NCBI GenBank assembly: GCA_002413045.1 | Contig: DHWF01000027.1 | Coordinates: 41,413-105,412, forward strand | DNA from: Chloroflexi bacterium UBA5189 | GTDB taxonomy: Bacteria; Chloroflexota; Limnocylindria; Limnocylindrales; CSP1-4 | Direction: 5' to 3' | DNA length: 64,000 nt | Part shown: positions 1-64,000 of the stretch, piece by piece | Position numbering within the stretch: position 1 is the first letter of the stretch | How the letters are laid out: each line of letters opens with the position of its first letter | Position numbers and translations under genes: made by a program | The notes under the pieces: generated by a model | What the model was told of the DNA's origin: nothing | Databases searched by the model: none | Seen by the model: only the letters and a program-made list of their open reading frames with translations

Positions 1-349
1 CACCCGGAACGGCCGTATTCAGCTCCTGCTGGAGCTCGGCGACCTCGGTGGTCGGGCCGTCGCCGATCTTGTGGGTTGGCCGCTCCGACGCGGCCCATGG
101 CGGCTTCTGGCCGGCGGGCTTGCCCTTCCGCTGGACATCCATCGTCCGCCGCACGAGCGTCGCGACCGCGGCGTTCCCGGCCGATCGCTGAAGACCGAGC
201 ATGGAGGCGAGCGACGGCTCGTGACCGGGGGTGCCACGTGGGTCGGAGATCACCTCGGCCGGTCGGGGACCCTCGCGCCGGTCGTGGCGAACGGAGTCGC
301 GGGCGATCGCCGGCGGGGAGACGGCGACGGCCTGCCGGTCGCCAGGCAT
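1..349 (-). CDS. partial CDS (first 116 codons, runs off the left edge): putative CIS-associated cargo/effector-like protein
   Basis: The minus-strand frame is open from ATG at 349 (4 nt after the ATPase stop) to position 1. It is absent from the ORF track because it is truncated. Hand translation: MPGDRQAVAVSPPAIARDSVRHDRREGPRPAEVISDPRGTPGHEPSLASMLGLQRSAGNAAVATLVRRTMDVQRKGKPAGQKPPWAASERPTHKIGDGPTTEVAELQQELNTAVPG. From memory, the LQRSAGNAAV motif is typical of N-termini of actinobacterial CIS-linked/DUF4157-type toxin-like proteins. The last residues resemble the start of a peptidoglycan-binding-like helix. GC3 is high. Confidence 0.5.
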   Translation of the reverse strand, partial: MPGDRQAVAVSPPAIARDSVRHDRREGPRPAEVISDPRGTPGHEPSLASMLGLQRSAGNAAVATLVRRTMDVQRKGKPAGQKPPWAASERPTHKIGDGPTTEVAELQQELNTAVPG

Positions 350-353
350 TGGG

Positions 354-2510
354 CTAGCCCGCGGCCCTGGTCATGGCCATGTATTGGCCGAACTCGGCCT
401 CGACGGTGAGCCGGCCGAGCTTCTGGTACTCGCGCTCCGTGGCCCGGATCAGGTCACTCATCGAGACCCCGCGGCCGGCGCCCGCGGCGAGGTACGCCGC
501 CGCGACGCAGATGTTCCGGATATCGCCGCCGGACAGCTTGAACTTGCGGGCCAGGAAGGCGAGGTCGATGTCGTCGCTCTTCGGGACGGCGGGCGGCAGG
601 TTGCGGTCCCACAGGAGGCGCCGGTGCTCTTCCTCAGGCAGCGCGAAGTCCACGATCGCGTCGAGCCGGCGGATGAAGGCCTCGTCGACGTTCGCCCGCA
701 GGTTGGTCGTCAGGATCGCCAGGCCCTCGAACGATTCCATCCGCTGGAGCAGGTAGGCGACCTCCACGTTCGCGTACCGGTCGCGCGCGTCCTTGACCTC
801 GCTGCGCTTGCCGAACAGGGCGTCAGCCTCGTCGAAGAGCAGGACGCCGTTGACCCGGTCGGCCTCGGTGAAGATCCGATCGAGGTTCTTCTCGGTCTCG
901 CCGATGTACTTGTCGACGACCGTCGACAGGTCGATGACGTACAGGTCGAACCCGAGGTCGCCGGCGAGGACCTCCGCCGACATCGTCTTGCCGGTGCCGG
1001 AGTCGCCCGCGAACAGGGCCGTGATCCCCAGGCGCCGGCTGTTGCCGCCGCCCATCCCCCACTCCCCGATCACCTTGTCGCGGTGGCGGGCACGGGCGGC
1101 CAGCTCGCGGATCTGGGCCTCGCTCTCGTCCGGCAGGACAAGGTCCGCCCAGCTCGCCGTCGGCTCGATCCGGCGGGCGAGGCGCTCGAGCCCGGCCGCG
1201 TTCTGAGCGCGGGCGCCGCTCGAGATGTCGGCCACGGTCATCGGGCGCGCGGCCGCGACCGTGGCCCGCCGCGCCGCCTGCGCCGCGCGGGCGATCTGGT
1301 CCGGCGCGAGCCGGAACGCAAGCGTGACGACCGCGGGGTCGATGTCGATGGGCCGGTCGCCGTTGAGCGAGCCGAGCCACAGCTCGTGGCGCTCGGCGAT
1401 GGTCGCGACGGGGGCCTCGAGGAGCAGTGCCGCCTCCCGCGCCCACGCGGGATCCCACGGCCGGTTGCCGATGAGGATCACCGGCGCCCGGCACTCGCCG
1501 AAGGCCCGCACCGCGGCGGCGCCGCGCTCGGCCATCGTCTCGATGGGACCGGCCACGATGCCCGCGCCGCGCAGCCCGGCCTCGCGCGAGGCAGCTGCGG
1601 CGATGTCGCGCGGGTTGTCGTTCACCCCCACGCGGGCGAGGTCGAGCTGGAGGATCGGCCGGCCCAGGCGCTCCAGCGCCGCCGCCGCGAGCGACCGCCC
1701 AGAGGCACCCGCTCGCTCGCGGACGTACATCAGCGGGATCCCGCTGTCGATCGCGCGGGCGAGCATGTCGACGTCGCCGATCGGCGCGGGTCGCGACTCG
1801 ATCAGGAGGTCCGCGATCGCCGCGTCCGGCTTGTCGTCGCCGAGGAGGTGCGCCGTGACCCGATCGGCAACGCGCAGGGAGCGCGTCAGGAACGGCCGGT
1901 CGCCATCCTCAACGAGCACGAGGCCGTTGGAGACGAGGGTGCCGTGCGGCCCGAGCCGGACGCGCTCGGCGCCACTCGCCACGCCGGAGCCGGTCCCTGC
2001 CAGCTCGAGGGCCAGGCCGGCGCTGGCGCGGCGGCGCGAGACGTCGTCGTGCAGGTAGCCGTACAGGCGCTCGAAGCGCGGGTCCAGGTCCGGGGCGAGT
2101 GCGATGAGTAGGAGCTCGACGTCGTCGGCTTCCAGCTGGAACGCCCGCGCGAGCCGGCGCAGGCGAATGTCCTGGCCGGCGGCCTCGGCGGCATCGGCCG
2201 CCCGGTCGAGCGCGGCGAGCGCATCGACCGCGGCAGCGGTCCACGGATCCTCGATGAGGGCCGCGCCGGGGTTCGTGAGCAGGCCATCGACCTGCGCGTC
2301 GGAGATGTACAGCCCGCGGAACCGGTCGCCGGGATCGGGGTCGTCCGCTCGCCGCCGATCCACGGCGCTCCTGACCCGTGCCTCCACGATGGCGACGCGA
2401 CCCAGGAGATACGTCAGCGAGGCATCAACCTCGCGGCGGAGCTCGGCCTCCGGTGGGAGCGCTCCGTGGCCGTTCGCGGCCGCGGGATCCGCCGCCGGCG
2501 CGCGGGTCAT
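354..2510 (-). CDS. CIS-type AAA+ ATPase (Afp15/Pvc15-like)
   Basis: 718 aa. The C-terminal AAA+ module has Walker A GDSGTGKT, Walker B LLFDEAD and a KYIGETEKNL motif. A long non-ATPase N-terminal region precedes it. The gene overlaps the DUF4255 gene stop by 4 nt, the usual pairing in contractile injection system loci. Confidence 0.9.
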   Translation of the reverse strand: MTRAPAADPAAANGHGALPPEAELRREVDASLTYLLGRVAIVEARVRSAVDRRRADDPDPGDRFRGLYISDAQVDGLLTNPGAALIEDPWTAAAVDALAALDRAADAAEAAGQDIRLRRLARAFQLEADDVELLLIALAPDLDPRFERLYGYLHDDVSRRRASAGLALELAGTGSGVASGAERVRLGPHGTLVSNGLVLVEDGDRPFLTRSLRVADRVTAHLLGDDKPDAAIADLLIESRPAPIGDVDMLARAIDSGIPLMYVRERAGASGRSLAAAALERLGRPILQLDLARVGVNDNPRDIAAAASREAGLRGAGIVAGPIETMAERGAAAVRAFGECRAPVILIGNRPWDPAWAREAALLLEAPVATIAERHELWLGSLNGDRPIDIDPAVVTLAFRLAPDQIARAAQAARRATVAAARPMTVADISSGARAQNAAGLERLARRIEPTASWADLVLPDESEAQIRELAARARHRDKVIGEWGMGGGNSRRLGITALFAGDSGTGKTMSAEVLAGDLGFDLYVIDLSTVVDKYIGETEKNLDRIFTEADRVNGVLLFDEADALFGKRSEVKDARDRYANVEVAYLLQRMESFEGLAILTTNLRANVDEAFIRRLDAIVDFALPEEEHRRLLWDRNLPPAVPKSDDIDLAFLARKFKLSGGDIRNICVAAAYLAAGAGRGVSMSDLIRATEREYQKLGRLTVEAEFGQYMAMTRAAG

Positions 2511-3241
2511 CTCGACCGCAGGCCGCGCACCCGGATCGCGATGCCCGGCGTTCGCTTCTTCGGGTCGCCGACGACGGCGCTCGTCGGCAGCAGCTCGTCC
2601 TGCTCGACGACCTTTTCGGTCGCGGCGACCATGCGCCGGCCGCGGCCCCGGACGACCTCGGTTGGGCCCGCGGTGGACGCGACGCCGAGGGTCGGCACCG
2701 TGAGGACTGGCGGCCCGAACGGCGCGTCGCGCTTGATCATGATCGGGGCGGTGACGACGACGTCCAGCGAGGGCTTCAGCTCGCCGCCCAGCGCCGACCA
2801 GACGTCGGCGAGCGAGCGGTCCTGCGATGGCGGCTGCCCGACGTCGATGTAGACCGGCAGGTCCGGCTCCGCGAGGGCGCCCTCGAGGTCCTCGGCCTTG
2901 ATCATCGGGTTGCGGATGAACGCGGACAGCAGCGCCGACAGGAGGCGATGCTCGTCCTCGGGGCGCTGGGTCCAGGCCGTGACGAGATACGACAGCTTGA
3001 ATCGGCGGGGTGGCAGCTGGCGGGCGGCAACCTTGCCATCGACCCCGCGCGCGTCCTCCCAGGCGGGCACCCGCCGCTGGAGGTCTTCGCGGATGTCGTA
3101 CAGGTAGAGGTCGACCGTGGGGCCGTTGCGGCGCGCGACCCAGTCCTTCGTGGGCGCGTCGAACTCCAGCTCGACCTGTGAGCCGTTCAGGGCATCCCGC
3201 TTCACGAGCTTCTCGAGGAGCTCGTCAACCTCATGGATCAT
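2507..3241 (-). CDS. DUF4255-type tail terminator/cap protein (Afp16/Pvc16-like)
   Basis: The ORF track gives 2507..3427. I trimmed it to ATG at 3241 (MIHEVDELLEKLVKRDAL...DLYLYDIRED), the typical N-terminus of this family. The upstream 62 codons are Arg/Gly-rich junk. Confidence 0.85.
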   Translation of the reverse strand: MIHEVDELLEKLVKRDALNGSQVELEFDAPTKDWVARRNGPTVDLYLYDIREDLQRRVPAWEDARGVDGKVAARQLPPRRFKLSYLVTAWTQRPEDEHRLLSALLSAFIRNPMIKAEDLEGALAEPDLPVYIDVGQPPSQDRSLADVWSALGGELKPSLDVVVTAPIMIKRDAPFGPPVLTVPTLGVASTAGPTEVVRGRGRRMVAATEKVVEQDELLPTSAVVGDPKKRTPGIAIRVRGLRSR

Positions 3242-3298
3242 CCGGAGGATCGTCGGGCCACGGCATCCGCCGGCAGAGCCGCGCGAGGGCATCGTTGC

Positions 3299-3337
3299 GG
3301 GCAACCCGCTCGCCCCTTCGGGCAACCCGTCTCGCCC
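3299..3337. promoter_or_regulatory. two near-identical 18-nt direct repeats with 21-nt phasing in the divergent CIS promoter region
   Basis: GGGCAACCCGCTCGCCCC lies at 3299-3316 and GGGCAACCCGTCTCGCCC at 3320-3337. Both sit in the 184-nt gap between the minus operon start (3241) and the sheath start (3426). The repeat is certain. Its operator function is inferred. Confidence 0.45.
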
Positions 3338-3425
3338 GACCGCGTGTCCACTCGGACCTTGTTGCCCCCTCGGCGCACCGCCACCGTCGGCATGACCGGA
3401 ATTCCCGCAACGAAGGGGCCAACGC

Positions 3426-4952
3426 ATGCCGCAGTACCTGTCGCCCGGCGTCTATGTCGAGGAAGTCGAGTCCGGCTCCAAGCCGATCGAGGGCGTGGGC
3501 ACGGCCGTCGCCGCCTTCGTCGGCCTCGCAGCCCGAGGCCCGGCCAACGCGCCGACGCTCGTCACCAACTGGAGCCAGTTCACTCAGACGTTCGGCGAGT
3601 TCGTCGAGAACTCGTACCTGGCGCACGCCGTCTACGGCTACTTCCTGAACGGTGGCGGCGCGTGCTACGTCGTGCGCGTCGGAGCGGACGGGGCGATGCC
3701 CGCGGCCCAGGCCGAGCTCGCCAGCGGCAAGGACAAGGGCACGCCCGCGTACCGCGCCACTTCGCTCGAGGCCGGGCCGGCCGGCAACGACATCACGATC
3801 GATATCCAGCCCTCCTCGGAGACGTCCGAGAGCACCTTCAAGCTCGTCGTCAACCAGGGCGGCAAGCCGGTCGAGGTCTTCGACAACGTCACCTCCGGCA
3901 AGGGCAAGAACAACGTCATCACCCAGGTGAAGGCGACGTCCAAGCTCATCCGGCTCGAGGAAGTCGGCACCGCCAGCGCGGTCGAGCGCGTCCCGGCCCA
4001 GGGCTCGATGAGCCTGTCCGGCGGCGGCAGCAGCGTCCCGGTCCGTGTGACCCCCGATGACTACGTCGGCAACTCGGCCGATCGGACCGGCTTCGCCGGG
4101 CTCGAGGCCGTCGACGAGGTCACGATGCTGAGCGTGCCCGACCTGATGGCCGTGTACCAGCAGGGCATCATCGACCTCGAGGGCGTCCAGGCCGTGCAGC
4201 TGGCGATGATCGCCCACGCCGAGCTGATGGGCGACCGCGTCGCCATCCTCGACGCGCCGCCATCGCTCAACGCGCAGCAGATCAAGGAGTGGCGGGTCGA
4301 CAAGGCCGGCTACGACTCCAAGTACGCGACGCTGTACTGGCCGTGGGTCAAGGTCTTCGATCCGCTCAGCGGCACGGCGATCTTCGTTCCCCCGAGCGGT
4401 CACGTTGCCGGCATCTGGGCCCGCAGCGACGACACGCGGGGCGTGCACAAGGCGCCGGCCAACGAGGTCATCCGCGGCGCGATCTCGCTCGAGCTCAACA
4501 TCACCAAGGGCGAGCACGATCAGCTCAACCCCAACGGCATCAACTGCATTCGCTCGTTCCCGGGTCGGGGCATCCGGGTATGGGGCGCGCGCACGATCTC
4601 GAGCGACCCGTCCTGGCGCTACCTCAACGTTCGCCGGCTCTTCAACTTCGTCGAGGAGTCGATCTTCGAGGGCACCCAGTGGGTCGTCTTCGAGCCGAAC
4701 GACCAGCGCCTGTGGGGCCGCGTCAAGCGGACCATCAACTCCTTCCTGCTCCGCGTCTGGCGCGACGGCGCGCTCTTCGGTGCGACGCCCGACCAGGCGT
4801 TCTTCGTCAAGTGCGACGAGGAGAACAACCCACCGGAGGTTCGCGACGCCGGCCAGCTCATCGTCGACATCGGGATCGCCCCGGTGAAGCCCGCTGAGTT
4901 CGTCGTCTTCCGGATCGCCCAGTTCTCGGGCGGCGCGGCGGTCTCCGAGTAG
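3426..4952 (+). CDS. contractile tail sheath protein
   Basis: 508 aa. It has the classic sheath N-terminus MPQYLSPGVYVEEVESGSKPIEGVGTAVAAFVGLA and the C-terminal INCIRSFPGRGIRVWGARTIS motif. RBS is GAAGGGG. Confidence 0.95.
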   Translation: MPQYLSPGVYVEEVESGSKPIEGVGTAVAAFVGLAARGPANAPTLVTNWSQFTQTFGEFVENSYLAHAVYGYFLNGGGACYVVRVGADGAMPAAQAELASGKDKGTPAYRATSLEAGPAGNDITIDIQPSSETSESTFKLVVNQGGKPVEVFDNVTSGKGKNNVITQVKATSKLIRLEEVGTASAVERVPAQGSMSLSGGGSSVPVRVTPDDYVGNSADRTGFAGLEAVDEVTMLSVPDLMAVYQQGIIDLEGVQAVQLAMIAHAELMGDRVAILDAPPSLNAQQIKEWRVDKAGYDSKYATLYWPWVKVFDPLSGTAIFVPPSGHVAGIWARSDDTRGVHKAPANEVIRGAISLELNITKGEHDQLNPNGINCIRSFPGRGIRVWGARTISSDPSWRYLNVRRLFNFVEESIFEGTQWVVFEPNDQRLWGRVKRTINSFLLRVWRDGALFGATPDQAFFVKCDEENNPPEVRDAGQLIVDIGIAPVKPAEFVVFRIAQFSGGAAVSE

Positions 4953-4999
4953 CCGTCACCGCCAGCCACTGACGCACAGCACGCGAAAGGGAGCACCAG

Positions 5000-5434
5000 A
5001 TGCCAACGACCGATCCCCTGCTACAAGGCAACGTCCTGCTCGACATCGATGGTGTCGGCGTCGTCGCCAACTTCACCTCGGTGTCGGGCGTCTCGAGCGA
5101 GATCGAGATCGTCGACAACCCGTACGTCAACGAGCAGGGCAAGATCACGATCGCCAAGCTGCCCGGCAAGCCCAAGACGCCGACGGTCACGCTCAAGCGC
5201 GGCCTCACCGGCGCCCACGAGATCTGGGACTGGCACACCACCGTCATGCAGGGCACGCCGGACCGCCGCAACGGCTCGGTCATCCTGATGAACACGATGG
5301 GCGAAGAAGTCCTTCGCTACAACTTCACCAACGCCATGGTCAGCAAGATCAGCCTGTCCGAGGGCGGCGCGACCGCCAGCGGCGTGCAGATCGAGGAAGC
5401 GACGCTCGCCTGCGAGACGCTGATCAAGGGCTAG
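5000..5434 (+). CDS. tail tube protein (T4 gp19 / Afp1-like)
   Basis: 144 aa with LLDIDGV...FTSVSGVSSEIEIV...VTLKRG, typical of CIS/phage tube proteins. It lies directly after the sheath gene and has RBS AAGGGAG. Confidence 0.9.
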   Translation: MPTTDPLLQGNVLLDIDGVGVVANFTSVSGVSSEIEIVDNPYVNEQGKITIAKLPGKPKTPTVTLKRGLTGAHEIWDWHTTVMQGTPDRRNGSVILMNTMGEEVLRYNFTNAMVSKISLSEGGATASGVQIEEATLACETLIKG

Positions 5435-5438
5435 GGCG

Positions 5439-5900
5439 GTGACATCCGTGATGGCACCCGAGCTCCACCGTGAGCTCGGGGGCCTTCCCTCAGCCATGGG
5501 CGGATCGCCGGGCCAGGCGCCCGGTGGCCTCCAGACCGAATACGCGTTCGTCCTGCCGCGGGGCTTCGTCGACGCAGCCGGCACCGTCCATCGCGACGGG
5601 GTCATGCGCCTGGCGACGGCTCGCGACGAGATCACGCCGCAGCGCGATCCGCGGGTCCGCGAGAACGAGTCGTACTTGACGGTGCTGCTGCTCTCGCGGG
5701 TCGTGACCAAGCTCGGCTCGCTGACGCAGGTCCATACCGGCGTCATCGAAGGCCTCTTTGCCTCGGACCTGGCGTTCCTGCAGGACCTCTACCGGCGGAT
5801 CAACCAGGAGGGCCACACGGCCGCCGCGGTGACCTGCCCGTCGTGCAGCCATGAGTTCACCGTCGACGTGGCGGGTGAGCAGCGCCTGGGGGAATCGTGA
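5439..5900 (+). CDS. conserved CIS protein, tail-assembly-chaperone-like (P2 gpE slot)
   Basis: 153 aa located between the tube gene and the long Ala/Pro/Ser-rich gene, as in the P2 order FI-FII-E-E'-T. The MRLATARDEI...LAFLQDLYRRIN pattern resembles tail chaperones. The C-terminus carries a CPSC motif. Function is by synteny and resemblance only. Confidence 0.5.
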   Translation: MTSVMAPELHRELGGLPSAMGGSPGQAPGGLQTEYAFVLPRGFVDAAGTVHRDGVMRLATARDEITPQRDPRVRENESYLTVLLLSRVVTKLGSLTQVHTGVIEGLFASDLAFLQDLYRRINQEGHTAAAVTCPSCSHEFTVDVAGEQRLGES

Positions 5901-6055
5901 CGTACGCGACCGACCGCCTCTTCGAAGAGGTCGCGTACGTGGCCTACCACTTCCACTGGCCGATGGACACGATCCTCGACCTCGAGCATCCGCTCCGGCA
6001 GCGGTTCGTCGAGGAGATCGGGAAGATCAACCGCCGGATCGCCGAGGAGGGCTGA
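5897..6055 (+). CDS. small conserved CIS-associated protein (52 aa, DUF6760-like by recollection)
   Basis: Not in the ORF track (below its size cutoff). GTG at 5897 overlaps the upstream TGA (GTGA). Hand translation: MTYATDRLFEEVAYVAYHFHWPMDTILDLEHPLRQRFVEEIGKINRRIAEEG. Codons are GC3-rich. The ORF ends 6 nt before the next gene. Confidence 0.6.
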   Translation: MTYATDRLFEEVAYVAYHFHWPMDTILDLEHPLRQRFVEEIGKINRRIAEEG

Positions 6056-6061
6056 GTCGCC

Positions 6062-8209
6062 GTGCGCCTGCCGTTCGGTCTCGGGCGCCGCTCGAGCTCC
6101 GGAGACGGGGCCGCGAGCGACGACTCGAGCGCGGGCTTCGACACCGGGTTCGCCGATACCGGGATCGCCGTGGCGGTCCCGGCGTCCAGCCGCGCCTGGG
6201 CGAGCCTGCCGCCGATCCAGCGCACATCGGGCGATATGCCGCTCGTGGCCGCGCCCGGCTCGTTCGCCGAGGCGCTCCCCGGGTCGCAGGGCCTGCCGCC
6301 GATCGTCCAGCCGCTCGGGCATGAGGTGAGCAACCTCGCGACCCCCGGGCTGGTCGTGGCGCGTACGCGGCCCGTGGAGGCGCCATCGACCGGGTCGATC
6401 CCGGCGCCCGTCCAGCGCCGCGCCACTCGTCCGGCGGAGCACGCGCCCGTGCACACCGCCGCGGCACCGGCCTACGCGGCGCCGGTGCCCGACGCTTCGA
6501 TGATCGTGACGCAGGCGCCGGTCCCATCCGCGTCCCCGGAAGCTCCGTCGACGGTGGTCACCTCGACTGCACCCGCCGCACCCGCCGCGCCCGCGCTCCC
6601 AGTGGCACCCCCGATTCGGAGCATGCCGACGGTCTCGCGCCAGGCGATCCACATCCCCGACCGGCCGCTGACGACCGCCGCGAGCGCCGCGCGTCCGGCT
6701 GCAGTGCAGCGAGCCGCCGCAGCGGCAGAGGCAGCGGCTGCGGGCGTTGCGCCACTGTCGATGCCGGTGTCGGGCGGCATGCGCCGCGTCCCGAGCGGGA
6801 CGTCGCCTTCGATGCCGGTCGTGAGCCGCCAGGCCGCGCCGACCCAGCCCGCACTGGCGACCCCGACGGCGCTCGCACCCGCGGCATCCACCACAACGGC
6901 GGCGGTGCCGGTTGCGCAACGCTCCCCAGCGAGCACGCCCACCGAGCCCTCCGCGTCCGGGCGAACGACACCATCGATGACCGAGCCACCGCGCCTGGGT
7001 CTCGGGGCGCCGCTCGCGGCCGTGCCAGCGTCGGCGCGGCCGGTCGGTGCGGCTCCGCCGCCGGGTCCCGTGGTCAGCCGATCCACGACCTCCGGTCCGA
7101 TGCCCGTTGCCGCCTCGAACCTGCTTCCGACAGGGCAGCGATCGACGAGCTCCGAAGCCCTCGCGAGCGCCGCCGCAGCGGCCGCATTGCCGATTGCGGG
7201 TCGCGGCGCCGGCCGTCGAGGCGGGATGGCAGGCACCGAGCCCGTGGCGGGAGCGGCGCCGGCGACTGCGGCCATCCAGCGGCTGGCCGCGCTCCCGCAC
7301 CTGCCGGTTGCGCGGCCGGCGGCATCGCATTCGGCCCCGGCAGCTGCCGGCGGCTCGGCCAGCACCTCAGCCGGCACGGCACCCGCAACCTCGAGCTCGG
7401 TGTCTGGCTCGCCCATCGCGACGCCATCGGCCGCATCAGTCCAGACATCGGTCGCCCCGGAGATCCGCCCGATCGCCGCCGACAACCCGATCCGGCCGTC
7501 CTTCGTGCTCCAGCGCTCGCCATCCGACGACGAATCCGATGACGACGCCGGCGGCGACGCGGCACTGCCGAGCCCGTGGTGGGCACCGGCATCGGAATCG
7601 CACGCGACCGCGGGATCGTTCTTCGGAGCGGGCTTCGACGGCGGCTCGGCCGCGGTCCAGCGGACCACCTCGAGCGACAGCGCGCGCGCGGCGAGCCCGG
7701 CGACGTTCGGCTCCCGCGCGACGGTCTTCGGCTCCCGCGCCACGGCTATGAGCTCGGCCTCCGGCGGAGTGCCAGCAGCCGCGACGCTCCAGCGCTCCAG
7801 CGGTCCAGCGACGCGGCCGCTGCCGCCCGCCCGCGGAGCGGTCCCGGATTTCGCGACCCGGTCGACGCAGGCATCGTCTGCCGCCCTCGCGACGGCATCG
7901 GCCACCGGCTCCCCGACTCCAATGACCGTTCCGGGCGTGACCTCGGGGCCCGTAGTCCAGATGAGCAGAGACGGTGTGCGGCCAGAGGCACCGGGCGCGT
8001 CCTTCGCCGCTGCCGCCCCGACCGTGCAGCGCGAGAACACGCGCGGGACGCAGCGCGGTGGGCCGGCCGGCACTTCGGGTGGACGGGGCCACTCCGAGCG
8101 CGAGCTTGAGGAGCTCGCGCAGGCGCTGTTCTCACGGATCCGCGGCCGGCTCCGAAACGAGCTCATCCATGACCGTGAGGCCAAGGGCCTCACGTTCGAC
8201 AACGTCTGA
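6062..8209 (+). CDS. Ala/Pro/Ser/Thr-rich low-complexity CIS protein with conserved C-terminal helix (tape-measure slot or lumen protein)
   Basis: 715 aa, tightly packed in the operon (6 nt after the previous stop, 8 nt before the next start). GC3 is high in this frame. It has eight [IVL]QR tripeptides plus AQR/GQR/TQR variants. The C-terminus ELEELAQALFSRIRGRLRNELIHDREAKGLTFDNV is the only clearly ordered-looking segment. It occupies the position of gpT in P2-like tail modules. Confidence 0.6.
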   Translation: MRLPFGLGRRSSSGDGAASDDSSAGFDTGFADTGIAVAVPASSRAWASLPPIQRTSGDMPLVAAPGSFAEALPGSQGLPPIVQPLGHEVSNLATPGLVVARTRPVEAPSTGSIPAPVQRRATRPAEHAPVHTAAAPAYAAPVPDASMIVTQAPVPSASPEAPSTVVTSTAPAAPAAPALPVAPPIRSMPTVSRQAIHIPDRPLTTAASAARPAAVQRAAAAAEAAAAGVAPLSMPVSGGMRRVPSGTSPSMPVVSRQAAPTQPALATPTALAPAASTTTAAVPVAQRSPASTPTEPSASGRTTPSMTEPPRLGLGAPLAAVPASARPVGAAPPPGPVVSRSTTSGPMPVAASNLLPTGQRSTSSEALASAAAAAALPIAGRGAGRRGGMAGTEPVAGAAPATAAIQRLAALPHLPVARPAASHSAPAAAGGSASTSAGTAPATSSSVSGSPIATPSAASVQTSVAPEIRPIAADNPIRPSFVLQRSPSDDESDDDAGGDAALPSPWWAPASESHATAGSFFGAGFDGGSAAVQRTTSSDSARAASPATFGSRATVFGSRATAMSSASGGVPAAATLQRSSGPATRPLPPARGAVPDFATRSTQASSAALATASATGSPTPMTVPGVTSGPVVQMSRDGVRPEAPGASFAAAAPTVQRENTRGTQRGGPAGTSGGRGHSERELEELAQALFSRIRGRLRNELIHDREAKGLTFDNV

Positions 8210-8217
8210 GGGCTGAC

Positions 8218-8691
8218 ATGGGCGAACCGGCACTGACCCTGACCTACAAGTGCACGATCGACGGGATCATCCCGCTCGGGATGTGGAGCAAGATCGAGGG
8301 TCTTGGCTTCTCGCACGAGGTGACCAAGTACCGCGAGGGCGGGGTCAACGGCTACATGCACAACATCATCGGCCCGGTGACCTACGACAACGTGCGCCTG
8401 TCGCGGCCGGTGGACTCGGATTCCATGCTCATCTCCATCTGGCTCGCCGCGAACCTAATCAAGATCGTCCCGCAGACGATGTCGATCACCGCGCTCGACT
8501 CGGCCGGCAAGGAGATCACCACCTGGAACCTGGCAGGGGTCGTCCCGGTGAAGTGGCAGGGCCCATCGCTGGACATCTTCGGCAACCAGGTCGCGATGGA
8601 AACGCTCGAGATCGCCTACTCGGAGATCATCGGGCTCGGCGGGCTCGGGGCGGCGCTGGCCGGCGCCGTCACGATCTCCGGCGGGTTCTAG
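8218..8691 (+). CDS. second tail tube-family protein (Afp5-like)
   Basis: 157 aa. The pattern TYKCTIDGI..GMWSKIEGLGFSHEVTKYREGG....GPVTYDNVRLSRP is the gp19-like tube fold signature, paralogous to 5000..5434. Confidence 0.85.
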   Translation: MGEPALTLTYKCTIDGIIPLGMWSKIEGLGFSHEVTKYREGGVNGYMHNIIGPVTYDNVRLSRPVDSDSMLISIWLAANLIKIVPQTMSITALDSAGKEITTWNLAGVVPVKWQGPSLDIFGNQVAMETLEIAYSEIIGLGGLGAALAGAVTISGGF

Positions 8692-8700
8692 GAGCCATCG

Positions 8701-9483
8701 ATGGATCTTGCCGCCGGCGCCGCCGGAACCGTTGCGGGCCTCCTCCTGCACGGGAAGGCCAAGCTCGTCCGCACCGACAAGCAGGGCGGCGGTGGAGGCG
8801 GCGGCCTCGGCGCGGCGGTGCTCAATGCGGCGGCCTCAGCCGTCGGCCTCGGCGCGGGCGACGACGACGACGAGATGACGTTCATGTTCAACCCCACCGA
8901 GTACCACATCTCGCAGGGCGTCAACTTCAACAGCCCGGATCGACGCGCCACGGGTGGCCCGGCACTCCTGGCGGAATACCTCGGCACGCGGTCGATGACC
9001 GTCACGATGCAGCTGTTCTTCGACGACTTCGCCTCGGCCAAGGGCGACGTCACGCCGAAGATCAGCAAGCTCCTCAAGTGGCAGCAGCCGCAGAACGAGG
9101 ACGGCAAGCCTCCGCCGCTGGTGAAGTTCCAGTGGGGCAACAAGCAGCTCGAGAACTTCAAGGGGATGATCACCGAGCTGGGCATCAACTACACGGTCTT
9201 TGCCAAGGACGGCACGCCCCTCCAGGCGAAGGTGGACCTGACCATCGTGGGAGCCGATGACGTCAAGAAAGGCGGCAACCCCACCTCGCACGCGATCGAC
9301 ATGCGTCGGGTGCATACCGTCGTCGAGGGCGAGACCATCGCGTCCGTCGCCTTCGACGAGCTCGGGGACCCGAACTACTGGCGTGCGATCGCCGACGTCA
9401 ACGACATCGACGATCCGCTGCGCGTCCGGCCCGGCGCCGCCCTCGTCATCCCCAGCGCCGCCGACGCGGCGCGGATGGCCTAG
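8701..9483 (+). CDS. LysM-domain tube-initiator/baseplate hub protein (Afp7 / P2 gpX-like)
   Basis: 260 aa with a central FMFNPTEYHISQG tube-like core. The C-terminal LysM is HTVVEGETIASVAFDELGDPNYWRAIADVNDIDDPLRVRPGAALVIP. Confidence 0.8.
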   Translation: MDLAAGAAGTVAGLLLHGKAKLVRTDKQGGGGGGGLGAAVLNAAASAVGLGAGDDDDEMTFMFNPTEYHISQGVNFNSPDRRATGGPALLAEYLGTRSMTVTMQLFFDDFASAKGDVTPKISKLLKWQQPQNEDGKPPPLVKFQWGNKQLENFKGMITELGINYTVFAKDGTPLQAKVDLTIVGADDVKKGGNPTSHAIDMRRVHTVVEGETIASVAFDELGDPNYWRAIADVNDIDDPLRVRPGAALVIPSAADAARMA

Positions 9484-9492
9484 GCGATCGAT

Positions 9493-11307
9493 ATGGTCGA
9501 CTCGCTCGTCAGCGCGGCCGCGGGCGCCCTCGGCCTAGGCGGCGATGGCGGCGCCACGGATCCGGGTCTGCCACCGGTCACCAAGCGGACCATCTCCGTG
9601 GACGGCACGGAGCTCAAGCCCGAGATCGACAAGCAGATCGCGTGGGTGACCGTCATCGATCGCCTGCGCATGCCCGACTCATTCGTGATCGTGTTCCGGG
9701 ATCCCACCAGCGGAATTCTGGACGACGCCCACATGAAAATCGGGTCCGTCGTCAAGATCGAGACCTCGGCGCCGGGCAAGGCCAAGTCGGATAGCCTCAT
9801 GACGGGCGAGATCACCTCGATCGAGGTCGAGTACGACGCGCTTGGCGCACGGGCGGTCGTGCGCGGCTACGACAAGCTCCATCGCTTGTCCGCAGGCAAG
9901 AAGACGAAGACCTGGGACAACGTCACGTACGCCGACGTGGCCCAGCAGATCCTGGCCGCCGCCGGGCTCACCCCGTCCGTCAGCAGCACCGGCAAGATCC
10001 AGGACCACGTGATCCAGGGCAACCTGACCGACCTCGAATTCCTGTACGAGCTCGCGCACAAGGTGGGTTACGACCTCGACATCGACGATGACAAGGTGTC
10101 GTTCAAGGATCCGGCGAGCGCGAGCTCTGCGCCTGCGCGCGGCACGTTCACGAGCAACGACGCGAAGCAGCTCGTGTGGGGCAAGAACCTGACCGAGTTC
10201 CGCGCCCGAGTCAGTGCTGTCGCCCAGGTCCCGGACGTCAAGGTCCTCGGCTGGGACGTCAAGAAGAAGCAGCCAGTCGTTGGCAAGGCACGAGCGAAGA
10301 CCGACACCGCCTCACTCGACCTGACCCCGAAGCAGCTTGCCGACAAGGTCGGCGGCTCGACGATGTACGTGACGGATCGGCCGGTCGTGGACCAGGCCGC
10401 GGCGGACGACCTGGCCGCGGCCTACGCCGACCAGGTTGCCAGCGCGGCGTTCGAGGCGACAGCCATCGCGATCGGGTCACCGCAGCTCAAGGCAGGTGTC
10501 CCCGTCTCTGTCTCGAGGGTCGACAAGAATCTCGCCGGCGACTGGGTGATCAGCTCGGCCCGCCACGAGTTCGGCGGCGGGGCGTATCGGACGCATCTCG
10601 AATTCACCGGTCGCCAGGACCGCTCGCTGCACGGGCTCGTGGCAGGTGGCCTCACGGTACCCGCGAACCGCACCCGGATCTACGGCGTCGTGGTCGGGCT
10701 GGTCACGGACAACAAGGATCCGGACGACAACGGTCGTGTGAAGGTCAAGTACCCGTGGCTCGGCGAGGACGCGGTGTCCTACTGGGCGCGCCTCGCGCGC
10801 CCGTCGGCCGGCAAGGACTACGGCTTCGTCTGGATCCCGGAGGTCGACGAGGAGGTCGTGGTCGCGTTCGAGCACGGCGACATCAACTTCCCGCTGGTCG
10901 TCGGCTCGCTCTGGAACGGCAAGGACAAGATGCCGTCCAAGCTCGTCAGCGGCGCCAGCGACAACGGCAGCATCACCCGCCACGCGCTCATCTCGCCAGG
11001 CGGCCACTCGATCGTGTTCTACGACAAGGACGACGACGCCGGCATCCAGATCACGACCAAGGACAAGAAGTATCGGATCGTCCTTGGCTCGTCAGAGAAG
11101 AAGATGGTCATCTACGCCGAGGGCGACGTCCGGCTGGAGACCAAGGGCAAGCTGGACATGAAAGTCGAAAAGGACTTCTCGCTCGCCGTCAATGGCGCCG
11201 TCAAGATCGAGGCCCAGAAGTCGCTCGACATCAAGGCCAGCTCGAGCATGAACATCGAGTCGAAGGCGCAAGTGACCCTCAAGGGCTCGAAGGTGGGGGT
11301 CAACTGA
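9493..11307 (+). CDS. VgrG / phage late control gpD-like spike protein
   Basis: 604 aa. It has a gpD-like N-terminal half and the gp5-OB motif VVGLVTDNKDPDDNGRVKVKYPWL. The C-terminus is a beta-helix-like repeat region (KLDMKVEKDFSLAVNGAVKIEAQKSLDIKASSSMNIESKAQVTLKG). Confidence 0.9.
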   Translation: MVDSLVSAAAGALGLGGDGGATDPGLPPVTKRTISVDGTELKPEIDKQIAWVTVIDRLRMPDSFVIVFRDPTSGILDDAHMKIGSVVKIETSAPGKAKSDSLMTGEITSIEVEYDALGARAVVRGYDKLHRLSAGKKTKTWDNVTYADVAQQILAAAGLTPSVSSTGKIQDHVIQGNLTDLEFLYELAHKVGYDLDIDDDKVSFKDPASASSAPARGTFTSNDAKQLVWGKNLTEFRARVSAVAQVPDVKVLGWDVKKKQPVVGKARAKTDTASLDLTPKQLADKVGGSTMYVTDRPVVDQAAADDLAAAYADQVASAAFEATAIAIGSPQLKAGVPVSVSRVDKNLAGDWVISSARHEFGGGAYRTHLEFTGRQDRSLHGLVAGGLTVPANRTRIYGVVVGLVTDNKDPDDNGRVKVKYPWLGEDAVSYWARLARPSAGKDYGFVWIPEVDEEVVVAFEHGDINFPLVVGSLWNGKDKMPSKLVSGASDNGSITRHALISPGGHSIVFYDKDDDAGIQITTKDKKYRIVLGSSEKKMVIYAEGDVRLETKGKLDMKVEKDFSLAVNGAVKIEAQKSLDIKASSSMNIESKAQVTLKGSKVGVN

Positions 11308-11699
11308 TGGCCGACTTCATCGGCCGCGGCTGGGCCTTCCCGATCCGGACCGATACGAACGGGGGCATTGCCCTCGTCGCACGCGAACGCGAGATCGCCG
11401 AGGCGATCACGGTGATCCTCTCGACCGCCCCGGGCGAGCGCCCGATGCGCCCTGAGTTCGGCTGCCGGATTCACGACTATGTGTTCAGCCCTGCCGACAG
11501 CTCGACCGCCGCGGCGATCTCGTCGGAGGTCACCCGGGCATTGACGATGTGGGAGCACCGGATCGATGTCGACAACGTCGGGGTGCTGTTCACCGCCGAG
11601 GACCCGTCCGTGTTCTACATCGACATCGCCTACCACATGAAGCGGACGAACGACCGATACAACCTCGTCTTCCCGTTCTACGTGATCCCCGGCGAGTGA
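11307..11699 (+). CDS. baseplate wedge protein gp25 / GPW-like (Afp9)
   Basis: ATG at 11307 overlaps the VgrG stop (TGATG). The translation MADFIGRGWAFPIRTD...EAITVILSTAPGERPMRPEFGCRIHDYVF is the canonical GPW/gp25 motif. The ORF track buries it in the longer 10176..11699 frame. Confidence 0.9.
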   Translation: MADFIGRGWAFPIRTDTNGGIALVAREREIAEAITVILSTAPGERPMRPEFGCRIHDYVFSPADSSTAAAISSEVTRALTMWEHRIDVDNVGVLFTAEDPSVFYIDIAYHMKRTNDRYNLVFPFYVIPGE

Positions 11700-11709
11700 G
11701 GAGCTGACG

Positions 11710-13692
11710 ATGGCGCTGCCCGTGCCCAACCTTGATGACCGACGCTTCCAGGACCTCGTTGACGAGGCGAAGCGGCTGGTCCAGCAGCGCTGTCCCGAGT
11801 GGACCGACCACAATGTCTCCGACCCCGGCGTCACGCTGATCGAGACGTTCGCCTGGATGACCGATCAGCTGATCTATCGGCTCAATCGCGTGCCGGAGCG
11901 GAACTACATCAAGTTCCTCGAGCTCATCGGGGTGACCCTCTTCCCGCCCACGTCGGCCAGGACGGACGTCACGTTCTGGCTCACCGGACCGCAGCCGGAC
12001 GTTGTCAAGATCCCCGCCGCCACCCAGGTAGCGACCGTCCGGACAGAATCCGAGGACGCGATCGAGTTCGCGACGGGCGAGGAGCTGGCGATCATCCCGG
12101 CGACCCTGATCGAGCTCGGGTCGATGGCGAAGGGCAAGTCGACGTACCGCGACATGCTGCCGCAGGTCGAGCTTGGCCGGGATGCCTTCTGCTTCCAGGA
12201 GCGACCACAGCTTGGCGACGCGCTGATGATCGGCCTCTCGAAGGCCGTGCCGTCGAACGCGATCCGCCTCCGCTTCAAATGCGACATCGAGGGCGTCGGC
12301 GTGAACCCGGATCATCCGCCCCTCAAGTGGGAGGCGTGGAACGGCGACGAGTGGATCGGGTGCGAGCAGGATTCGGACTCGACCGGCGGCCTCAACCGCG
12401 ATGGCGACGTCGTGATCCACGTCCCGCGCGGCCATGTCGCGCACTCGATCGGCACACGACTCGCTGCGTGGGTTCGCGCGCGCGTGGTGGAGCCCGAGCC
12501 GGGCATGTTCGGCTACGAAGCCTCGCCGACGGTCAACGCCGCGAGCTCGATCACGGTCGGCGGCACCGCCGCCGCGGTCAATGCGTATGTCGTCCGGAAC
12601 GAGGACCTCGGCGTCTCGGAGGGCACGCCCGGGCAGCGCTTCGAGGTGCGCGAGAAGCCGGTCCTGTCCACCGACGAGCCGGCGAAGCTTGCCGTCTCCG
12701 GCGGGACCGGGACCGATGGCGCCCCGATCTGGGAAACCTGGACCCAGGTCGAGGACTTCGCGGCAAGCGGCCCTGGCGACAAGCACTTCGTGATCGACGG
12801 GACGACGGGTGAGATCCGGTTCGGGCCTGCGATTCGGCAGCAGGATGGCACCTTGCGCCTGTACGGCGCGACGCCGGGCAAGGATCGCTTCATCCGAATG
12901 CTGGAGTACCGCACCGGCGGCGGGGCGCGCGGCAACGTCGCGGCGCACGCGCTCCAGGTGCTCAAGTCGGGCATCGCGGTCGTCTCGACCGTCGAGAACC
13001 GACGCGACGCGCGCGGCGGCATCAACGGCGAGGACATCGAAAACGCCAAGGTCCGTGGTCCGATCCGGCTCCGCACGCGCGGGCGAGCTGTCACCACGGA
13101 GGACTTCGAGCATCTCGCCCGTGAGGCTGCCCCGAACGTCGGCCGGGTTCGGGCGGTCGCTGCCGGTGACGGGGCGCTGGCCGGCGCGGTCCGCGTCCTC
13201 GTGGTGCCATCGCTCCCGAGCGCCGAGGGGCGTATCAAGTTCGAGCAGCTCGTCCCCGAGGCAACCCTCCTCGAGGCGATCACCCAACGGCTCGAGGACT
13301 GCCGCGTGATCGGCACCCGGATCAGCGTCGAGCCGCCGGGCTATCGCGGCGTCACCGTCGAGGCGACCGTGCGGCCGTCGGCCGGGGCCAACGCGAACCG
13401 CCTCAAGGCCGACGCCGAGCGGGCGCTGTACGAGTACTTCCACCCCATCACGGGCGGCCCGGACGGGAATGGCTGGCCGTTCGGCCGGCCGGTCACGATC
13501 GGCGAGATCTACTCGGTCCTCCAGCGCGTGCCTGGGGCCGAGGTCGTGGACACCGTGAACCTGTTCGGCACGAACGCGGAGACCGGCGAGAGCAAGGAGG
13601 CCACCCAGCGCCTCGAGCTGAAGCCGAACGTGCTCGTGTTCAGCGTCGGCCACGCGGTCACCGTGCCCGGCGCCAACTCGGCGATCGCCTGA
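11710..13692 (+). CDS. baseplate J-like protein (Afp11)
   Basis: 660 aa. The N-terminus LDDRRFQDLVDEAKRLVQQRCPEWTDHNVSDPGVTLIETFAWMTDQLIYRLNRVPERNYIKFLELIGV is typical of CIS baseplate J proteins. Confidence 0.9.
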   Translation: MALPVPNLDDRRFQDLVDEAKRLVQQRCPEWTDHNVSDPGVTLIETFAWMTDQLIYRLNRVPERNYIKFLELIGVTLFPPTSARTDVTFWLTGPQPDVVKIPAATQVATVRTESEDAIEFATGEELAIIPATLIELGSMAKGKSTYRDMLPQVELGRDAFCFQERPQLGDALMIGLSKAVPSNAIRLRFKCDIEGVGVNPDHPPLKWEAWNGDEWIGCEQDSDSTGGLNRDGDVVIHVPRGHVAHSIGTRLAAWVRARVVEPEPGMFGYEASPTVNAASSITVGGTAAAVNAYVVRNEDLGVSEGTPGQRFEVREKPVLSTDEPAKLAVSGGTGTDGAPIWETWTQVEDFAASGPGDKHFVIDGTTGEIRFGPAIRQQDGTLRLYGATPGKDRFIRMLEYRTGGGARGNVAAHALQVLKSGIAVVSTVENRRDARGGINGEDIENAKVRGPIRLRTRGRAVTTEDFEHLAREAAPNVGRVRAVAAGDGALAGAVRVLVVPSLPSAEGRIKFEQLVPEATLLEAITQRLEDCRVIGTRISVEPPGYRGVTVEATVRPSAGANANRLKADAERALYEYFHPITGGPDGNGWPFGRPVTIGEIYSVLQRVPGAEVVDTVNLFGTNAETGESKEATQRLELKPNVLVFSVGHAVTVPGANSAIA

Positions 13693-14525
13693 TGCGAGGC
13701 GGCCTCGCGGTCGACGATCCGGCCGGCCTCGCCGACGAGCCGGGCGCGTACACGCTCGTCAACCCGCACCCGCTCGCGGAGACGCTCCCGGGCGTGTACC
13801 GCGATGTCTGGACGGACGAGTACCGCCGCACGGCGCGCGAGCCGTTCGGGACGCGCTTCATCTCGGCGCTCGACGATGTCCTGGCGCCGGTGCTCGCGAC
13901 GCTCGACAGCTTCGAGGGCTACCTCGACCCAACGACGACGTCGGAGGACTTCCTGGCCTGGCTCGGCGAGTGGGTCGCCGCATCGGTTGACGCCGGGTGG
14001 AGCGAGGATCGGCGACGCGCCTTCGTGGCGAAGGCCGCCGAGCTGTATCGGCGCCGAGGCACTGCGGCGGGGCTCCACGATCACGTCCAGATCCACACCG
14101 GCGGCACCGTCGAGATCGTCGAGAACGGGGCCAGTAGCTGGTCGGCGAAGCCAGAGGGAAAGCTCCCGGGCAGCCCGGAGCCGGTCGTCGTGGTTCGGGT
14201 CGTCGTCGACGATCCGGATTCGATCGACAGGACCAAGCTCGAGGCGATCGTCCACGCATCGAAGCCGGCCCACGTCGTCCATCGAGTCGAGGTGGTTGCG
14301 ACTGCCAAGCGGACGAGCGGCAAGGCCAAGCCCGGTACGGCGCAGGACGCCGCCGCCGCGGCAACCGAGGCCGTCGCCGAGGCTGCGGTCACGACCGAGC
14401 CGACGCCGACGCCCGCCGCGGAGCCGACCTCGACGCCCGCCGAGGAGCCGCCGGTAAAGTCCGAGGCAGCCCCGAAGAAGGAAGCCCCGCCGAAGCCCGC
14501 CGACGATCCCGATCCGGCGACCTGA
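13692..14525 (+). CDS. phage tail protein I-like baseplate protein (Afp12) with Pro/Glu/Ala-rich C-terminal tail
   Basis: The ATG overlaps the gpJ stop. The motifs LPGVYRD...FISALDDVLAPV...FLAWLGEWVA...RRAFVAKAAELYRRRGTAAGL match the gpI-like tail protein family. The last ~70 aa are a disordered PT/AE-rich tail. Confidence 0.8.
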   Translation: MRGGLAVDDPAGLADEPGAYTLVNPHPLAETLPGVYRDVWTDEYRRTAREPFGTRFISALDDVLAPVLATLDSFEGYLDPTTTSEDFLAWLGEWVAASVDAGWSEDRRRAFVAKAAELYRRRGTAAGLHDHVQIHTGGTVEIVENGASSWSAKPEGKLPGSPEPVVVVRVVVDDPDSIDRTKLEAIVHASKPAHVVHRVEVVATAKRTSGKAKPGTAQDAAAAATEAVAEAAVTTEPTPTPAAEPTSTPAEEPPVKSEAAPKKEAPPKPADDPDPAT

Positions 14526-14589
14526 CCGGCCCCTGTAGCATGACGCCCGGCGAGCGGGCCCAGACGGGCAGCCGCAGGGAGGGACACGC

Positions 14590-16518
14590 GTGATCCGCTG
14601 CAAGGTCTGCGGCACGATCAACGACGCATCGGTCGTCTTCTGCGGCGGATGCGGCAACTTCCTGCCCGACACCGGCGAGCCATACGACCCGGACGCCGAG
14701 AAGGCCAAGGTCGCGGCCGAGAAGGCGGAGGCCGATCGGGTCGCCGCGGAAAAGGCCGCTGCCGAGAAGGCGGCTGCAGCGAAAGCTGCCGCGGACAAGG
14801 CTGCCGCCGAGAAGGCCGAGGACGATCGCGTTGCGGCCGAGCAGGCCGCCGAACGGGCCGCCGCGGAGAAGGCCGAAGCCGAACGGATCGCGGCAGAGAA
14901 GGCAGCGACCGAGAAGGCGGCCGCCGAAAAGGCCGCTGCCGCGAAGGCCGAAGCGGACCGGCTGGCCGCCGAGCAGGCAGCTGCCGCGAAGGCTGCTGCC
15001 GAGCAGGCCGCCGCAGAGCACGCCGAAGCCGACCGCTTGGCTGCCGAGAAGGCCGCTGCCGAGCAGGCCGCCGCGGAGCAAGCGGAGGCCGACCGCCAGG
15101 CCGCCGAGAAGGCCGCTGCCGAGAAGGCCGCCACGGAGCAGGCCGAGGCAGAACGGGTCGCGGCCGACAAGAAAGCGGTCGAGAAGGCGGAGGCGGCCAA
15201 GGCGAGTGCCGCGCAGTCGAACGCAGCAGCGATCGCGGCCGAGCAGGCTGCGGCAGAGGAGGCCGAGGATCAGCGCGCCGCCGCCGAGAAAGCCGCCGCC
15301 GAGGATGCCGCCGCGAAGCAGGCCGCGGCTGAAAAGGCCGCTGCGGACAAGGCCGCAGCCGAGCAGGCCTCGGCTGAAAGGACCGCGGCGGACAAGGCGG
15401 CTGCGGAACGTGCGGCCGCGGAACAGGCCGCCGCTGAACAAGCAAAGGCAGAAGCGGAGGCCGCAGCGCAGGCGGCGGCAGACAAGGCTGCGGCTGAAAA
15501 GGCCGCTGCTGAGAAGGCAGTCGCGGAGCAGGCCGCCGCGGACAAGGCGGCTGCCGACAAGGCCGCCGCTGATGCCGCCGCCGCCGAGCAGGCAGAGCGA
15601 GATCGACTCGCCGCCGAAGAGGCCGAGGAAGAGCGCGTCGCTGCCGAGCGTGCCGCTGCCCAGCTCGCCGCGATCGAGGCCGCCGAGCAAGAGCGCCTTG
15701 CCCAGGAGCAGGCGGATGCCGACCGACTCGCCGCGGAACAGGAGGAAGCCGAGCAGGCCGCCGCGGAAAAGGCGGAGGCGGACCGCCAGGCGGCGGCCCA
15801 GGCGAAGGTCGGCCAGAGCGCGCGAGAGCTGGCCGCCGCCGAAGCCGCCGAGCGCGCCGCGGTGGCGAAGGCGTATGCCGACCAGCAGGCGGCCGAGGAA
15901 GCCGCGGCAGAGAAGGCGGAGGCGGACCGGATCGCGGCCGAACAGGCGGCCGCGGAGCAGGCGGCTGCGGAGCAGGCGGCTGCGGAGGCCGAGGCCCAGC
16001 GGCAGGCCCGCATCGAGGCTCGCCGGAAGGAAAAGGAGGCCGAGCGGGCCGCCGCGCAGAAGGCCGCCCTGGTGGCGTACCGGGCGACCCTGCGGGCCGC
16101 CGTCGCGAAGGACCGCGCCGGGGAGGTCGGGGCCACCGGCGGGGCGGCTGTCACCGACACTCCCGAGGCGCCAACCGAGACGCCCGACGACGGGGGTCTC
16201 GGCAGCATCGCCGCGGCGGCGACCGACGACGACGAGATCGCGGTGCCCGGCGTTTCGAAGCCGAAGCCGCCGCCCGAGCCGGCGGTCGAGCAGATGCGGA
16301 TCTGCCCGAACTGCGGCACGGCGAACCGAGCCGACCGCAAGTTCTGCATGAAGTGCGGCCATCCCATGCCGGAGGGCGAGGTCGTGCCGCCGGTGATCTG
16401 CACGAATTGCGGCACGCCGAACAGCTCGACGCGGCGGTTCTGCATGAAGTGCGGCTCGAGCCTCGTCGACGCGCCGCCGCCCGATCCGGACGCCAGCCCG
16501 TGGTGGAAACGCTCCTGA
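14590..16518 (+). CDS. zinc-ribbon / ~450-aa Ala-Glu-Lys helical repeat / double zinc-ribbon protein (unknown function, CIS fibre/tape-measure slot)
   Basis: 642 aa. GTG start with RBS GGGAGGGA. The N-terminus is MIRCKVCGTINDASVVFCGGCG (C-x2-C-x10-C-x2-C). The centre is AAEKA-type pentad repeats compositionally like TolA domain II. The C-terminus has ICPNCGTANRADRKFCMKCG and ICTNCGTPNSSTRRFCMKCG. No signal peptide or TM segment is visible. Confidence 0.85.
   Translation: MIRCKVCGTINDASVVFCGGCGNFLPDTGEPYDPDAEKAKVAAEKAEADRVAAEKAAAEKAAAAKAAADKAAAEKAEDDRVAAEQAAERAAAEKAEAERIAAEKAATEKAAAEKAAAAKAEADRLAAEQAAAAKAAAEQAAAEHAEADRLAAEKAAAEQAAAEQAEADRQAAEKAAAEKAATEQAEAERVAADKKAVEKAEAAKASAAQSNAAAIAAEQAAAEEAEDQRAAAEKAAAEDAAAKQAAAEKAAADKAAAEQASAERTAADKAAAERAAAEQAAAEQAKAEAEAAAQAAADKAAAEKAAAEKAVAEQAAADKAAADKAAADAAAAEQAERDRLAAEEAEEERVAAERAAAQLAAIEAAEQERLAQEQADADRLAAEQEEAEQAAAEKAEADRQAAAQAKVGQSARELAAAEAAERAAVAKAYADQQAAEEAAAEKAEADRIAAEQAAAEQAAAEQAAAEAEAQRQARIEARRKEKEAERAAAQKAALVAYRATLRAAVAKDRAGEVGATGGAAVTDTPEAPTETPDDGGLGSIAAAATDDDEIAVPGVSKPKPPPEPAVEQMRICPNCGTANRADRKFCMKCGHPMPEGEVVPPVICTNCGTPNSSTRRFCMKCGSSLVDAPPPDPDASPWWKRS
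14722..16074 (+). repeat. intragenic degenerate tandem repeat (about 15-nt period, GCC-GCC-GAG-AAG-GCC type) encoding the Ala/Glu/Lys helix
   Basis: Repeated gccgccgagaaggccgctgcc / gccgccgagcaggccgcc units are visible across about 1.35 kb. They are in frame with the CDS. Boundaries are approximate. Confidence 0.75.
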
Positions 16519-16527
16519 GGCGTTCCT

Positions 16528-16546
16528 GCTCGCCGAACCGGCGAGC
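16528..16546. terminator. 8-bp GC-rich hairpin between convergent genes (weak terminator candidate)
   Basis: GCTCGCCG-AAC-CGGCGAGC lies in the 27-nt gap between the 16518 (+) and 16546 (-) gene ends. There is no U-tract on either side, so function is uncertain. Confidence 0.3.
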
Positions 16547-19500
16547 TACGCGGAGTTCGCGGCGAGCTCCGGGCTGAGGCCCAGCCCCTCCAGGATCGAG
16601 GCGTATTCCCGCCGGTCGCGGCTCGCGGCGCCCGAATCGCCGGCCTGATCCCTCGCCGAGATCAAGACGCGCCACAGCGGGTCGTGGAATCGATCGAGCT
16701 CGAGGCCGCGCCGGCAGACCCGGATCGCCTCCTCGAGGTCGCCGGCCGCGGCGGCATCGTCGGCGACGATCGTCGCCCCCTCGACGGCCTCGCGGCGGAA
16801 GTGCTCGCGCCGCTCGACGGCCCACTCGGCGGGGCCGTCCTGCGGCAGCAGGTCGCCGCGGTACAGCATGAGCGCGGTCGCGAAATCGGCCGTGCCGCCG
16901 CCGAGCCGCCCGGAGCCGTTGCGCAGGCCGCGTGCCCGAGCCATCGCCCGCTCGAACCTGCCCACGTCGACCTGGTCCGGGTCGACCGCCAACCGGTAGG
17001 CGTCGCCCTCTCGAGCGATCAGCCGGGTCGCGTCACCGCCGAGGGCATCCGAGAACAGGCCGCGCAGCGAGGACACCGCGACGTGCAGGCTGCGCGCGCC
17101 GGTCGCCGCGTCGACCTCCGGCCACAGCGCCTCCTGGATGACCTCGCGATGGATCGCCACGCCCGGCCGCGCTGCGAGGAAGCGCAGGACGGCGCGAGCG
17201 CGAGGCTTGATCCCGTCGAGCGCGATCGGGCGGCCATCGACCTCGACGCCGAAGCCCCCGAACAGGTGGAATCCGAGCCCGGCCGTCGACGGCGTGGCGC
17301 GAGCCGAAATGCCCCGGGGCAGCGGCGAGATGGCGACGCTCCCGTCTCGCCCGACCGTCGCGCGAGCGCCGGGCGGGGCGGCGTCGACGGCGTCGGTTGG
17401 TGCGTCGGCCGCGGTCGCGGCGTCGTGGCTCGAGGCGGGCACCCGGAGACCGGTCTCGACCTGGACCGCGTCCGCCAGCGATTCGTATTCGTCGCGCCGC
17501 TGGGGATGCGCGGTCGCGAGCGCGAGGTACGCGAGCAGCCGCGGGCCGGACGTGCCGGTCGCGCGCGCCAGGCTCTCGACGCCGAGGGCCGTCTCGCGCG
17601 CTTCGGGGGCGCCTGATTCGGCCATGCCGTACGCCTGCAGCCCTCGCGCAAAGGCCTCGAGGACGCCCACGCCAAGGCGCCGCGCGATCGCAGCGGCCTG
17701 CTCGCCGGCGGCCGCCCGCACCTCGCCCGTCTCGATCGCCTCGGCGGCGGCTCCGGCCGTGCCGATCGGCCGGGCGACCCAGGCCGACACGAGCGCGCCG
17801 AACAGGGCACCCCACGGGTCCGCGTCGGGTCCGAGGGCGTCGATCGAGGGCGCTTCGGCGGCGGTCGCGCCATCGACCTCGATCCCACCGATCCGCGCGG
17901 CGACCCGCCCCATCGACGCCAGCCACGGAAGCCCGGTGCGCTCCGCGATGTCGATCGCGTCCGCCAGCTGGTGGTCGGCGCCCGGCTCGCCCGAGAGCAG
18001 GGCCGCGACGGCGGCCGCTACGGCGGCCGCTGCACCGAGCACGGGATCGAGCTCTTCGAGCTGGCTCGCTGCGGTGAGGGCCCGCTTTGCCTCGGTGACC
18101 TCGCCGGCCGCGAGCAGGAGCAGCCCGCGGACGAGCTCGCGGTGCTCCGGGTCGAGGCGTGGATCGCGCGCCGCGGCGACCGGCTCGCGGACGAGGCCGG
18201 CCCGCAGGACGCCGGTCCAGTCCGCGGGTGGAATTGCAACCGGATCGAGCCAGGCGGCGAGCGCGAGGCGCTCCCGCCGGGCGGTCGAGCCCGCCGTGGA
18301 CGCTCCGAATGCCGCCTCGGCGCGCGTGTAGGCGTCCTGTGCCGCCGCCCAGCGACCATCGGCACGTGCGCGGCGTGCCGACGCGAGGGCGAGCCATGGG
18401 CTGTCGCGGACGAGCGCGGCCGGCAGCAGCTCCAGCCGCAGGCCCGGCCCAACCGCGACCTGCTCGCCCCGGTTGCCGACCAGGCTCGAGACGGCCGGCC
18501 AATCCTCGGCGCGGCAGTATCCGACGAGCGCCTCGGGGAGGGCACCGCTGCGCTCGAGCAGGCTCGCGGCGCGCTGATGCCGCCCGCGTGCCTCAACCTC
18601 GCCGACCTCCTCGACGAGCATCCGGTCCAGGTGCGATCGCAACACCTCGTGGTACCGGTACGAGCCTTCGCCCTCGTCGACGACGACCGTGAACAGCTGG
18701 CGCCGGGCGAGCTCCTCGAGCAGGAGGGCGCTCCCCCGCCGGTCGAGGAGTTGGTCGCACAAGTCGCCGGTGAGCCGCGGCAGCACGCACGTGTCGATGA
18801 GGAACCGCCGGAGCTCATCGGGCAGCTCGGCGAGAACGTTCCGGGTCAGGTACTCGCGCAACAGCCGCGTGCTCGACCCGACGCTGCCGAGAATCCGGCG
18901 CCGCTCGTCGGCGGACTTGCCGCGCGTCGCGAGGTGGAACAGCTGGAGCCCCGCCGCCCAGCCTTCGGTGCGGCGCGCCAGGACGGCGAGCTCGCCGGGC
19001 GGCACGGGATCCCGATAGAAGTCACGGAACAGGCGCTCGACCTCCCACGACCGGAAGCGCAGATCGTCGCCCTCGATCTGGAGCAGGTCGCCGGAGACGC
19101 GCAGGCGCGACAGGTTGAAGTCCGGCCGCACGCGTGATGCGGCGAGGATTCGCAGCCACGGCGGCGCGTAGTCGACCAGCCGGCTGAGGGCCGCCTCGGC
19201 GGCCGTGCCCTCGAGGGCGTGGAGGTCGTCGATCACGAGCGCGGCCGGGCCGCCGGACCAGCGCTCGAGCGCCCGCGCCGCGTCCTCGACGTCCGTCCAG
19301 CCGCCGGGCAGTCCCGGGAGCACCGCGCCGAGCGATGCCTCGAGGTGGCGGAGCATCCGCTGCGGGTCGTCGTCCCACGTTTCGGCGCGATACCAGGCGA
19401 CCGGCATCCGGGTCGACGCGGCAAACCGAGCCAGGAGGGTGGTCTTGCCGGCGCCCGCCGGAGCGATCACGAGGGTCAGGCGGTGGCGCTCCACCGCGGC

Positions 19501-19644
19501 TGCGAGCTGGGCTTCGAGGCGCTCACGCGGGAGTGCCGGAGCGGCGGGAGCGCGCACCTTCGCGGGTACCACCGCAGGCGCCTCGCCACCCGGCAGGACT
19601 GCGCGGCGGACACGGGCATCGTGCCGATCCTCTGGCAACGTCAA
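16546..19644 (-). CDS. STAND-type regulator: MalT-like NTPase + helical repeat region + C-terminal SARP (OmpR-type wHTH + BTAD) module
   Basis: 1032 aa. It has Walker A APAGAGKTT and Walker B LVIDDLH with a MalT-like N-terminal third, and a long Ala/Leu-rich helical middle. The C-terminus runs FHLFGGFGVEVDGRPIAL...RAVLRFLAARPG..IHREVIQEALWPE...YRL..VDVGRFE, followed by the BTAD-like YRGDLLPQDGPAEWAVERREHFR...DPLWRVLISA. TTG start. Confidence 0.85.
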   Translation of the reverse strand: MTLPEDRHDARVRRAVLPGGEAPAVVPAKVRAPAAPALPRERLEAQLAAAVERHRLTLVIAPAGAGKTTLLARFAASTRMPVAWYRAETWDDDPQRMLRHLEASLGAVLPGLPGGWTDVEDAARALERWSGGPAALVIDDLHALEGTAAEAALSRLVDYAPPWLRILAASRVRPDFNLSRLRVSGDLLQIEGDDLRFRSWEVERLFRDFYRDPVPPGELAVLARRTEGWAAGLQLFHLATRGKSADERRRILGSVGSSTRLLREYLTRNVLAELPDELRRFLIDTCVLPRLTGDLCDQLLDRRGSALLLEELARRQLFTVVVDEGEGSYRYHEVLRSHLDRMLVEEVGEVEARGRHQRAASLLERSGALPEALVGYCRAEDWPAVSSLVGNRGEQVAVGPGLRLELLPAALVRDSPWLALASARRARADGRWAAAQDAYTRAEAAFGASTAGSTARRERLALAAWLDPVAIPPADWTGVLRAGLVREPVAAARDPRLDPEHRELVRGLLLLAAGEVTEAKRALTAASQLEELDPVLGAAAAVAAAVAALLSGEPGADHQLADAIDIAERTGLPWLASMGRVAARIGGIEVDGATAAEAPSIDALGPDADPWGALFGALVSAWVARPIGTAGAAAEAIETGEVRAAAGEQAAAIARRLGVGVLEAFARGLQAYGMAESGAPEARETALGVESLARATGTSGPRLLAYLALATAHPQRRDEYESLADAVQVETGLRVPASSHDAATAADAPTDAVDAAPPGARATVGRDGSVAISPLPRGISARATPSTAGLGFHLFGGFGVEVDGRPIALDGIKPRARAVLRFLAARPGVAIHREVIQEALWPEVDAATGARSLHVAVSSLRGLFSDALGGDATRLIAREGDAYRLAVDPDQVDVGRFERAMARARGLRNGSGRLGGGTADFATALMLYRGDLLPQDGPAEWAVERREHFRREAVEGATIVADDAAAAGDLEEAIRVCRRGLELDRFHDPLWRVLISARDQAGDSGAASRDRREYASILEGLGLSPELAANSA

Positions 19645-19724
19645 GCCCCCTGGAGGCGTCGATGACTGGGTCGTCCGGAAGGTTCGTATGGTGCCACCGG
19701 CGTCCGGCGGCGGTCCAGCCTAAT

Positions 19725-21146
19725 TCAATGCCAGGTCGGCGAGATGTCGGAGCTCGGACCGGTCGTGAGCGTGACGATCTTGTTGTTGGTGCGATCGAGG
19801 ATGTACAGGTCCTCGCTGCCCGCCGTGCCGCCCGAGAAGACGATGTAGCGCCCGCCCGGCGAGAAATAGGGATGGCGCTCGTCACCCTTGATGCTCGGCA
19901 GCGCCGTGATCTGGCCGGAGGCGATGTCCAGGATGAACAGGTCGAACCCGCTGCCGCTGCGATTGCTCGCGAAGACGACCTGGGTGCCGTCCGGCGAGAC
20001 CGCCGGGTCGCGATCCTCGAACGAATCGGTCGTCAGGTTCTTGACCGTCTTCGAGGCGACGTCAAAGATCATCAGCTCCGCCGCGTTGCCGTCGCCCTCG
20101 ACGAAGACGATCGACTTGCCGTCGGGCGTGAAGACGGGCTGGGTGTCAACGACATCGTTGTTGGTCAGCGGCTGGGAGGCCACGCTTGCCGCCAACCCAT
20201 CGATCCGGATCTCGAGATCGGTCCCGTTGTTGTCGCGGGAGCGAATGCCGGCGAACGTCAGCTGCTTGCCGTCCGGGGACCACGAGGCGCCGGAGTCGCC
20301 GAGGCCGGTGGAGTGCTGGACATATGACTTCGTTGCCACGGCCACGATGCGCAGGCCGGGCTTCACGGAGTAGATGACCTGCTTCCTGTCGTACGACAGG
20401 CTGGGGTCGAAGGCCGAAGGGCTCGTGCTCGTGATCCGAACGGACCTCGACTTGCCATCGGCGTTGATGACGTAGATCGCGCAGGCCGTGCCGTCGCTCG
20501 CGCAACGAGCGAACGCCACCAGGCCGGTCCGGGCGCCCTCCTTGAACGTGAGTGACGCAGCGCTCGGCGTGACCGTCGCTGCAACGGACGGGAGCGTGGT
20601 CGCGGCGGGCAGCGATGCGCGCGCGGTCGGCGCGAGGGTGGCCGCGGGCGAGCCGCCGAACGCGAGCACGCCGATCAGCGCGAGGGCGACGACGACCGCT
20701 GCGGCGCCGAGGCCGATCGCGACCGGCGAGATCTTCCGGGCGACCGGCGCCGGGGCCGGCGGTGGGGGCGGAGGCGCAGCCGGCTTGAGCTCATTGGCGC
20801 ACTTGCGGCAATACGTCCGCGTGGCGTCGTTGACCGTCGCGCAGACGCTGCAGATGATCGTGGGTTTGCCTGACGAGACGTCGTCCTCGACGGTATTCGG
20901 ATCGGCGGCGCCGGCCGCCGAGGTCGGCGCCGGCCTGCCCTGCGCCGCGCCGGTCCCGAGATCCCGGCGAGCCCCGATTCCCTGACCGGGCACGACCGTG
21001 TCGTCCGGACCCGGTGCAACGGCCTCGGGCTTCGTGGCCTCCTCGACGATGGCCGTCGCCTCGGCGGGGCTCAGGGGGCTGCCGCACGTCCCGCAGAACA
21101 GGGCCGCGGCCTCGTTCTCCGAGCCACAGACCTTGCACTTGATCAC
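19725..21146 (-). CDS. double zinc-ribbon / single-TM / TolB-like (PD40) beta-propeller protein
   Basis: Trimmed to GTG at 21146 (RBS GGAGAGGGGA). It has VIKCKVCGSENEAAALFCGTCG and IICSVCATVNDATRTYCRKC ribbons, then the TM segment ISPVAIGLGAAAVVVALALIGVLAF. PD40-like repeats follow (SWSPDGKQLTF, FTPDGKSIVFV, VSPDGTQVVFASNRSG.FDLFILD, YFSPGGRYIVFSG). Confidence 0.85.
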   Translation of the reverse strand: MIKCKVCGSENEAAALFCGTCGSPLSPAEATAIVEEATKPEAVAPGPDDTVVPGQGIGARRDLGTGAAQGRPAPTSAAGAADPNTVEDDVSSGKPTIICSVCATVNDATRTYCRKCANELKPAAPPPPPPAPAPVARKISPVAIGLGAAAVVVALALIGVLAFGGSPAATLAPTARASLPAATTLPSVAATVTPSAASLTFKEGARTGLVAFARCASDGTACAIYVINADGKSRSVRITSTSPSAFDPSLSYDRKQVIYSVKPGLRIVAVATKSYVQHSTGLGDSGASWSPDGKQLTFAGIRSRDNNGTDLEIRIDGLAASVASQPLTNNDVVDTQPVFTPDGKSIVFVEGDGNAAELMIFDVASKTVKNLTTDSFEDRDPAVSPDGTQVVFASNRSGSGFDLFILDIASGQITALPSIKGDERHPYFSPGGRYIVFSGGTAGSEDLYILDRTNNKIVTLTTGPSSDISPTWH

Positions 21147-21228
21147 GCCTGAAGGTCCCCTCTCCGAAATCCGATATGACGGTGCGAGGCAGTGTAAGTC
21201 GGCAGAAACCCTGCTGTAGACTCCGAGC

Positions 21229-22623
21229 ATGAGTGTCCTCGCGACGATCGAGCCCAGCGAGCTCCAGGTCGACGCGGGCAACGAGACCTCGCTCGTCGTT
21301 CGGGTTCGCAACCGCGGCACGATCGTCGACCAGTTCGACATCAAGGTCGTCGGACCGACGGGTCACTGGGCGACGGTCGACCCGCCGTCGCTGCGCCTCT
21401 TCCCGGACAAGGAGGGCGAGGCAAGGGTCACCTTCCGGCCGCCGCGCGCCCCGGACCCGATGGCCGATGTCTACCCGTTCGGCATCGCCGTTCGCGCCGC
21501 CTCCGACACGAGCGCCATGACGGTCGAGGAGGGCCACGTCGCGGTCGCGCCGTTCGTGCAGCTGACCTCCGAGGTGGTTCCCCAGACTTCACGCGGCGTC
21601 TTCTCCGGCGCGCACGACGTGACCGTCCACAACGTGGGCAACGCGGTCGCCGAGGTAACGGTCCTGGCGAGCGATCCGGACCGGCTCCTGAACTTCGAGG
21701 TCACGCCCGCGCGCGCCGGCCTGAAGCCCGGCGGCTCCGCAACGCTGCGCACCAAGGTGAAGCCCAAGTCGACCTTCTTCATGGGCGGCGCGAAGCGCAT
21801 CCCGTTCTCGATCCAGGTCAATGAGCCGACCGCCGGTTCCTACCAGATTCCCGCGACCATCGAGCAGCGCCCGATCATCCCCGGTTGGGTCAAGCCCGTC
21901 GGCGCGCTCATCCTCGCGTCGGTCGCCGCCGTCGCGTTCCTGCCCAAGATCCTGTTCCCGCCGCAGCCGACCGCTGCGCCGACGCAGGCAGCGGTCGTCA
22001 CGCCAAGCCCGGTGATCACGCCGACGCCCGCCCCCGTCACCGCCCCACCCACCGAGGCGCCGACCGCTGCGCCTCCCACGCAGGAGAACTTCGGGCCGCC
22101 GAACAAGCTGACGGTCGCGGGCGATGTGGGCGGGCTGAGCTCGTCTCTCGGGATCACGTTCCGGTGCCCGCCCAAGGACGCATGCCGTGACGACGTGAAG
22201 ACGCGGGTGCTCCAGGTGCTGTCCGGTCTTGGCGTCAACGCCGCGGGGGCCCAGCTCACGAAGTTCATCACGACCAACGTGGGCACGCTCCCGGTCGTCG
22301 CGTCTTGGACGGACCGATATCCGTACACGGCCAACGGCGCGCAGTTCTTCGCCAAGCAGGTCGCGATCGACCTCGCGCCGAAGCTGGCCGGACAGCCCGC
22401 TTATGCATACATCCAGGACGACAACGGGACGGTTCACTGGTTGACGATCCCGGACCAGCTCGCGGACACGCTGCTCAATCAGCTGTACAACCTGCCGGTT
22501 GCGCCCGCGCCCACCGTCGACCCCGGCGCGATCGTGAACGGTCAGGTCTTCTATGCGAACTTCTACAGCGTTGCGCAGTACGACGGCTTCCAACTGTCGA
22601 CGCTGCCGTTCACGGGGCCGTAG
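21229..22623 (+). CDS. bitopic membrane protein: two Ig-like/CARDB-like N-terminal modules, TM, Pro/Thr linker, C-terminal globular domain
   Basis: 464 aa. The repeated pattern LQVDAGNETSLVVRVRNRGTIVDQFDIKVVG and HDVTVHNVGNAVAEVTVLASDP marks the N-terminal modules. The TM segment is VGALILASVAAVAFLPKILF, followed by a PT-rich linker and a ~170-aa C-terminal domain. It is divergent from 19725..21146. TAGACT lies 6 nt before the ATG, so a leaderless start is possible. Confidence 0.8.
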   Translation: MSVLATIEPSELQVDAGNETSLVVRVRNRGTIVDQFDIKVVGPTGHWATVDPPSLRLFPDKEGEARVTFRPPRAPDPMADVYPFGIAVRAASDTSAMTVEEGHVAVAPFVQLTSEVVPQTSRGVFSGAHDVTVHNVGNAVAEVTVLASDPDRLLNFEVTPARAGLKPGGSATLRTKVKPKSTFFMGGAKRIPFSIQVNEPTAGSYQIPATIEQRPIIPGWVKPVGALILASVAAVAFLPKILFPPQPTAAPTQAAVVTPSPVITPTPAPVTAPPTEAPTAAPPTQENFGPPNKLTVAGDVGGLSSSLGITFRCPPKDACRDDVKTRVLQVLSGLGVNAAGAQLTKFITTNVGTLPVVASWTDRYPYTANGAQFFAKQVAIDLAPKLAGQPAYAYIQDDNGTVHWLTIPDQLADTLLNQLYNLPVAPAPTVDPGAIVNGQVFYANFYSVAQYDGFQLSTLPFTGP

Positions 22624-22710
22624 AGAACCCTCCGGAGCGCCGAATCGGGCGTGCTATGCTCCGCCGCCCGGTGGCCCGGACGGGCCCGGATCGGGAGTGC
22701 AGATCGCTCG

Positions 22711-24051
22711 ATGACCGCGGGCCCAACCGCCGGCACCATGGACCAGCTCGAGCTCGGCCTTGGCGTGCCGCGCCTCGCGATCGAGCCCGAGTGGAAGGCC
22801 GAACCGCGGCTGTGGGGCCACTCGCTGCACCCGATGTGCTCGTATCTCGCGAGCTTCCCGGCCGCCCTGTCGCACGCCTTCATCGCTCGCTACAGCCGGC
22901 CCGGTGACGTCGTCCTCGACCCATTCTCCGGCCGCGGCACCGTGCCGCTCCAGGCAGCCGCCGAGGGCCGGATCGGCGTCGGCAACGACCTCAACCCGTT
23001 CGCGCACCTCCTGACGGCGGCCAAGGTCGAGCCGCCGACCGCAGCCCAGGCGAGGACGCGGGCGACGGCGCTCCGGCTCGCGTTCGGAGCATCAGCCCCG
23101 TCGTGGCGCGACCTCGCCGCCGCGATCCAGGCCGACCCGACCACCGGTGGCCCCGAGCCCGTACCAACGGAGGTGGCCCTGGCGTTCCACCCGCGGACGT
23201 TCGCGCAGCTGTTGTTCCTGCGCGCCTCTCTGGACCTCGCGGCACCCACCGATCGGTTCCTGGCCGCGGCGATCGTCGGCATCCTGCACGGCAAGAGCCC
23301 GTCGTACCTGTCCACGCTCATGCCGAACACCTTCAGCATGGCGCCGCGCTACGTCCGCGACTTCGCGGCCCGAACCGGGTTCAGCTCCCCGGAGCGGGAC
23401 GCATTCGACGGGCTCGACGCCAAGCTGACCCGGCTCTATCGCGACCCGCTCCCCCGCTCCGGCGGGCTGGCGCTCCTCGGCGACGCTCGCGACGCCGGAA
23501 CGCGCGCGACCGCTGCGCTCACCGCCCGCCGCCAGCCGGCCCGCGCGCGACTGGTCATCACCTCGCCGCCGTACCTGCGCGTCGTGAAGTACGGCTACTA
23601 CAACTGGCTCCGGACGTGGTTCCTCGGCTTCGACTCGCACGCCATTGACGCGTCGCTCGACGATGCCCACCGGCGGGCGCCGTATCTCGAGTTCATGCGG
23701 ACCGTCCTGCGCGACCTCCGGCCGGCAATGACCGAGGACGGCATCGCGGTGCTCGTGATCGGGGATGTCGCCACCGACCGTGGGCGGGCCGTCACCGATG
23801 GCCACGACCTCGCCGAGCGCGTCTGGGAATCGGCCGCGGCGCCCGAAGGCTTCCGGCTCGCCGGAATCGCCGACGACGACGTCCACGCCCACCGCAAGAT
23901 GACCAAGCTGTGGGGCCGCGAGGCGGGTCGCGCGACGCAGGTCGACCGCATCCTCGTCCTCGGAGCGACCGATGCGGGCCGGCGGCGGGCGCTCTCCGGC
24001 GCCCGGAATCCCGTCGACTGGACCTGGCCGCCGCGCCTCCGCGCGCTCTGA
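22711..24051 (+). CDS. DNA (N6-adenine/N4-cytosine type) methyltransferase, motif I before motif IV
   Basis: VLDPFSGRGTVPLQAAAEG (FxGxG, motif I) lies about 200 aa before ITSPPYLRVVKY (SPPY, motif IV). No adjacent restriction endonuclease is evident. The start is uncertain (GTG 22651, ATG 22711 or ATG 22738). Confidence 0.75.
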   Translation: MTAGPTAGTMDQLELGLGVPRLAIEPEWKAEPRLWGHSLHPMCSYLASFPAALSHAFIARYSRPGDVVLDPFSGRGTVPLQAAAEGRIGVGNDLNPFAHLLTAAKVEPPTAAQARTRATALRLAFGASAPSWRDLAAAIQADPTTGGPEPVPTEVALAFHPRTFAQLLFLRASLDLAAPTDRFLAAAIVGILHGKSPSYLSTLMPNTFSMAPRYVRDFAARTGFSSPERDAFDGLDAKLTRLYRDPLPRSGGLALLGDARDAGTRATAALTARRQPARARLVITSPPYLRVVKYGYYNWLRTWFLGFDSHAIDASLDDAHRRAPYLEFMRTVLRDLRPAMTEDGIAVLVIGDVATDRGRAVTDGHDLAERVWESAAAPEGFRLAGIADDDVHAHRKMTKLWGREAGRATQVDRILVLGATDAGRRRALSGARNPVDWTWPPRLRAL

Positions 24052-24084
24052 CTCGCGGCGTCTCCCGCTCGGTAGAATGCGGGC

Positions 24085-24312
24085 GTGAAGCAGATGTACC
24101 ACCCGTCCGACCTGGCGGCGATGGATCCGCTCGTGCTCATGAAGAACCTGGATCACGTCCGGATGACCAGCCGGCGTCTCAGCTATATCCTCCAGCAGCA
24201 GGTCCACCTGTACACGCCCGAGGCCAACCAGCTGCGTGAGCAGATCGACGGCTACGTCGAGGCGGAGCGCCAGATCGAGGGCGAGATGGCGAGGCGCCGG
24301 ATCCGGGCCTAG
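24085..24312 (+). CDS. small hypothetical protein (75 aa)
   Basis: GC3-rich ORF translating MKQMYHPSDLAAMDPLVLMKNLDHVRMTSRRL...EAERQIEGEMARRRIRA. I do not recognise a family. Confidence 0.55.
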   Translation: MKQMYHPSDLAAMDPLVLMKNLDHVRMTSRRLSYILQQQVHLYTPEANQLREQIDGYVEAERQIEGEMARRRIRA

Positions 24313-24611
24313 GCGGACGCTGGCGCGACCACCGGGAGCGGGGCGACCGTCGCGGCCTTCGCCCGTGCGCGGTCCTCCGTCACGATCTCGGTCACGCGGG
24401 CCGCCAGGCGGGGCATCTCGAACAGTCCGAACCCGATCCCGTGGGCCTCGAGCTCGTCGGGTCCCCAGCCCCGGAATAGCCCCCGGCTCGCGACCGCGCA
24501 CATCTCGTCGTACAGCTCCGGCCACCCCACGCGACGGCGGGCGTAGCAGAAGCGAACGAACTCGACGGCGTCAGCCGTGAACGCGTGTGCCGTCGCGGGG
24601 CGCGCGACCAT
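24309..24611 (-). CDS. hypothetical protein (100 aa)
   Basis: Trimmed to ATG at 24611, preceded by RBS GAGGAGGA. The translation begins MVARPATAHAFTADAVEFVRFCYARRRVGWPELYDEMCAV. I do not recognise a family. Confidence 0.6.
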   Translation of the reverse strand: MVARPATAHAFTADAVEFVRFCYARRRVGWPELYDEMCAVASRGLFRGWGPDELEAHGIGFGLFEMPRLAARVTEIVTEDRARAKAATVAPLPVVAPASA

Positions 24612-24781
24612 GAATCCGATCCTCCTCGTCCCGCAGGGGGCGCAGTGACGCTGACTCAGGCTCACGGCGTGATGGACCGTGGCCCAAGGTTGGGCGTTTC
24701 GGGCTGTTGGTGACCCGCTTCCCGGGTGGGTCGGCCAGTGCCTAGATAGTACGTCCGGGCCCGCTTTTCCCGGAAGGTGGG

Positions 24782-24814
24782 TTCTCCACCTTTTCGTCCA
24801 CCAACTTATCCACA
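24782..24814 (+). promoter_or_regulatory. three direct DnaA-box-like 9-mers with 12-nt phasing
   Basis: TTCTCCACC (24782-24790), TCGTCCACC (24794-24802) and a perfect TTATCCACA (24806-24814) lie in the lower-GC gap between the epimerase stop and the upstream region of 24309..24611. On the minus strand a TACTAT -10-like hexamer sits at 24746-24751. Confidence 0.4.
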
Positions 24815-24818
24815 GCGC

Positions 24819-25865
24819 TTAGAGCGCCCTCGAAACCCCCAGCCCGGGCGCGTCGGTGAGCTGCCAGCGGTGGTCCGCCCCGAGGACGAGGCCGGTAAAC
24901 GGCTCGCTCGCGAGGAGCAGGCTGCCGTCCAGATCGACCCAGTCGGCGAGCGAGGCGACGGCGGCCGAGGCGGCGATGGCGACGGACGTTTCCTCCATGC
25001 AGCCAAGGAACGTTCGGAAGCCGAGCTCTCTGGCGCGGGCCAGCATCAGGGCGGCAGGCCCGGGCCCACCGCACTTCGCGAGCTTGACGTTGACGCCTGC
25101 GATGACCCCAACCAGCGCATCGAGGTCCGCGATGGTGACGCACGACTCGTCCGCGACGATCGGCAGCGGCGAGACCGCCTGGAGCTCGCGGAGCCAGTCC
25201 AGCCGGGTGGCCGGGAACGGCTGCTCGATCAGCTCGACGCCGAGGTCGACGAGCTTCGGCAGCAGCTGGCGAGCGATGTCCGGGGTCCAGCCGGTGTTGG
25301 CGTCGACGCGGAGGGGCTTGTCGTAGACCGCGCGCACCGCCTCGAGCGTCGCGATGTCCGCCGGGCCGCCGCACTTGATCTTGAGGGCGGGAAACCCGCC
25401 AGCCCGCTTCGCTCGCTCGGCGACGATGGCCGGCTCATCGAGCCCGAGGGTGAAGTCCGTTGGCGGTATGTCCGCCGACAACCCGAGCAGCCGATGGACC
25501 GGCAACCCTGAGACCTTGCCCGCGAGGTCGTGCATCGCGGTGTCGATCGCGCACTTCGCGCTGCCGTTCCAGCGGATGGCCCTCTGGAGCCGGTCGCTCG
25601 CGGCGCGGACGCCATCGGGCGTCGGCTCGAAGCCCTCGACGGCCGCGAGCAGGTGCGGGAAGATCGCGGCCATCGTGGCGCCGGTCTCGCCGTAGAACCG
25701 GTCCGGGTAGCCCTCGCCGAGCCCGACGAGGCCGGGGAACCGCTCGTCACGGAGCTCGACGACCACCGTCGTCACCGCGTGGCCGGCGTCGTGGTCGGAG
25801 CGCGCGATGCGGAACGGGTCACGGAGCCCGAGGTGCAGGACCTCCTGCCGAAGGTCGAGCGTCAC
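24819..25865 (-). CDS. dipeptide epimerase (enolase superfamily, mandelate racemase/muconate lactonizing type)
   Basis: Trimmed to GTG at 25865, which overlaps the upstream stop (GTGA). The motifs LKIKCGG, VDANTGW, IEQP and IVADES are typical of L-Ala-D/L-Glu epimerases. Confidence 0.85.
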   Translation of the reverse strand: MTLDLRQEVLHLGLRDPFRIARSDHDAGHAVTTVVVELRDERFPGLVGLGEGYPDRFYGETGATMAAIFPHLLAAVEGFEPTPDGVRAASDRLQRAIRWNGSAKCAIDTAMHDLAGKVSGLPVHRLLGLSADIPPTDFTLGLDEPAIVAERAKRAGGFPALKIKCGGPADIATLEAVRAVYDKPLRVDANTGWTPDIARQLLPKLVDLGVELIEQPFPATRLDWLRELQAVSPLPIVADESCVTIADLDALVGVIAGVNVKLAKCGGPGPAALMLARARELGFRTFLGCMEETSVAIAASAAVASLADWVDLDGSLLLASEPFTGLVLGADHRWQLTDAPGLGVSRAL

Positions 25866-26986
25866 GACGCCTGCGAGGCGCGCGCCGGCGGCGCAATCGG
25901 CACGGCACGCGCAACCCACGGCAGCGCATCTACGGCCTGGTGGACGGCCGCCCACAGCCCGTCCCCGCCGAACCGCACCGGATCAGCGGTCGGGAGACCG
26001 GTCTCCTCGCCGATGCGGGCGACGACCTCGCGCGCCTCCGCATCGTCTGGGTAGAGCATCGTGTTCAAGGCGATCCCGACCACCTTCGAAGGCGCAACGA
26101 GACCGGCGACGGTCTCGTGCACCCGGATGAACTCGGGCAGCTTCGCGATTGGGAAGGTGTGATCGGCGATATGGTCCCAGTCATGCTCGGCGAGGCCCGG
26201 CTTGTGGACCATCACCATCGCCTGCGGCGTCGCGCCGTGGATGAGCCCCAGGGTGACCGACGAATAGGCCGGATGATCGAGCGAGCCCTGGCCCTCGACG
26301 ATGATCCAGTCGCCGCGGCGCTCGGCCTCCTCGATCATCCACTCGACCGTGCCCTGCACGAAGTCGCTGATGACGCGGTCGACCGCGACGCCCCAGCCGT
26401 CGATCATCATGCCGGTCTGGCCGGTCGGAACGAAGACGGCCTTGTCGCCCTGTGCGAGCGCCGCTCGGCGCAGCTCGAGCGCGACCGACATCTTGCCGAT
26501 GGCGCAGTCCGTGCCGACGGTGAGGATCACCCGTTTGCCCGGCGCGTGGGGCCGCCCGATCGCCGTCTCGTGGCGCTCCGGCGGGCGCCGGTAGTCGACG
26601 ATCGTGACGCCTTTCGCCGCGGCCGCTCCCGCGAACTCAGCGTCGTCGCCCAGGAACGTGTGCAGCCCGGAATGCACGTCCAGCCCCCGGGCGATCGCCT
26701 CGAGGATCGTGACGCGCCATTCCGCCGGGAGCTTGCCGCCCGTCGGCGCGATCCCGATGAGGAGGGCGTCCGGCGGCTCTGGGAGCGCCAACGCGGCAGC
26801 GAGGGTCGCCACGGCCGGGATGTCGTGGCCGGGCAGCCACTCGGACACGTTGCGCCCGGCGATCGACGAGTCGAGGACCGCGACCGTTCGGTCGGTCGCG
26901 AAGCGGATCACGCCCATCGCGGTCTTCGCGTGGTGGGCGCCGAACTGGCCCTCGGTCAGGATCACGAGGCGACGGGTCGCAGGCAT
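25862..26986 (-). CDS. DUF1611-family protein (commonly paired with dipeptide epimerase)
   Basis: Trimmed from the 647-aa ORF to ATG at 26986. The translation MPATRRLVILTEGQFG...GTDCAIGKMSVALEL...IVEGQGSLDHPAYS matches the DUF1611 pattern. Confidence 0.85.
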   Translation of the reverse strand: MPATRRLVILTEGQFGAHHAKTAMGVIRFATDRTVAVLDSSIAGRNVSEWLPGHDIPAVATLAAALALPEPPDALLIGIAPTGGKLPAEWRVTILEAIARGLDVHSGLHTFLGDDAEFAGAAAAKGVTIVDYRRPPERHETAIGRPHAPGKRVILTVGTDCAIGKMSVALELRRAALAQGDKAVFVPTGQTGMMIDGWGVAVDRVISDFVQGTVEWMIEEAERRGDWIIVEGQGSLDHPAYSSVTLGLIHGATPQAMVMVHKPGLAEHDWDHIADHTFPIAKLPEFIRVHETVAGLVAPSKVVGIALNTMLYPDDAEAREVVARIGEETGLPTADPVRFGGDGLWAAVHQAVDALPWVARAVPIAPPARASQAS

Positions 26987-27018
26987 GGCCGGAGTGTACG
27001 GTTGCTCGGCTGTCCCGC

Positions 27019-27924
27019 TCAGGCGCCCCCGGCGGCCTGCCGGATCGGCTCGGCTACCTCGCGCGCCATCGTCGCGAGGCCGGCCGGGCCGGCCAGGCCA
27101 GGGATGCCGAGCGTCACGTGGTCGGCTCCGGCGCGCACGAACCCGAGCGCAACCGCTCGCGCCTCGCGCATCCCGGCGGCATCGAGCGAAACCTCGACCT
27201 GGCCGGCGAACGCGAACGTCTCGGGATCGCGGTGCTCGGCCTCGAGCGCTCGAACGATGACGTCTCGGCGCTCGATGAAGTAGTCGACGCTGCCGGCGAC
27301 CGTGCCGGGCATGATCCAGCCATCCGCATACCGCGCCGCAAGCGCGATCCCGCGGGGCCGCTGGCCGCCGAGCCACAGCGCAGGACCGCCTGGCCGGATC
27401 GGCGCCGGCGCAAGCGTCGCGCCCTCGAGCGGGTAGAACGGATCCTGGCGCGTCACGCCTGGCGGTTCGCGCGCGGCATCGGAGAACAGCGCGGCGAGCG
27501 TCGCGACCGCGCTCTCGTAGCGCGCGAATCGATCCGGCATCGGCGGCAGCGGAATCCCGAAGCTCGCATGCTCGCCCGCGTGCCAGCCCGCCCCGAGGCC
27601 CAGCACGAACCTGCCGCCGGTCGCGTTGTCGATGGCGGTGGCCGCCTTGGCGACGAGCGCTGGGTGCCGGAAGGTATTTGCGAGCACCGCAATCCCGATC
27701 CATTTGCCGGGCACGCGATGCGCCAGCGCGGCGGCGGTCGTGAGCGACTCGAAGGCCGTGCCGCCGCGCTCCATGCTCGCGTCGCTCAGGTGGTCGCTCA
27801 ACCATCCGGCCGAGAAGACGTCGAGCTGGCCGGCCGCCGCCCAGATCGCATCGAGCGCGGCCCAGTCGATGCCCTGCGTGGCGCTCGGCGCAACGCGGAA
27901 GCCGAGCAGGCCGGGGCGAGTCAC
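27019..27924 (-). CDS. LLM-class (luciferase-like) F420-dependent oxidoreductase
   Basis: Trimmed to GTG at 27924. The motifs FESLTTAAALA...IGIAVLANTFRHPALVAKAATAIDNATGGRFVLGLGAGW match the family. Confidence 0.8.
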   Translation of the reverse strand: MTRPGLLGFRVAPSATQGIDWAALDAIWAAAGQLDVFSAGWLSDHLSDASMERGGTAFESLTTAAALAHRVPGKWIGIAVLANTFRHPALVAKAATAIDNATGGRFVLGLGAGWHAGEHASFGIPLPPMPDRFARYESAVATLAALFSDAAREPPGVTRQDPFYPLEGATLAPAPIRPGGPALWLGGQRPRGIALAARYADGWIMPGTVAGSVDYFIERRDVIVRALEAEHRDPETFAFAGQVEVSLDAAGMREARAVALGFVRAGADHVTLGIPGLAGPAGLATMAREVAEPIRQAAGGA

Positions 27925-28002
27925 GCGGAGCAGCCTACCGGCCCGCTGGTGGGTCGCGCGACACGACCGGGCGACGGTGCGCGCGGCTACAGTTCGGCAA
28001 CG

Positions 28003-28758
28003 ATGTTCGATGTCGCCGCGGACGCGTATGACCGGTTCATGGGCCGGTACTCCTCGCTGCTCGCGCTGCAGATGGCGGACCTCGCCGGGGTCGCCGCTGG
28101 CCAACGAGCCGTCGACGTCGGGTGCGGGCCTGGTGCGCTCACCTCGGAGCTGGTCCGGCGCCTCGGCCCCGATAACGTCGCCGCGGTCGATCCGTCGGCG
28201 TCGTTCGTCGAGGCGGCGAGGCAACGACACCCGGGCGTCGACGTGCGGGAGGCGACAGCGGAAGCACTCCCCTTCCCCGACGGGGCGTTCGATGTGGCGC
28301 TCGCCCAGCTCGTCGTCCATTTCATGTCCGACCCGGTCGGCGGCCTGCGCCAGATGCGCCGGGTCACTGCGAGCGGCGGCGTCGTGGCCGCCTGCGTCTG
28401 GGACCACGCCGGCGCGAAGGGACCGCTTGGGTTGTTCTGGGAGGTCGCACGTGCCCTGGATCCCACCGCCGTCGACGAGTCCAACCTCGCCGGGGCCCGC
28501 GAAGGCCACCTCGCCGAGCTGTTCGAGGCAGCCGGGCTCCGCGATGTTCATTCGTCGATCGTCGTCGCGCACGTCGAGCACCCGTCATTCGACGCCTGGT
28601 GGGAGCCGTTCACGCGCGGCGTCGGGCCCGCCGGCGCGTACGTGGCCCGCCTGGACGACGCGGCAAAAGATCGGCTGCGCGCCGCGTGTCGCGCCCGTCT
28701 GCCCGCGGGCCAGTTCGGCATCGACGCGCTCGCCTGGGCTGCGAGGGGACTGGCGTGA
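28003..28758 (+). CDS. class I SAM-dependent methyltransferase
   Basis: Trimmed to ATG at 28003. It has motif I VDVGCGPGALT and the FDVALAQLVVHFMSDP motif. Confidence 0.85.
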   Translation: MFDVAADAYDRFMGRYSSLLALQMADLAGVAAGQRAVDVGCGPGALTSELVRRLGPDNVAAVDPSASFVEAARQRHPGVDVREATAEALPFPDGAFDVALAQLVVHFMSDPVGGLRQMRRVTASGGVVAACVWDHAGAKGPLGLFWEVARALDPTAVDESNLAGAREGHLAELFEAAGLRDVHSSIVVAHVEHPSFDAWWEPFTRGVGPAGAYVARLDDAAKDRLRAACRARLPAGQFGIDALAWAARGLA

Positions 28759-30788
28759 CGAGATCCCGGATGGCACGGGCTCGGATCACGCGTGCACGTC
28801 TGCAGCGGCTGGCGTCCGACGGCGGTGATCGACCCCATGGCGCAGGGCACCCCGAACATCACCCGGCGGAAGGAAGCATCGCCACGGGACGTGCGAGCTG
28901 GCGGGATCGCCTCCGCTATCGGGTCGACGAGTTCTTCGCGCGCGGCACCATCGCCCTGATCCTCGGGCTGTTCCTGGTGTCCGCGCTGCTGATCGTGATC
29001 GTCGCAGTGATCGTGGTGGCAACCGGGGCGGGCCAGGGGTCCAGCGCGGGCGACAACCCATCCGTTGTCGACCTCATCTGGATGGGCCTGATGCGGACCC
29101 TCGACTCGGGAACGATGGGCGGCGACGCCGGCTCGGCGACGTTCCTCGGCGCAATGCTGGTCGTGACCCTCGGCGGGATCTTCGTGATCAGCGCTTTGAT
29201 CGGCATCATCAACACCGGCATCCAGAACCGCCTCGACGACCTGCGCAAGGGTCGCTCACGGGTGATCGAGTCAGGCCACACGGTCATCCTCGGCTGGAAC
29301 CAGCAGGTCTTCACGATCATCAGCGAGCTCGTCGGCGCGAACGCCAACCAACGCGGCCGCAACATCGTCGTCCTCGCGGACCGGGACAAGGTCTCGATGG
29401 ACGACGAAATTCGCGCACGCATCCCGGACACCCGTGGCACCAAGATCGTGTGCCGCTCCGGAAGCCCGGTGGACCTCGACGAGATCGACATCGCCGGGAT
29501 CCAGGGGTCGCGGGCGATCATCGTGCTCGCGCCGGAGGTCGAGGAGCCGGACATCGAGGTGATCAAGACGATCCTCGCGATCACCAATGACCCGAACCGA
29601 CGCGCGGCGCCATATCACGTCGTCGCCGAGATCCACGACCCGGCCAACCTCGAGGCAGCGCGGCTCGTCGGTCGCGACGAGGTCGAGCTCATCGCCGTCG
29701 GGGACGTGGTTGCCCGGATCATCGCGCAGACGTGTCGCCAGGCCGGCCTGTCCATCGTGTACGGCGAGCTGCTCGACTTCGACGGCGACGAGATCTACTT
29801 CAGCCGCCAGCCCACGCTGGAGGGCCAGACGTTCGGCGACGCGCAGCTCGCGTTCGAGGACTCCACCCTCATCGGCATCGCGAATCCGGACGGCGTGCGC
29901 CTGAATCCGCCGGCCGCGACCGTCATCGGCGCCGGCGAGCGACTGATCCTGATCGCCGCCGACGACGATGCCATCCATCTGCGCGAAGGCGGGCCGGCCG
30001 CGGTCGACGACGGCGCGATCATCGTCTGCGTGCCGACACCTGTCGCCCGCGAGGCGACCCTCGTGCTCGGCTGGAACCAGCGCGTCCTGCAGATCGCACG
30101 CGAGCTCGATTCATACGTGGCGCCCGGCTCGGAGCTGACCGTCGTCACCGACGACCCGGCGGCAGCTGACGCCCTGGATCGGCTCCGGCCCGACCTCGCC
30201 AATCAGGCGCTCAGGTTCGTGGCGCAATCGTCATCGAGCCGCAGCGCGCTCGATTCCCTTGAGGTCGCGCGCTACCAGCACGTCCTGGTCGTGAGCCCCA
30301 CGGACCGCTACGACCCACAGCGCGCCGACGCCCGAACACTCGTGACGCTGCTCCACCTGCGCGACATCGCCAGCGCGGTCGGCCATCCGTTCTCGATCAC
30401 GTCGGAGATGGCCGACGTCCGCAACCGGACGCTCGCGGAGGTAACTCGCGCCGACGACTTCATCGTCTCGGACCGGTTGATCAGCCTCCTGCTGACGCAG
30501 GTCGCCGAGGAGAAGCAGCTCAACGCCGTGTTCGCCGACCTGTTCGACGCGGACGGCTCCGAGGTCTATCTCCGGCCGATCGCCGACTACGTCGCGACGG
30601 TCCGCCCCGTCACGGTGGCGACGATCGTCGAGGCGGCGCGCCGGCTGGACGAGGTCGCGATCGGCTATCGCATTCGCGCCGAGTCGAACGACGCGACCCG
30701 CGCGTACGGCGTCCACGTGAACCCGCGCAAGGGGACCGCGATCTCGTTCGAGCCCGCCGACCGCGTCATCGTCCTCGCCCACGGCTAG
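28755..30788 (+). CDS. ion channel with tandem RCK/TrkA-N domains (CASTOR/POLLUX-like)
   Basis: Start at GTG 28755 (GTGA overlap) or ATG 28770. It has two N-terminal TM segments flanking a pore-like TLDSGTMGGD segment. Two RCK-like modules follow (HTVILGWNQ..., LVLGWNQR...). Confidence 0.8.
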   Translation: MTRSRMARARITRARLQRLASDGGDRPHGAGHPEHHPAEGSIATGRASWRDRLRYRVDEFFARGTIALILGLFLVSALLIVIVAVIVVATGAGQGSSAGDNPSVVDLIWMGLMRTLDSGTMGGDAGSATFLGAMLVVTLGGIFVISALIGIINTGIQNRLDDLRKGRSRVIESGHTVILGWNQQVFTIISELVGANANQRGRNIVVLADRDKVSMDDEIRARIPDTRGTKIVCRSGSPVDLDEIDIAGIQGSRAIIVLAPEVEEPDIEVIKTILAITNDPNRRAAPYHVVAEIHDPANLEAARLVGRDEVELIAVGDVVARIIAQTCRQAGLSIVYGELLDFDGDEIYFSRQPTLEGQTFGDAQLAFEDSTLIGIANPDGVRLNPPAATVIGAGERLILIAADDDAIHLREGGPAAVDDGAIIVCVPTPVAREATLVLGWNQRVLQIARELDSYVAPGSELTVVTDDPAAADALDRLRPDLANQALRFVAQSSSSRSALDSLEVARYQHVLVVSPTDRYDPQRADARTLVTLLHLRDIASAVGHPFSITSEMADVRNRTLAEVTRADDFIVSDRLISLLLTQVAEEKQLNAVFADLFDADGSEVYLRPIADYVATVRPVTVATIVEAARRLDEVAIGYRIRAESNDATRAYGVHVNPRKGTAISFEPADRVIVLAHG

Positions 30789-30797
30789 GCGGTTTGA

Positions 30798-31424
30798 TCA
30801 GGACGTCGCGGATGCACCCTTCCGGCGGCGTCTGCCGAGCATCGCGAGGCCGAGCATGCCAACGACGACGGCTGCGGCGATCGCAATGAGCCAGGTCGGC
30901 GCTGCGGAGGCAGGCGACGTCACCGCGGCTGCATTCGGGCTCATCGCCGCTCCCTGGTCGGGCGCGCCGATGCGCGGGTAGCTCGGAAACGTCACCGGGA
31001 ACGAGACGTCCATCGGCGTCCCGTCGATCGATCCGCTGAGGACGAGCGTCCAGGCGCCCCCGCCCTGTGGGTCGAAGGCGGCACCGTCGGTCGTGTGATC
31101 GAGGACGTAGAAGCCGGTGCCGTCGATCGGTGGGACCGTGAGATCGAGCTGCTGACCATGCCCGGTCGCGACGGCCTTGATCGAGCTTTCGAGCCCGAGG
31201 ATCGGCACCTCGTTCTTGCGCACCCAGAACTGGAAGCCGGCGTGGTTGTTGGCATACACGGGCTCCTCGACGAGCACGACCAGGATCGTGTACGGCCCGA
31301 CCGTCCGGTTCACGTGCGCCGCCACGCCTGACGCGCTCGCGCCGACCCACACGATCGCCGAGAGTGCCGCGGCAGCCACGGCGAACGCCCGAGCCAGCCG
31401 AGGTCGATAAGGACGCATGACCAC
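30798..31424 (-). CDS. secreted, C-terminally membrane-anchored hypothetical protein
   Basis: 208 aa with signal peptide AFAVAAAALSAIVWVGASASGVAAH. The C-terminal TM segment WLIAIAAAVVVGMLGLAML is followed by RRRRK. I do not recognise a family. Confidence 0.65.
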   Translation of the reverse strand: MVMRPYRPRLARAFAVAAAALSAIVWVGASASGVAAHVNRTVGPYTILVVLVEEPVYANNHAGFQFWVRKNEVPILGLESSIKAVATGHGQQLDLTVPPIDGTGFYVLDHTTDGAAFDPQGGGAWTLVLSGSIDGTPMDVSFPVTFPSYPRIGAPDQGAAMSPNAAAVTSPASAAPTWLIAIAAAVVVGMLGLAMLGRRRRKGASATS

Positions 31425-31535
31425 CGGACCGTATCCGGTCGCCAGAAACCGCCAAGGCCTCAGAAGTCAGGGTCGGTCCCATCCGCCTGAGCGCAGGCGG
31501 CCAACGCCGCCATGGGGTCGGATCACCCGGTGGAG

Positions 31536-31612
31536 TGGTACCGCATATCGGATTCGAACCGATGATCTCCGCCTTGAGAGGGCGGTGTCCTGGGCCTCTA
31601 GACGAATGCGGC
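31536..31612 (-). tRNA. tRNA-Glu (anticodon CUC)
   Basis: The reverse complement GCCGCATTCGTCTAGAGGCCCAGGACACCGCCCTCTCAAGGCGGAGATCATCGGTTCGAATCCGATATGCGGTACCA folds as a cloverleaf. The D-arm GTCTAGAGGCCCAGGAC is characteristic of tRNA-Glu, the anticodon loop is CUCUCAA, the T-loop is GGTTCGAATCC and CCA is encoded. The G1-U72 pair is a wobble. Confidence 0.9.
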
Positions 31613-31655
31613 ACGGGCCTCCGGCGCGTGGCCGGGAGGCGGCATTCTAGCAAGC

Positions 31656-32516
31656 CTAGAGGCGGTGAGCCTCCAGGAACCCTCGGAGCGCATCGGCGAC
31701 CTGCGTGTAGCCCTCCTCGCCCAGAATCAGGCCGTAATGCGAGTGCGCGCCGAACGGCTCGAACTCGGCACCGAGCCACGTCGCGAGCCGCTCGGCGGCA
31801 TCCACGGGGACCACCCGATCGAGCCCCCCACCGATGACGAGCTTGGGCACCTCGGCGAACCGCGCCGGATCGACCTTGACGCCGCGCAGCATCGTTCGTC
31901 GCGCACGACCCGACTCGTGCGGCTTCTGGCCCATCAGGTGCTGGACGCGCAGGACGTCGGCCAGGGACAGGTCGCGATGGTCGCGCTGGAGCTTCTCCGG
32001 CAGCGTGGCCCAGCCGAGGAGCGACGGCCCGAACAGCTCGGGGATCTCGCGGATCAGGTGCGGCTCGGTGGCCTCCCGGATGTCGGCCGGCAGCTCCGGC
32101 CCGACGAGCACCAACCCGCTCACCGGGTGTCGCTCGGCCGCTTTCAACGCCAGGAGCGCACCCATCCCGTGCCCGACGACGACCACCGACGCGCCGAGCC
32201 GTTCGATCGCCGCCCCGACATCGTCGACGAAGGACTCGAACGAGAGCTCCGCGGGATCCGCCGTCTGGCTCCAGTGATGGTTGCGGAGGTTGAGCGCGTG
32301 ACCCTCCCAGCCACGACCGGCGAAGTAGCCGAGGAAGCGCTCCCAGGCCCACGAGCCCGCGAGCTCGCCGTGGACGAACAGGAGCGGCTTGCGCCGAGAG
32401 CGCCGCTCGGGCAGCCACGACTCGATGTACAGCCCGCGCTCGTGCAGCTCGATCTCGTCCTTGCGGACGGGCCGGCTCGGCGGCGGGGGCAGCGTGGCTT
32501 CGGGCGAGCTGGGCAT
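31656..32516 (-). CDS. alpha/beta-hydrolase-fold protein with Gly in place of the nucleophile Ser
   Basis: 286 aa. It has LLFVHGELAGSWAW and the nucleophile elbow VVVVGHGMGALLALKAAE, where canonical is GHSMGG. The Asp (GGLDRVVP) and His (AHSHYG) positions look retained. Confidence 0.8.
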   Translation of the reverse strand: MPSSPEATLPPPPSRPVRKDEIELHERGLYIESWLPERRSRRKPLLFVHGELAGSWAWERFLGYFAGRGWEGHALNLRNHHWSQTADPAELSFESFVDDVGAAIERLGASVVVVGHGMGALLALKAAERHPVSGLVLVGPELPADIREATEPHLIREIPELFGPSLLGWATLPEKLQRDHRDLSLADVLRVQHLMGQKPHESGRARRTMLRGVKVDPARFAEVPKLVIGGGLDRVVPVDAAERLATWLGAEFEPFGAHSHYGLILGEEGYTQVADALRGFLEAHRL

Positions 32517-32546
32517 CAGGCCTCCAGGCAGTCGAAGGATCGGCGG

Positions 32547-33917
32547 CTATTCGAGCGGATTGATGACGAGGCCGGTGATGGCCTTCGGGTAGATGTACGT
32601 GCTCTTCTGGGGCATCACGTCGCCGTCCGCGGCGACGGCAACGATCTCCGACGCGGGCGTCGGGTCGAGGAGGAGCGCGACCGACGCCGGCTGCGAGCCG
32701 GTCGGAGACGTCCCCGCATCGACCCATGCCACCGCCTCGGCAACGGACATCGTATAGGCGATGCGGCCCTCCGCAACCGCGGCCGGCCCGATGCCCGCGA
32801 GCCGCTCGATGGCGACGGAGGCGAGGGTCACATCGAGCCGGCGAACCGCCGAGCCGCCCGCAGGTAGCCATGGGACGAACGCCGCGCGCCTGGCCTCGAG
32901 GATCGCGCCGCCGTGGCGCGTCCACAGCCCGAACCGGCCCTCGCCCCCGGCCCCATCATCCGAGCCACCGAACGCCGCGAAGAGCCTCGTGCGATCGAGC
33001 CCGGCCTCGACATCGAACAGTTCGGCAAGGCTTGCGAGGAACGCATCGACGGCGGCGTCGTCGAGCCCGAGGAGCACCCGATGCGTTGGCAGGACGGTGA
33101 GCGCTCCTTCCACCGGCTCGAGGATCAGCATCAGGATCTCGGCCCAGGCCGGATCCCCCTCGATCGTCGGGCCGGTCCTGCGCTCCTCGGCGTAGCGGAG
33201 CGCCGTCTCGTAGCGATGGTGGCCGTCGGCGAGGGTGATCGGACTGGCTCCGAGGCCCTCGCAGGCGGCCCGAACCGCGGCGTCCCGTGCCTCGTCCTCG
33301 CCGACCGTCGCGATCCAAAGCCGATGCCGGACGCCCGCGCCATCGACGAGGTCAGAGGCCGGTGCCGTCTCGGCCACCTCGGCCAACCAGGCGGGCACCG
33401 TCCCCGTGCGATCCGTGCCGAGCCCCACGACCGGGCTCGTGTTCACCCCGGTTGCGCGCAGCAGTCGATAGCGGTCCTCGCGCGGCTCGGCGAGCGTTCG
33501 CTCGTGGGCGCGGATCCCGGATCCGGCGCCGAACGGCTCCAGGACCACGCGCGCGAAGATCCCGCGACGGGTCGCCACGCGCTCAGTGCCCGGCACGGTG
33601 TAGGTCTGTTCGTACGGGTACAGCGCAGGCCGGGGGTCGCGCCGGAGGGTCCCGTCGGAGCGCCACGCGCCAAGGAGCCGCGCCGCGCGCCGATAGCGCT
33701 CGTCGGGCGGGTCGCCGGCCTCGTCCTCCGGCAGGTCGAGGCGCACGACATTGCGGGAATCCCGCGCCAGGAGCTGCACATGTTCCGCCGCGGAGATCAC
33801 GTCATACGGCGGCGCGACAACGGCCGCGAGGTCGTCGACCATCTCGCGGGAGTAGCGGAGCGCGCGAAACGGACGGATCGTGGGCACGGGCGGGAATCGT
33901 ACGATAGCCCGCGCCAT
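32547..33917 (-). CDS. DUF1015-family protein
   Basis: 456 aa. The motifs IRPFRALRYS...VVAPPYDVIS...LADGHHRYETAL match the family. Confidence 0.8.
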   Translation of the reverse strand: MARAIVRFPPVPTIRPFRALRYSREMVDDLAAVVAPPYDVISAAEHVQLLARDSRNVVRLDLPEDEAGDPPDERYRRAARLLGAWRSDGTLRRDPRPALYPYEQTYTVPGTERVATRRGIFARVVLEPFGAGSGIRAHERTLAEPREDRYRLLRATGVNTSPVVGLGTDRTGTVPAWLAEVAETAPASDLVDGAGVRHRLWIATVGEDEARDAAVRAACEGLGASPITLADGHHRYETALRYAEERRTGPTIEGDPAWAEILMLILEPVEGALTVLPTHRVLLGLDDAAVDAFLASLAELFDVEAGLDRTRLFAAFGGSDDGAGGEGRFGLWTRHGGAILEARRAAFVPWLPAGGSAVRRLDVTLASVAIERLAGIGPAAVAEGRIAYTMSVAEAVAWVDAGTSPTGSQPASVALLLDPTPASEIVAVAADGDVMPQKSTYIYPKAITGLVINPLE

Positions 33918-33954
33918 CGGCCCAGCGGCCGAGGCCGGCGGCTGATCCCGGGGG

Positions 33955-35997
33955 TTGCGCTACCGTGCTGCGGTGAGCAGCACGCCGAGGGTCCTGTGGT
34001 CGCCCTCGACTGAATCCATCGAGCGCTCACGGATGGGTGCGTACCAGTCGTGGCTGGCCGCCGAGCGCCTGCTCGAGTTCGACGGGTATGACGGCCTGTG
34101 GCGGTGGTCGGTCGACGAGCCCGGGGCGTTCTGGCAGTCGATCGCCGACTTCTTCGAGGTCGGCTGGCACGCGCCGCCGTCGATCGCGCTCGCCGACGAG
34201 CGGATGCCGGGAGCGGTCTGGTTCCCCGGCGCGACCCTGAACTACGCCGAGCAGGTGCTGCGGATGCCCGGCCGCGGCCTCGACGAAGTTGTCGTCATCG
34301 GTCGGTCGCAGACGCGCGGACCTTCCGAGCTCACCGCGGCGCAACTGCGCAGCGCGGTGGCGCGCTGCCGGGCGGGGCTGGTTCGACTCGGCGTTCGGCG
34401 CGGCGATCGGGTCGCCGGGTACCTGCCGAACATCCCCGAGGCGATCGTGGGCCTCCTGGCTACCGCGAGCCTCGGCGCGACCTGGTCGTCATGCGCGCCG
34501 GAGTTCGGCGTGCGCGCCGTGATCGACCGGTTCGGCCAGGTCGAGCCGACGGTGCTCCTGGCCGTCGATGGCTATCGCTACGGCGATCGGGACGTCGACC
34601 GGCGCGGGGAGCTTGCCGAGATCCGCGCCGCGCTGCCGTCGCTCGCGGCGACCGTGGTCCTCCCCTACCTCGACGGATCGGGGGGCGCGGCGATCGAGTC
34701 CGCGATTACGTGGGGCGAGCTGCTCGCCGTCGGCGAGCCCATGGCGTTCGAGCCCGTGCCGTTCGACCACCCGCTGTACATCCTGTACTCGTCGGGCACG
34801 ACCGGGCTGCCCAAGCCGATCGTCCAGGGCCACGGCGGGATCCTGCTCGAGCACCTCAAGGCGCTCGGCCTCCACACGGATCTCGGACCAAGGGACCGGT
34901 TCCTGTGGTTCACGACCACCGGCTGGATGATGTGGAACTACCTCGTGTCGGGGCTGGCGGTCGGGTCGACCGTCGTGACCGTCGACGGCAACCCGGCGTT
35001 CCCCGATCTCGGTGAGCTGTGGAGACTCGTTGCCGAGACGGGCACGACCTACTTCGGCACGAGTGCGCCGTACCTGATGGCGTGCCGGAAGGCCGGCCTC
35101 GAGCCGAGTCGCGACGTTGACCTCGGCGCCCTGCGCGGCGTCGGCTCGACCGGATCGCCGCTTCCAGCGCCGGGCTTCGAGTGGGTCCACGACGCCGTCT
35201 CCCCGTCCATCCCGCTCGGCTCCCTCCTGGGCGGCACGGACGTCTGCACCGGGTTCCTCGGGCCGTCGCCGCTCGTACCGGTGTGGGCCGGCGAGATCAG
35301 CTGCCGGATGCTCGGCGCGAAGATCGAGGCGTTCGACGAGACGGGGCGCTCGGTCGTCGGGCGCGAGGGTGAGCTCGTGATCACGGCGCCCATGCCGTCG
35401 ATGCCGGTCTCGCTCTGGAACGATCCCGATGGCGGCCGCCTCCGCGAGGCGTACTTCTCGACGTATCCGGGCGTCTGGCGGCACGGCGATTGGCTGACGA
35501 TCACCGAACGTGGCTCGTGCATCGTCACCGGGCGCAGCGACGCGACGCTCAAGCGCGGCGGCGTGCGCATCGGGACCGCCGAGTTCTATGGCATCGTCGA
35601 GGCGCTGCCCGAGATCGCGGACAGCCTCGTCGTCCACCTCGAGGACGACGGCGGCGGCCCCGGCGAGCTGCTGCTGTTCGTCGTCCCCAGACCGGGCGTC
35701 GCCCTCGACGACGAGCTCCGCGCGCGAATCCGGGCGAGCCTCCGCGACGACCTGTCGCCCCGCCACGTTCCCGACGCGACGATCGCCGTGCCATCGGTCC
35801 CGCGAACCCTGTCCGGCAAGAAGCTCGAGGTCCCCGTGAAACGCATCCTCCTCGGCCTCCCGGTCGACGTCGCAGCATCCAGGGACGCCCTTGCGGACCC
35901 CCGCTCGCTGGAGCCGTTCGAGGCGCTCGCGCGCGAACGCCGGGCGCGTGCAGGCACCGGAGCGGGCGCCGGCAACGGGGCGGGCGCGCGGGCATGA
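33955..35997 (+). CDS. acetoacetate-CoA ligase (acetoacetyl-CoA synthetase)
   Basis: 680 aa. It is an AMP-binding enzyme with ILYSSGTTGLPKPIV, and the N-terminal WSPS...S.M..Y..WL... pattern is typical of AACS. Confidence 0.85.
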   Translation: MRYRAAVSSTPRVLWSPSTESIERSRMGAYQSWLAAERLLEFDGYDGLWRWSVDEPGAFWQSIADFFEVGWHAPPSIALADERMPGAVWFPGATLNYAEQVLRMPGRGLDEVVVIGRSQTRGPSELTAAQLRSAVARCRAGLVRLGVRRGDRVAGYLPNIPEAIVGLLATASLGATWSSCAPEFGVRAVIDRFGQVEPTVLLAVDGYRYGDRDVDRRGELAEIRAALPSLAATVVLPYLDGSGGAAIESAITWGELLAVGEPMAFEPVPFDHPLYILYSSGTTGLPKPIVQGHGGILLEHLKALGLHTDLGPRDRFLWFTTTGWMMWNYLVSGLAVGSTVVTVDGNPAFPDLGELWRLVAETGTTYFGTSAPYLMACRKAGLEPSRDVDLGALRGVGSTGSPLPAPGFEWVHDAVSPSIPLGSLLGGTDVCTGFLGPSPLVPVWAGEISCRMLGAKIEAFDETGRSVVGREGELVITAPMPSMPVSLWNDPDGGRLREAYFSTYPGVWRHGDWLTITERGSCIVTGRSDATLKRGGVRIGTAEFYGIVEALPEIADSLVVHLEDDGGGPGELLLFVVPRPGVALDDELRARIRASLRDDLSPRHVPDATIAVPSVPRTLSGKKLEVPVKRILLGLPVDVAASRDALADPRSLEPFEALARERRARAGTGAGAGNGAGARA

Positions 35998-36473
35998 ACC
36001 GCATGACCACCTTCGCCGATCGACTTCGGGCGGCCGTCGTCCTGACGCTGCTCGCGAGCTCGCTCGCGGCCTGTGCGGGTGTCCTCCAGTCGCCGGGGCC
36101 GCCGCCGCCGGAGCCGTTCCCCGGCATCACTGGCCACCTCGGCCGCTTCGGGGTCGACGTCCTGACCTGGACCTCGGGCGACGCCGGCTGCGACGACCCG
36201 ACGCTCAGCCCGACCGCGATCCGGTTCCAGGCGCAGGGCCTCGACCAGGCCACACCCGTTCTGCTCCGCATCTACATCTTTCGCGACCACGATGCGTGGG
36301 ACCGCCGGCTTGCCGATGTGGACACGTGCGTCGCGGCGTGGGCGACCGATCCGGCGACGTTCGAGATCGTCCAGGTGTCCCCGTACGTGCTTGCCGGCCA
36401 GGGGCCGTGGCCGCCGGCGTTCAAGAAGGCCATCTCCGACGGCCTCACCGAAGCCGCCGGCAACGGCGACTGA
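35994..36473 (+). CDS. lipoprotein, unknown function
   Basis: The ATG overlaps the upstream stop (ATGA). The signal peptide and lipobox are VVLTLLASSLAAC. Confidence 0.7.
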   Translation: MNRMTTFADRLRAAVVLTLLASSLAACAGVLQSPGPPPPEPFPGITGHLGRFGVDVLTWTSGDAGCDDPTLSPTAIRFQAQGLDQATPVLLRIYIFRDHDAWDRRLADVDTCVAAWATDPATFEIVQVSPYVLAGQGPWPPAFKKAISDGLTEAAGNGD

Positions 36474-36489
36474 CAGCCGGGGCGCGGCC

Positions 36490-37686
36490 TCAGCCGATGC
36501 GCAGGCCGAGGATCTTGCGGGCGATGACGAGGCGCTGGATCTGGCTCGTTCCCTCGCCGATCTCGGTGAGCTTCGCGTCGCGCAGGTAGCGCTCTACCGG
36601 GTACTCGGTCACGTAGCCGTAGCCGCCGTGGACCTGGATCGCGTTGTTCGTGACCCGCGAGCTCACTTCGGAGGCGAAGAGCTTCGCCTGCGCGGCGACG
36701 AGCGAATAGTCGCGGCCCTGGTCCTTGAGCCAGGCTGACTTCCAGACGAGCGCGCGCGCCGCCTCGATCTCGGTCGCCATGTCCGCGATCATGAACGCGA
36801 CGCCCTGGAAGCTGCCGATCGGCTTGCCGAACTGCTGGCGCGTCTGGACGTACGGGATCGATGCGTCGAAGGCGCCCTGGGCGATCCCCACGGCGAGCGC
36901 GCCGATGCTGATCCGGCCGCCGTCGAGGATCTTGAGGAACGTCCGGAACCCGTCGCCACGCTCGCCGAGCAGGTTCTCGTACGGGATTCGGCAGTGGTCG
37001 AACGCGAGCTCGCCGGTCGCCGAGGCGTGGAGCCCGAGCTTGTCCTCGATCCGGACGACGCGAAAGCCTGATGTGTCCGCCGGAAAGATGAACGCGGAGA
37101 TCTCCGCGCCGCCGCCTTCCTTCGTTCCGGTCTTGGCCGTGATGATGTATGTCCCGGCCTGGCCGGCGTTGGTGATGAACCGCTTGCTGCCGTCGATCAC
37201 CCACTCGCCACCGACGCCGTCCTCGTCGCCCTCGAGGCGCGCGGTGGTCCTCGTGCCGCCCGCGTCGGAGCCGGCGCCCGGCTCGGTCAGGCCGTACGCG
37301 CCGATGACGTGGCCACTCGCCATCGGGACGAGGTAGCGGTCCTTCTGCTCCTTCGTGCCGGCGAGGTGGAGCGGCCCACAGCCAAGCGAGGTATGCGCCG
37401 CGACGATCAGCCCGAGGGACCCCCATACGCGCCCGATTTCCTCGACCGCGATTGCATAGGCGAGGGTGTCCATCCCGGCGCCGCCCTCGTCCTCGGGGAT
37501 CGGGATGCCGAGCCAGCCCATCTCGCCGAGCCGGCGGACGACCTCGACCGGGAACTTGTGCTCGCGCTCGTGCTCCTCGATGACCGGCGCGACTTCCTTG
37601 ACCATGAAGTCGCGGATCGTCGATCGGAGGAGCTGGTGCTCCCCGGAGAGGTCGAGATCCATCGATCCGAGCGTACCATCCGGCAC
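36490..37686 (-). CDS. acyl-CoA dehydrogenase
   Basis: 398 aa with typical ACAD motifs (AYGLTEPGAGSD, QVHGGYGYVTEYPVERYLRDAKLTEIGEGTSQIQ). The start may be ATG 37662. Confidence 0.9.
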   Translation of the reverse strand: MPDGTLGSMDLDLSGEHQLLRSTIRDFMVKEVAPVIEEHEREHKFPVEVVRRLGEMGWLGIPIPEDEGGAGMDTLAYAIAVEEIGRVWGSLGLIVAAHTSLGCGPLHLAGTKEQKDRYLVPMASGHVIGAYGLTEPGAGSDAGGTRTTARLEGDEDGVGGEWVIDGSKRFITNAGQAGTYIITAKTGTKEGGGAEISAFIFPADTSGFRVVRIEDKLGLHASATGELAFDHCRIPYENLLGERGDGFRTFLKILDGGRISIGALAVGIAQGAFDASIPYVQTRQQFGKPIGSFQGVAFMIADMATEIEAARALVWKSAWLKDQGRDYSLVAAQAKLFASEVSSRVTNNAIQVHGGYGYVTEYPVERYLRDAKLTEIGEGTSQIQRLVIARKILGLRIG

Positions 37687-37703
37687 CCTGCTAGCCTCGG
37701 TTC

Positions 37704-38429
37704 ATGCCCGAGCCAGCCCCTCTGGCCGCCCCCAGCCGCGATCCGCTTCCCGCCGCCACGAACGGGCGGGCCGGCACCGATGTGGCGTCTCCCTCGGCCC
37801 TCCGACGCGAGATCCTGGTCCACCTGCGCCAGCTCGGGCCCACGTCGCCGGACACCCTGGCCTCGGCGCTCGGCGCCAGCCGGACCGGCGTCCTCCAGCA
37901 GCTCCATGCGCTCGAGGACACGGGTCTCGTCAGCCACGCTGCGGAGAAGCACGGCGTGGGCAGGCCGCGCCATCTGTACGACGTAACGCCCGACGCGCAG
38001 CAGCTCTTTCCGACCGACTACGGCGGCTTCGCCTCCGGCCTGCTGAAGGCAATCGAGGCGGTCGGCGGGGATGACCTCGTCGAGCAGGTCTTCGCCGCGC
38101 GTCGGCGCCAGATCGGCGATCGGACGCGGCGGCGGATGGCCGAGCGCCTACCGGCTGGCGCGAGCCTCGAGGATCGGGTCAGGGTGCTCGCGACACTCCA
38201 GGACGAGGCCGGCTACCTCGCCGAGGCAATCATCGGCGAGGACGGGACGATCCGCCTCCGGGAGCACAACTGCGCGATCGACAAGATCGCCCGCCGCTCG
38301 CATGCGCCGTGCGACGCGGAGCTGGCGCTGTTCCAGGAGATCCTGGGTCCGGGCGTTACCCGTGAATCGCACATCGCCTCCGGCGACCGCTGCTGCACGT
38401 ACCGCATCGAGCCGACTCGGCCCGACTGA
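37704..38429 (+). CDS. winged-helix transcriptional regulator (ArsR/SufR-like, Cys-rich C-terminus)
   Basis: It has the wHTH LRQLGPTSPDTLASALGASRTGVLQQLHALEDTGLV. C-terminal Cys residues occur in the stretch from CAIDKIARRSHAPC to GDRCC. The start may be GTG 37782. Confidence 0.7.
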   Translation: MPEPAPLAAPSRDPLPAATNGRAGTDVASPSALRREILVHLRQLGPTSPDTLASALGASRTGVLQQLHALEDTGLVSHAAEKHGVGRPRHLYDVTPDAQQLFPTDYGGFASGLLKAIEAVGGDDLVEQVFAARRRQIGDRTRRRMAERLPAGASLEDRVRVLATLQDEAGYLAEAIIGEDGTIRLREHNCAIDKIARRSHAPCDAELALFQEILGPGVTRESHIASGDRCCTYRIEPTRPD

Positions 38430-38560
38430 TTTCGGCGGTGACGTGCAAGCGCCACAGCGCCTTCCTCGTCGGGGGTCTGGACGCCGTCCGGCGTCGCTGT
38501 CTCGACTCCCGACGGATCTGACGCCGTCGGCGGGGAGCTAGTACAGGAGCAACGCTGGGC

Positions 38561-39616
38561 TCAGGCCTCTTCGCGCTCGACGACCGTGCGGCGCTCGGGC
38601 CGGCCGTGGGTGATCGGCACGTCGGAGACGTTCGGCACGAACGACGCGGCCATCGCGGTCGCGGCCACCTGCTCCTGCTCCTCGACCGAGAGGATGCCCA
38701 GGCGACCCAGCGTCGCGAGCTCGTCGCGAATGTACGTCTTGAGCATCTCCGGCCCGTCGGTGCTGATCGTGTAGCGGACGCCGTTGCGCCGGAACTGGTC
38801 GAAGATCCAGCGGAACTCGTCCCAGCCCGACACAACGCGCGTGTTCAGATTCGACGTCGGGCAGACCTCGAGGACGATGCCGCGCTCGTTGAGCATCGCC
38901 ATCGCCCGCGGGTCGTAGGCGGCCTTGACGCCATGCCCGATCCGGTCCGGCTCGAGCAGCTCGACGACGCGGGCGATCTCCTCGACCGGCCCTGATTCGC
39001 CGGTGTGGACCGTGATGCCCAGCCCGAACTGGCGAGCGCGGCGCATCAGCCTGCGATAGTCGGCGACACGGAACGTCGCCGACTCGGGCCCCGCGATGTC
39101 GACCCCGACGACGCCGCGATCGTGCCAAGCGATCGCTTTCTCGACCAGGATCTCGTTCAGCTCGAACGGAAACGCGCGGTCGAGGCAGAAGATCAGGCCC
39201 GGCTTGACCGGGTACTCGAGGCTCGCCCGGTCCATGCCGCGCGTCGCCGCGGCGATGATGTGATCGAGGTCCTGCTCACCGCCGCGGTTGCGCTTCATCG
39301 GGTTGAAGCGCAGCTCCATCGTCGTGATGTTGTTCTTGCGGTACGCCCCGCCGACGACTTCGTAGACGCTCCGCTCGACCGCGAGCGGCGAGCTCTGGAT
39401 CAGCTCCGTCCAGTGGAACAGCTGCAGGTACCCGTCGAACGACTTGGAGCCCTTCGTCGGGACGGTGATGAGGTCGCGGAACTCCCAGTAATCCTTCGTC
39501 GGGAGCTTGATCCCCTGGGCGTGGGCGATGCCCCACATGATCGCGGGCGTCACCGCGGCGCCAAGATGGCAGTGCAGCTCTGCGAGCGGTATGGACCTGG
39601 AGAGCTGGCGAACCAT
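38561..39616 (-). CDS. add: adenosine deaminase family protein
   Basis: 351 aa with the LAELHCHLGAAV, ITVHTGESG and VCPTSN motifs. Confidence 0.85.
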   Translation of the reverse strand: MVRQLSRSIPLAELHCHLGAAVTPAIMWGIAHAQGIKLPTKDYWEFRDLITVPTKGSKSFDGYLQLFHWTELIQSSPLAVERSVYEVVGGAYRKNNITTMELRFNPMKRNRGGEQDLDHIIAAATRGMDRASLEYPVKPGLIFCLDRAFPFELNEILVEKAIAWHDRGVVGVDIAGPESATFRVADYRRLMRRARQFGLGITVHTGESGPVEEIARVVELLEPDRIGHGVKAAYDPRAMAMLNERGIVLEVCPTSNLNTRVVSGWDEFRWIFDQFRRNGVRYTISTDGPEMLKTYIRDELATLGRLGILSVEEQEQVAATAMAASFVPNVSDVPITHGRPERRTVVEREEA

Positions 39617-39659
39617 GTGCCTCGAAGGATAGCCGACGTGCTTCCGCTATCGGCGATCG

Positions 39660-40715
39660 CTACCCGGCGAGGGGGATGACTCGGCCTTCCTCGTCGATGG
39701 TCGCCTGGCGACGCCGGAGGGCCTTCAGCTCGGCGCCGGGGACCTGGTCTCGGGCGTGGTAGCTGGAGCGGACGAGCGGACCCGATTCCACGTGCTTGAA
39801 GCCGAGGGCGAGCGCCGCCGACTTCATCTCCGCGAACTCGTCGGGGTGGTAGTAACGCTCGACCGGCAGGTGCTGGAGCGACGGCCGCAGGTACTGGCCG
39901 ATCGTGAGGATGTCGGTGTCGACGTCGCGAAGCGCCTCGAACGCCTCGGTCAGCTCGTCGCGGTCCTCGCCGAGGCCGACCATCAGCGAGCTCTTCGTGT
40001 GGACCGGGTTGCCGTACTCCTTGGCATAGGCCTTCGCGCGCTCGAGCACGCCGAGGGTTCGATCCCAGCGGGCGCGCTTGCGGACCGGCTTCTGGAGCCG
40101 GCGAACCGTCTCGAGGTTGTGGTTGAGGATGTCCGGCGCGGCCGCCATGACGTCGCGCAGCGGCGCCTCCTCGCCGTTGAAGTCCGGGATCAGGACCTCG
40201 ACACCCATGCCGGGGATGCGGTCGCGAAGTTGACGGATCGTGTTGGCGAAGACGTGGGCGCCACCGTCGGGCAGGTCGTCACGCGCCACTGAGGTGACGA
40301 CGACGTGCTCCAGCCCCAGCCCGGAGATCGCCTCGGCGACGCGGCGCGGCTCGTCCTCGTCGAACCAGGTCGGGCGGCCGGTCTTCACGTTGCAGAAGCC
40401 GCAGGCGCGCGTGCACGTGTCGCCCAGGATCATGATCGTCGCGGTGCGCTGGTCCCAGCACTCGCCGATGTTGGGGCAGTGAGCCTCTTCGCAGACCGTG
40501 TTGAGGTTCAGGCCGCGGAGCAGGCGCTTGAGGTCGTGGTAGTTGTCGCCCGAGGGCAGCTTCGCGCGGATCCAGTCCGGATGTCGCCGGAGGGCGGTCG
40601 ACCCATCGGCGGCCGGCCCGTAGGCTCCCCCGCCCATCGCGATCGTGATCGGCTCGGGGGCGCCGTGGGGGTGGCCGCCGCCCGGCGGGGTGAACATCGG
40701 AAGCTCGCGGGCCAC
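39660..40715 (-). CDS. lipA: lipoyl synthase
   Basis: 351 aa with VCEEAHCPNIGECW and radical-SAM CTRACGFCNV. Confidence 0.95.
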   Translation of the reverse strand: MARELPMFTPPGGGHPHGAPEPITIAMGGGAYGPAADGSTALRRHPDWIRAKLPSGDNYHDLKRLLRGLNLNTVCEEAHCPNIGECWDQRTATIMILGDTCTRACGFCNVKTGRPTWFDEDEPRRVAEAISGLGLEHVVVTSVARDDLPDGGAHVFANTIRQLRDRIPGMGVEVLIPDFNGEEAPLRDVMAAAPDILNHNLETVRRLQKPVRKRARWDRTLGVLERAKAYAKEYGNPVHTKSSLMVGLGEDRDELTEAFEALRDVDTDILTIGQYLRPSLQHLPVERYYHPDEFAEMKSAALALGFKHVESGPLVRSSYHARDQVPGAELKALRRRQATIDEEGRVIPLAG

Positions 40716-40734
40716 GGTCGGGCGCTCGATCGGC

Positions 40735-42273
40735 CTAGTAGATCGCGGTGTCCGGCCCGACCGACTCGAGCCAGGCCTTGATATCGCGGAGCAGCGCCGC
40801 GCCGCCGGCGCCGTCGTTCGCGCGATGGTCGACGCCGAGGACCATGTTCATGATCGAGCGGATCCCGATGACGTCGCCGTCCGGCGTCTCGACGACGACG
40901 GGCCGCTTCGTGATCCGGTCCATCGTCACGATGCCGACCTCGGGCACGTTCATGATCGGCATGACCATGTTCGTGCCGAGCCAGCCCGTGTTGTCGACGG
41001 TGAACGTGCCGCCACCGAAGTCATCGACATGGAACTTGTTGGCCCGCGCTCGGTCGGAGACCTCGGCGATCGCCTTGTTGAGCCCGTTGATCGACAGGTT
41101 GTCAACGTCGCGAATGACCGGGACGATCAGCCCGCCCTCCACGGCGACCGCGATGCCGATGTTGATGCGCCGCTTGGCCAGCAGGCCGGCGTCGGTCCAA
41201 TGGGCGTTGAACGTCGGGTTCCGCTTGAGCGCCTCCGCGGAGGCCTTCACCACGAACGGGACGAAGCTCAGCGAGATACCTTCGCGGGCCTGGTAGTCGC
41301 GCTTCTGCTTGTCACGAAGTCGCACGAGGCTCGTGACGTCGACCTCCATCTGGACGTAGGCGTGGGGTACCAGCAACGCGCGTGTCATCTGGGCGGCGAT
41401 GCCCTTGCGCATCTGGGTCATCGGGACGAGGACTTCGTCCGCGCCCTCGGGGAATGCGATCGTCGGGCTCGCCTGCGTGGCCGGAGCCGGCGAGCGCGGC
41501 GCCTGGGCGGCGCTCGGCGCCTGGGCGGCGCTCGGCGCTGGGGTCGTCGTCGACGCTGCGGCTGCTGTGGCGGCCGGAGCGGCGGCAGCGGCGGCGGCAG
41601 GCGCCGCCGCGGCGTTCTGCCGCCCGACCGGCTGGCCGGTTCGCTGGCTCTCGACGTAGTCGGTGACGTCCTCGCGGGTGATCCTGCCGCCGCCGCCCGT
41701 GCCGGCGATCATCGCGGCGGTGAGGCCGTGCTCGCGGAGGAGGCGACGAACGGCCGGCGTCATGCGGGCATCCGCGTTGCCGGCCAGCTCTGCCGGCCCG
41801 CGCTCATCCGAGCCTGCGGGTCCGTGGGTCGCCGGTGCGCTCATGGCCATCGGCGAGGCCGTCGCGGCATTCGTCGCTGCTGCGGGCACCGACGAAGCAG
41901 CCGCCGCGGCCGGTAGCGCCGGAGCGGCGGGCTCGACGGCAGCCGGGGCGACCGGCGCGGCCGGAGCGGCAGTCGCCGCGGTGGTGGCGGTCGCGGCGGC
42001 CGTCGCGCCTGAGCCGTTGCTCGCGGCCGTCGCGGCGCCGGCCTCCTCGATGACCGCGATCTCGGCGTTGTTGGGGACCGTCGCCCCCTCCTCGACCAGG
42101 ATCTCCTTGAGAATTCCCTCGAACGGAGATGGCACCTCGGCGTTGACCTTGTCGGTGATGACCTCGAGCAGCGGCTCGTACTTGGCGACGTGATCACCGG
42201 GCTTCTTCAGCCACTTGCCGATGGTGCCCTCGGCAACGCTCTCGCCGAGCTGGGGCATCGTCACCTTGGCCAC
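40735..42273 (-). CDS. 2-oxoacid dehydrogenase E2 (dihydrolipoamide acyltransferase), single lipoyl domain
   Basis: Trimmed to GTG at 42273 (RBS GGAGGAAG). It has the lipoyl motif MPQLGESVAEGTIGKWLKKPGD...EVITDKV, Ala/Pro linkers, an E3-binding region and the catalytic DHRANDG. Confidence 0.9.
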   Translation of the reverse strand: MAKVTMPQLGESVAEGTIGKWLKKPGDHVAKYEPLLEVITDKVNAEVPSPFEGILKEILVEEGATVPNNAEIAVIEEAGAATAASNGSGATAAATATTAATAAPAAPVAPAAVEPAAPALPAAAAASSVPAAATNAATASPMAMSAPATHGPAGSDERGPAELAGNADARMTPAVRRLLREHGLTAAMIAGTGGGGRITREDVTDYVESQRTGQPVGRQNAAAAPAAAAAAAPAATAAAASTTTPAPSAAQAPSAAQAPRSPAPATQASPTIAFPEGADEVLVPMTQMRKGIAAQMTRALLVPHAYVQMEVDVTSLVRLRDKQKRDYQAREGISLSFVPFVVKASAEALKRNPTFNAHWTDAGLLAKRRINIGIAVAVEGGLIVPVIRDVDNLSINGLNKAIAEVSDRARANKFHVDDFGGGTFTVDNTGWLGTNMVMPIMNVPEVGIVTMDRITKRPVVVETPDGDVIGIRSIMNMVLGVDHRANDGAGGAALLRDIKAWLESVGPDTAIY

Positions 42274-42376
42274 TGGGTCAACTTCCTCCGAACGGAACGC
42301 GTTGGGGCACCCGAGGTGTCGCGGCACAGTGTCGCGCATCGCGGCGTGCTGCGCCGCAAATCGAACGCGCGGGCGC

Positions 42377-42715
42377 CTAGCGTCTGCCCATGTAGACGTC
42401 GAAGCCACGAGCGACGAGAGCGGTCAGCTCGTCGATGAGCACACCGTCGGCGGGGCCGAAGCGGAAGAAGGAGGCGCCTGCGCGTCGCTTCAGCAGGCCG
42501 GCTGACACCCCGTCGAGGAGCTCCGGATGTACGTTGATCGGCAGGAAGTTGAACTTGACGAGCGGGCCGGTTCGGCGGACGCCCGCGAACCAGTCATGGG
42601 CATTGGCGCCCGGACGGCGCAGGACCTCCATGCCGTAGATCTCTGCCGTCTCGAGCTCGTCCTCGTACGGCACGAGGATCGCGCGCAGCTCGGCCTCGAG
42701 CTCGTCAATCGTCAT
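42377..42715 (-). CDS. small hypothetical protein inserted between the E1-beta and E2 genes
   Basis: Trimmed to ATG at 42715. The translation begins MTIDELEAELRAILVPYEDELETAEIYGMEVLRRPG. I cannot assign a confident family. Confidence 0.5.
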   Translation of the reverse strand: MTIDELEAELRAILVPYEDELETAEIYGMEVLRRPGANAHDWFAGVRRTGPLVKFNFLPINVHPELLDGVSAGLLKRRAGASFFRFGPADGVLIDELTALVARGFDVYMGRR

Positions 42716-42744
42716 GCGCGGAACGAGCCGCTCATCCCAAGCGC

Positions 42745-43728
42745 CTAGTACGCCGCGAGCTTGCGGATGCCGTCGGCGATCTTCTCGGGGTTGACCATGA
42801 ACCAGTCCTCGAGAACGTGGTTGTACGGGACGCCCGGGACGTCCGGGCCAGCCACGCGAGAGACCGGGCCGTCGAGGTAGTCGAACGCCTCCTCGGCGAC
42901 GATCGCGGCGAGCTCCGCCCCGTAGCCCAGGAACTTGTTGTCCTCGTAGACGATCAGGCACTTGCCGGTCTTCTTGACCGACGACAGGATCGTCTCCTTG
43001 TCGAGCGGGCGGAGCGTCCGCAGGTCGACGACCTCGACGCTGATCCCCTCCTCCGCCACGACGTCGGCGGCCTCCAGGGCGTAGTGGGCCATCAGGCCGT
43101 AGGCGAGGATCGTGATCTGCGTGCCGGGGTGCGTGATCGCCGCCTTGCCAAGCGGCACGAGGTAGTCCGTCGCGGGCACGTCGCCGCGGACGGATCGATA
43201 CATCTTCTTGTGCTCGAAGTACAGCACGGGGTCCTCGTCACGGATCGATGACCGGAGCAGGCCCGCCGCGTCATAGGGCGTCGACGGGATGACGACCTTC
43301 AGGCCCGGCACGTGGGTGAAGAACGCCTCGACCGACTGCGAGTGATAGAGCGCCCCGTGGACCCCGCCGCCGTACGGCGCCCGGACCGTCATCGGCACGC
43401 CGAACCCGTTGTTCGAGCGGTAGCGCATCCGGGCCGCCTCGGACACGAGCTGGTTGAAGGCCGGGAAGATGAAGTCGGCGAACTGGATCTCGGCGATGGG
43501 GCGGAGGCCGTTCATTGCCGCCCCGATCGACGTGCCGATGATCATCGACTCGGACAGCGGCGTGTCGATGACGCGATCCTCGCCGAACTCGGCATACAGC
43601 CCATCGGTCGCCAGGAACACGCCGCCCTTCAGCCCGACGTCCTCGCCGAGCAGGATCACGGACTCGTCGCGCCGCATCTCCTCGGCCATCGTCTCGCGGA
43701 TCGCCTCGATGAACGTCTTCAGCGCCAT
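42745..43728 (-). CDS. 2-oxoacid dehydrogenase E1 component beta subunit
   Basis: 327 aa with typical transketolase-like pyrimidine-binding and C-terminal domains (VIDTPLSE, EIQFADF). Confidence 0.9.
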   Translation of the reverse strand: MALKTFIEAIRETMAEEMRRDESVILLGEDVGLKGGVFLATDGLYAEFGEDRVIDTPLSESMIIGTSIGAAMNGLRPIAEIQFADFIFPAFNQLVSEAARMRYRSNNGFGVPMTVRAPYGGGVHGALYHSQSVEAFFTHVPGLKVVIPSTPYDAAGLLRSSIRDEDPVLYFEHKKMYRSVRGDVPATDYLVPLGKAAITHPGTQITILAYGLMAHYALEAADVVAEEGISVEVVDLRTLRPLDKETILSSVKKTGKCLIVYEDNKFLGYGAELAAIVAEEAFDYLDGPVSRVAGPDVPGVPYNHVLEDWFMVNPEKIADGIRKLAAY

Positions 43729-44888
43729 CAGTCCACCGCGCCTTCGGCCGCGGACGCGTCACCTTCGTGGCCCTCGAGCCCGTGGCCGGCGCCGAAGCCC
43801 CACGTCGGCGGCGTCTCGCCCGGCCAGTCCTCGGCGAACACCCACTTCATCGCCGTGTCCGGCGTCGGGTCGGCGGCGCTCTCGGCGTATTCGGTCGCCT
43901 CGTCGATGTCGGCCTTGACCTCGGCGGCGATGCTCGCCTCGAGCTCCTCGGTCAGGACGCCGGCGTCGCGCAGCTCGGCACGGAAGCGCGGCAGCGGATC
44001 CTCACCCTTCAGCCCCTCGAGCTCCTCAGCCGAGCGGTACTTCGTCTGCTGGTCATCGGAGGAGTGCGCGGTCAGGCGGATGACCTTGGCTTCGATCAGC
44101 GTTGGGCCGTCGCCGCGCCGCGCCCGATCCACCGCCTCCTTCGCCGCGCGATAGCAGGCGAGCACGTCCGCGCCGTCGACGATCACGCCCGGGATGCCGT
44201 AGCCGGAAGCGCGCGCCGCCACGTCCGGCACCGCGAGCTGCTTCGAGACCGGCACGCTGATCGCGTAGCCGTTGTTCTCGACGCACAGGATGAACGGCAG
44301 CTTGTGGATCGCCGCGAAGTTGAGGCCCTCGTGGACGTCGCCCTGGTTGGAGCTGCCCTCGCCCATCGAGGTCAGCGCGACCTGGCCGGTCTTGCGGATC
44401 TTCGCCGCGAGCGCGATCCCGACCGCGTGCAGCATCTGGGTCGCCACCGGCGACGACAGCGAGACGAGGTTGTTCGCCACGTTCCCGTAGTGGCCCGGCA
44501 TCTGGCGGCCGCCGGACGAGAGGTCGATCGCCTTGGCGTACTGGGCGGTGAGGATGTCCCGAGCCTCCATGCCGAAGGTGAGGCACGTGGCGATCGAGCG
44601 ATAGAACGGCGCGATCCAGTCCTTGCCGCGCTCGAGCGGCCACGCGATCGCGGCCTGGGCGCCCTCATGGCCCTGGCCGCTGATCACGAACGGGATCCGG
44701 CCGGCTCGATTCAGGATCCACATCCGCTCGTCGACCGCCCGCGCTGTCGCGATGACCTTGTACATCCCGATCAGGTCGGCGTCGGTCAGCCCAACCGAGG
44801 CAGCAAGCTTCGAGACGCCCGGGCCGGACTTCGCGGCCGAGCCGGCTGCCGCCTTCGCGGTCGACTTCGCGGTCGACTTCGTCGCCAT
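43728..44888 (-). CDS. 2-oxoacid dehydrogenase E1 component alpha subunit (ThDP-dependent)
   Basis: Trimmed to ATG at 44888, which overlaps the lpd stop (ATGA). It has the ThDP motif region GEGSSNQGDVHEGLNFAA. Confidence 0.9.
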   Translation of the reverse strand: MATKSTAKSTAKAAAGSAAKSGPGVSKLAASVGLTDADLIGMYKVIATARAVDERMWILNRAGRIPFVISGQGHEGAQAAIAWPLERGKDWIAPFYRSIATCLTFGMEARDILTAQYAKAIDLSSGGRQMPGHYGNVANNLVSLSSPVATQMLHAVGIALAAKIRKTGQVALTSMGEGSSNQGDVHEGLNFAAIHKLPFILCVENNGYAISVPVSKQLAVPDVAARASGYGIPGVIVDGADVLACYRAAKEAVDRARRGDGPTLIEAKVIRLTAHSSDDQQTKYRSAEELEGLKGEDPLPRFRAELRDAGVLTEELEASIAAEVKADIDEATEYAESAADPTPDTAMKWVFAEDWPGETPPTWGFGAGHGLEGHEGDASAAEGAVD

Positions 44889-46324
44889 CAGAAGTTGATC
44901 GACCGGCCGTCGACGGCCAGCGCCGCCTCGCCGATGATCTCGGAGAAGGTCGGGTGCGGGTGGGTCGAGCCGCCAATCTCCCACGGCGTCGCCTCGAGGT
45001 GAGCCGCGAGCGTGGCTTCTGCGATCAGGTCCGTGGCGTGTGGCCCGATGACGTGGACGCCGAGCGTGTCGCCCGTCTCCGTGTTGCCGATGACCTTCGC
45101 GAAGCCCTCGTACTCGCCGCCGATAATCGCCTTGGCGATCGCCTGGAACGGCACCTTGCCGACCTTGTACGGCAGCCCGCGCTCCTGGCACTGCTGCTCG
45201 GTGAGCCCCACCGATGCGATCTCCGGCCGGCAGTAGGTCGCCCGCGGCTGCTCGACGTAGTCCATCGCGTGGACGTCCTTGTCGCCGGCAATCGTGTGGG
45301 CCGCGATCAGCCCTTCGTGTCCCGCGGTGTGCGCGAGCATCAGCCCGCCGACCGCGTCACCGATCGCGTAGAGGTGCGGCTCGCGCGTCCGCATCGTGCG
45401 CAGGTCCACCTTCACGAAGCCGCGTTCCAGCTCGGCGCGTGTCGATTCGAGCCCGACGTTCTCGACGTTCGGCGCCCTGCCGGTCGCGACGAGGAGCAGC
45501 TCGGCGGTGAGATTCGCCGCTTCCTTGCCCTCCGGGCCGACGTCCATCGAGACGCCGGTCTTCGTCACCTTGACCGCCTTCGTGTCGAACCGGGCGCCGG
45601 TCATCACCGTCATGCCGCGGCGGGTGAAGCTCCGCTCCAGCGCCTGGCTGACCTCGCGGTCCTCGAGTGGCACGAGCGTCGGGAGGTACTCGAGCAGCGT
45701 GACCTTGACGCCGAGGTCGTGATACATCGACGCGAACTCGACACCAACCGCCCCGGCCCCAACGACGATCACGTCCTTGGGCAGCGTGCTCGAGGTCAGC
45801 ACGTCGTCCGAGGTGACGATGCGCTTGCCGTCCAGCTCCAGGCCTGGCAGCGACTTGACCCGAGAGCCCGTCGCCAGGATCACGTCGGTCCCCTGGAGTA
45901 CACGCTCGCCGCCCGGGTTGTCCGCATCGGGCGTCATCTCGACGCGCACGTGCGTGGGCCCGTCGAGCCGGCCCTTGCCCTGGATCCAGGTGACCTTGTT
46001 CTTGTCGATCAGGCTCTTGAGCCCGGTCCACAGCCGCTTGACGACCTGGTCGCGGCGCTCCGCCATGCGGGCGTAGTCGAGCACGGGGTCGCCGACCTCG
46101 ATGCCGTACTCCTTGGCGTGGCGGATGCGATCGGCGAAGGCAGCGGACTCGAGCAGCGCCTTCGTGGGGATGCAGCCGATGTGGAGGCAGGTGCCGCCGA
46201 TCTTCGCCTGGTCGACGAGGGCGACCTTCAGCCCGAGCTGCGCGGCGCGGAATGCGGCGGTGTAGCCGCCGGTTCCTGCGCCGAGGACGACGAGATCGAA
46301 GTCGTTAGAAGAGCCGACAGCCAT
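44888..46324 (-). CDS. lpdA: dihydrolipoyl dehydrogenase (E3)
   Basis: 478 aa with the FAD motif VVLGAGTGGY, the redox disulfide GGTCLHIGCIPTK and the C-terminal HPHPTFSE. Confidence 0.95.
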   Translation of the reverse strand: MAVGSSNDFDLVVLGAGTGGYTAAFRAAQLGLKVALVDQAKIGGTCLHIGCIPTKALLESAAFADRIRHAKEYGIEVGDPVLDYARMAERRDQVVKRLWTGLKSLIDKNKVTWIQGKGRLDGPTHVRVEMTPDADNPGGERVLQGTDVILATGSRVKSLPGLELDGKRIVTSDDVLTSSTLPKDVIVVGAGAVGVEFASMYHDLGVKVTLLEYLPTLVPLEDREVSQALERSFTRRGMTVMTGARFDTKAVKVTKTGVSMDVGPEGKEAANLTAELLLVATGRAPNVENVGLESTRAELERGFVKVDLRTMRTREPHLYAIGDAVGGLMLAHTAGHEGLIAAHTIAGDKDVHAMDYVEQPRATYCRPEIASVGLTEQQCQERGLPYKVGKVPFQAIAKAIIGGEYEGFAKVIGNTETGDTLGVHVIGPHATDLIAEATLAAHLEATPWEIGGSTHPHPTFSEIIGEAALAVDGRSINF

Positions 46325-46412
46325 CGCTGCGGATGGTACGGCGCAGGCCTCGATCTACGCAGACGGTGGATGTATCCTCGGCTGCGGTGCGCACGCTTTC
46401 GCGAGCCGTTCG

Positions 46413-47069
46413 ATGACGCTCGAGGCGCTGCTCCTGCGCGCCGTCCTGGTCGCCGGCGGCTACCTCGCGGGCTCGATCCCGGTGGGCGTGCTCGTCGCGC
46501 GGGCCAGCGGCGGCCCCGATCCGCGGACCATCGGCTCCGGCCGGACGGGCGGCACGAACGCGCTCCGCGCCCTCGGCCGGAAGTGGGCAGCGGTCGTCGT
46601 GGCGGGCGATCTCGCCAAGGGCGCGGTGCCCGTCCTGCTCACCCGGCTCGTGACCGGCGGCGACTCCACCGCCGAGGTCCTCGTCGCAGCCGCGGCTGTC
46701 GCGGGCTCGGTTCGCTCGATCTTCCTCGGGTTCCGCGGTGGTCGCGGGGTGGGCACGGGGGTCGGAACCATGCTCGTCATCCAGCCACTCGCGGTCGTGC
46801 TCGCGGCGCCCGTCTTTTTCCTCGTGATCGTCGCGACGCGCTACGTCTCTCTCGGGTCACTGCTCGGCTCCGCGGCGATGTTCCCGGCGATGCTGCTGAT
46901 CTGGGCCATCGCCTCCGGCTGGGTCGCGCCGGCGTACCTCGTCTGGGCGGCCGTCGGCCCGGTGCTGATCTGGGTCGCGCACGCGGACAACATCGACCGC
47001 CTCCTCCACGGCACCGAGCGCAAGTTCGATCTCGGCCTCCTCGGCGGCCGACGCTCGGGTGGTGCCTGA
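46413..47069 (+). CDS. plsY: glycerol-3-phosphate acyltransferase PlsY
   Basis: 218 aa polytopic membrane protein with GSIPVGVLVAR...GSGRTGGTNALRALG. Confidence 0.9.
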   Translation: MTLEALLLRAVLVAGGYLAGSIPVGVLVARASGGPDPRTIGSGRTGGTNALRALGRKWAAVVVAGDLAKGAVPVLLTRLVTGGDSTAEVLVAAAAVAGSVRSIFLGFRGGRGVGTGVGTMLVIQPLAVVLAAPVFFLVIVATRYVSLGSLLGSAAMFPAMLLIWAIASGWVAPAYLVWAAVGPVLIWVAHADNIDRLLHGTERKFDLGLLGGRRSGGA

Positions 47070-47087
47070 GGCATCCAGATTACGGCG

Positions 47088-47121
47088 GCGCCCCCGCCGC
47101 GACCATCGCGGGCGGGGGCGC
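47088..47121. terminator. long GC-rich hairpin between convergent genes
   Basis: GCGCCCCCGCCGCGA-CCA-TCGCGGGCGGGGGCGC (one bulge) lies in the plsY / BNR-protein convergent gap. There is no clear U-tract. Confidence 0.4.
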
Positions 47122-47178
47122 TGGTGCCGGACCGCTCGGGGCTCGAGAGCGGCCCCCGGTGATAAACGATTTGATCGA

Positions 47179-48804
47179 CTACGGCGCCGCCGCGAAGAAG
47201 GCGTCCGACCCGCTGCGGCAGGTACCTGCGAAGCAGGCGGTCTCGCGGAGATCGGTCCAGTACGCGACGACGTGCCCGTTGGCCGTCGCCGCGATGTTCG
47301 AGTAGTCGCCGATGAACGAGGTGGCGTGCGGGAACGAGTTGTTCACCGTTGCTGCGAACCAGCGGTCGCCCTGCGTCGGGTCCGAGGCAACCGTCGAGAC
47401 GGCGGCCGACGTGAAGGCAAGAGTCCCGGAGCCGGTCTCCGTCGCTACGGAATAGTTGTACAGGTGGTTCGCCGCGTCGGCGCTGCGGTCGAAGTAGCCG
47501 ATCCGCAGGATGCCCTTGGAGTCGTAGGCACCCCACGGCATGAATTGGTCACCCGGGAGGGCCAGCGAAACCGGGAAAGACCAGGTGGCGCCACTGTCCG
47601 TCGACTGGCTGACGACCACATCGGAGTTGGTGATCGCCGAATACGGGTCGGCCGGTGCCGGGGTCGCGCTGTTCCGCATGTCTGACCAGACCACGGCGAG
47701 GTGCGCCGAGTTCTTGGGGTCGGTGGTGATGTTGCCGGCCGCCCACGACCGGAACAGGCTGTCCTGGTAGGTCTGGCGGCCGAAGGCGATCGGGTAGTCG
47801 GTCCCGCCGTCAATGACCGTCGCGACCTTGATCGGCGCGCCGAGCGCGAGGCCCGTCGTCGGGCTGACCTTGACGACCTCGTAGTCGTCGCGGCCGGTGT
47901 CGAGGTCGGTCGTGTTCAGGAATGCGACCGCGATCGAGTCGCCAGCCACGGTCGGAACCGAGACGAACGCCTCGTCGAGGTTGCCCGAGATGACGTGCGG
48001 CGTCGACCATTTCGCGCCGTAGTCGTGCGTTACCGACGCGTAGATCCTGGCGCTGATGAAGCTGCCGCTCTTGCCGAGCCTGAAGTCGCCGTACGTCACG
48101 ATGGCGTTGCCGGCGCCCCACGCGGCGATGTACTCCTTGTCGAGCGAGTCGCCGACGCTGCCAAAGTTGCCGCTGCCCGAGGCGACCTTGACCGAAGCCC
48201 AGGTCTTGCCCCCATCGCCGGAGTTGGCGACGAGGACATCGGGCGCCTGCGCATTGGTCAGCCCGACGAAGCGGAAGCCGAGCGTCGCATAGTAGGCATG
48301 CCCGCTCGCGTCGAAGGCCACCGACGGGTCGCCCGTCGCCTGGTACGTCGAGTGGAACAGGATCGGGTACTCGGACCATTGCGTGCCGCCATCGAACGTG
48401 ACGTGCGCACGCGACAGCACCGTCTCGGTGACGTGGCCGCCCGAGTTGAACCCGAGCTGGTAGTCATTCGCGCCGCCGAGGATGTTGTTCGCGTTCGTGG
48501 GGTTGATCGCGATCGAGGTCTCGTTGTGCGGGCCGGGAGTGGCCTCGCAGTCGGTGTTGGCATTCGCGCCCTGCGGCGGGCCGATGCACAGCTTCTGGCC
48601 GGGCTTCAACGAGCCATCGGTGCCGAAAACCGCGCTGGTGACCGGAGCAGGTGCATCCATCACGTTGTGGACGAAATCGATCGGCTGGACATTGTCGCCG
48701 CCGTCCCCCAGCACCGGGCTGCCGGCCCCCATCGCGAGGACGATCAATCCGCCGGTCGCGACCATCGCAAGGAACCGGCGCGGCGAGTGTTTCCCGTGAA
48801 TCAT
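47179..48804 (-). CDS. secreted BNR/Asp-box repeat (sialidase-like beta-propeller) protein
   Basis: Trimmed to ATG at 48804 (RBS GGAGG) with a signal peptide. Asp-boxes are TFDGGTQWSE, SGDGGKTWAS, HDYGAKWSTP and STDSGATWSF. Confidence 0.8.
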   Translation of the reverse strand: MIHGKHSPRRFLAMVATGGLIVLAMGAGSPVLGDGGDNVQPIDFVHNVMDAPAPVTSAVFGTDGSLKPGQKLCIGPPQGANANTDCEATPGPHNETSIAINPTNANNILGGANDYQLGFNSGGHVTETVLSRAHVTFDGGTQWSEYPILFHSTYQATGDPSVAFDASGHAYYATLGFRFVGLTNAQAPDVLVANSGDGGKTWASVKVASGSGNFGSVGDSLDKEYIAAWGAGNAIVTYGDFRLGKSGSFISARIYASVTHDYGAKWSTPHVISGNLDEAFVSVPTVAGDSIAVAFLNTTDLDTGRDDYEVVKVSPTTGLALGAPIKVATVIDGGTDYPIAFGRQTYQDSLFRSWAAGNITTDPKNSAHLAVVWSDMRNSATPAPADPYSAITNSDVVVSQSTDSGATWSFPVSLALPGDQFMPWGAYDSKGILRIGYFDRSADAANHLYNYSVATETGSGTLAFTSAAVSTVASDPTQGDRWFAATVNNSFPHATSFIGDYSNIAATANGHVVAYWTDLRETACFAGTCRSGSDAFFAAAP

Positions 48805-49034
48805 GCGGACGCCTCCAATGCTGTCCAGGCGTCCCGCGAGCCCTCCTGCGGGGCGCTCCAAGGCTGGCCGATGCGAGGCCGGCTAGACAGGGATACGCCT
48901 CCGGCCACTACCCGGATCGCGACCAGCGGCGCGATCGGTGTTGCAACGGCGTGGCAACCGGCGCCGCGCGCATTTCGCGGGGGTTAGCCCACCGAGTGCA
49001 ATGCCGCCGCCGCTTCCAAGGGCCTTCTCGATGC

Positions 49035-50159
49035 ATGGACCGCCGTGCGAGCTGCGTACGCTCCTTCGATGTCCGCCTCTCCGAAGCCGCGCTGCGCGCC
49101 GTGACCATCCTCATCTCGGTGTTCGGCTTCGCTGGTCGCTTCGCCGGTGACCTCCTGACGACGTCCCTCGGCTGGGCCAGCAGCCTGTTGTTCGGCCGCG
49201 TGCCGAGATCCCACCAGGTGCTCCTGGTCCTGATGATGGCGTTCTCGTTCCTGTGGTTGATCCTGGTGCTGGCGCTGCTGCTACCGGCCGTCGCCTCGTT
49301 CCTGCTGGCGGCCACGCCGCACCCGCCGTTCGTCGATCAGCAGCTGTTGGGCATTGCGATCCTGTTCAGCGTGCTGTTCGTGCCGCTTGGCGTCGGCGCC
49401 GCGGGCTACCTCGTGCCGGCGGAGGGCGATCGGCCCGGTGGCCTGGCGATCGTCCGCGACGTCCTGCGGGGCTACGTGCTGGCGCCGCTCCTCAGCGGCA
49501 TCCTGATCTTCCTCGCCGGCGTGGGCATCGTCCGCAAGGTCCGCAGCCGTCGCCACGGCTGGTCGGACATCCACGTTCCGATCGTCATGAAGCCAGGTGG
49601 CTATGACACGGTGGTCCACGATCTGGTCGACGCCCTCGCGAGCGCCGGCCTCGAGGTCTCCGCGCGGGACGCGCCACGGGTGCTCACCGCCCCGGCCGCC
49701 CTGCTGACGGCGGTCGCGGGCGAGAACGTCCGGAAGCTCAGGCCGGATCGCCTGGTCGAGGTCGGCGGACGCGACCTCCGGATCGGCGCCTACCCGTCGG
49801 ACATCGCGATCTCGGGAACGACGCTGAATAGAACCCGCGCCCGAGCAGCGATCCTGAGCCGGCTGACGACCAGCGCGGCGCACCTCACGACGAGCGAGGA
49901 GGCCCAGCGGATCGAGGATGCGATCGCGAAGGTGGCGGCGTCGGACGGCGCGCTGCGGGCCAGGCTCGGCGCTCCGGCGCAGGCGCACATGGACGACATC
50001 GACGAGAAGCTCGTGAGCGCGCCGATTCCCACCGACGAATGGGACATCCTGTATCGGATCCGGCTCCAGGTCGAACGCGACCTGCTGATCGGGTCCAGGC
50101 CCGGGACCGAGTTTCCGGGGCGCGAGGAGCTCGCCGTTTCAAGACGCGCAGGTTCCTGA
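49035..50159 (+). CDS. polytopic membrane protein with cytoplasmic C-terminal domain, unknown function
   Basis: Trimmed to ATG at 49035. About 5 hydrophobic segments are followed by a soluble ~230-aa region. I do not recognise a family. Confidence 0.55.
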   Translation: MDRRASCVRSFDVRLSEAALRAVTILISVFGFAGRFAGDLLTTSLGWASSLLFGRVPRSHQVLLVLMMAFSFLWLILVLALLLPAVASFLLAATPHPPFVDQQLLGIAILFSVLFVPLGVGAAGYLVPAEGDRPGGLAIVRDVLRGYVLAPLLSGILIFLAGVGIVRKVRSRRHGWSDIHVPIVMKPGGYDTVVHDLVDALASAGLEVSARDAPRVLTAPAALLTAVAGENVRKLRPDRLVEVGGRDLRIGAYPSDIAISGTTLNRTRARAAILSRLTTSAAHLTTSEEAQRIEDAIAKVAASDGALRARLGAPAQAHMDDIDEKLVSAPIPTDEWDILYRIRLQVERDLLIGSRPGTEFPGREELAVSRRAGS

Positions 50160-50193
50160 CCGGGTCCCGCGTCCTCGCCCGCGGGTGCGCGGC

Positions 50194-50607
50194 TCAGCCT
50201 CGGCGCGGCGGCCAGAACAACGGCTGATCCTTCTCGTAGATCGTGATCCGATACCCGTCGGGATCTGCCATCGAGAACTGCCGCCCGAACGGCCCATCAA
50301 ACGGTTCGACGACGATCGGAACGCCGTCCGCGACCGCCCGCTCATAGAGTGCCTGGGCGTCGCTGGCTCGCCACCACAGCTGGATGCTCGTCGCTTCGGG
50401 CGATGGCCCGGGAAGACCGGGCCGCCGAGCCGATGACAGGGCCAGCGTCGGCCAGCCAACGAACACCGCGGAGTCCGGGCCGAAGTCGAACGTGTCCCGC
50501 ATGCCGCCGAGGTACCGCTCATAGAAAGCGGCGGACCCTTGGACATCGGTGACGGCGATCGAGATGAATCCCGGGCTCGGAGTTACGACGGTGCCTGGCA
50601 TGTCCAA
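50194..50607 (-). CDS. VOC (glyoxalase/bleomycin-resistance) family protein
   Basis: 137 aa with the patterns ISIAVTDVQGSAAFYERYLG and F.M.DPDGYRITIY. Confidence 0.8.
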   Translation of the reverse strand: MDMPGTVVTPSPGFISIAVTDVQGSAAFYERYLGGMRDTFDFGPDSAVFVGWPTLALSSARRPGLPGPSPEATSIQLWWRASDAQALYERAVADGVPIVVEPFDGPFGRQFSMADPDGYRITIYEKDQPLFWPPRRG

Positions 50608-50675
50608 GGTCTCCTTGCCGCTTCCGCGGCGCTTATGACTCGAGGTAGCGTCGCGGAAAACCTGGCTCGGCGCCC

Positions 50676-50712
50676 AGAATCGAAAGACCCGAGGCGGCTG
50701 ACGCCCCGGGTC
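50676..50712 (-). terminator. intrinsic terminator candidate downstream of the zinc-ribbon gene
   Basis: The minus-strand hairpin GACCCGGGGCG-UCAGC-CGCCUCGGGUC (11 bp, 1 mismatch) is followed by UUUCGAUUCU. A second perfect 8-bp hairpin (CGCGGATC...GATCCGCG) lies at 50735-50757. Confidence 0.55.
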
Positions 50713-50793
50713 TCCTGGTTACTGGCTCTGGTTCCGCGGATCTTCGTGCGATCCGCGTGCCGAGAGGAGTGCTAGAGAGTGATGAGGTTCTGA

Positions 50794-51186
50794 CTAGCCC
50801 CGCATCGTGCGGAAGCAGTCGGAGCAATAGACGGGCTTGCCGCTCGTCGGGCGGAACGGGACCTTGGCCTCGTTGCCGCAGTTCGAGCAGGTGGCGCTGA
50901 ACATCTCCCGCGGGCCGCGGTCGTAGCCGCCGCCACCGCCGGAGCTGTAGCCACCGCCGGAGCTGTAGCCACCAGAGCCACCGCCCCCGCCGTAGCTGCC
51001 GGCATCGCCGTAGCCCGACGAGTAGCCGGCGCCGCTGGACTGGCGGGCGGCCTTGCGGGCAGCTCGGTCAGTCGGGCAACGACGGGGCTCGGTGAAGCCA
51101 CGCTGGGCGTAGAAATCCTGCTCGCTTGCGGTGAACACGAACTGCTGTCCGCAATCCGCACACGTCAGGGTCTTGTCGCTGTACAA
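50794..51186 (-). CDS. dual zinc-ribbon protein with Gly/Ser/Tyr-rich central low-complexity region
   Basis: Trimmed to TTG at 51186 (RBS GAGAGGAG). The N-terminus is LTCADCGQQFVFTASEQDFYAQRGFTEPRRC. The centre is SSGAGYSSGYGDAGSYGGGGGSGGYSSGGGYSSGGGGGYDRG. The C-terminus is CSNCGNEAKVPFRPTSGKPVYCSDCF. Confidence 0.75.
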   Translation of the reverse strand: MYSDKTLTCADCGQQFVFTASEQDFYAQRGFTEPRRCPTDRAARKAARQSSGAGYSSGYGDAGSYGGGGGSGGYSSGGGYSSGGGGGYDRGPREMFSATCSNCGNEAKVPFRPTSGKPVYCSDCFRTMRG

Positions 51187-51425
51187 AAGAACTCCTCTCG
51201 TCTGACCAGCCGCGATCCCCGCTCGGGTTCTCGCGTCAGCCGTGAGAGGAGTCCGGTTTCGAGGTGGTCTACGCGTATTCGCCGTCACGACCGTGCCGTG
51301 ACATTGGGCGATGCGCAGGATAGGCCATTCTCAGGAACCTGCCTAGCCCTGAATTCACGCACGGCCCCGCTGTGTGCGATCTCGACTCGATCGCCGCCCG
51401 AAACGGCCTGGCAGGAACCGGCCCA

Positions 51426-52967
51426 TCACGGCGGTGGCACGATCTCCTGATCTCGCTCGATCCAACGTCGGGAGCGGTCGACGGCGCGGTGCCAGCCGTG
51501 GAGCATCGAAGCGCGGCGATCGCCGGACATCGAGGGCTCGAAGCGGCGATCGAGCGCCCAGTTTGACGCGATGTCCTCGAGGTCATTCCAGTAGCCGATC
51601 GCGAGGCCGGCGAGGTAGGCCGCGCCGAGGGCGGTCGTCTCGGCGACGAGAGGTCGCTCCACCGGGACGCCGAGGAGATCGGCCTGGAGCTGGAGCAACA
51701 GGTCGTTGGCCGCGGCGCCGCCGTCGACGCGAAGGACGTCCAGGCGCCCGGCGGCGTCGCCGGCCATCGCCTCGAGCACGTCTGCCACCTGGAAGGCGAT
51801 CGATTCAAGCGTCGCCCTCGCGATCTCGGCGAGGCCGGTGCCGCGCGTGATCCCGACGATCGTGCCGCGCGCATCCGGGTCCCAGTACGGCGCGCCGAGC
51901 CCGGTGAACGCCGGCACGAGGTAGACGCCGCCCGTGTCGGGAACGGATGTGGCCAGGCCCTCGACGTCGCCGGAGCGTTCGATCGCGTGGAGGCCGTCGC
52001 GCAGCCACTGGACCGCGGACCCCGCCGAGAACACCGAGCCCTCGAGCGCGTAGGTGGTCGGCGCTTCCGGCGCCAGCTGCCAGCCGACCGTGGTGAGCAG
52101 GCCGTGCTCGGATGCGCGCGGTTCTGCGCCTGTGTTCAGTAGCAGGAACGCGCCGGTTCCGTACGTGTTCTTGGCCTGGCCCGGGTCGAAGCAGGCCTGG
52201 CCGAAGGTCGCCGCCTGCTGGTCGCCGACGAGTGCCGTGATCGGGATGGCGCGGCCGAACAGCTCCGGCGACGTCGCGCCAAACTCGCCGGACGTGGGCC
52301 GGACCTCCGGGAGCATCGCCGCCGGGACGCCGACGAGCGCCAGCATCTCCTCGTCCCAGGCGAGCCGGTGGATGTCGAAGAGGAGCGTCCGGCTGGCATT
52401 CGACACGTCGGTGGCGTGGACGGCGCCGCGTCCCGCCGTCCCACCCGTCAGTCGCCACAGCAGGAACGCGTCCACGGTTCCGAATGCGAGCTCGCCGCGC
52501 TCGGCACGGGAGCGAGCGCCGGGCACGGCGTCGAGGATGTGCGCGATCTTCGGCCCGCTGAAATACGCGTCGAGCGGCAGTCCCGTGCGGGCGCGGAACA
52601 GCGGCTCGCGGCCGGCCGCACGGAGGCGCTCGCAGGCCGCCGCGGTGATTCGCGACTGCCAGACGATCGCGTCGGCGATCGGCTCGCCGGTCGCCCGGTC
52701 CCAGACGATCGTCGTCTCGCGCTGGTTGGTGATGCCGATCGCCGCGATCCGGTCGGCGCCCCCGACCTGACGAACCACGTCCTGCGCGACGGCGAGCTGG
52801 GAGGACCAGATCGCCTCCGGGTCGTGCGTGACGTGGCCCGGTGACGGGAACTTCTGCTCGAACGGTTGCTGGGCGCTTGCCACCGGCCGTCCGTCCCGCG
52901 CGAACGCGATGGCCCTCGACGAGGTCGTGCCCTGGTCGAGGGCCAGGATCAGCGGGTCGTCGCCCAT
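51426..52967 (-). CDS. glpK: glycerol kinase
   Basis: Trimmed to ATG at 52967. It has [25 protein letters not shown] and [10 protein letters not shown]. Confidence 0.95.
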
Positions 52968-54622
52968 GGCAGCCCGTACTCGCGCCGCGCTGATTCGAGA
53001 TAGACGTCCACTTCGGCCGCCTGCCGCGGCGCGTCCCAACCGAGCTCGTCGCCGAGGATGGCCGCGACCCCCGGCGCGATCGACGCGCCACGATCCGGCA
53101 GCTCCTGGGCGAGCCGCATCCGACGAGCGAGCACGTCGTCGATCGAGAGCGCGAGCTCGTGGCGGGCGGCCCACGCCACCTCTGCCTGCAGGTGATCCAC
53201 GCCCTCCCCGAGCGGCCTGGCGAGGTCCAGCTCGTTGGCGAGCGCCATCACTTCCGGCGCCTCGCGGCCGTAGCGGTCCGCGAGCCTGCGGGCCACACGG
53301 GCCGGCCATTTCGCGTTCGCCTGCCCGTGCGTCGCGGCGGCGTCGCGAAGCGGCCGCTCCAGGCTGGTCGCGACCTCTGCCAGCTCGGCGAGCGGTGCCG
53401 CGCCAACCAGCGGCAGCTCTGCGGTCGCCGACTTCCGGCGGCGCGCCTCGGTCCTGCCGAGCGAGACATCGACGACATCTCGGGCCATCACGCGGTAGGT
53501 CGTGTACTTGCCGCCGGAGATCCGGACGAGCCCGCTCGCATCCGCGGCCACGCGATGCTCGCGCGACGCCTTGACGGTGGAGCCGCCGGGGTCGCCGACG
53601 AGCGGCCGCATCCCGGCGTACGTCCCGACGATGTCGCCCTTGGTCAGATCGATGTCGATCTGCTTGTTGACGGTCGCGAGGAGCTCGTCGACGTCATCCT
53701 CCGGCGCCGAGACGCTCTCGGGCGTTCGCGAATCCGAATGGTCCGTCGTGCCGATGATCCAGTGGCCCGGCCACGGGATGATGAAAACGACCCGCCCCGG
53801 GATTCGCAACGTCAGGCCGCCGGTCGCCGGGAGACGGTCGCGCCGGATCACGATGTGGGAGCCGCGGCTCGGGACGAATGTGTCGCCGCCCTCGAGCGTG
53901 GCGAATCTCGCCTCCGGGTTGGCGGCCCAGACGCCCGTCGCATCGATGACCCGCTCGGCACGGATCTCGAATTCGTTGCCGCTCACCAGATCGCGGACGC
54001 TCGCCCCGATCAGCCGCTCGCCGTCGAACAACGGCTTATCCGCGTGCAAGCGCGTCGCGGCAACGGCGCCGCCCCGCAGCGCGGTACGCAGGACCGCAAG
54101 CGCCAGACGCGCGTCGTCCTCGACCCCGTCGTGATAGATGATCCCGCCGGTCAGGCCCTTGCGGCGGAGATCCGGCGCGTACTCGATCGCGCTCGACGGC
54201 CGGAGGTGCTTCGAGAAGCCGCCGTCCCGCCGCGCGCCGAGCAGGTCGTACAGGAAGATGCCGCTCCCGTAGAACGCCTGGTGGAACAGCGGGATGCCGT
54301 AGATCGGGAAGAGGAACGGCACGAGCCGGACGAGGTGCGGCGCCAGCCGGAGCAGCCGCGCGCGCTCCTCGAGCGCCTCGTAGACGAGCCCGAAGTGGAG
54401 CTGCTCGAGATAGCGCAGCCCGCCGTGGATGAGGCGCGAGCTCCGGCCGGACGTGCCGCTGGCGATGTCGCGCTGCTCGACCAGCGCGGCACGCAAACCG
54501 CGGCTCGTCGCGTCCAGGAGCGCCCCCGCGCCGACGATTCCGCCACCGACGATCAGCACATCGAAGCGCTCGCCCGCGAGCGCCTCCAGCGCGTCCTTGC
54601 GCCAGGTCGGGTCGGTCGTCAC
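52949..54622 (-). CDS. glpD: FAD-dependent glycerol-3-phosphate dehydrogenase
   Basis: 557 aa with [13 protein letters not shown] and [13 protein letters not shown]. It overlaps the glpK start by 19 nt. Confidence 0.9.
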
Positions 54623-54623
54623 C

Positions 54624-54875
54624 TCAGGGCTCTGGCGGCCGGCGCGTCGCGATCCCCCACAGCACCAGAACGGTGGCGACGACGAGCCCGATCACGATGA
54701 TGGGCGTCTCGCGGAACAGGTCGCCGATCGCCGGGACGAACGTCGCGAGCAGCTGGACGCCGAGCACCGCCCCCACGGCGACCGCCGCGACGATCAGGAC
54801 GTCGCGCCAGCCGACGTTCCGCCGGCCGCTCGCCGGCTCCGGATCAGCCACGATCGGCCTCCTTCGGGATCCCAA
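54624..54875 (-). CDS. small two-TM membrane protein
   Basis: 83 aa (or 75 aa from GTG 54851) with two hydrophobic helices. It is tightly coupled upstream of glpD. Confidence 0.5.
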   Translation of the reverse strand: MGSRRRPIVADPEPASGRRNVGWRDVLIVAAVAVGAVLGVQLLATFVPAIGDLFRETPIIVIGLVVATVLVLWGIATRRPPEP

Positions 54876-55683
54876 TCGGCGCGACGAGGACCTTGCCCGC
54901 GAGCGACGCGCCGCGCTTCGTGAGCAGCCCGGTCTTCGGGCGATGGAACGTCACCGTCAGGTCGGCGCGGACGACGGGCTGCGAGGCGTCGCCGGAGGTC
55001 AGGTCGACGCCGGTCGGCGTATCGACCGCGACGATCGGGACCTTCGCGGCGCGCGCCTTCAGCACCACTTCGACCGCCGAGCGGATCGGGTCGCGCAGCG
55101 CGCCGGTGCCGCCGGTGCCGCCGGTGCCGAGCAGGGCATCAACCACGATCGAGGCCTTCTCGACGTCGCGCGCGAGCACGCGCAGGTCGGCGACCGAGGC
55201 GGCGTGAATGCGCGTGACCCGTGGCTCGCGATCGAGCCGATCCCAGTTGCGGCCCGCGTCAGGCGTGGTCGGCCGAGCGGCGCCAGACACGAGGACCGCC
55301 GCGACTTCGGCTCCGGCCTTGGCCAGGTAGCGAGCCGCCACGAACCCGTCACCACCGTTGTTACCAGGACCGCACAGGACGAGGATCGCGCCCTTCTTCC
55401 AGCGGTCCGTCGCCTCGCCGATGGCCATCGTCGCCGCGGCGACTGCCGCGCCCGCGTGCTCCATGAGGCGCTGGCCGGGAACGCCGCGGATCTGGGCGCG
55501 TTTGTCGGCACCCGCCATCGCCTCCGCACCGATCGGCGACCGCGCGGCGGCGCCCGCCCAACGCCGTCGAAGCGCTCGCAGGTCAAGGCCCATCAGCTCG
55601 GCGTCATCGGCCGGCAGCAGGTCGTCGGCAGGATCCGGTGCGCGCGTCGAACCGGGCGTCGCGAGGGTGGGTGTCGGGGTCAC
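54844..55683 (-). CDS. NAD(P)H-hydrate epimerase (YjeF N-terminal domain family)
   Basis: Trimmed to GTG at 55683. It has ILVLCGPGNNGGDGFVAARYL and DALLGTG motifs. Confidence 0.8.
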   Translation of the reverse strand: MTPTPTLATPGSTRAPDPADDLLPADDAELMGLDLRALRRRWAGAAARSPIGAEAMAGADKRAQIRGVPGQRLMEHAGAAVAAATMAIGEATDRWKKGAILVLCGPGNNGGDGFVAARYLAKAGAEVAAVLVSGAARPTTPDAGRNWDRLDREPRVTRIHAASVADLRVLARDVEKASIVVDALLGTGGTGGTGALRDPIRSAVEVVLKARAAKVPIVAVDTPTGVDLTSGDASQPVVRADLTVTFHRPKTGLLTKRGASLAGKVLVAPIGIPKEADRG

Positions 55684-55733
55684 GAGTGAAGCGTAGCCGA
55701 GGGGCTCGCGGACGGGGAACCTAGACTCGATCA

Positions 55734-56141
55734 GTGGACCGATCGGGCACGCTCCTGTATGACGCCGACTGCGGCCTGTGCATCGCGACCGCGACGTGGC
55801 TCGCGAGCGTCGTGTCGGCAACCGACCTCGGGTTGCTGGCGCTCCAGGAGGTCGGGTCGGATCCGGCCATCGCGGCCGCGGTCGAGGGGCGAGGTCTTCG
55901 GGATCGCGTCCACTTCGTTCGCGCGGACGGCCAGGTGCTGACCGGCGCCCAGGCCGTTCTGGCTGCCGGCCGTCTGATCCCCGTTCTTGGGGTCTACGCG
56001 GCACTGCTCGATCGGCCGCTGGGCCACCGGCTCCTCGAGCCGCTGTACGACGAGATCGCGTCGCATCGACGCCTGATCGGACGGCTGCTCGGGCTGCCCG
56101 AGGTCTGCCCGCTCCCTACGCGCGCCCGCGGCGGCGGCTGA
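55734..56141 (+). CDS. thiol-disulfide oxidoreductase DCC family (DUF393)
   Basis: 135 aa with LLYDADCGLC at the N-terminus. Confidence 0.8.
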   Translation: MDRSGTLLYDADCGLCIATATWLASVVSATDLGLLALQEVGSDPAIAAAVEGRGLRDRVHFVRADGQVLTGAQAVLAAGRLIPVLGVYAALLDRPLGHRLLEPLYDEIASHRRLIGRLLGLPEVCPLPTRARGGG

Positions 56142-56243
56142 GGTCGATCAGCCGGCGAGCTTCCACCCAAGCTCAGAAATGAGCCGAACGGCTCTGCCGG
56201 ATCAGCCGTCGACGTCTCATGCTCAGGCCGAAGAGGTGCAGCA

Positions 56244-56633
56244 ATGACGCTCAACATCAACATCGTCGAGGCGACGCAGAAGAACACGTATTTCAGGCAC
56301 GTCCTGTCGACCGGGCCGAACGCCCAGGTCGTCGTGATGAGCATTCCGGCAGGCGGCGAGATCGGCGAAGAGGTCCATGAGCACGTCGACCAGGTCCTGG
56401 TGTTCGTGGCCGGAGAGGGCGTCGCGATCCTTGACGGCGACGAGACGCACGTTGGACCCGATCACCTCGTGCACGTGCCCGCCGGGGCGCGTCACAACGT
56501 CGTGAACCGGGGCTCGTTCCCGCTCCGGCTCTACACCGTATATGCGCCGCCCCAGCACGCGCAGGGCACGATCCATCGGACCAAGGCCGAGGCCGACGTC
56601 GATGCGGCGGACCACTACGTCCCGCTCGCGTAA
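56244..56633 (+). CDS. cupin domain protein
   Basis: 129 aa with the cupin motifs GEEVHEHVDQVLVFVAGEG and VHVPAGARHNVVN. Confidence 0.8.
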   Translation: MTLNINIVEATQKNTYFRHVLSTGPNAQVVVMSIPAGGEIGEEVHEHVDQVLVFVAGEGVAILDGDETHVGPDHLVHVPAGARHNVVNRGSFPLRLYTVYAPPQHAQGTIHRTKAEADVDAADHYVPLA

Positions 56634-56660
56634 GCGACCACGCCCGGTCGCGCGGCGCGC

Positions 56661-56984
56661 TCAGGGACACGAGGCATCCTGAATGACCAGGACCTGGTTG
56701 GCAGGGTTGACAGGCTCGTAGCAGACCTTCGCAGCACGAATCAGGTCCTGGCTCCAGGTCCGCGTCGCGATTCGATCGAGGCTCTGGCCGCCGGCCATGA
56801 ATCGATAGCGGATGACGCTGTCAGCCGGGTTCCCGCGGAACACCGACGGGCGCGTCTCGATGCCCAGGATCTCGACCGTCGCGGTCGCCGTTCGGCGACG
56901 ACCGGCGTCCTGTCCGACCACCGCCAACGAGACCAGGACGAGCGCGAGCACCAGCAGGAGTAACGCCAGCGGCCTCGGGATCAC
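56661..56984 (-). CDS. small membrane-anchored protein
   Basis: GTG at 56984 overlaps the mutY stop (GTGA). It has an N-terminal TM segment (PLALLLLVLALVLVSLAVV) and a ~75-aa soluble part. Confidence 0.55.
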   Translation of the reverse strand: MIPRPLALLLLVLALVLVSLAVVGQDAGRRRTATATVEILGIETRPSVFRGNPADSVIRYRFMAGGQSLDRIATRTWSQDLIRAAKVCYEPVNPANQVLVIQDASCP

Positions 56985-57910
56985 GTCGACGTCGGCGTGG
57001 CAGCCGAGAATCGCGCGGTGAGACCGTCGGAACGCGGATCGAGCTCGATGAGCCCGTCCCTCGCCAGGGTCGTGATTGCCAGCTCGACGGCGCGAACGTC
57101 GTGCTCGCCGATCGGCTCCGCGAAGCGAATCCACGCGTCGTCCGGCGCATCGCGAAGGCGATCGACGATTCGGCCGCGAAGCCAGCGCGTCGTCGATTCG
57201 AAACGGAGCTGCCGCGGCCGATCGGAAGACACGGGCGCCGCCTCCATTGGCGGTCGCGCGTCCGATGCGCTCGTGGCATAGGTGCATCTGGCCTGGAGGG
57301 GACAGATTGCGCATCGTGGGTTGCTGGGCCGGCAGCATGCGGCCCCGATGTCCATGAGGGCGTGGGTCCATGCACCAGGCCAGTCGGACGGCACGATCGC
57401 GTCGGCGGCAACCTGCAACGCGCGCGGCGGGAGTGCACCAGGCAGGAATGCCCGACCGAGGACTCGCCGGATGTTGACGTCGAGCGCCGCGACCGGCCGG
57501 CCAAACGCGATCGCAACGACTGCGCGAGCGGTATAGGGGCCGACGCCCGGAAGTCGCTCGAGGGCTTCAACGTCGTCGGGCACCCGACCGCGGTGGTCCT
57601 CGACGATCGCGACGGCCGCGGCCCGAAGCGCAATCGCGCGGCGGTTATGGCCAAGGCCGCGCCAGGCGCGGATTACGGCCGCCGGCGAGGCAGCCGCGAG
57701 CGACACGGGGTTCGGAAACTCGGACATGAAGCTGGTCCAGGCCTCGGCTGCGCGCGCTGCCTGTGTCTGCTGGGCCATGACCTCCGAGACGAGGATCGCC
57801 CACGGGTCGGTCGTTCGGCGGAACGCGAGGTCGCGGCCGTTTGCGGCATACCAGTCGAGGACGGCCGATTGCATCTCGGCGATGCGGTCGGGGGCGATGG
57901 CGAGGTTCAT
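56981..57910 (-). CDS. mutY: A/G-specific adenine DNA glycosylase family (HhH-GPD, 4Fe-4S)
   Basis: Trimmed to ATG at 57910. It has LDWYAANGRDLAFRRTTDPWAILVSEVMAQQTQ, the HhH motif LPGVGPYTARAV and the FeS motif CCRPSNPRCAICPLQARC. Confidence 0.85.
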   Translation of the reverse strand: MNLAIAPDRIAEMQSAVLDWYAANGRDLAFRRTTDPWAILVSEVMAQQTQAARAAEAWTSFMSEFPNPVSLAAASPAAVIRAWRGLGHNRRAIALRAAAVAIVEDHRGRVPDDVEALERLPGVGPYTARAVVAIAFGRPVAALDVNIRRVLGRAFLPGALPPRALQVAADAIVPSDWPGAWTHALMDIGAACCRPSNPRCAICPLQARCTYATSASDARPPMEAAPVSSDRPRQLRFESTTRWLRGRIVDRLRDAPDDAWIRFAEPIGEHDVRAVELAITTLARDGLIELDPRSDGLTARFSAATPTST

Positions 57911-57915
57911 CTCCG

Positions 57916-58314
57916 TCAGCGATCCCGCCCCCCATGCGTTGACCCGGCGGGCGTGATCGGGCCAAAGGCCCGAGCGACGGTCCGCAAGCCGGCGAGGCCG
58001 AGAACGATCGAGGCGACAAGCGCTACGAGGCCGGGCACCAGGAGCACGCCGTTGTCGAAACAGGAGGAGTCGCACGGTCTCGCTCCACTGAACTGGCTCA
58101 GCAGAACCATCCAGCCCCCGGCCGCGCCGAGGACAATCGACCCAATCAGGCCTGCGGCGGTCATCAGGGCCGCCCTGCGCGGGAGCGTGGAGCGCTCGAC
58201 GGCGAGAACGATCACGCCGAATACGACGAGCGCGATCGTCCACCAGGCCTCAGACGTCGTGATCGCGAACGCGGCCACGAACACGGCCGCGGCGAGTGCG
58301 ATGACGCCGATCAT
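57916..58314 (-). CDS. four-TM membrane protein, unknown function
   Basis: 132 aa, almost entirely hydrophobic helices. Confidence 0.6.
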   Translation of the reverse strand: MIGVIALAAAVFVAAFAITTSEAWWTIALVVFGVIVLAVERSTLPRRAALMTAAGLIGSIVLGAAGGWMVLLSQFSGARPCDSSCFDNGVLLVPGLVALVASIVLGLAGLRTVARAFGPITPAGSTHGGRDR

Positions 58315-58329
58315 GCCGCGAGTCTATGT

Positions 58330-59535
58330 TCAGCTGAGCTGCTCATGCCGATCGAGCTCGGGGTAGACCCGCGCCACGGCCAGCACGCCGAGCAGGCAGA
58401 GCAGCCCGCCACTGATGACCGACAGTTGCGCCCCGATCGCCGCTGCGACGGCCGCCGCCTCGATGTCGCCGACCCGAGGTCCGCTGGTCACGACGAGCAG
58501 GTGGATGGCACTGATCCGACCACGTAGCTCGTCGGGCGTCGTGAGCTGGACGACGCTCGACCGCAGCACGGCCGAGAGGACGTCGGCCGCGCCGGCGATT
58601 GCCAGGAAGCCGAGGGCGAGCGGGAACGAGAACGTCGACAGCCCGAACAGGACGATCGCGGCGCCCCAGACCGCCACGGCGACGATGATCCCCCGGCCGA
58701 CCCGCCGGATTCGGATCACCGCGCCCGAGATCGCCGCCCCGAGGAACGCACCGGCCGCCGGCGCGGCGTTGAGCAGCCCGACCCCGATCGGCCCGGCATG
58801 GAAGACGTCGAGCGCGAGCGCGGGGAACAGCGCCTGGGGCATCCCGAAGATCATCGCGTTGAGGTCGATCGCGAAGGTCGAGAGGATCACCCGCCGGCCG
58901 CGCACGTAGCGAAGTCCCTCGCGGATCGCCTCGAGCCCGGCGCGGGACCCCTTGACCAGGGGCGGGATCGACGGCAACGCCGTGATGGCGAGGATCGAGA
59001 TCGCGAACGAGGCGACATCGACGGCATATGCCCCGGCGACCCCGATCGTGGCCAGGATGACGCCGCCAACGGCTGGCCCGATGACGGACCCAGCGTTGTA
59101 GCTCAACTGCCCGAGCGCAATCGCCGCCGGGAGACGCGCCGCGGGCACGAGCCGAGGGATTGCCGAGGAACGGGTCGGGCCCTCGACGGCCTGGAACGCC
59201 GACGCCACCGCGGCAATCGCGAAGAGCACCGCGACCGAGGGAGTGCCGGCCAGCGACACAGCCATCAGCGCCGCGCTGGTGCCCGCGAGCCCGAGCTGGG
59301 TGACGATCAGGAGCCGCCGCCGGTCAACGGCGTCTGCGAGGGAGCCGCCGGCAAGCGAGAACACCAGGAGCGGGACCAGCTGGACGAACGTGAGCGCGGC
59401 GATCGCCAGCGTCGAGTGAGTGATCACGTACACCTGGAACGGCAGCGCGACTCGCGTGACCTGGTTGCCGATGACGTTGATGCTCTGGCCGGTCCACAGC
59501 AGGCGATACGCCGGCAGCTCGCGGAGCGGCGACAC
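58330..59535 (-). CDS. MFS transporter
   Basis: Twelve-TM-like profile with YRLLWTGQSINVIGNQVTRVALPF. The start is uncertain (GTG 59535 chosen). Confidence 0.8.
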   Translation of the reverse strand: MSPLRELPAYRLLWTGQSINVIGNQVTRVALPFQVYVITHSTLAIAALTFVQLVPLLVFSLAGGSLADAVDRRRLLIVTQLGLAGTSAALMAVSLAGTPSVAVLFAIAAVASAFQAVEGPTRSSAIPRLVPAARLPAAIALGQLSYNAGSVIGPAVGGVILATIGVAGAYAVDVASFAISILAITALPSIPPLVKGSRAGLEAIREGLRYVRGRRVILSTFAIDLNAMIFGMPQALFPALALDVFHAGPIGVGLLNAAPAAGAFLGAAISGAVIRIRRVGRGIIVAVAVWGAAIVLFGLSTFSFPLALGFLAIAGAADVLSAVLRSSVVQLTTPDELRGRISAIHLLVVTSGPRVGDIEAAAVAAAIGAQLSVISGGLLCLLGVLAVARVYPELDRHEQLS

Positions 59536-59608
59536 ATCGAGGACGACCCGTCGGAGGTTCAGGGCAGCTTCAGCGCGGTTCGCTTGGTGATCCGGACGAA
59601 TACAACAC

Positions 59609-60628
59609 CTAGGGCAGGAACTCCGACATCGCCGAGACGTTGCACGACTGGTGCAGGCAGGGCAGCCCGAAGACGCGCTCGACCGTGCGGAGGAGCCCGT
59701 AGTGATTGTGGGTGATCGTCGAGACCTTGCCGGAGAGCCCGGCGCGCGCCACAACGGTGAACACGCGGCCGCCGCCATTCGTGCTTGTCGTGCCCTCGTC
59801 GAAGGTGATGATCAGGAGCGTATGCGCCCAGTCCGGCGCCTTGAGCACGTGGGGCACGAAGGCCTTGAGGAACGCATCGCCTCTCGCCATCGAACAGTCA
59901 TGCATGTCGTTGCAGAGGTTCGGGACCACGAACGCGAGGTTGACGTTCGGATCGAACTGGACGAGCGGCCGGATGTTGGCGCAACGTGAGCTCCGGGAGA
60001 CGTACGTAAAGCTCATCGCCGGATCGTGCCTCCGGGCGTACGTTCCGGCGACGCCCCAGCCATCGACGCCGCCCGTGTACGTCGTTCCGGTATGGCAACC
60101 GGTCGTCGTCGGGTAGTCCTGGGCGTAGGTGCGCCAGGACAGGCCCGCAGCCGCCATCTGATTCGAGATGCTCGTCCCCGTGAAGTTGTACGTCCCGTCG
60201 TTCGTGACGCCTTCAGTCGAGCCGGCCCAGAACGCGAGGTAGTTCGGCAGCGACGGGTGGCGGATGGCGTAGTAGCGATCCGCTCGGCCGAACGTTCTCG
60301 AGAGGCCATACAAGTACGGCATCGAGGTCGAGGTGACCGCCGTCGCCTCGTGGTTCTCCATCCAGATCACCACGACGTGCCGGATCGCACCCGTGGCCGT
60401 CGCGGGTCCGGCGCGAGCCTGATCGGTGGCCGTTGTCGTCGGTGCGGGGCCCGCTGTGGCGATGCCCATTGGCACGACGGTGCCGACTGGAGCCGAGGAT
60501 GCCGCCGTCGAGTCGAGGGGTGCTTGTCCGGATGGCGAGCATGCGACGAGGCTCGCAACGCAGAAGGCCGCGCCTCCCCACCACATCCGATTGGGACGGC
60601 GGCGAGAGCTGGTCGCGTCCGTTTGCAT
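59609..60628 (-). CDS. secreted phosphoesterase-family protein (acid phosphatase / phospholipase C-like), lipoprotein signal
   Basis: 339 aa. The lipobox is SLVACS. The motifs VVVIWMENH, PSLPNYL, RHDP, NLCNDMHD and FDEG match the family. Confidence 0.8.
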   Translation of the reverse strand: MQTDATSSRRRPNRMWWGGAAFCVASLVACSPSGQAPLDSTAASSAPVGTVVPMGIATAGPAPTTTATDQARAGPATATGAIRHVVVIWMENHEATAVTSTSMPYLYGLSRTFGRADRYYAIRHPSLPNYLAFWAGSTEGVTNDGTYNFTGTSISNQMAAAGLSWRTYAQDYPTTTGCHTGTTYTGGVDGWGVAGTYARRHDPAMSFTYVSRSSRCANIRPLVQFDPNVNLAFVVPNLCNDMHDCSMARGDAFLKAFVPHVLKAPDWAHTLLIITFDEGTTSTNGGGRVFTVVARAGLSGKVSTITHNHYGLLRTVERVFGLPCLHQSCNVSAMSEFLP

Positions 60629-60778
60629 GCCTTGTGCGATGGTGGCCCTGGTCTCATCGTCGCGTCAACTGGAGCAAGCACGGACGACAGGCGGGGACGC
60701 ATATTCTCGCGCACGTCGTGGCTTCGGACCAGTCCTTCCGACGGCCCGGGGCCGCCACTCGAACCGGAGGAATCGCGC

Positions 60779-61453
60779 TTGCCGGACTCGCTGCCTCGCC
60801 CGCTTGGCCTGATCTTCGATCTCGATGGGACGCTCGTCGACACCGTGTCCGCGCGGATTGCGGGCTGGGTCGAGGCGCTTGTCGCCGCCGGGGTCCCGGC
60901 GTCGCGCGAGCAGATCGCCCCGATGATCGGGATGGATGGGCGGCGCCTTGCGCGCCTGGTCGCCGCGGCGGCGGACCGCACGCTGACCGATGACGAGATC
61001 GAGCAAGCGGACCGTGCCGCGGGCGAAGCCTTCGATCGGCTGAATCGCACGCCTCGACCGCTGCCGGGTACCGCCGAGCTGTTCGCCGCTGCTGGAGCGG
61101 CGGGCGTGCCGTGGGTCATCGCAACGTCCAGTCGGAAGCAACAGGTGGTCGCGTCCGTCGCGGCGCTCGGGCTCGAGACGCCCCCGACGATCGTCGACGG
61201 CAGCCACGTCAAGCACGCCAAGCCTGCGCCGGACCTGTTGCTGCTTGCGGCGAAGCGCCTCGGCGTCGCGCCGGCCGAATGCTGGGCCATCGGCGACTCG
61301 ACCTGGGACATGCGCGCCGCAGTGGCCGGCGGGATGACAGCGATCGGCGTGACGGCTGGCTCGGCGGTCAACGCCGATGCGCTCGTGGAGGCGGGCGCCG
61401 CACTCGTCGTCGCCACACTTGGCGAGCTCATTGACAAGCTGCGGCTGGACTGA
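60779..61453 (+). CDS. HAD-superfamily hydrolase
   Basis: Trimmed to TTG at 60779 (RBS GGAGG 8 nt upstream). It has LIFDLDGTLVDT, VIATSS, KPAPD and IGDSTWD motifs. Confidence 0.85.
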   Translation: MPDSLPRPLGLIFDLDGTLVDTVSARIAGWVEALVAAGVPASREQIAPMIGMDGRRLARLVAAAADRTLTDDEIEQADRAAGEAFDRLNRTPRPLPGTAELFAAAGAAGVPWVIATSSRKQQVVASVAALGLETPPTIVDGSHVKHAKPAPDLLLLAAKRLGVAPAECWAIGDSTWDMRAAVAGGMTAIGVTAGSAVNADALVEAGAALVVATLGELIDKLRLD

Positions 61454-61498
61454 AACCTGGCATGCAGACGAGATGAGCGGGCGCGGCGTGCCGAAGGG

Positions 61499-62266
61499 CT
61501 AGCGACCGAGGAGCAGCGCCACGACGAGGATGACGGCGGCCGAGCCACTCACGAGGACGTCGAGCGGAATCCACGCGACCGGGCGGTAGGTGGTCCGCGG
61601 GCCGCTGCCGAAGCCGCGGGCGTCCATCGCGATGGCGAGCTGGTCGGCATGCCGGATCGCGCGTACGAGCACGCCGACCAGGAGGCGCGGGTGCCATTCG
61701 CGCAGGCCGCGCAGTCGGCGCGCGGCGCGCAACGTGGTGAGGTCGTCGACGATCTTGGGGACGGCCTGATACGCGGCGAGGGCGCCGTAGGCGAAGCGCG
61801 GCGAGACGCGCCCGAGCTGGACGAGCGAGTCGATGAGCCGGGTCACGTCCGTGGTCAGCGTGAACACGGCCCCGATGCACACGATCGCGGCGATGCGCAT
61901 GCCGAGACCCGCGGCGGCGGCGAGGGCCTCGGCTGTCACCCGGAGCGGCCCGATCCGGACGAGCTCCGTGGCCAGTGGGTCGGTGTTGTGGTTCGAGAAC
62001 AGCAGGTTCGTGACGGCGATGCCTACCGCAGCGATGGCGAACGGCGCAATTCGGCGACCCAGCGCGGCGGGCGTGATGGCGCCTAGCGTCACCCCGGCGG
62101 CGAGCGCAACAACGAGCAGGATCGCCGGCGGCCGGACATCGACCGTGAGCCCGAGCCCGAGGAGCCAGACGATCGCGATTCCGAGCTTGACCAGCGGATT
62201 CGTGCGCCCGAGCACGCTCGCCTGCTGAGCGACCCCGACGTCCGGCACGAACAGCCTCGCGCTCAT
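61499..62266 (-). CDS. ECF transporter transmembrane (T) component
   Basis: 255 aa polytopic protein with the conserved ARG motif region (AMDARGFG). It overlaps the ATPase gene stop by 4 nt. Confidence 0.85.
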   Translation of the reverse strand: MSARLFVPDVGVAQQASVLGRTNPLVKLGIAIVWLLGLGLTVDVRPPAILLVVALAAGVTLGAITPAALGRRIAPFAIAAVGIAVTNLLFSNHNTDPLATELVRIGPLRVTAEALAAAAGLGMRIAAIVCIGAVFTLTTDVTRLIDSLVQLGRVSPRFAYGALAAYQAVPKIVDDLTTLRAARRLRGLREWHPRLLVGVLVRAIRHADQLAIAMDARGFGSGPRTTYRPVAWIPLDVLVSGSAAVILVVALLLGR

Positions 62267-63825
62267 GCGGCGCCCACCCGTTCATCGGTCGCGACCCAGC
62301 CGTCCGCGAGCTCGACCCGCCCGTCCGTCGCGTCTCGGACAAATCGCTCGTCGTGGGTCGCGGCGAGCATCGCGCTCCCCTGCCCGACCAGCTCGTCGAG
62401 CGCGGCGACGAGGGCCTCGTGGCCGCGTCTGTCCTGGCCGTAGGTCGGCTCGTCGAGCGCCAGCAGGAGCGGCCGGCGGGCGAGCCCCGTCACGAGCGAG
62501 AGCCGCCGCTGCTCGCCGCCGGAGAGCCGGTACGGGCTACGGTCGCCGAACCGTTCCAGCGGCAGCCGCAGCCGATCGCACAGCTCGTGCGCATAGCGAA
62601 CCTGGTCCGCGTCGAGCCCGAGCTCGACCTCCTCGAGCACGGAATCGGCAAGGAACCCCAGCTCCGGATCCTGCACGACGTAGCCAACTTGGCGAGCCAG
62701 CTCGCCGCCCGCCAGTCGCCGCGGATCGCGACCCCCGAGGCGAATCTCGCCCGCGATCGGCTTCAGCAGCCCGAGCGCGAGGCGCAGCAGCGTCGTCTTG
62801 CCGCTGCCGTTCGGGCCCACGAGCGCGATCCGATCGCCCGCGACAACCTCCAGGTCGATCGATCGGAGCACTGGTTCTCCGGGCTCGAACGCGAACCTTA
62901 CCGATGTGAGCTCGAGAATCGGGATCGACCCGAGCGGGCCCGGCGCGCGCCGGGACGGATCGGCTCCGCTCCTGCGCGCCGCGCCCGCAGTCTCGGGTAG
63001 CCACACGCCCGCGGCTTCGAGCTTCCTCGCCGATCGACGGAGCACGTCCTTCGGCGGCCCGACGTCGATCGGGCGGCCGTCGTCGTCGAGCGCGAGGACG
63101 AGATCGGCGAGCGGCCACGCAAGCGCGGCTCGATGCTCCACCAGCACGATCGTCGCCGCGCGCCGCGACCGGATGTCGGCGAGGATCGCGAAGACCGACG
63201 CCGCGCCATCGGGATCGAGGCTCGCCGTCGGCTCGTCGAGGACGAGCAGGCCCGGCTTCGCCGCGAGCACGCCCGCGATCGCGACCCGCTGCTGCTCCCC
63301 GCCCGAGAGCCGCGTGGATCGCCGTCCCTCGAATCCCGCGAGCCCAACGGCCTCGAGCGCCTCCGGCACGCGCGCCCGCATGGCAACCATCGGCCAGGCG
63401 AGGTTCTCGAGCCCGAAGGCCACGTCGTCGCCGACGCGCTCCATGACGAGCTGGCTCGCCGGATCCTGGAGGACGATCCCTGCGCCGAGGCGAGCTGCCG
63501 TGATCGGGCCCGCCGGGTCGTCGAGCGCGCCCGCAACGTCTCGGGCGACCTCGATATCCCCGACGCGCAGCGAGCCCTGCCACGCCCCGGCGAACTGGCT
63601 CGGCAGCAGGCCGGCAAGCCCACGCGCGATCGTGCTCTTGCCCGATCCGGACGGCCCGACGACGAGCAGGAGCTGCCCCGGCTGGACCTCGAGCTCGAGA
63701 TCGCGAATCGCCGGTCGATCGGCGCCGGCGTACGTGAATCCCGCGCCGGACGCGCGGATCGACGCCGGTGTCGACGCCCCCGGAACGCCCCCCGCGATGA
63801 CGCCGGCCGCGATCGCGCCGCTCAG
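62263..63825 (-). CDS. ECF/ABC transporter fused tandem ATPase (two nucleotide-binding domains)
   Basis: It has two Walker A sites (GPSGSGKST, GPNGSGKTT) and two signature motifs (LSGGEQQR, LSGGEQRR). There is no in-frame ATG/GTG/TTG between the upstream gene stop (63822-63824) and Walker A. A CTG at 63825 is proposed as the start. Confidence 0.8.
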   Translation of the reverse strand: MSGAIAAGVIAGGVPGASTPASIRASGAGFTYAGADRPAIRDLELEVQPGQLLLVVGPSGSGKSTIARGLAGLLPSQFAGAWQGSLRVGDIEVARDVAGALDDPAGPITAARLGAGIVLQDPASQLVMERVGDDVAFGLENLAWPMVAMRARVPEALEAVGLAGFEGRRSTRLSGGEQQRVAIAGVLAAKPGLLVLDEPTASLDPDGAASVFAILADIRSRRAATIVLVEHRAALAWPLADLVLALDDDGRPIDVGPPKDVLRRSARKLEAAGVWLPETAGAARRSGADPSRRAPGPLGSIPILELTSVRFAFEPGEPVLRSIDLEVVAGDRIALVGPNGSGKTTLLRLALGLLKPIAGEIRLGGRDPRRLAGGELARQVGYVVQDPELGFLADSVLEEVELGLDADQVRYAHELCDRLRLPLERFGDRSPYRLSGGEQRRLSLVTGLARRPLLLALDEPTYGQDRRGHEALVAALDELVGQGSAMLAATHDERFVRDATDGRVELADGWVATDERVGAA

Positions 63826-64000
63826 GCCGTGCGACTCGCGAAGCCGTCGAGGACGCCGGTCCGCCGCAGCGATCGCTCGAGGAGATACGAACCGCCGGCC
63901 ACGATGACCAGCGCGGAGACCGCCATCGCGACGGCCCGAATCAGCTGCAAGGTGAGATCCGCGTCCGCGTAGTACAGGGCCCAGTCGTGGACCCACGCGG
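63822..64000 (-). CDS. partial CDS (C-terminal end, gene begins beyond the right edge): membrane protein, possible ECF substrate-capture component
   Basis: Hand translation in a second minus frame: WVHDWALYYADADLTLQLIRAVAMAVSALVIVAGGSYLLERSLRRTGVLDGFASRTA, stop at 63822-63824. It is hydrophobic and lies directly upstream of the ECF ATPase. Confidence 0.4.
   Translation of the reverse strand, partial: AWVHDWALYYADADLTLQLIRAVAMAVSALVIVAGGSYLLERSLRRTGVLDGFASRTA

Follow-up and report, generated by a model that had tools for sequence, protein, structure and literature searches.

A locus most likely encoding a contractile injection system of the Streptomyces 'cytoplasmic CIS' lineage on a Limnocylindrales-like Chloroflexota chromosome

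The 64-kb stretch of DNA analysed here (the window) carries on its forward strand, at positions 3426-14525, a set of genes predicted to form one operon. Genes were called by GC3 frame analysis and domains by Pfam, with every structural assignment above threshold; the sheath, tube, gp25, J, I, VgrG, DUF4255 and ATPase assignments of an earlier note on this DNA were all borne out. The operon opens with the only sheath gene of the locus, encoding Cis2 (3426..4952; 508 aa; Phage_sheath_1 and Phage_sheath_1C), and the inner tube gene cis1a (5000..5434; 144 aa; Phage_T4_gp19, 3e-23). Three genes that the note had left out of its otherwise sound list of core genes come next, namely those for a conserved 149-aa protein in the tail-chaperone position (5451..5900; 62-89% identity in 47 loci; no Pfam or NCBIfam match), a 52-aa DUF6760 protein (5897..6055; Pfam 2e-13; 60-98% identity in 48 loci) whose gene overlaps the preceding one by 4 nt, and a 715-aa Ala/Pro/Ser-rich protein in the tape-measure (Cis14/Tme) position (6062..8209). 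The last of these has no Pfam match, contains ten short [VILMA]Q[RM] motifs against 0.69 +/- 0.82 expected (2000 shuffles), and ends in the helix ELEELAQALFSRIRGRLRNELIHDREAKGLTFD, its C-terminus being kept in 39 loci. The further predicted products are the tube-initiator layer Cis1b/Afp5 (8218..8691; 157 aa; Phage_T4_gp19, 3e-24), the tube initiator Cis7/Afp7 with a LysM-like C-terminus (8701..9483; 260 aa), the VgrG-like spike Cis8 (9493..11307; 604 aa; Phage_base_V, 7e-28, and GPD), the gp25-like sheath initiator Cis9 (11307..11699; 130 aa; GPW_gp25, 6e-24), and the baseplate wedge proteins Cis11 (Baseplate J-like; 11710..13692; 660 aa; Baseplate_J) and Cis12 (gpI-like; 13692..14525; 277 aa; Tail_P2_I, 9e-16; TIGR02242, 6e-27), the latter with a C-terminal tail of about 80 aa rich in Ala, Pro, Glu and Lys. 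The stop of cis8 overlaps the gp25 start, and no PAAR gene follows cis8. For Cis7, previously described as a LysM initiator, the CIS_tube match (2e-25) upholds the initiator role, while NCBIfam gives the LysM part only a weak match (2e-3). The claim of tight junctions holds from the first tube gene to cis12 (-4 to +16 nt) but not for the sheath-tube gap of 47 nt or the 64 nt between cis12 and the next gene.

A second, divergent operon on the reverse strand encodes the cap Cis16, the AAA+ ATPase Cis15 and a translationally coupled peptidoglycan-binding HExxH protein. The cap gene (Cis16/Afp16, DUF4255/Pvc16_N; 2507..3241; 244 aa; Pfam 2e-39) had been placed correctly, but its start is most likely at 3241 and not at 3427; residues 1-204 of its product align with residues 1-204 of Cis16 in 9GTS. 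The Cis15/Afp15-like ATPase (354..2510; 718 aa; WHD variant, 2e-28, and AAA, 2e-23) is 56-82% identical to its counterparts in related loci. What had been recorded as a truncated effector-like frame at 1..349 of the same strand is indeed the N-terminal 116 codons, cut at the window edge, of a 589-aa candidate effector, the whole gene of which can be read on two source contigs, L081 and L082. This gene begins 4 nt past the cis15 stop, and its product has the leader motif LGLQRSAGNAAV, two PG_binding_1 (peptidoglycan-binding) domains (Pfam 2e-17) and a C-terminal zinc-protease motif (HExxH), HEFGHLLGLQDEY. Although the structural set is complete, as had been claimed, the locus itself reaches about 9 kb left of the window edge; past the 589-aa gene lie genes for a small DUF4157 protein (eCIS_core, 3e-33) and a LuxR-type (LuxR/GerE) regulator, both of which recur beside related CIS loci, and one more bitopic protein was confirmed in this flank.

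The divergent promoter between cis16 and the sheath gene contains an operator-like element without strand assignment (3287..3326), with GGGCA at 3287, 3299 and 3320. The copy at 3320 forms the right arm of a TGCCC-N4-GGGCA-type palindrome (CGCCCCTTCGGGCA, 3311-3324), which precedes the sheath ATG by about 110 nt. Of 46 sequences from three phyla, 44 carry the palindrome with at most one mismatch (21 of them a perfect copy) at 71-170 nt upstream of the sheath gene, against a background density of 0.023 per 100 nt. Transcription is probably controlled through this conserved candidate operator, and the LuxR-type regulator, the STAND-SARP regulator described below, or both, could be its binding protein.

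Directly after cis12, in the position that CisA occupies across about 50 loci, lies a gene for a 642-aa soluble protein (14590..16518, forward strand; Zn_Ribbon/DZR). From its N-terminus this protein comprises a zinc ribbon, about 525 aa of degenerate KAAAE-type repeats (45% Ala, net charge -44; the gene has 59 copies of a 15-nt repeat), two further zinc ribbons and an end in PWWKRS; a membrane helix and an F5/8-type-C sugar-binding ectodomain are both missing. A profile of the CisA ZnR2+WWRR part matches it at 1.9e-13, whereas a profile of the CisA TM and CTD part does not (best E 0.18), and among loci with a gene in this position the TM and CTD are absent only in the window and the two closest genomes (L001 and L002). 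We interpret the gene as a positional CisA orthologue that appears to have kept the cytoplasmic zinc-ribbon part alone. Next to it, on the reverse strand, is a gene for a large regulator (16546..19644; 1032 aa; AAA_22, Trans_reg_C, BTAD) with a MalT-like STAND ATPase N-terminus (NCBIfam, 1e-49) and a C-terminal OmpR/SARP-type winged helix and BTAD; its position and strand are kept in about 50 of 80 related loci, including those of Streptomyces at 37-39% identity. Two genes for bitopic proteins follow. The product of the first (19725..21146, reverse strand; PD40, 1e-23, and DZR) has a ZnR-ZnR-TM-PD40 order, with a TM helix at about residues 135-170 and a TolB-like beta-propeller (TIGR02800, 9e-30), and its orthologues occur in L001, L002, L004, L006, L007, L009, L021 and L030. 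The product of the second (21229..22623, forward strand; Cep192_D3) has two ASH/PapD-like Ig domains (residues 1-213), a TM helix (221-242), a disordered linker and an alpha/beta C-terminal domain, with no signal peptide; its AF2 model has a mean pLDDT of 78 and Foldseek matches to ASH/PapD-like folds. The N-terminal Ig pair is kept in 21 of the 80 related loci, Actinomycetota among them, and all of the 110 homologues with a source name are 'hypothetical protein' except one 'zinc-ribbon domain'. Thus, the accessory genes, which had seemed foreign to described CIS loci, are not all new: the CisA-derived gene, the regulator and the Ig-TM homologues recur in such loci.

Several absences asserted earlier were confirmed over a wider scope. 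Neither tblastn nor an HMM built from 19 related-locus PAARs detected a PAAR gene in the window and 9.6 kb of left flank (the best match, at E 0.009, was a Ser-rich antisense frame without Pfam match and was rejected), and no tail fibre gene is present in the same range. Likewise, no head, terminase, portal, integrase or lysis domains, and no ClpV or TssJLM (T6SS membrane complex) domains, occur in the genes of the window or of this flank. By a crude hydrophobicity scan, the structural proteins have no signal-peptide-like N-terminus or membrane helix.

When eight structural proteins were compared with the PDB, including the Streptomyces CIS cryo-EM chains (8BKY/8BL4, Casu 2023; 9GTP/9GTR/9GTS, Casu 2025), the best solved relative of seven was a Streptomyces CIS chain, leading by tens to more than 100 orders of magnitude over runner-up systems at 1e-10 to 1e-53. 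For these seven, the proteins of Afp, PVC, AlgoCIS, tCIS, T6SS and phages are far poorer matches: Cis2 matches 8bky_A at 5.9e-201 (residues 1-504), against about 1e-50 for Pvc2, Afp2 and tCIS and about 1e-15 for T4 gp18 and pyocin; Cis16 matches that of 9GTS at 8e-57 and Pvc16 at 8e-10; and Cis1b matches 9gtp_a at 6e-23 and Afp5 at 1e-9. The others are Cis11 (9gtp_1K, 8.8e-214, full length), Cis8 (9gtr_q, 5e-74), Cis12 (9gtp_E, 2e-37, residues 50-206) and Cis7 (9gtp_P, the LysM protein Cis7 and its closest PDB chain, 8e-27). The exception, Cis1a, matches all solved tubes weakly and shares 27-43% identity with other IId tubes; it appears unusually diverged, which counts against the lineage explanation. 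Gene order is the same in 80 related loci from Chloroflexota, Dormibacterota and Actinomycetota, Streptomyces included. These chain matches and this synteny, which sustain the proposed closeness to Streptomyces CIS over Afp/PVC, make it almost certain that the locus is a type IId (CIS-Sc-like) contractile injection system. The nearest relatives of both the CIS genes and lipoyl synthase (LipA) are Candidatus Limnocylindria/Limnocylindrales MAGs (Cis11 shares 84% and 81% identity with its counterparts in Limnocylindria MAGs and 51-53% with those in Streptomyces). On this basis the host is taken to be a Limnocylindrales-like member of the Chloroflexota, and a Streptomyces or other actinomycete host is rejected; the sequence is identical to a 381-kb soil-metagenome contig, the host being uncultured. 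Taken together, the best explanation of the whole, to which we assign a probability of roughly 0.7, is a main operon set of the Streptomyces 'cytoplasmic CIS' lineage on such a chromosome.

With respect to the mode of action, characterised relatives (Nagakubo 2021-2026; Casu 2023, 2025; Vladimirov 2023; Gaisin 2026) suggest that the proteins would assemble into a fibre-less, bullet-shaped particle free in the cytoplasm of the producer, with cargo perhaps loaded through a shared LQRxAGN leader, the DUF4157 adaptor and the tape-measure-position protein, although this specific adaptor assignment is rather doubtful. A stress or developmental signal would bring the particle to the cytoplasmic membrane, and contraction might then set free cargo directed at the envelope, with death or lysis of the producer as the result. 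Streptomyces depends on CisA for the membrane step; since the zinc-ribbon part alone is kept here, membrane coupling, if any, could be provided by the neighbouring ZnR-ZnR-TM-PD40 and Ig-Ig-TM proteins. This cytoplasmic self-killing mode is on balance slightly favoured. Against it speaks that the CisA orthologue has lost its membrane helix and ectodomain both here and in the two nearest genomes, given that S. coelicolor needs CisA for contraction and function; furthermore, what has been published on IId systems concerns filamentous or mat-forming organisms.

The same loss would fit a true extracellular CIS, freed by lysis of a subpopulation as in Afp, PVC, MAC and AlgoCIS and injecting other microbes or eukaryotes with the PG-binding protease or with cargo associated with DUF4157. 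The core corresponds to the generic eCIS set, down to the Afp15-like ATPase and the Afp16 cap, the candidate cargo combines cell-wall-binding domains with HExxH motifs and could be equally suited to extracellular attack, and the SLPs of S. lividans, which belong to the same lineage, have an effect on competition with fungi. We nevertheless consider this alternative unlikely: the locus encodes neither a tail fibre nor another receptor-binding protein, the usual fibre slot being filled by the zinc-ribbon protein, there is no lysis cassette, and the lineage members characterised to date (S. coelicolor, S. venezuelae, S. lividans, Roseiflexus) are without exception intracellular.

Stable membrane anchoring of the T6SS or tCIS kind, with the zinc-ribbon/TM and Ig-TM proteins as a permanent anchor for outward firing, is suggested by two bitopic proteins, encoded next to the baseplate genes, whose N-terminal domains are cytoplasmic, the third in the left flank and the additional disordered tail of Cis12. 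It is nonetheless quite improbable, given the lack of TssJ/L/M, a TssB/C split sheath and a ClpV recycling ATPase; moreover, Cis11 aligns end to end with its free-floating CIS-Sc counterpart, without the anchoring extensions of tCIS Cis11, and purified CIS-Sc particles, the closest model, carry no accessory proteins. A prophage tail module or R-type tailocin, to which the phage-tail ancestry of the sheath, tube, gp25, J, I and VgrG might point, is effectively refuted, in line with the earlier note. About 74 kb of sequence lacks capsid, portal, terminase, integrase, holin and endolysin genes, what follows beyond position 1 is effector-like and regulatory genes in place of head or packaging genes, and the chromosomal surroundings are housekeeping metabolism genes of the same GC content; the sheath is only slightly similar to those of T4 and pyocin, the Afp15-like ATPase, DUF4255 cap and DUF4157 protein are eCIS-specific, and the synteny of the locus is kept across three phyla.

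The preferred reading, a CIS of the cytoplasmic lineage, leaves clear differences from its best-studied relatives. S. coelicolor CisA, which is required for contraction and function, has a membrane part, whereas the orthologue here has neither TM helix nor ectodomain; the neighbouring ZnR-ZnR-TM-PD40 protein is CisA-like in architecture but has a different ectodomain. The effector candidates are unlike Sco4256-4258. The DUF4157 and LuxR/GerE proteins parallel Sle2 and SlpR/SCO4263 of Streptomyces. The CIS-Sc lineage itself was already known; here it appears to be carried by a soil member of the Chloroflexota (Limnocylindrales).

The plus strand from 3426 to 14525 is occupied by a single tightly packed operon encoding most of the structural proteins of a contractile injection system (CIS). 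Genes were picked by third-position GC and cross-checked with the gene calls on the source contigs; G+C is about 70% across the whole window. In order, the operon comprises the genes for the sheath (cis2, 3426-4952, Pfam), a gp19-family tube (cis1a, 5000-5434), a 149-aa protein (5451-5900), a 52-aa DUF6760 protein (5897-6055), a 715-aa Ala/Pro/Ser-rich protein at the tape-measure position (6062-8209), a second gp19 tube paralog (cis1b, 8218-8691), the initiator with CIS_tube and LysM-like matches (cis7, 8701-9483), VgrG (cis8, GPD and Phage_base_V, 9493-11307), gp25 (cis9, GPW_gp25, 11307-11699), baseplate J (cis11, Baseplate_J, 11710-13692) and a gpI-like protein (cis12, Tail_P2_I, 13692-14525). 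Neighbouring genes from the first tube gene to cis12 overlap by up to 4 nt or lie at most 16 nt apart, and 47 nt separate the sheath gene from the tube gene. Divergently transcribed on the minus strand are the DUF4255 cap (cis16, 2507-3241, Pfam), a WHD+AAA ATPase (cis15, 354-2510, Pfam) and, 4 nt past the ATPase gene, an ORF interrupted at the window edge (1-349). The core set of cis1a, cis1b, cis2, cis7, cis8, cis9, cis11, cis12, cis15 and cis16 is thus present at Pfam gathering scores, and the synteny agrees with that of 80 related loci. The 149-aa and 715-aa proteins gave zero Pfam or NCBIfam matches. An earlier note had assigned the sheath, tube, LysM initiator, VgrG, gp25, J, gpI, DUF4255 and ATPase genes, and Pfam and NCBIfam bear out every assignment with small corrections; its description of the locus as complete stands for the structural set but not for the window, as the locus runs past position 1 on the source contigs.

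With respect to the class of contractile system, eight structural proteins were searched against the sequences of all solved structures. For seven of them the best solved relative, by a wide margin, is the Streptomyces CIS (CIS-Sc), the exception being the tube Cis1a. The sheath matches the CIS-Sc chains 8BKY and 8BL4 at E = 5.9e-201 and 9.9e-198, compared with 1e-121 for the 9EZM sheath, about 1e-50 for Pvc2, Afp2 and the Anabaena tCIS and AlgoCIS sheaths, and about 1e-15 for T4 gp18 and R-pyocin. Cis11 matches 9GTP end to end (8.8e-214), Cis8 matches 9GTR (5e-74), Cis16 matches 9GTS (8e-57, against 8e-10 for Pvc16), and Cis12, Cis7 and Cis1b all match 9GTP (2e-37, 8e-27 and 6e-23, respectively); the CIS-Sc entries are the models of Casu 2023 (PMC10066040) and Casu 2025 (PMC12237407). 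Together with pairwise identities, these best relatives place the sheath and baseplate proteins with Streptomyces subtype IId. Pfam scans of the window and of the 9.6 kb to its left detected no fibre, ClpV, CIS_TMP or Tss domains, and the gene after cis12, in the place normally taken by a fibre gene, encodes a zinc-ribbon protein and no fibre. Neither tblastn nor an HMM trained on 19 PAAR sequences from related loci revealed a PAAR gene in the window. The one marginal HMM match (26277-26591, E 0.009) was rejected as a hidden PAAR: this Ser-rich ORF runs antisense to a coding sequence and matches no Pfam family.

Because the core set is present, the relatedness is closest to CIS-Sc and fibres are absent, the locus is, by its sequence relationships, a member of the IId/CIS-Sc lineage. 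The earlier suggestion that it lies closer to the fibre-less Streptomyces CIS than to Afp/PVC is likewise upheld by the best solved relatives and the lack of fibre and PAAR. The other classes can be set aside because the defining features of each were sought and were not found. A class I system of the Afp/PVC type would have tail fibres (Afp13), a PAAR tip (Afp10) and three sheath paralogs (Afp2-4); here there is a single sheath gene, and fibre and PAAR genes are missing. A type VI secretion system, including subtype iv, is contradicted by the sheath, which is a single 508-aa phage-type protein from one gene with no TssB/TssC split, and by the absence of ClpV and TssJLM domains from the Pfam scans. 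A prophage tail or R-type tailocin would be expected among head, packaging and lysis genes; these, as well as integrase genes, are absent from the 64 kb and the 9.6-kb flank, and the neighbours are housekeeping genes. The inspection of the sequence beyond position 1 hence agrees with the earlier view that the locus is not a prophage tail module.

The tube sequences diverge more than those of the sheath. The inner tube (5000-5434) is 84-97% identical within the nearest clade (five related loci, L001, L002, L004, L006 and L010, compared) and 27-43% identical to other IId tubes, where the sheath retains 59-77%; it matches the AlgoCIS and tCIS tubes as well as the CIS-Sc tube, and tubes are fast-evolving throughout the IId lineage in general. 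The 149-aa and DUF6760 genes, which overlap each other (5451-5900 and 5897-6055) between the tube and tape-measure-position genes, encode proteins that rank with the best conserved of the locus, at 60-98% identity across 47-48 loci, in a layout reminiscent of the phage tail-chaperone gene pair.

The left flank was recovered from public contigs. The ATPase protein was found on seven of these; the first 12.5 kb of the window is identical to JGI 3300012004 Ga0120134_1000004 (380,870 bp), and the window differs from ENA ERZ27248618 k119_157908 (132,437 bp) at 5 positions. On the source contigs, the ORF interrupted at 1-349 has a full form of 589 aa, with the leader LGLQRSAGNAAV, two PG_binding_1 domains and the motif HEFGHLLGLQDEY; its gene is overlapped by 4 nt by that of an unassigned 245-aa protein, a candidate immunity factor. 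Further left lies a 241-aa DUF4157/eCIS_core protein (3e-33) with the related leader LMHLQRLAGNAGV, so that an LQRxAGN leader is common to both the peptidoglycan (PG)-binding and the DUF4157 proteins. The flank additionally encodes unassigned proteins of 240 and 489 aa, the latter helical; a 215-aa GerE/LuxR-type regulator; a 573-aa double-zinc-ribbon protein (19064-20785 of the source contig L081) with, as read from the sequence, a hydrophobic TM-like segment past the second ribbon; and a 618-aa double-zinc-ribbon protein (L081 21819 onward) that runs off the locus end. The DUF4157 protein recurs beside the sheath gene in other related loci (55-63% identity), as does the GerE protein in other related loci (50-55%).

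Ten [VILMA]Q[RM] motifs are spaced along the tape-measure-position protein (6062-8209), a disordered chain rich in Ala, Pro and Ser, where 0.7 would be expected; orthologues have 3-10 each. An LQR motif also heads both effector candidates, those at window 1-349 and at L081 14768-15493, and may be a packaging or tube-lumen docking motif.

To the right of the CIS locus, from 24 to 64 kb, lie ordinary metabolic genes, for an enolase-superfamily enzyme, a luciferase-like oxidoreductase, a Castor/RCK channel, acyl-CoA enzymes, adenosine deaminase, lipoyl synthase, a 2-oxoacid dehydrogenase complex, PlsY, GlpD, and MFS and ABC transporters. Lipoyl synthase and the dehydrogenase E2, E1-beta, E1-alpha and E3 genes are contiguous at 39660-46354, an ordinary arrangement that is useful for host assignment. 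The sole tRNA gene, at 31539-31612 on the minus strand (Rfam 61.5 bits), is 9 kb from the end of the CIS locus and has no associated integrase or repeat; Rfam gave no other match in the window. An N6/N4 DNA methyltransferase gene (22651-24051, 466 aa) directly follows the last accessory gene at 21229-22623 and is kept at the same place in the two closest genomes, L001 and L002 (83-85%), and not in other loci; after it comes a 73-aa ORF of no family (24091-24312), and no restriction partner was seen.

A Cis11 scan limited to one genome per species returned 580 relatives. The best are Candidatus Limnocylindria/Limnocylindrales metagenome-assembled genomes (MAGs; 84% and 81% identity), followed by other Chloroflexota and Dormibacterota (56-65%) and then Actinomycetota, including Streptomyces (51-55%). 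Proteins labelled Candidatus Limnocylindrales share 88-90% identity with the lipoyl synthase encoded in the window, and the homologues of the protein encoded at 21229-22623 bear the same organism names. Because these three lines of evidence agree, the host is, judging by protein relatedness, a Limnocylindrales-like member of the Chloroflexota. The 70% GC and the similarity to CIS-Sc might point to a Streptomyces or other actinomycete origin, which is rejected on the grounds that both the nearest loci and the nearest LipA come from Limnocylindria/Limnocylindrales MAGs.

The gene at 14590-16518 occupies the position of cisA, which in S. coelicolor encodes a membrane protein needed for contraction. 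CisA has been described as a bitopic protein with a cytoplasmic N-terminus, a TM segment and a sugar-binding C-terminal domain, present in 75-79% of Streptomyces IId loci. In the Streptomyces loci, the gene after cis12 encodes a zinc ribbon, a disordered Pro-rich region, a second zinc ribbon, a WWxR motif, a TM helix and an F5/8-type-C domain, and this full architecture recurs at the same position in about 50 of 80 related loci from all three phyla. The window protein instead consists of an N-terminal zinc ribbon, a stretch of approximately 525 residues made up of degenerate KAAAE-type repeats, with 45% Ala, 16% Glu and a net charge of -44, and two zinc ribbons, ending in ...PWWKRS; a 15-nt unit occurs 59 times in the repeat region. 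An HMM of the second ribbon and juxtamembrane region of CisA matches its last ribbon (1.9e-13), which identifies as a CisA relative one of the distal genes that the earlier note had not recognised from CIS loci; two others, discussed below, are indeed still uncharacterised. When the window and flank were translated in six frames, an HMM of the CisA TM and ectodomain gave no match (best E 0.18). This search, and the mere 27 nt between the stop codon and the next gene, speak against a separate gene carrying the missing parts. Only the cytoplasmic zinc-ribbon part of CisA, up to the WWKR motif, is therefore present. Since the two closest genomes carry similarly truncated forms (307 and 711 aa), the truncation is a stable clade trait rather than an assembly error; the more distant Chloroflexota L004 and L006 have full-length proteins. 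The lack of a complete CisA does not exclude IId membership because CisA is accessory and not universal even in Streptomyces.

The CisA-type proteins of the three phyla (L079 6394-7695, L080 7217-8566, L006 12645-14924 and about 50 other loci) share a pair of CxxC...CxxC zinc ribbons, the first right at the N-terminus and the second before a WW[RK][RK] motif that is followed by the TM helix; the CisA paper describes the cytoplasmic region as "largely unstructured" and does not mention zinc. Cis12 of the window ends in a disordered Ala/Pro/Thr/Glu/Lys-rich tail of about 80 aa (14290-14525), which is common to L001 and L002, the genomes that also have a truncated CisA; L004 and L006 lack it, as does the solved Cis12 of S. 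coelicolor (190 aa).

Three further accessory genes are shared with related loci. Downstream, a 1032-aa regulator combines a MalT-like STAND ATPase N-terminus with a SARP-type DNA-binding and BTAD region at the C-terminus; about 50 loci, those of Streptomyces among them, have it at the same place and on the same strand. The gene at 19725-21146 encodes two zinc ribbons, a TM helix and a TolB-like PD40 propeller, and is found in eight related Chloroflexota loci, the nearest included. In the protein encoded at 21229-22623 (hereafter Ig-TM; AF2 pLDDT 78), two ASH/PapD-like Ig domains are followed by a TM helix and then by a disordered linker and an alpha/beta domain. Its Ig pair is kept in 21 related loci, including Acidimicrobiia and Pseudonocardiaceae; homologues with a source name are all labelled "hypothetical protein" except for one "zinc-ribbon domain", and Foldseek on the model retrieved generic Ig folds only. 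Ig-TM was considered as a CisA homologue and rejected, as its conserved part is the N-terminal Ig pair, with no zinc ribbons and no CisA similarity. All four double-zinc-ribbon proteins detected in the window and flank lie within the CIS neighbourhood, and none is encoded in the 40 kb of housekeeping genes. The conserved bitopic PD40 and Ig-TM proteins represent accessory components uncharacterised to date.

As for regulation, the region between cis16 and the sheath gene (3287-3326) contains GGGCA at 3287, 3299 and 3320, the last as part of a TGCCC-N4-GGGCA-type palindrome (3311-3324). Of 46 IId sequences from Chloroflexota, Dormibacterota and Actinomycetota, 44 carry the palindrome with at most one mismatch (21 perfect) at a distance of 71-170 nt ahead of the sheath ATG, against a background density of 0.023 per 100 nt, that is, about one chance match in 46 windows. 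In the flank it recurs twice: about 2.2 kb left of the window (L081 14676) as a one-mismatch copy upstream of the DUF4157 gene, and about 6.4 kb left (L081 18935) as a perfect copy between the GerE and zinc-ribbon genes. We regard TGCCC-N4-GGGCA as a candidate operator for a cluster-specific regulator. A reading of GGGCA as SARP-type direct repeats was discarded, since the conserved unit is the palindrome, a better fit to a dimeric HTH protein. The copy upstream of 14590 is kept in 2 of 24 relatives and is probably due to chance, and palindromes indicative of autoregulation of the GerE gene were not seen in seven other loci. A scan for sigma-70 promoters and terminators yielded nothing informative. 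The S. lividans paper that defines the regulator SlpR mentions no binding site. As a candidate for the site bound by the cluster-specific regulator, the 14-bp palindrome conserved upstream of the sheath over three phyla is testable. In two Pseudonocardiaceae loci (L058 9547 and L072 8028), it lies 84 nt upstream of the Ig-TM homologue, which hints that the Ig-TM family may belong to the CIS regulon there; the corresponding window region (21147-21228) contains no copy.

By analogy with the characterised relatives, the products of this locus would build a fibre-less contractile particle in the cytoplasm, with the tape-measure-position, DUF4157 and leader-bearing proteins as cargo or loading factors and the AAA+ ATPase aiding assembly or loading. 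A signal would then trigger contraction at or near the membrane, and envelope-directed cargo would kill the producer; a PG-binding metalloprotease would make sense as the cargo of a device firing outward across the membrane of its own cell. The same protein would suit attack on other cells by an extracellular CIS equally well, and because of this equal fit we retain that alternative, unlikely as it is. Under the favoured cytoplasmic, self-directed mode of action, with the membrane part of CisA missing, membrane coupling might be supplied by the neighbouring bitopic proteins, a suggestion that we make with low confidence. In a doubtful extension of this idea, the clade would have dismantled the membrane adaptor/sensor, with a soluble CisA orthologue (a zinc ribbon joined to two further ribbons by a long acidic single-helix spacer, whose length varies between about 200 and 600 aa among three genomes) and interchangeable bitopic proteins sensing and contacting the membrane in trans; the latter would combine a zinc-ribbon or Ig-pair head with varied ectodomains, such as the TolB-like propeller, the alpha/beta domain and others in the flank. 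If this is true, all CisA-type proteins would dock on the baseplate through a conserved module, the zinc-ribbon head, and the ectodomain would be a swappable stress sensor setting the time of CIS firing.

These findings leave the picture of the nature of the system unchanged. In the literature searched, no paper links Limnocylindria with contractile injection systems. Publications do exist, however, on IId loci in Chloroflexi and on CIS inside the cells of Roseiflexus (PMC12998442) and other Chloroflexota. As judged from homology, the locus is thus a IId-lineage CIS in a class without an earlier description, with a notable CisA variant. It extends the Streptomyces-type self-directed CIS to Limnocylindria, an abundant uncultured soil and freshwater class of Chloroflexota, and, as the related loci show, many MAGs of Chloroflexota, Dormibacterota and Actinomycetota have this system, CisA-type genes included. 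S. coelicolor cannot fire its CIS without CisA; the window protein is a naturally occurring CisA variant that has lost the membrane and sensor parts and kept the cytoplasmic zinc-ribbon part, and it offers a way to find out which half of CisA communicates with the baseplate.

Among the named systems, Afp and PVC of Serratia and Photorhabdus have homologous tube, sheath, Afp5/7/8/9/11/12 proteins, Afp15 ATPase and Afp16 cap. They differ from the window locus in possessing three sheath genes rather than one, and in the Afp13 fibre, Afp10 PAAR and recognisable Afp14, none of which the window encodes; similarity to them is 40-150 orders of magnitude below that to CIS-Sc. The S. lividans SLP system (Sle1/Sle2 cargo, regulator SlpR; PMC8505568; PMC13277306) likewise has a small DUF4157 protein near the sheath, beside helix-rich proteins, and a LuxR-type cluster regulator, such that the DUF4157 and GerE proteins of our locus parallel, by type, Sle2 and SlpR/SCO4263; it differs in gene arrangement and in its bldA/TTA logic, which has no counterpart outside Streptomyces.

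CIS-Sc itself is an eCIS of subtype IId that assembles free in the cytoplasm and kills the producing hypha under stress; it has no Afp13 fibres, typical Afp14 or ClpV, and a PAAR (Cis10) only in S. venezuelae (Casu 2023, PMC10066040; Vladimirov 2023, PMC10020575; Casu 2025, PMC12237407). The window shares with it the order Cis2, Cis1a, two small ORFs, a disordered tape-measure-position protein, Cis1b, Cis7, Cis8, Cis9, Cis11, Cis12 and a CisA-type gene, with Cis16 and Cis15 on the opposite strand, and lacks fibre, ClpV and, as in S. coelicolor, PAAR. The differences are the host phylum; the direct divergence of cis16/cis15 from the sheath gene, where Streptomyces has the effector genes sco4254-4258 in between; a CisA orthologue without TM helix or F5/8-type-C ectodomain but with a third zinc ribbon and about 525 aa of helical Ala/Glu/Lys repeats; the presence of extra genes, for the ZnR-TM-PD40 and Ig-TM proteins; and a tube only about 27-30% identical to Streptomyces-type tubes. 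The effector candidates, a PG-binding HExxH protein and a DUF4157 protein, are set apart by description from the Sco4256-4258-type effectors, which combine a common N-terminal domain and one TM with a variable toxin or lectin domain. Finally, Roseiflexus castenholzii and other Chloroflexota/Deinococcota possess fibre-less intracellular IId CIS, for which horizontal exchange with Streptomyces has been proposed and, in Roseiflexus, no close cisA homologues were reported (Gaisin 2026, PMC12998442). By this published description, the Roseiflexus CIS agrees with ours in phylum and subtype and differs in that most relatives of the window locus, including Chloroflexota and Dormibacterota MAGs, have a full CisA-type gene, truncated in the window, and in that the host lineage is of a mesophilic soil or permafrost type, whereas Roseiflexus is a thermophile.

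What the first reader, a model, noticed from the sequence alone, without database searches (positions are those of the whole stretch)
19725..21146. Paralogous zinc ribbons on a TM-anchored TolB-like beta-propeller: candidate envelope partner of the CIS
The N-terminus VIKCKVCGSENEAAALFCGTCGSPL is nearly superimposable on MIRCKVCGTINDASVVFCGGCGNFL of the 14590 gene. The two share the same C-x2-C-x10-C-x2-C spacing and about 14 of 25 identical residues. A second ribbon of the same spacing follows. Together the two proteins carry five copies of this module. Here the ribbons precede a Pro/Ala linker, one TM helix and an extracytoplasmic PD40/TolB-like propeller. A shared cytoplasmic module on a long helical protein and on a membrane/envelope protein, only one gene apart, suggests they dock to a common partner or to each other. 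The TolA-like helix plus TolB-like propeller pairing is also suggestive. Function is entirely inferred.
Basis: partly seen in the sequence, partly recalled or inferred. Interest (0 to 1): 0.7.

Follow-up and report, generated by a model that had tools for sequence, protein, structure and literature searches.

The report
CisA-like membrane partner of a CIS
This gene encodes a membrane-anchored protein whose two cytoplasmic zinc ribbons are the same ordered pair found in CisA, the membrane protein that Streptomyces needs to fire its intracellular phage-tail-like injection system, but here the outer domain is a TolB-like propeller instead of CisA's sugar-binding domain.

Summary
Gene 19725-21146 (-) encodes 473 aa: zinc ribbon, disordered linker, zinc ribbon, Pro-rich stretch, one TM helix and a six-bladed TolB-like PD40 propeller. 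The 14590 gene carries three more ribbons. These are the only five ribbons in real reading frames of the window.

The window is a Chloroflexota (Limnocylindria) type IId contractile injection system (CIS) locus, the Streptomyces-like cytoplasmic kind. In about 60 of 74 related loci across three phyla, the gene after cis12 has this layout: class A ribbon, linker, class B ribbon, PWW[RK]R motif, TM, about 165 aa glycan-binding domain. That matches the position, size and topology of Streptomyces CisA, which is needed for firing.

The target has ribbons A then B then a TM in the same order, but a propeller ectodomain. The 14590 protein is a CisA that ends right after PWW[RK]R, so it has no TM.

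Every target homologue with enough context lies in the same CIS block. 79 generic PD40 loci have no ribbons and no CIS genes.

"Envelope partner of the CIS" is supported. The TolA/TolB analogy is not. I read the target as a domain-swapped CisA paralogue, a new variant of a known kind. Its function is inferred, not shown.

The parts
19725..21146 (-). Target gene T: 473 aa bitopic protein (ribbon A, linker, ribbon B, Pro-rich stretch, TM, Ser/Pro/Ala linker, PD40 propeller)
21072..21146 (-). T ribbon A (residues 1-25; C4, C7, C18, C21)
   Evidence: Cysteines invariant in 43 orthologues. Scores 34.1 bits against the class A HMM and 21.9 against class B. Mean majority fraction 0.92. AF2 pLDDT about 80.
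20862..21071 (-). T cytoplasmic linker (residues 26-95), disordered, with the conserved motif PDxxVVPGxG-ARRDLGTG
   Evidence: pLDDT below 50 for residues 30-93. D48, V51, P53, G54, R61, L63 and G64 are at least 90% conserved.
20784..20861 (-). T ribbon B (residues 96-121; C99, C102, C113, C116), membrane-proximal
   Evidence: Scores 38.0 bits against the class B HMM and 21.2 against class A. Mean majority fraction 0.89.
20658..20723 (-). T transmembrane helix (residues about 142-163), preceded by a Pro-rich stretch and R/K
   Evidence: AF2 helix 142-163. Hydropathy score 2.68.
19728..20531 (-). T extracytoplasmic six-bladed PD40 / TolB-like beta-propeller (residues 206-473)
   Evidence: PD40 E 4.7e-24. 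pLDDT above 90. Best Foldseek matches are TolB, E 5.8e-20. Below the TolB equivalog cut-off.
14590..16518 (+). H gene at the cisA position: class A ribbon (14590-14664), helices (about 14689-16134), two class B ribbons (16303-16356 and 16399-16452), C-terminal PWWKRS; no TM. A truncated CisA.
16546..19644 (-). STAND (MalT-like) + wHTH + BTAD regulator. It lies immediately downstream of T on the same strand and converges on H.
   Evidence: Conserved after the cisA-position gene in 37 of 45 loci with at least 6 kb of flank.
21229..22623 (+). Divergent neighbour: Ig-like (Cep192_D3/ASH) domains, TM, C-terminal domain. Probably Sco4256-family.
   Evidence: PMC10020575 describes Sco4256 (PapD-like domain plus TM) in type IId loci, including Chloroflexi.
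11710..14525 (+). CIS baseplate wedge genes cis11 (Baseplate_J, 11710-13692) and cis12 (Tail_P2_I, 13692-14525), candidate docking partners
   Evidence: The AF2-Multimer CisA-Cis11 prediction is reported in PMC12237407.

Best explanation
T is a domain-swapped paralogue of CisA, the membrane adaptor of type IId (cytoplasmic, Streptomyces-type) contractile injection systems.

Proposed topology and mechanism:
- Its N-terminus sits in the cytoplasm and carries the CisA-family cassette: a class A zinc ribbon, then a flexible linker, then a class B zinc ribbon close to the membrane.
- A single TM helix follows.
- Where CisA has a glycan-binding discoidin domain, T displays a TolB-like PD40 propeller outside the membrane.
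- I propose that the ribbons dock the free-floating CIS at the membrane. The contact would be with the baseplate (Cis11/Cis12) directly, or through the soluble, truncated CisA encoded at 14590, which keeps ribbons A and B.
- I propose that the propeller anchors the protein to, or senses, an envelope component, so that membrane recruitment and firing respond to an envelope cue.

Shown here: the architecture, the ribbon classes and their order, the fold, membership of the CIS gene block, and strong purifying selection on the ribbons.

Inferred only: the N-in topology, zinc binding, the docking partner, and any role in firing.
For: 1. The locus is a complete CIS: AAA ATPase, Pvc16 cap, sheath, tube, CIS_tube, VgrG, gp25, Baseplate_J and Tail_P2_I. 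Its baseplate J retrieves Streptomyces, Acidimicrobiia, Dormibacterota and Chloroflexota loci.

2. In 55 of 74 such loci, phmmer finds a class A ribbon ORF starting within 400 bp of the cis12 end. The regex scan adds the Streptomyces-type loci and others. The typical layout is ribbon A, a 150-650 aa linker, ribbon B, PWW[RK]R...AGERP, TM, then an ectodomain of about 165 aa.

3. 42 of these ectodomains form one homologous cluster that includes Streptomyces. They match the NADase-type glycan-binding domain (95.6 bits against a cut-off of 38). This fits the published description of CisA/Sco4242: position just downstream of the baseplate genes, TM, a C-terminal domain of about 150 aa, and a Cys-rich putative Zn domain about 50 aa before the TM (PMC10020575, PMC12237407).

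4. HMMs built only from canonical CisA ribbons assign T's ribbons in order. Z1 scores A 34.1 / B 21.9 and Z2 scores A 21.2 / B 38.0. Basal T-family members score 58-65 bits for class A, with the full FLEWSG signature. Most generic ribbons score 33 bits or less.

5. Context of T-family genes:
- Look-ups that started from T show the block Ig-like, T, regulator, cisA-position gene, cis12, cis11, gp25, VgrG in L001, L002, L004, L005, L169 and L171.
- Truncated contigs L003, L006, L007 and L088 keep the same near neighbours.
- The outer flanks differ between loci.
- 79 generic PD40 loci have no ribbons, no CIS genes, no regulator and no Ig-like gene.

6. In L026 and L036 there is no gene at the cisA position, and a T-like protein is the only ribbon-plus-TM protein. 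In the window clade the cisA-position protein has lost its TM.

7. Ribbons A and B are the most conserved parts of T (0.92 and 0.89, against 0.64 for the propeller and about 0.52 for the linkers). That is comparable with the CIS structural protein Cis11 (82-93% identity) in loci where whole T is 48-87% identical.
Against: - No interaction or functional data exist for T, and multimer modelling was not available here.
- T is not at the canonical cisA position. It is co-oriented with the regulator rather than with the structural operon.
- T coexists with a full-length CisA in L011-L013 and L171, so it is not simply a replacement for CisA.
- The window-clade ribbon A scores only just above the generic range (34 bits) and has lost the FLEW signature.
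- T lacks the PWW[RK]R motif that follows ribbon B in CisA.
- All T-family members come from one part of Chloroflexota, so conserved synteny partly reflects shared ancestry.
- Two-ribbon-plus-TM proteins with weak A/B scores also occur outside CIS loci (P0140 in L170).
Confidence: 0.55

Rival explanations
1. T is an envelope sensor that works through the adjacent STAND/BTAD regulator. The propeller would detect an extracytoplasmic cue. The ribbons would bind or sequester the regulator, so T would control transcription of the CIS genes rather than touch the particle.
For: T lies immediately upstream of the regulator on the same strand, about 80 bp away, in the window and in L001-L009, L011-L015, L169 and L171. 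PD40 propellers are common sensor ectodomains on wHTH regulators and kinases, for example hits P0090, P0091, P0107, P0108 and P0111.
Against: The regulator is equally conserved in loci that have no T (37 of 45 loci have the regulator, only 8 have T). T's ribbons match CisA's, and CisA acts on firing, not expression, in Streptomyces (PMC12237407). In L026 and L036, T is divergent from the regulator and co-oriented with the Ig-like gene.
Confidence: 0.2
2. T and H form a two-part CisA. H would bind the baseplate, and its ribbons would pair with T's ribbons. The membrane anchor (T) and the baseplate binder (H, a helical spacer of up to about 70 nm) would then be separate polypeptides that dock to each other.
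For: H is a CisA cut exactly after PWW[RK]R and before the TM. T is the only ribbon-plus-TM protein in this clade. Both proteins lost the FLEW signature in the same clade. H has three long predicted helices, 34-201, 214-399 and 415-515.
Against: T already existed alongside full-length CisA (L011-L013, L171), so it did not arise to complement H. The shared loss of FLEW is a single evolutionary event. No evidence shows that zinc ribbons of this type heterodimerise.
Confidence: 0.15
3. T is an ordinary envelope PD40 protein with generic N-terminal zinc ribbons. Its resemblance to the 14590 protein and its position would be family-level similarity plus inherited synteny, with no CIS role.
For: Pfam sees only generic Zn_Ribbon_1/DZR/DUF7577. 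Baseline identity between such ribbons is 9-10 of 25. Generic multi-ribbon and ribbon-plus-TM proteins are abundant.
Against: The ordered A-then-B assignment. The strong class A signature in basal T members (58-65 bits). Exclusive occurrence inside the CIS block while outer flanks vary. The absence of ribbons from 79 generic PD40 loci. Ribbon conservation far above that of the rest of the protein.
Confidence: 0.07
4. H and T are a Tol-like pair. The Ala/Glu/Lys helix would act like TolA domain II and the propeller like TolB, forming a trans-envelope link.
For: TolB gives the best structural matches for the propeller. H has a TolA-like composition.
Against: H has no TM helix or signal peptide (hydropathy -0.8), and its zinc ribbons imply a cytoplasmic location. 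The propeller is on the other side of the membrane. T fails the TolB equivalog model (143.6 against 343 bits; profile positions 147-384 only), with no TolB_N match. No neighbouring gene I scanned matched a Tol-Pal family.
Confidence: 0.03

Closest known systems
CisA (SCO4242) of the Streptomyces coelicolor cytoplasmic CIS (type IId); PMC12237407, PMC10020575, PMC10066040
   Same: Both are encoded in a type IId CIS cluster. Both are bitopic with a cytoplasmic N-terminus. Both have an N-terminal class A zinc ribbon, a disordered linker, and a class B (Cys-rich, putative Zn) domain shortly before the single TM. Both have an extracytoplasmic C-terminal domain.
   Different: The ectodomain is a six-bladed PD40 propeller of about 270 aa, not the NADase-type / F5-8-type-C glycan-binding domain of about 165 aa. 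There is no PWW[RK]R...AGERP motif after ribbon B. The A-B linker is short (about 70 aa). The gene is not directly downstream of cis12 but next to the regulator. In some genomes T coexists with a canonical CisA.
TolB (Tol-Pal system periplasmic propeller)
   Same: A six-bladed PD40 beta-propeller. TolB gives the best PDB matches (E about 1e-19, rmsd 2.6-2.9 over about 276 columns).
   Different: T has no signal peptide, no TolB N-terminal alpha/beta domain and no tol-pal neighbours among the genes I scanned, and it is TM-anchored with cytoplasmic zinc ribbons. It scores below the TolB equivalog cut-off. Sequence identity is 19-24%.
ZitP of Caulobacter (from my own knowledge; not tested here)
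   Same: A bitopic membrane protein whose N-terminal cytoplasmic zinc-finger or ribbon recruits a cytoplasmic partner (PopZ). It is a precedent for such ribbons acting as docking modules.
   Different: It belongs to an unrelated family (MJ0042-type finger, DUF3426 ectodomain) and has no link to CIS.
Generic Zn_Ribbon_1 / DZR / DUF7577 N-terminal ribbons on membrane proteins
   Same: Same CxxC-x10-CxxC fold family. Pfam hits pass the gathering thresholds.
   Different: T's ribbons fall into the two CIS-specific classes in the CisA order, and they occur only in CIS loci.

Membership tests
CisA family (type IId CIS membrane adaptor) | Encoded within a type IId CIS gene cluster | tested here: met
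   T lies between the cluster's regulator and the Sco4256-like Ig gene, 5.2 kb from cis12. The same block is seen in all homologue contexts with enough flank.
CisA family (type IId CIS membrane adaptor) | Position immediately downstream of the baseplate genes cis11/cis12 | tested here: not met
   That position is occupied by the 14590 gene (H). T is two genes further on and on the opposite strand.
CisA family (type IId CIS membrane adaptor) | Bitopic: cytoplasmic N-terminal region, one TM, extracytoplasmic C-terminal domain | tested here: met
   By prediction only. A single hydrophobic helix at 142-163, R/K before it, Cys4 ribbons on the N-terminal side, and no signal peptide. The topology itself is not experimentally testable here.
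CisA family (type IId CIS membrane adaptor) | Cys-rich putative Zn-binding domain shortly before the TM (Vladimirov 2023); here called class B ribbon | tested here: met
   T Z2 scores 38.0 bits against the class B HMM built from 34 distinct canonical CisA ribbons, against 21.2 for class A. It lies about 25 aa before the TM.
CisA family (type IId CIS membrane adaptor) | N-terminal class A ribbon (defined here from 36 canonical proteins) | tested here: met
   T Z1 scores A 34.1 / B 21.9. Basal T-family members score A 58-65. The window-clade score is only marginally above that of generic ribbons.
CisA family (type IId CIS membrane adaptor) | Conserved C-terminal glycan-binding (NADase-type discoidin) domain of about 150-165 aa | tested here: not met
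   T's ectodomain clusters separately from the 42 CisA C-terminal domains and is a PD40 propeller.
CisA family (type IId CIS membrane adaptor) | PWW[RK]R...AGERP juxtamembrane motif after ribbon B (seen here in canonical members) | tested here: not met
   Absent from T. Present in canonical CisA from three phyla and at the very C-terminus of H.
CisA family (type IId CIS membrane adaptor) | Required for CIS contraction or firing | not testable with these tools
   Needs genetics and cryoET.
TolB | Six-bladed PD40 beta-propeller | tested here: met
   Foldseek matches to TolB, E 5.8e-20. PD40 repeats.
TolB | N-terminal alpha/beta domain (TolB_N) and full-length match to the TolB equivalog model | tested here: not met
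   TIGR02800 gives 143.6 bits against a cut-off of 343, covering profile positions 147-384 only. No TolB_N hit.
TolB | Secreted soluble periplasmic protein encoded in a tol-pal operon | tested here: not met
   T has no signal peptide and is TM-anchored. The scanned neighbours are a regulator, an Ig-like protein, a methylase and CIS genes.
TolA (considered for the 14590 protein) | N-terminal TM anchor, long helical domain II, C-terminal TolA domain III | tested here: not met
   Only the helical region is present. There is no TM (hydropathy -0.8) and no TolA-related Pfam hit. The protein has zinc ribbons at both ends.
Zn_Ribbon_1 / DZR (Pfam) | CxxC-x(n)-CxxC ribbon passing the Pfam gathering score | tested here: met
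   Zn_Ribbon_1 28.1 bits against 25; DZR 30.9 against 27.3; DUF7577 42.6 against 28.

The most novel reading that the evidence does not exclude
CisA-type proteins would form a modular family across Actinomycetota, Dormibacterota and Chloroflexota. A fixed cytoplasmic cassette (ribbon A, linker, ribbon B) would dock the cytoplasmic CIS baseplate. Interchangeable ectodomains would couple firing to different envelope cues: a glycan-binding discoidin domain, a TolB-like propeller, or at least one further type (P0227 in L168). In the window clade the system would have been split into a soluble CisA remnant (H, helical region up to about 70 nm if fully extended) and the propeller-bearing anchor T. 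Together these would act as a two-component tether or trigger. The N-terminal ribbon, not mentioned in the four CIS papers I searched for it, would be a key determinant of CisA function in Streptomyces too.
Probability: 0.3. Interest if true: 0.75.

Novelty: new variant of a known kind. Interest (0 to 1): 0.6.

Why it matters
How cytoplasmic (type IId) CIS reach the membrane and are triggered is an open question. CisA is required in Streptomyces, but its cytoplasmic region is described as largely unstructured and its partner is unconfirmed (PMC12237407). [quoted passage not shown]

This locus and its relatives suggest three things:
- The conserved functional core of CisA-type adaptors is a pair of zinc ribbons, in a fixed order, next to the TM.
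- The ectodomain is swappable. Here it is a TolB-like propeller.
- One lineage has a naturally truncated, soluble CisA alongside the propeller variant.

That gives concrete experiments, namely Cys-to-Ser mutants of ribbons A and B in S. coelicolor CisA, ectodomain swaps, and binding tests of the ribbons against Cis11/Cis12. It also gives sequence signatures for finding adaptors in uncultured phyla.

Tried and rejected
- The metagenome-contig scan with the T alignment was swamped by the generic propeller pattern. Only 1 of 80 loci (L088) was a true T homologue. I used the other 79 as a negative control.
- The sigma-70 promoter and intrinsic terminator scans around the genes gave nothing above shuffles.
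- A PDB sequence search with T(1-125) gave only weak generic ribbon hits (DZANK1, ArnA, RNF31) and no informative partner.
- NCBIfam gave no specific family for H, the Ig-like protein or the ribbons.
- P0140, a two-ribbon-plus-TM protein of 618 aa, looked like another ectodomain variant. Its A/B scores are in the generic range and its 8 kb context has no recognised CIS gene, so I treat it as unrelated.
- I rejected the TolA/TolB reading on topology and on the failed TolB equivalog score.
- I considered whether H might be an assembly or annotation truncation. I rejected this because eight loci (window, L001-L005, L008, L009) end the protein at the same PWW[RK]R motif, or EWWRK in L009. In the window the regulator's stop codon lies only 27 bp downstream.
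- Multimer modelling could not be run. The structure tool takes one chain, and only window or database sequences.
Full report
**What is at the coordinates**

The minus-strand ORF 19725-21146 starts with GTG and encodes 473 aa. A database protein is identical over exactly these 473 aa, and about 85 full-length orthologues are 457-507 aa, which supports this start.

Reading from the N-terminus:
- A CxxC-x10-CxxC ribbon (residues 1-25).
- A disordered linker (26-95).
- A second ribbon (96-121).
- A Pro-rich stretch ending in R/K.
- One hydrophobic helix (142-163).
- A Ser/Pro/Ala/Thr-rich linker.
- A PD40 propeller (206-473).

The supporting results are as follows. Pfam gives PD40 (E 4.7e-24), DUF7577, DZR and Zn_Ribbon_1. 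AlphaFold2 on a 43-sequence alignment gives pLDDT above 90 for the propeller, about 80 for ribbon 1 and below 50 for the linker. Foldseek's best PDB matches are TolB structures (7mx5_A, E 5.8e-20, rmsd 2.7-2.9 over about 276 columns).

A six-frame scan finds the five x10 ribbons in this gene and in the 14590 gene; a sixth match in the 14590 gene only bridges its two adjacent C-terminal ribbons. The two remaining matches are in frames that are not coding by GC3.

One caveat applies. 424 generic x10 ribbons, taken from proteins that were themselves selected for similarity to the target, share on average 9-10 of 25 positions with these ribbons. Against that background, 14 or more identities occurs in 1-2.6% of comparisons. 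The pairwise similarity alone is therefore only moderately above background.

**The surroundings**

The window has about 70% G+C. Names on orthologues place it in Chloroflexota, Candidatus Limnocylindria/Limnocylindrales.

Upstream lies a complete contractile injection system:

| Coordinates (strand) | Product |
|---|---|
| 354-2510 (-) | AAA ATPase |
| 2507-3427 (-) | Pvc16-type cap |
| 3426-4952 | sheath |
| 4973-5434 | tube |
| 8701-9483 | CIS_tube |
| 9493-11307 | VgrG |
| before 11710 | gp25-like ORF (my reading of the translation; homologous loci carry GPW_gp25 at this position) |
| 11710-13692 | Baseplate_J (cis11) |
| 13692-14525 | Tail_P2_I (cis12) |

Downstream of cis12 come:

| Coordinates (strand) | Product |
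|---|---|
| 14590-16518 (+) | the ribbon-helix-ribbon protein, here called H |
| 16546-19644 (-) | a MalT-like STAND + wHTH + BTAD regulator |
| 19725-21146 (-) | the target, here called T |
| 21229-22623 (+) | a divergent gene with Ig-like domains, a TM and a C-terminal domain |
| 22651-24051 (+) | an N6/N4 DNA methylase |

**Is T part of the CIS locus?**

I looked up contigs starting from T homologues, which is independent of any CIS query.
- The same block appears in L001, L002, L004, L005, L169 and L171: Ig-like gene, T, regulator, cisA-position gene, cis12, cis11, gp25, VgrG.
- Shorter contigs (L003, L006, L007, L088) stop inside the block but keep the same immediate neighbours.
- Beyond the methylase the flanks differ. 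L004 and L005 have PspA/TPM genes inserted, L006 has an S8 peptidase, and L169 and L171 have metabolic genes.

This variation argues that the block travels together, rather than reflecting plain inherited synteny.

As a negative control, 79 loci retrieved through the generic propeller motif contain no ribbons and no baseplate, regulator or Ig-like genes.

**The key result: the ribbons are the CisA cassette**

A scan of one genome per species with a baseplate J alignment returned 80 loci. They come from Limnocylindria, other Chloroflexota, Dormibacterota, Acidimicrobiia, Pseudonocardiaceae, Arthrobacter and Streptomyces. This is the type IId, Streptomyces-like lineage of cytoplasmic CIS (PMC12998442).

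In 55 of the 74 loci with room after cis12, phmmer finds an ORF starting within 400 bp that begins with a ribbon like H's. The regex scan adds the Streptomyces-type loci and several others.

These proteins share one layout:
- A class A N-terminal ribbon, consensus VIVCxxCGxxNxxxDxFCGSCGxFLEWTG.
- A variable linker of 150-650 aa.
- A class B ribbon, consensus DLxCGxCGxGNDPxRKFCRRCGxSL.
- A PWW[RK]R...AGERP motif.
- A TM helix about 50 residues after ribbon B.
- An ectodomain of about 165 aa.

42 of these ectodomains form a single homologous cluster that includes the Streptomyces proteins. They match the NADase-type glycan-binding (F5/8 type C) domain, with 95.6 bits against a cut-off of 38 for the Streptomyces example.

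The position, size, topology and sugar-binding C-terminal domain equal the published description of CisA/SCO4242. [quoted passage not shown] It is bitopic with a cytoplasmic N-terminus, and it is required for CIS contraction and function (PMC12237407, PMC10066040). Vladimirov et al. already noted a Cys-rich, possibly Zn-binding region of about 50 residues before the TM, which they suggested might attach the protein to the baseplate (PMC10020575). That region is my class B ribbon. I found no mention of the N-terminal class A ribbon. 'Zinc' does not occur in the CisA paper, which calls the N-terminal region largely unstructured. No paper in the library combines the terms CIS, zinc ribbon and membrane.

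**Where T and H fit**

I built HMMs only from canonical CisA ribbons and scored the window's ribbons against both:

| Ribbon | Class A bits | Class B bits |
|---|---|---|
| T ribbon 1 | 34.1 | 21.9 |
| T ribbon 2 | 21.2 | 38.0 |
| H ribbon 1 | 39.6 | 19.7 |
| H ribbon 2 | 34.2 | 41.7 |
| H ribbon 3 | 32.4 | 49.0 |

Basal members of the T family (L011-L013, L015, L036; representatives P0146, P0156, P0158, P0213) keep the full FLEWSG signature and score 49-65 bits for class A. Most generic ribbons score 33 bits or less.

T therefore has the CisA cytoplasmic cassette in the CisA order, followed by a TM, but with a PD40 propeller ectodomain. Its ectodomain falls in a separate cluster of 15.

H is a CisA that stops at the juxtamembrane motif. 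It ends ...SPWWKRS, exactly where canonical proteins continue into the basic stretch, the TM and the C-terminal domain. It has no hydrophobic segment. Between its ribbons are three long predicted helices, 34-201, 214-399 and 415-515, built from a 15-nt repeat present in about 59 copies.

Three configurations occur:
- T together with a full-length CisA (L011-L013, L171).
- T together with truncated H (window, L001-L005, L008, L009).
- T alone, with no gene at the cisA position (L026, L036).

A further ectodomain variant, P0227, sits directly after cis12 in L168.

**Selection**

Across 43 T orthologues the ribbons are by far the most conserved regions. The majority fraction is 0.92 for ribbon A and 0.89 for ribbon B, against 0.64 for the propeller and about 0.52 for the linkers. 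All eight cysteines are invariant. In loci where whole T is 48-87% identical to the window protein, Cis11 is 82-93% identical. The ribbons thus evolve about as slowly as the CIS structural proteins, while the exposed domain evolves faster.

**Most likely mechanism**

I conclude that T is a domain-swapped CisA paralogue.
- The cytoplasmic ribbons dock a conserved cytoplasmic partner. This is most plausibly the peripheral baseplate wedge (Cis11/Cis12), as predicted for CisA by AF2-Multimer in PMC12237407, or the soluble CisA remnant H.
- The TM fixes this contact at the membrane.
- The propeller binds or senses an envelope component, so that recruitment and firing depend on an envelope cue.

Shown here: the architecture, the ribbon classes and order, the fold, locus membership and selection. 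Inferred: zinc binding, the N-in topology, the partner and any effect on firing. I give this reading a probability of about 0.55.

**Rivals**

| Rival | Probability | Main points |
|---|---|---|
| T as a sensor acting through the adjacent regulator | 0.2 | For: co-orientation with the regulator; PD40 ectodomains are common on wHTH regulators and kinases. Against: the regulator is present in 37 of 45 loci but T in only 8. |
| T and H forming a split CisA by ribbon-ribbon pairing | 0.15 | A special case of the main idea. |
| A generic envelope protein with no CIS role | 0.07 | See the rival entry for the evidence against. |
H has no TM or signal peptide. T fails the TolB equivalog model (143.6 against 343 bits, propeller part only). 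T lacks TolB_N and has no Tol-Pal neighbours among the genes I scanned. |

**Comparison with what is known, and novelty**

T works like CisA and shares CisA's cytoplasmic cassette. It fails three CisA features: the position after cis12, the glycan-binding C-terminal domain and the PWW[RK]R motif. I therefore file it as a new variant of a known kind, not as a CisA orthologue. It is not TolB.

The result matters for three reasons. The membrane step of cytoplasmic CIS is unresolved. Close cisA homologues were reported missing in Roseiflexus (PMC12998442). The ordered ribbon pair gives a testable functional core for CisA itself.

**Limits**
- All T-family members come from one region of Chloroflexota.
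- The window-clade class A score is close to the generic range.
- I identified the Streptomyces proteins as CisA orthologues from position, size, topology and domain content, not from the SCO4242 sequence itself.

Noticed in passing
window 14590-16518 (C-terminus at about 16500-16515); L012, L013, L016, L077, L082, L087 and others: Canonical CisA-position proteins from three phyla share a PWW[RK]R...AGERP motif between ribbon B and the TM. The window's H protein and its orthologues end exactly at this motif (PWWKRS, PWWRRS, EWWRKT). H is therefore a CisA truncated before the membrane anchor.
   Followed up: yes
window 21229-22623 (+); L053:7887-10898: The divergent neighbour has Ig-like (Cep192_D3/ASH, PapD-like) domains, one TM and a C-terminal domain of about 170 aa. 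It recurs in actinomycete type IId loci (L060, L065, L069, L070, L078, L081, L085). It fits the published description of Sco4256, the putative toxin or effector. In L053 a class A ribbon lies at the N-terminus of the same 1004-codon ORF as an Ig-like match.
   Followed up: partly
window 16546-19644 (-): A MalT-like STAND + wHTH + BTAD regulator of 1032 aa converges on the cisA-position gene. A homologue is present in 37 of 45 type IId loci with at least 6 kb of flank, from Chloroflexota to Streptomyces.
   Followed up: partly
window 6062-8209 (+): A 715-aa Ala/Pro/Ser-rich low-complexity ORF lies inside the structural operon, between the tube and CIS_tube genes. It has about eight scattered 'VQR'-type motifs and a conserved-looking C-terminal helix (ELEELAQALFSRIRGRLRNELIHDRE). 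It has no Pfam hit and did not pass my GC3/GC2 coding screen.
   Followed up: no
window 22651-24051 (+); L001, L002, L004, L005, L006, L008: An N6/N4 DNA methyltransferase gene is conserved at the outer end of the T / Ig-like block in Limnocylindria loci. This is an odd companion for a CIS.
   Followed up: no
L004:4099-6983; L005:4078-7074: PspA_IM30 and TPM_phosphatase genes (fused into one 998-aa product in L005) are inserted next to the methylase in two related loci. This may be a link to membrane stress.
   Followed up: no
window 20862-21071 (-), T residues 44-66: The otherwise disordered linker between T's ribbons holds a conserved short motif, PDxxVVPGxG-ARRDLGTG (D48, V51, P53, G54, R61, L63, G64 at least 90% conserved). 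It is restricted to the window clade. H has a loosely similar DDDEIAVPG stretch before its C-terminal ribbons.
   Followed up: partly
window about 20481-20504 (-), T residues C215 and C222: Two nearly invariant cysteines sit in the first blade of the propeller (FARCxxxGxxCxIY). They may form an extracytoplasmic disulfide. They are absent from basal T-family members.
   Followed up: no
L026 and L036 (around 12560-17580): In these Chloroflexota loci cis12 is followed directly by the regulator. There is no gene at the cisA position, and the T-like ribbon-TM-propeller protein is the only CisA-type protein.
   Followed up: partly
L168:749-2362 (P0227): This 537-aa protein has strong class A and class B ribbons (53 and 42 bits) and a TM. 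Its ectodomain matches neither the T-propeller nor the CisA C-terminal-domain HMM, with only a faint DUF6242 hit. It lies directly after Tail_P2_I, making it a third ectodomain variant of the CisA architecture.
   Followed up: partly
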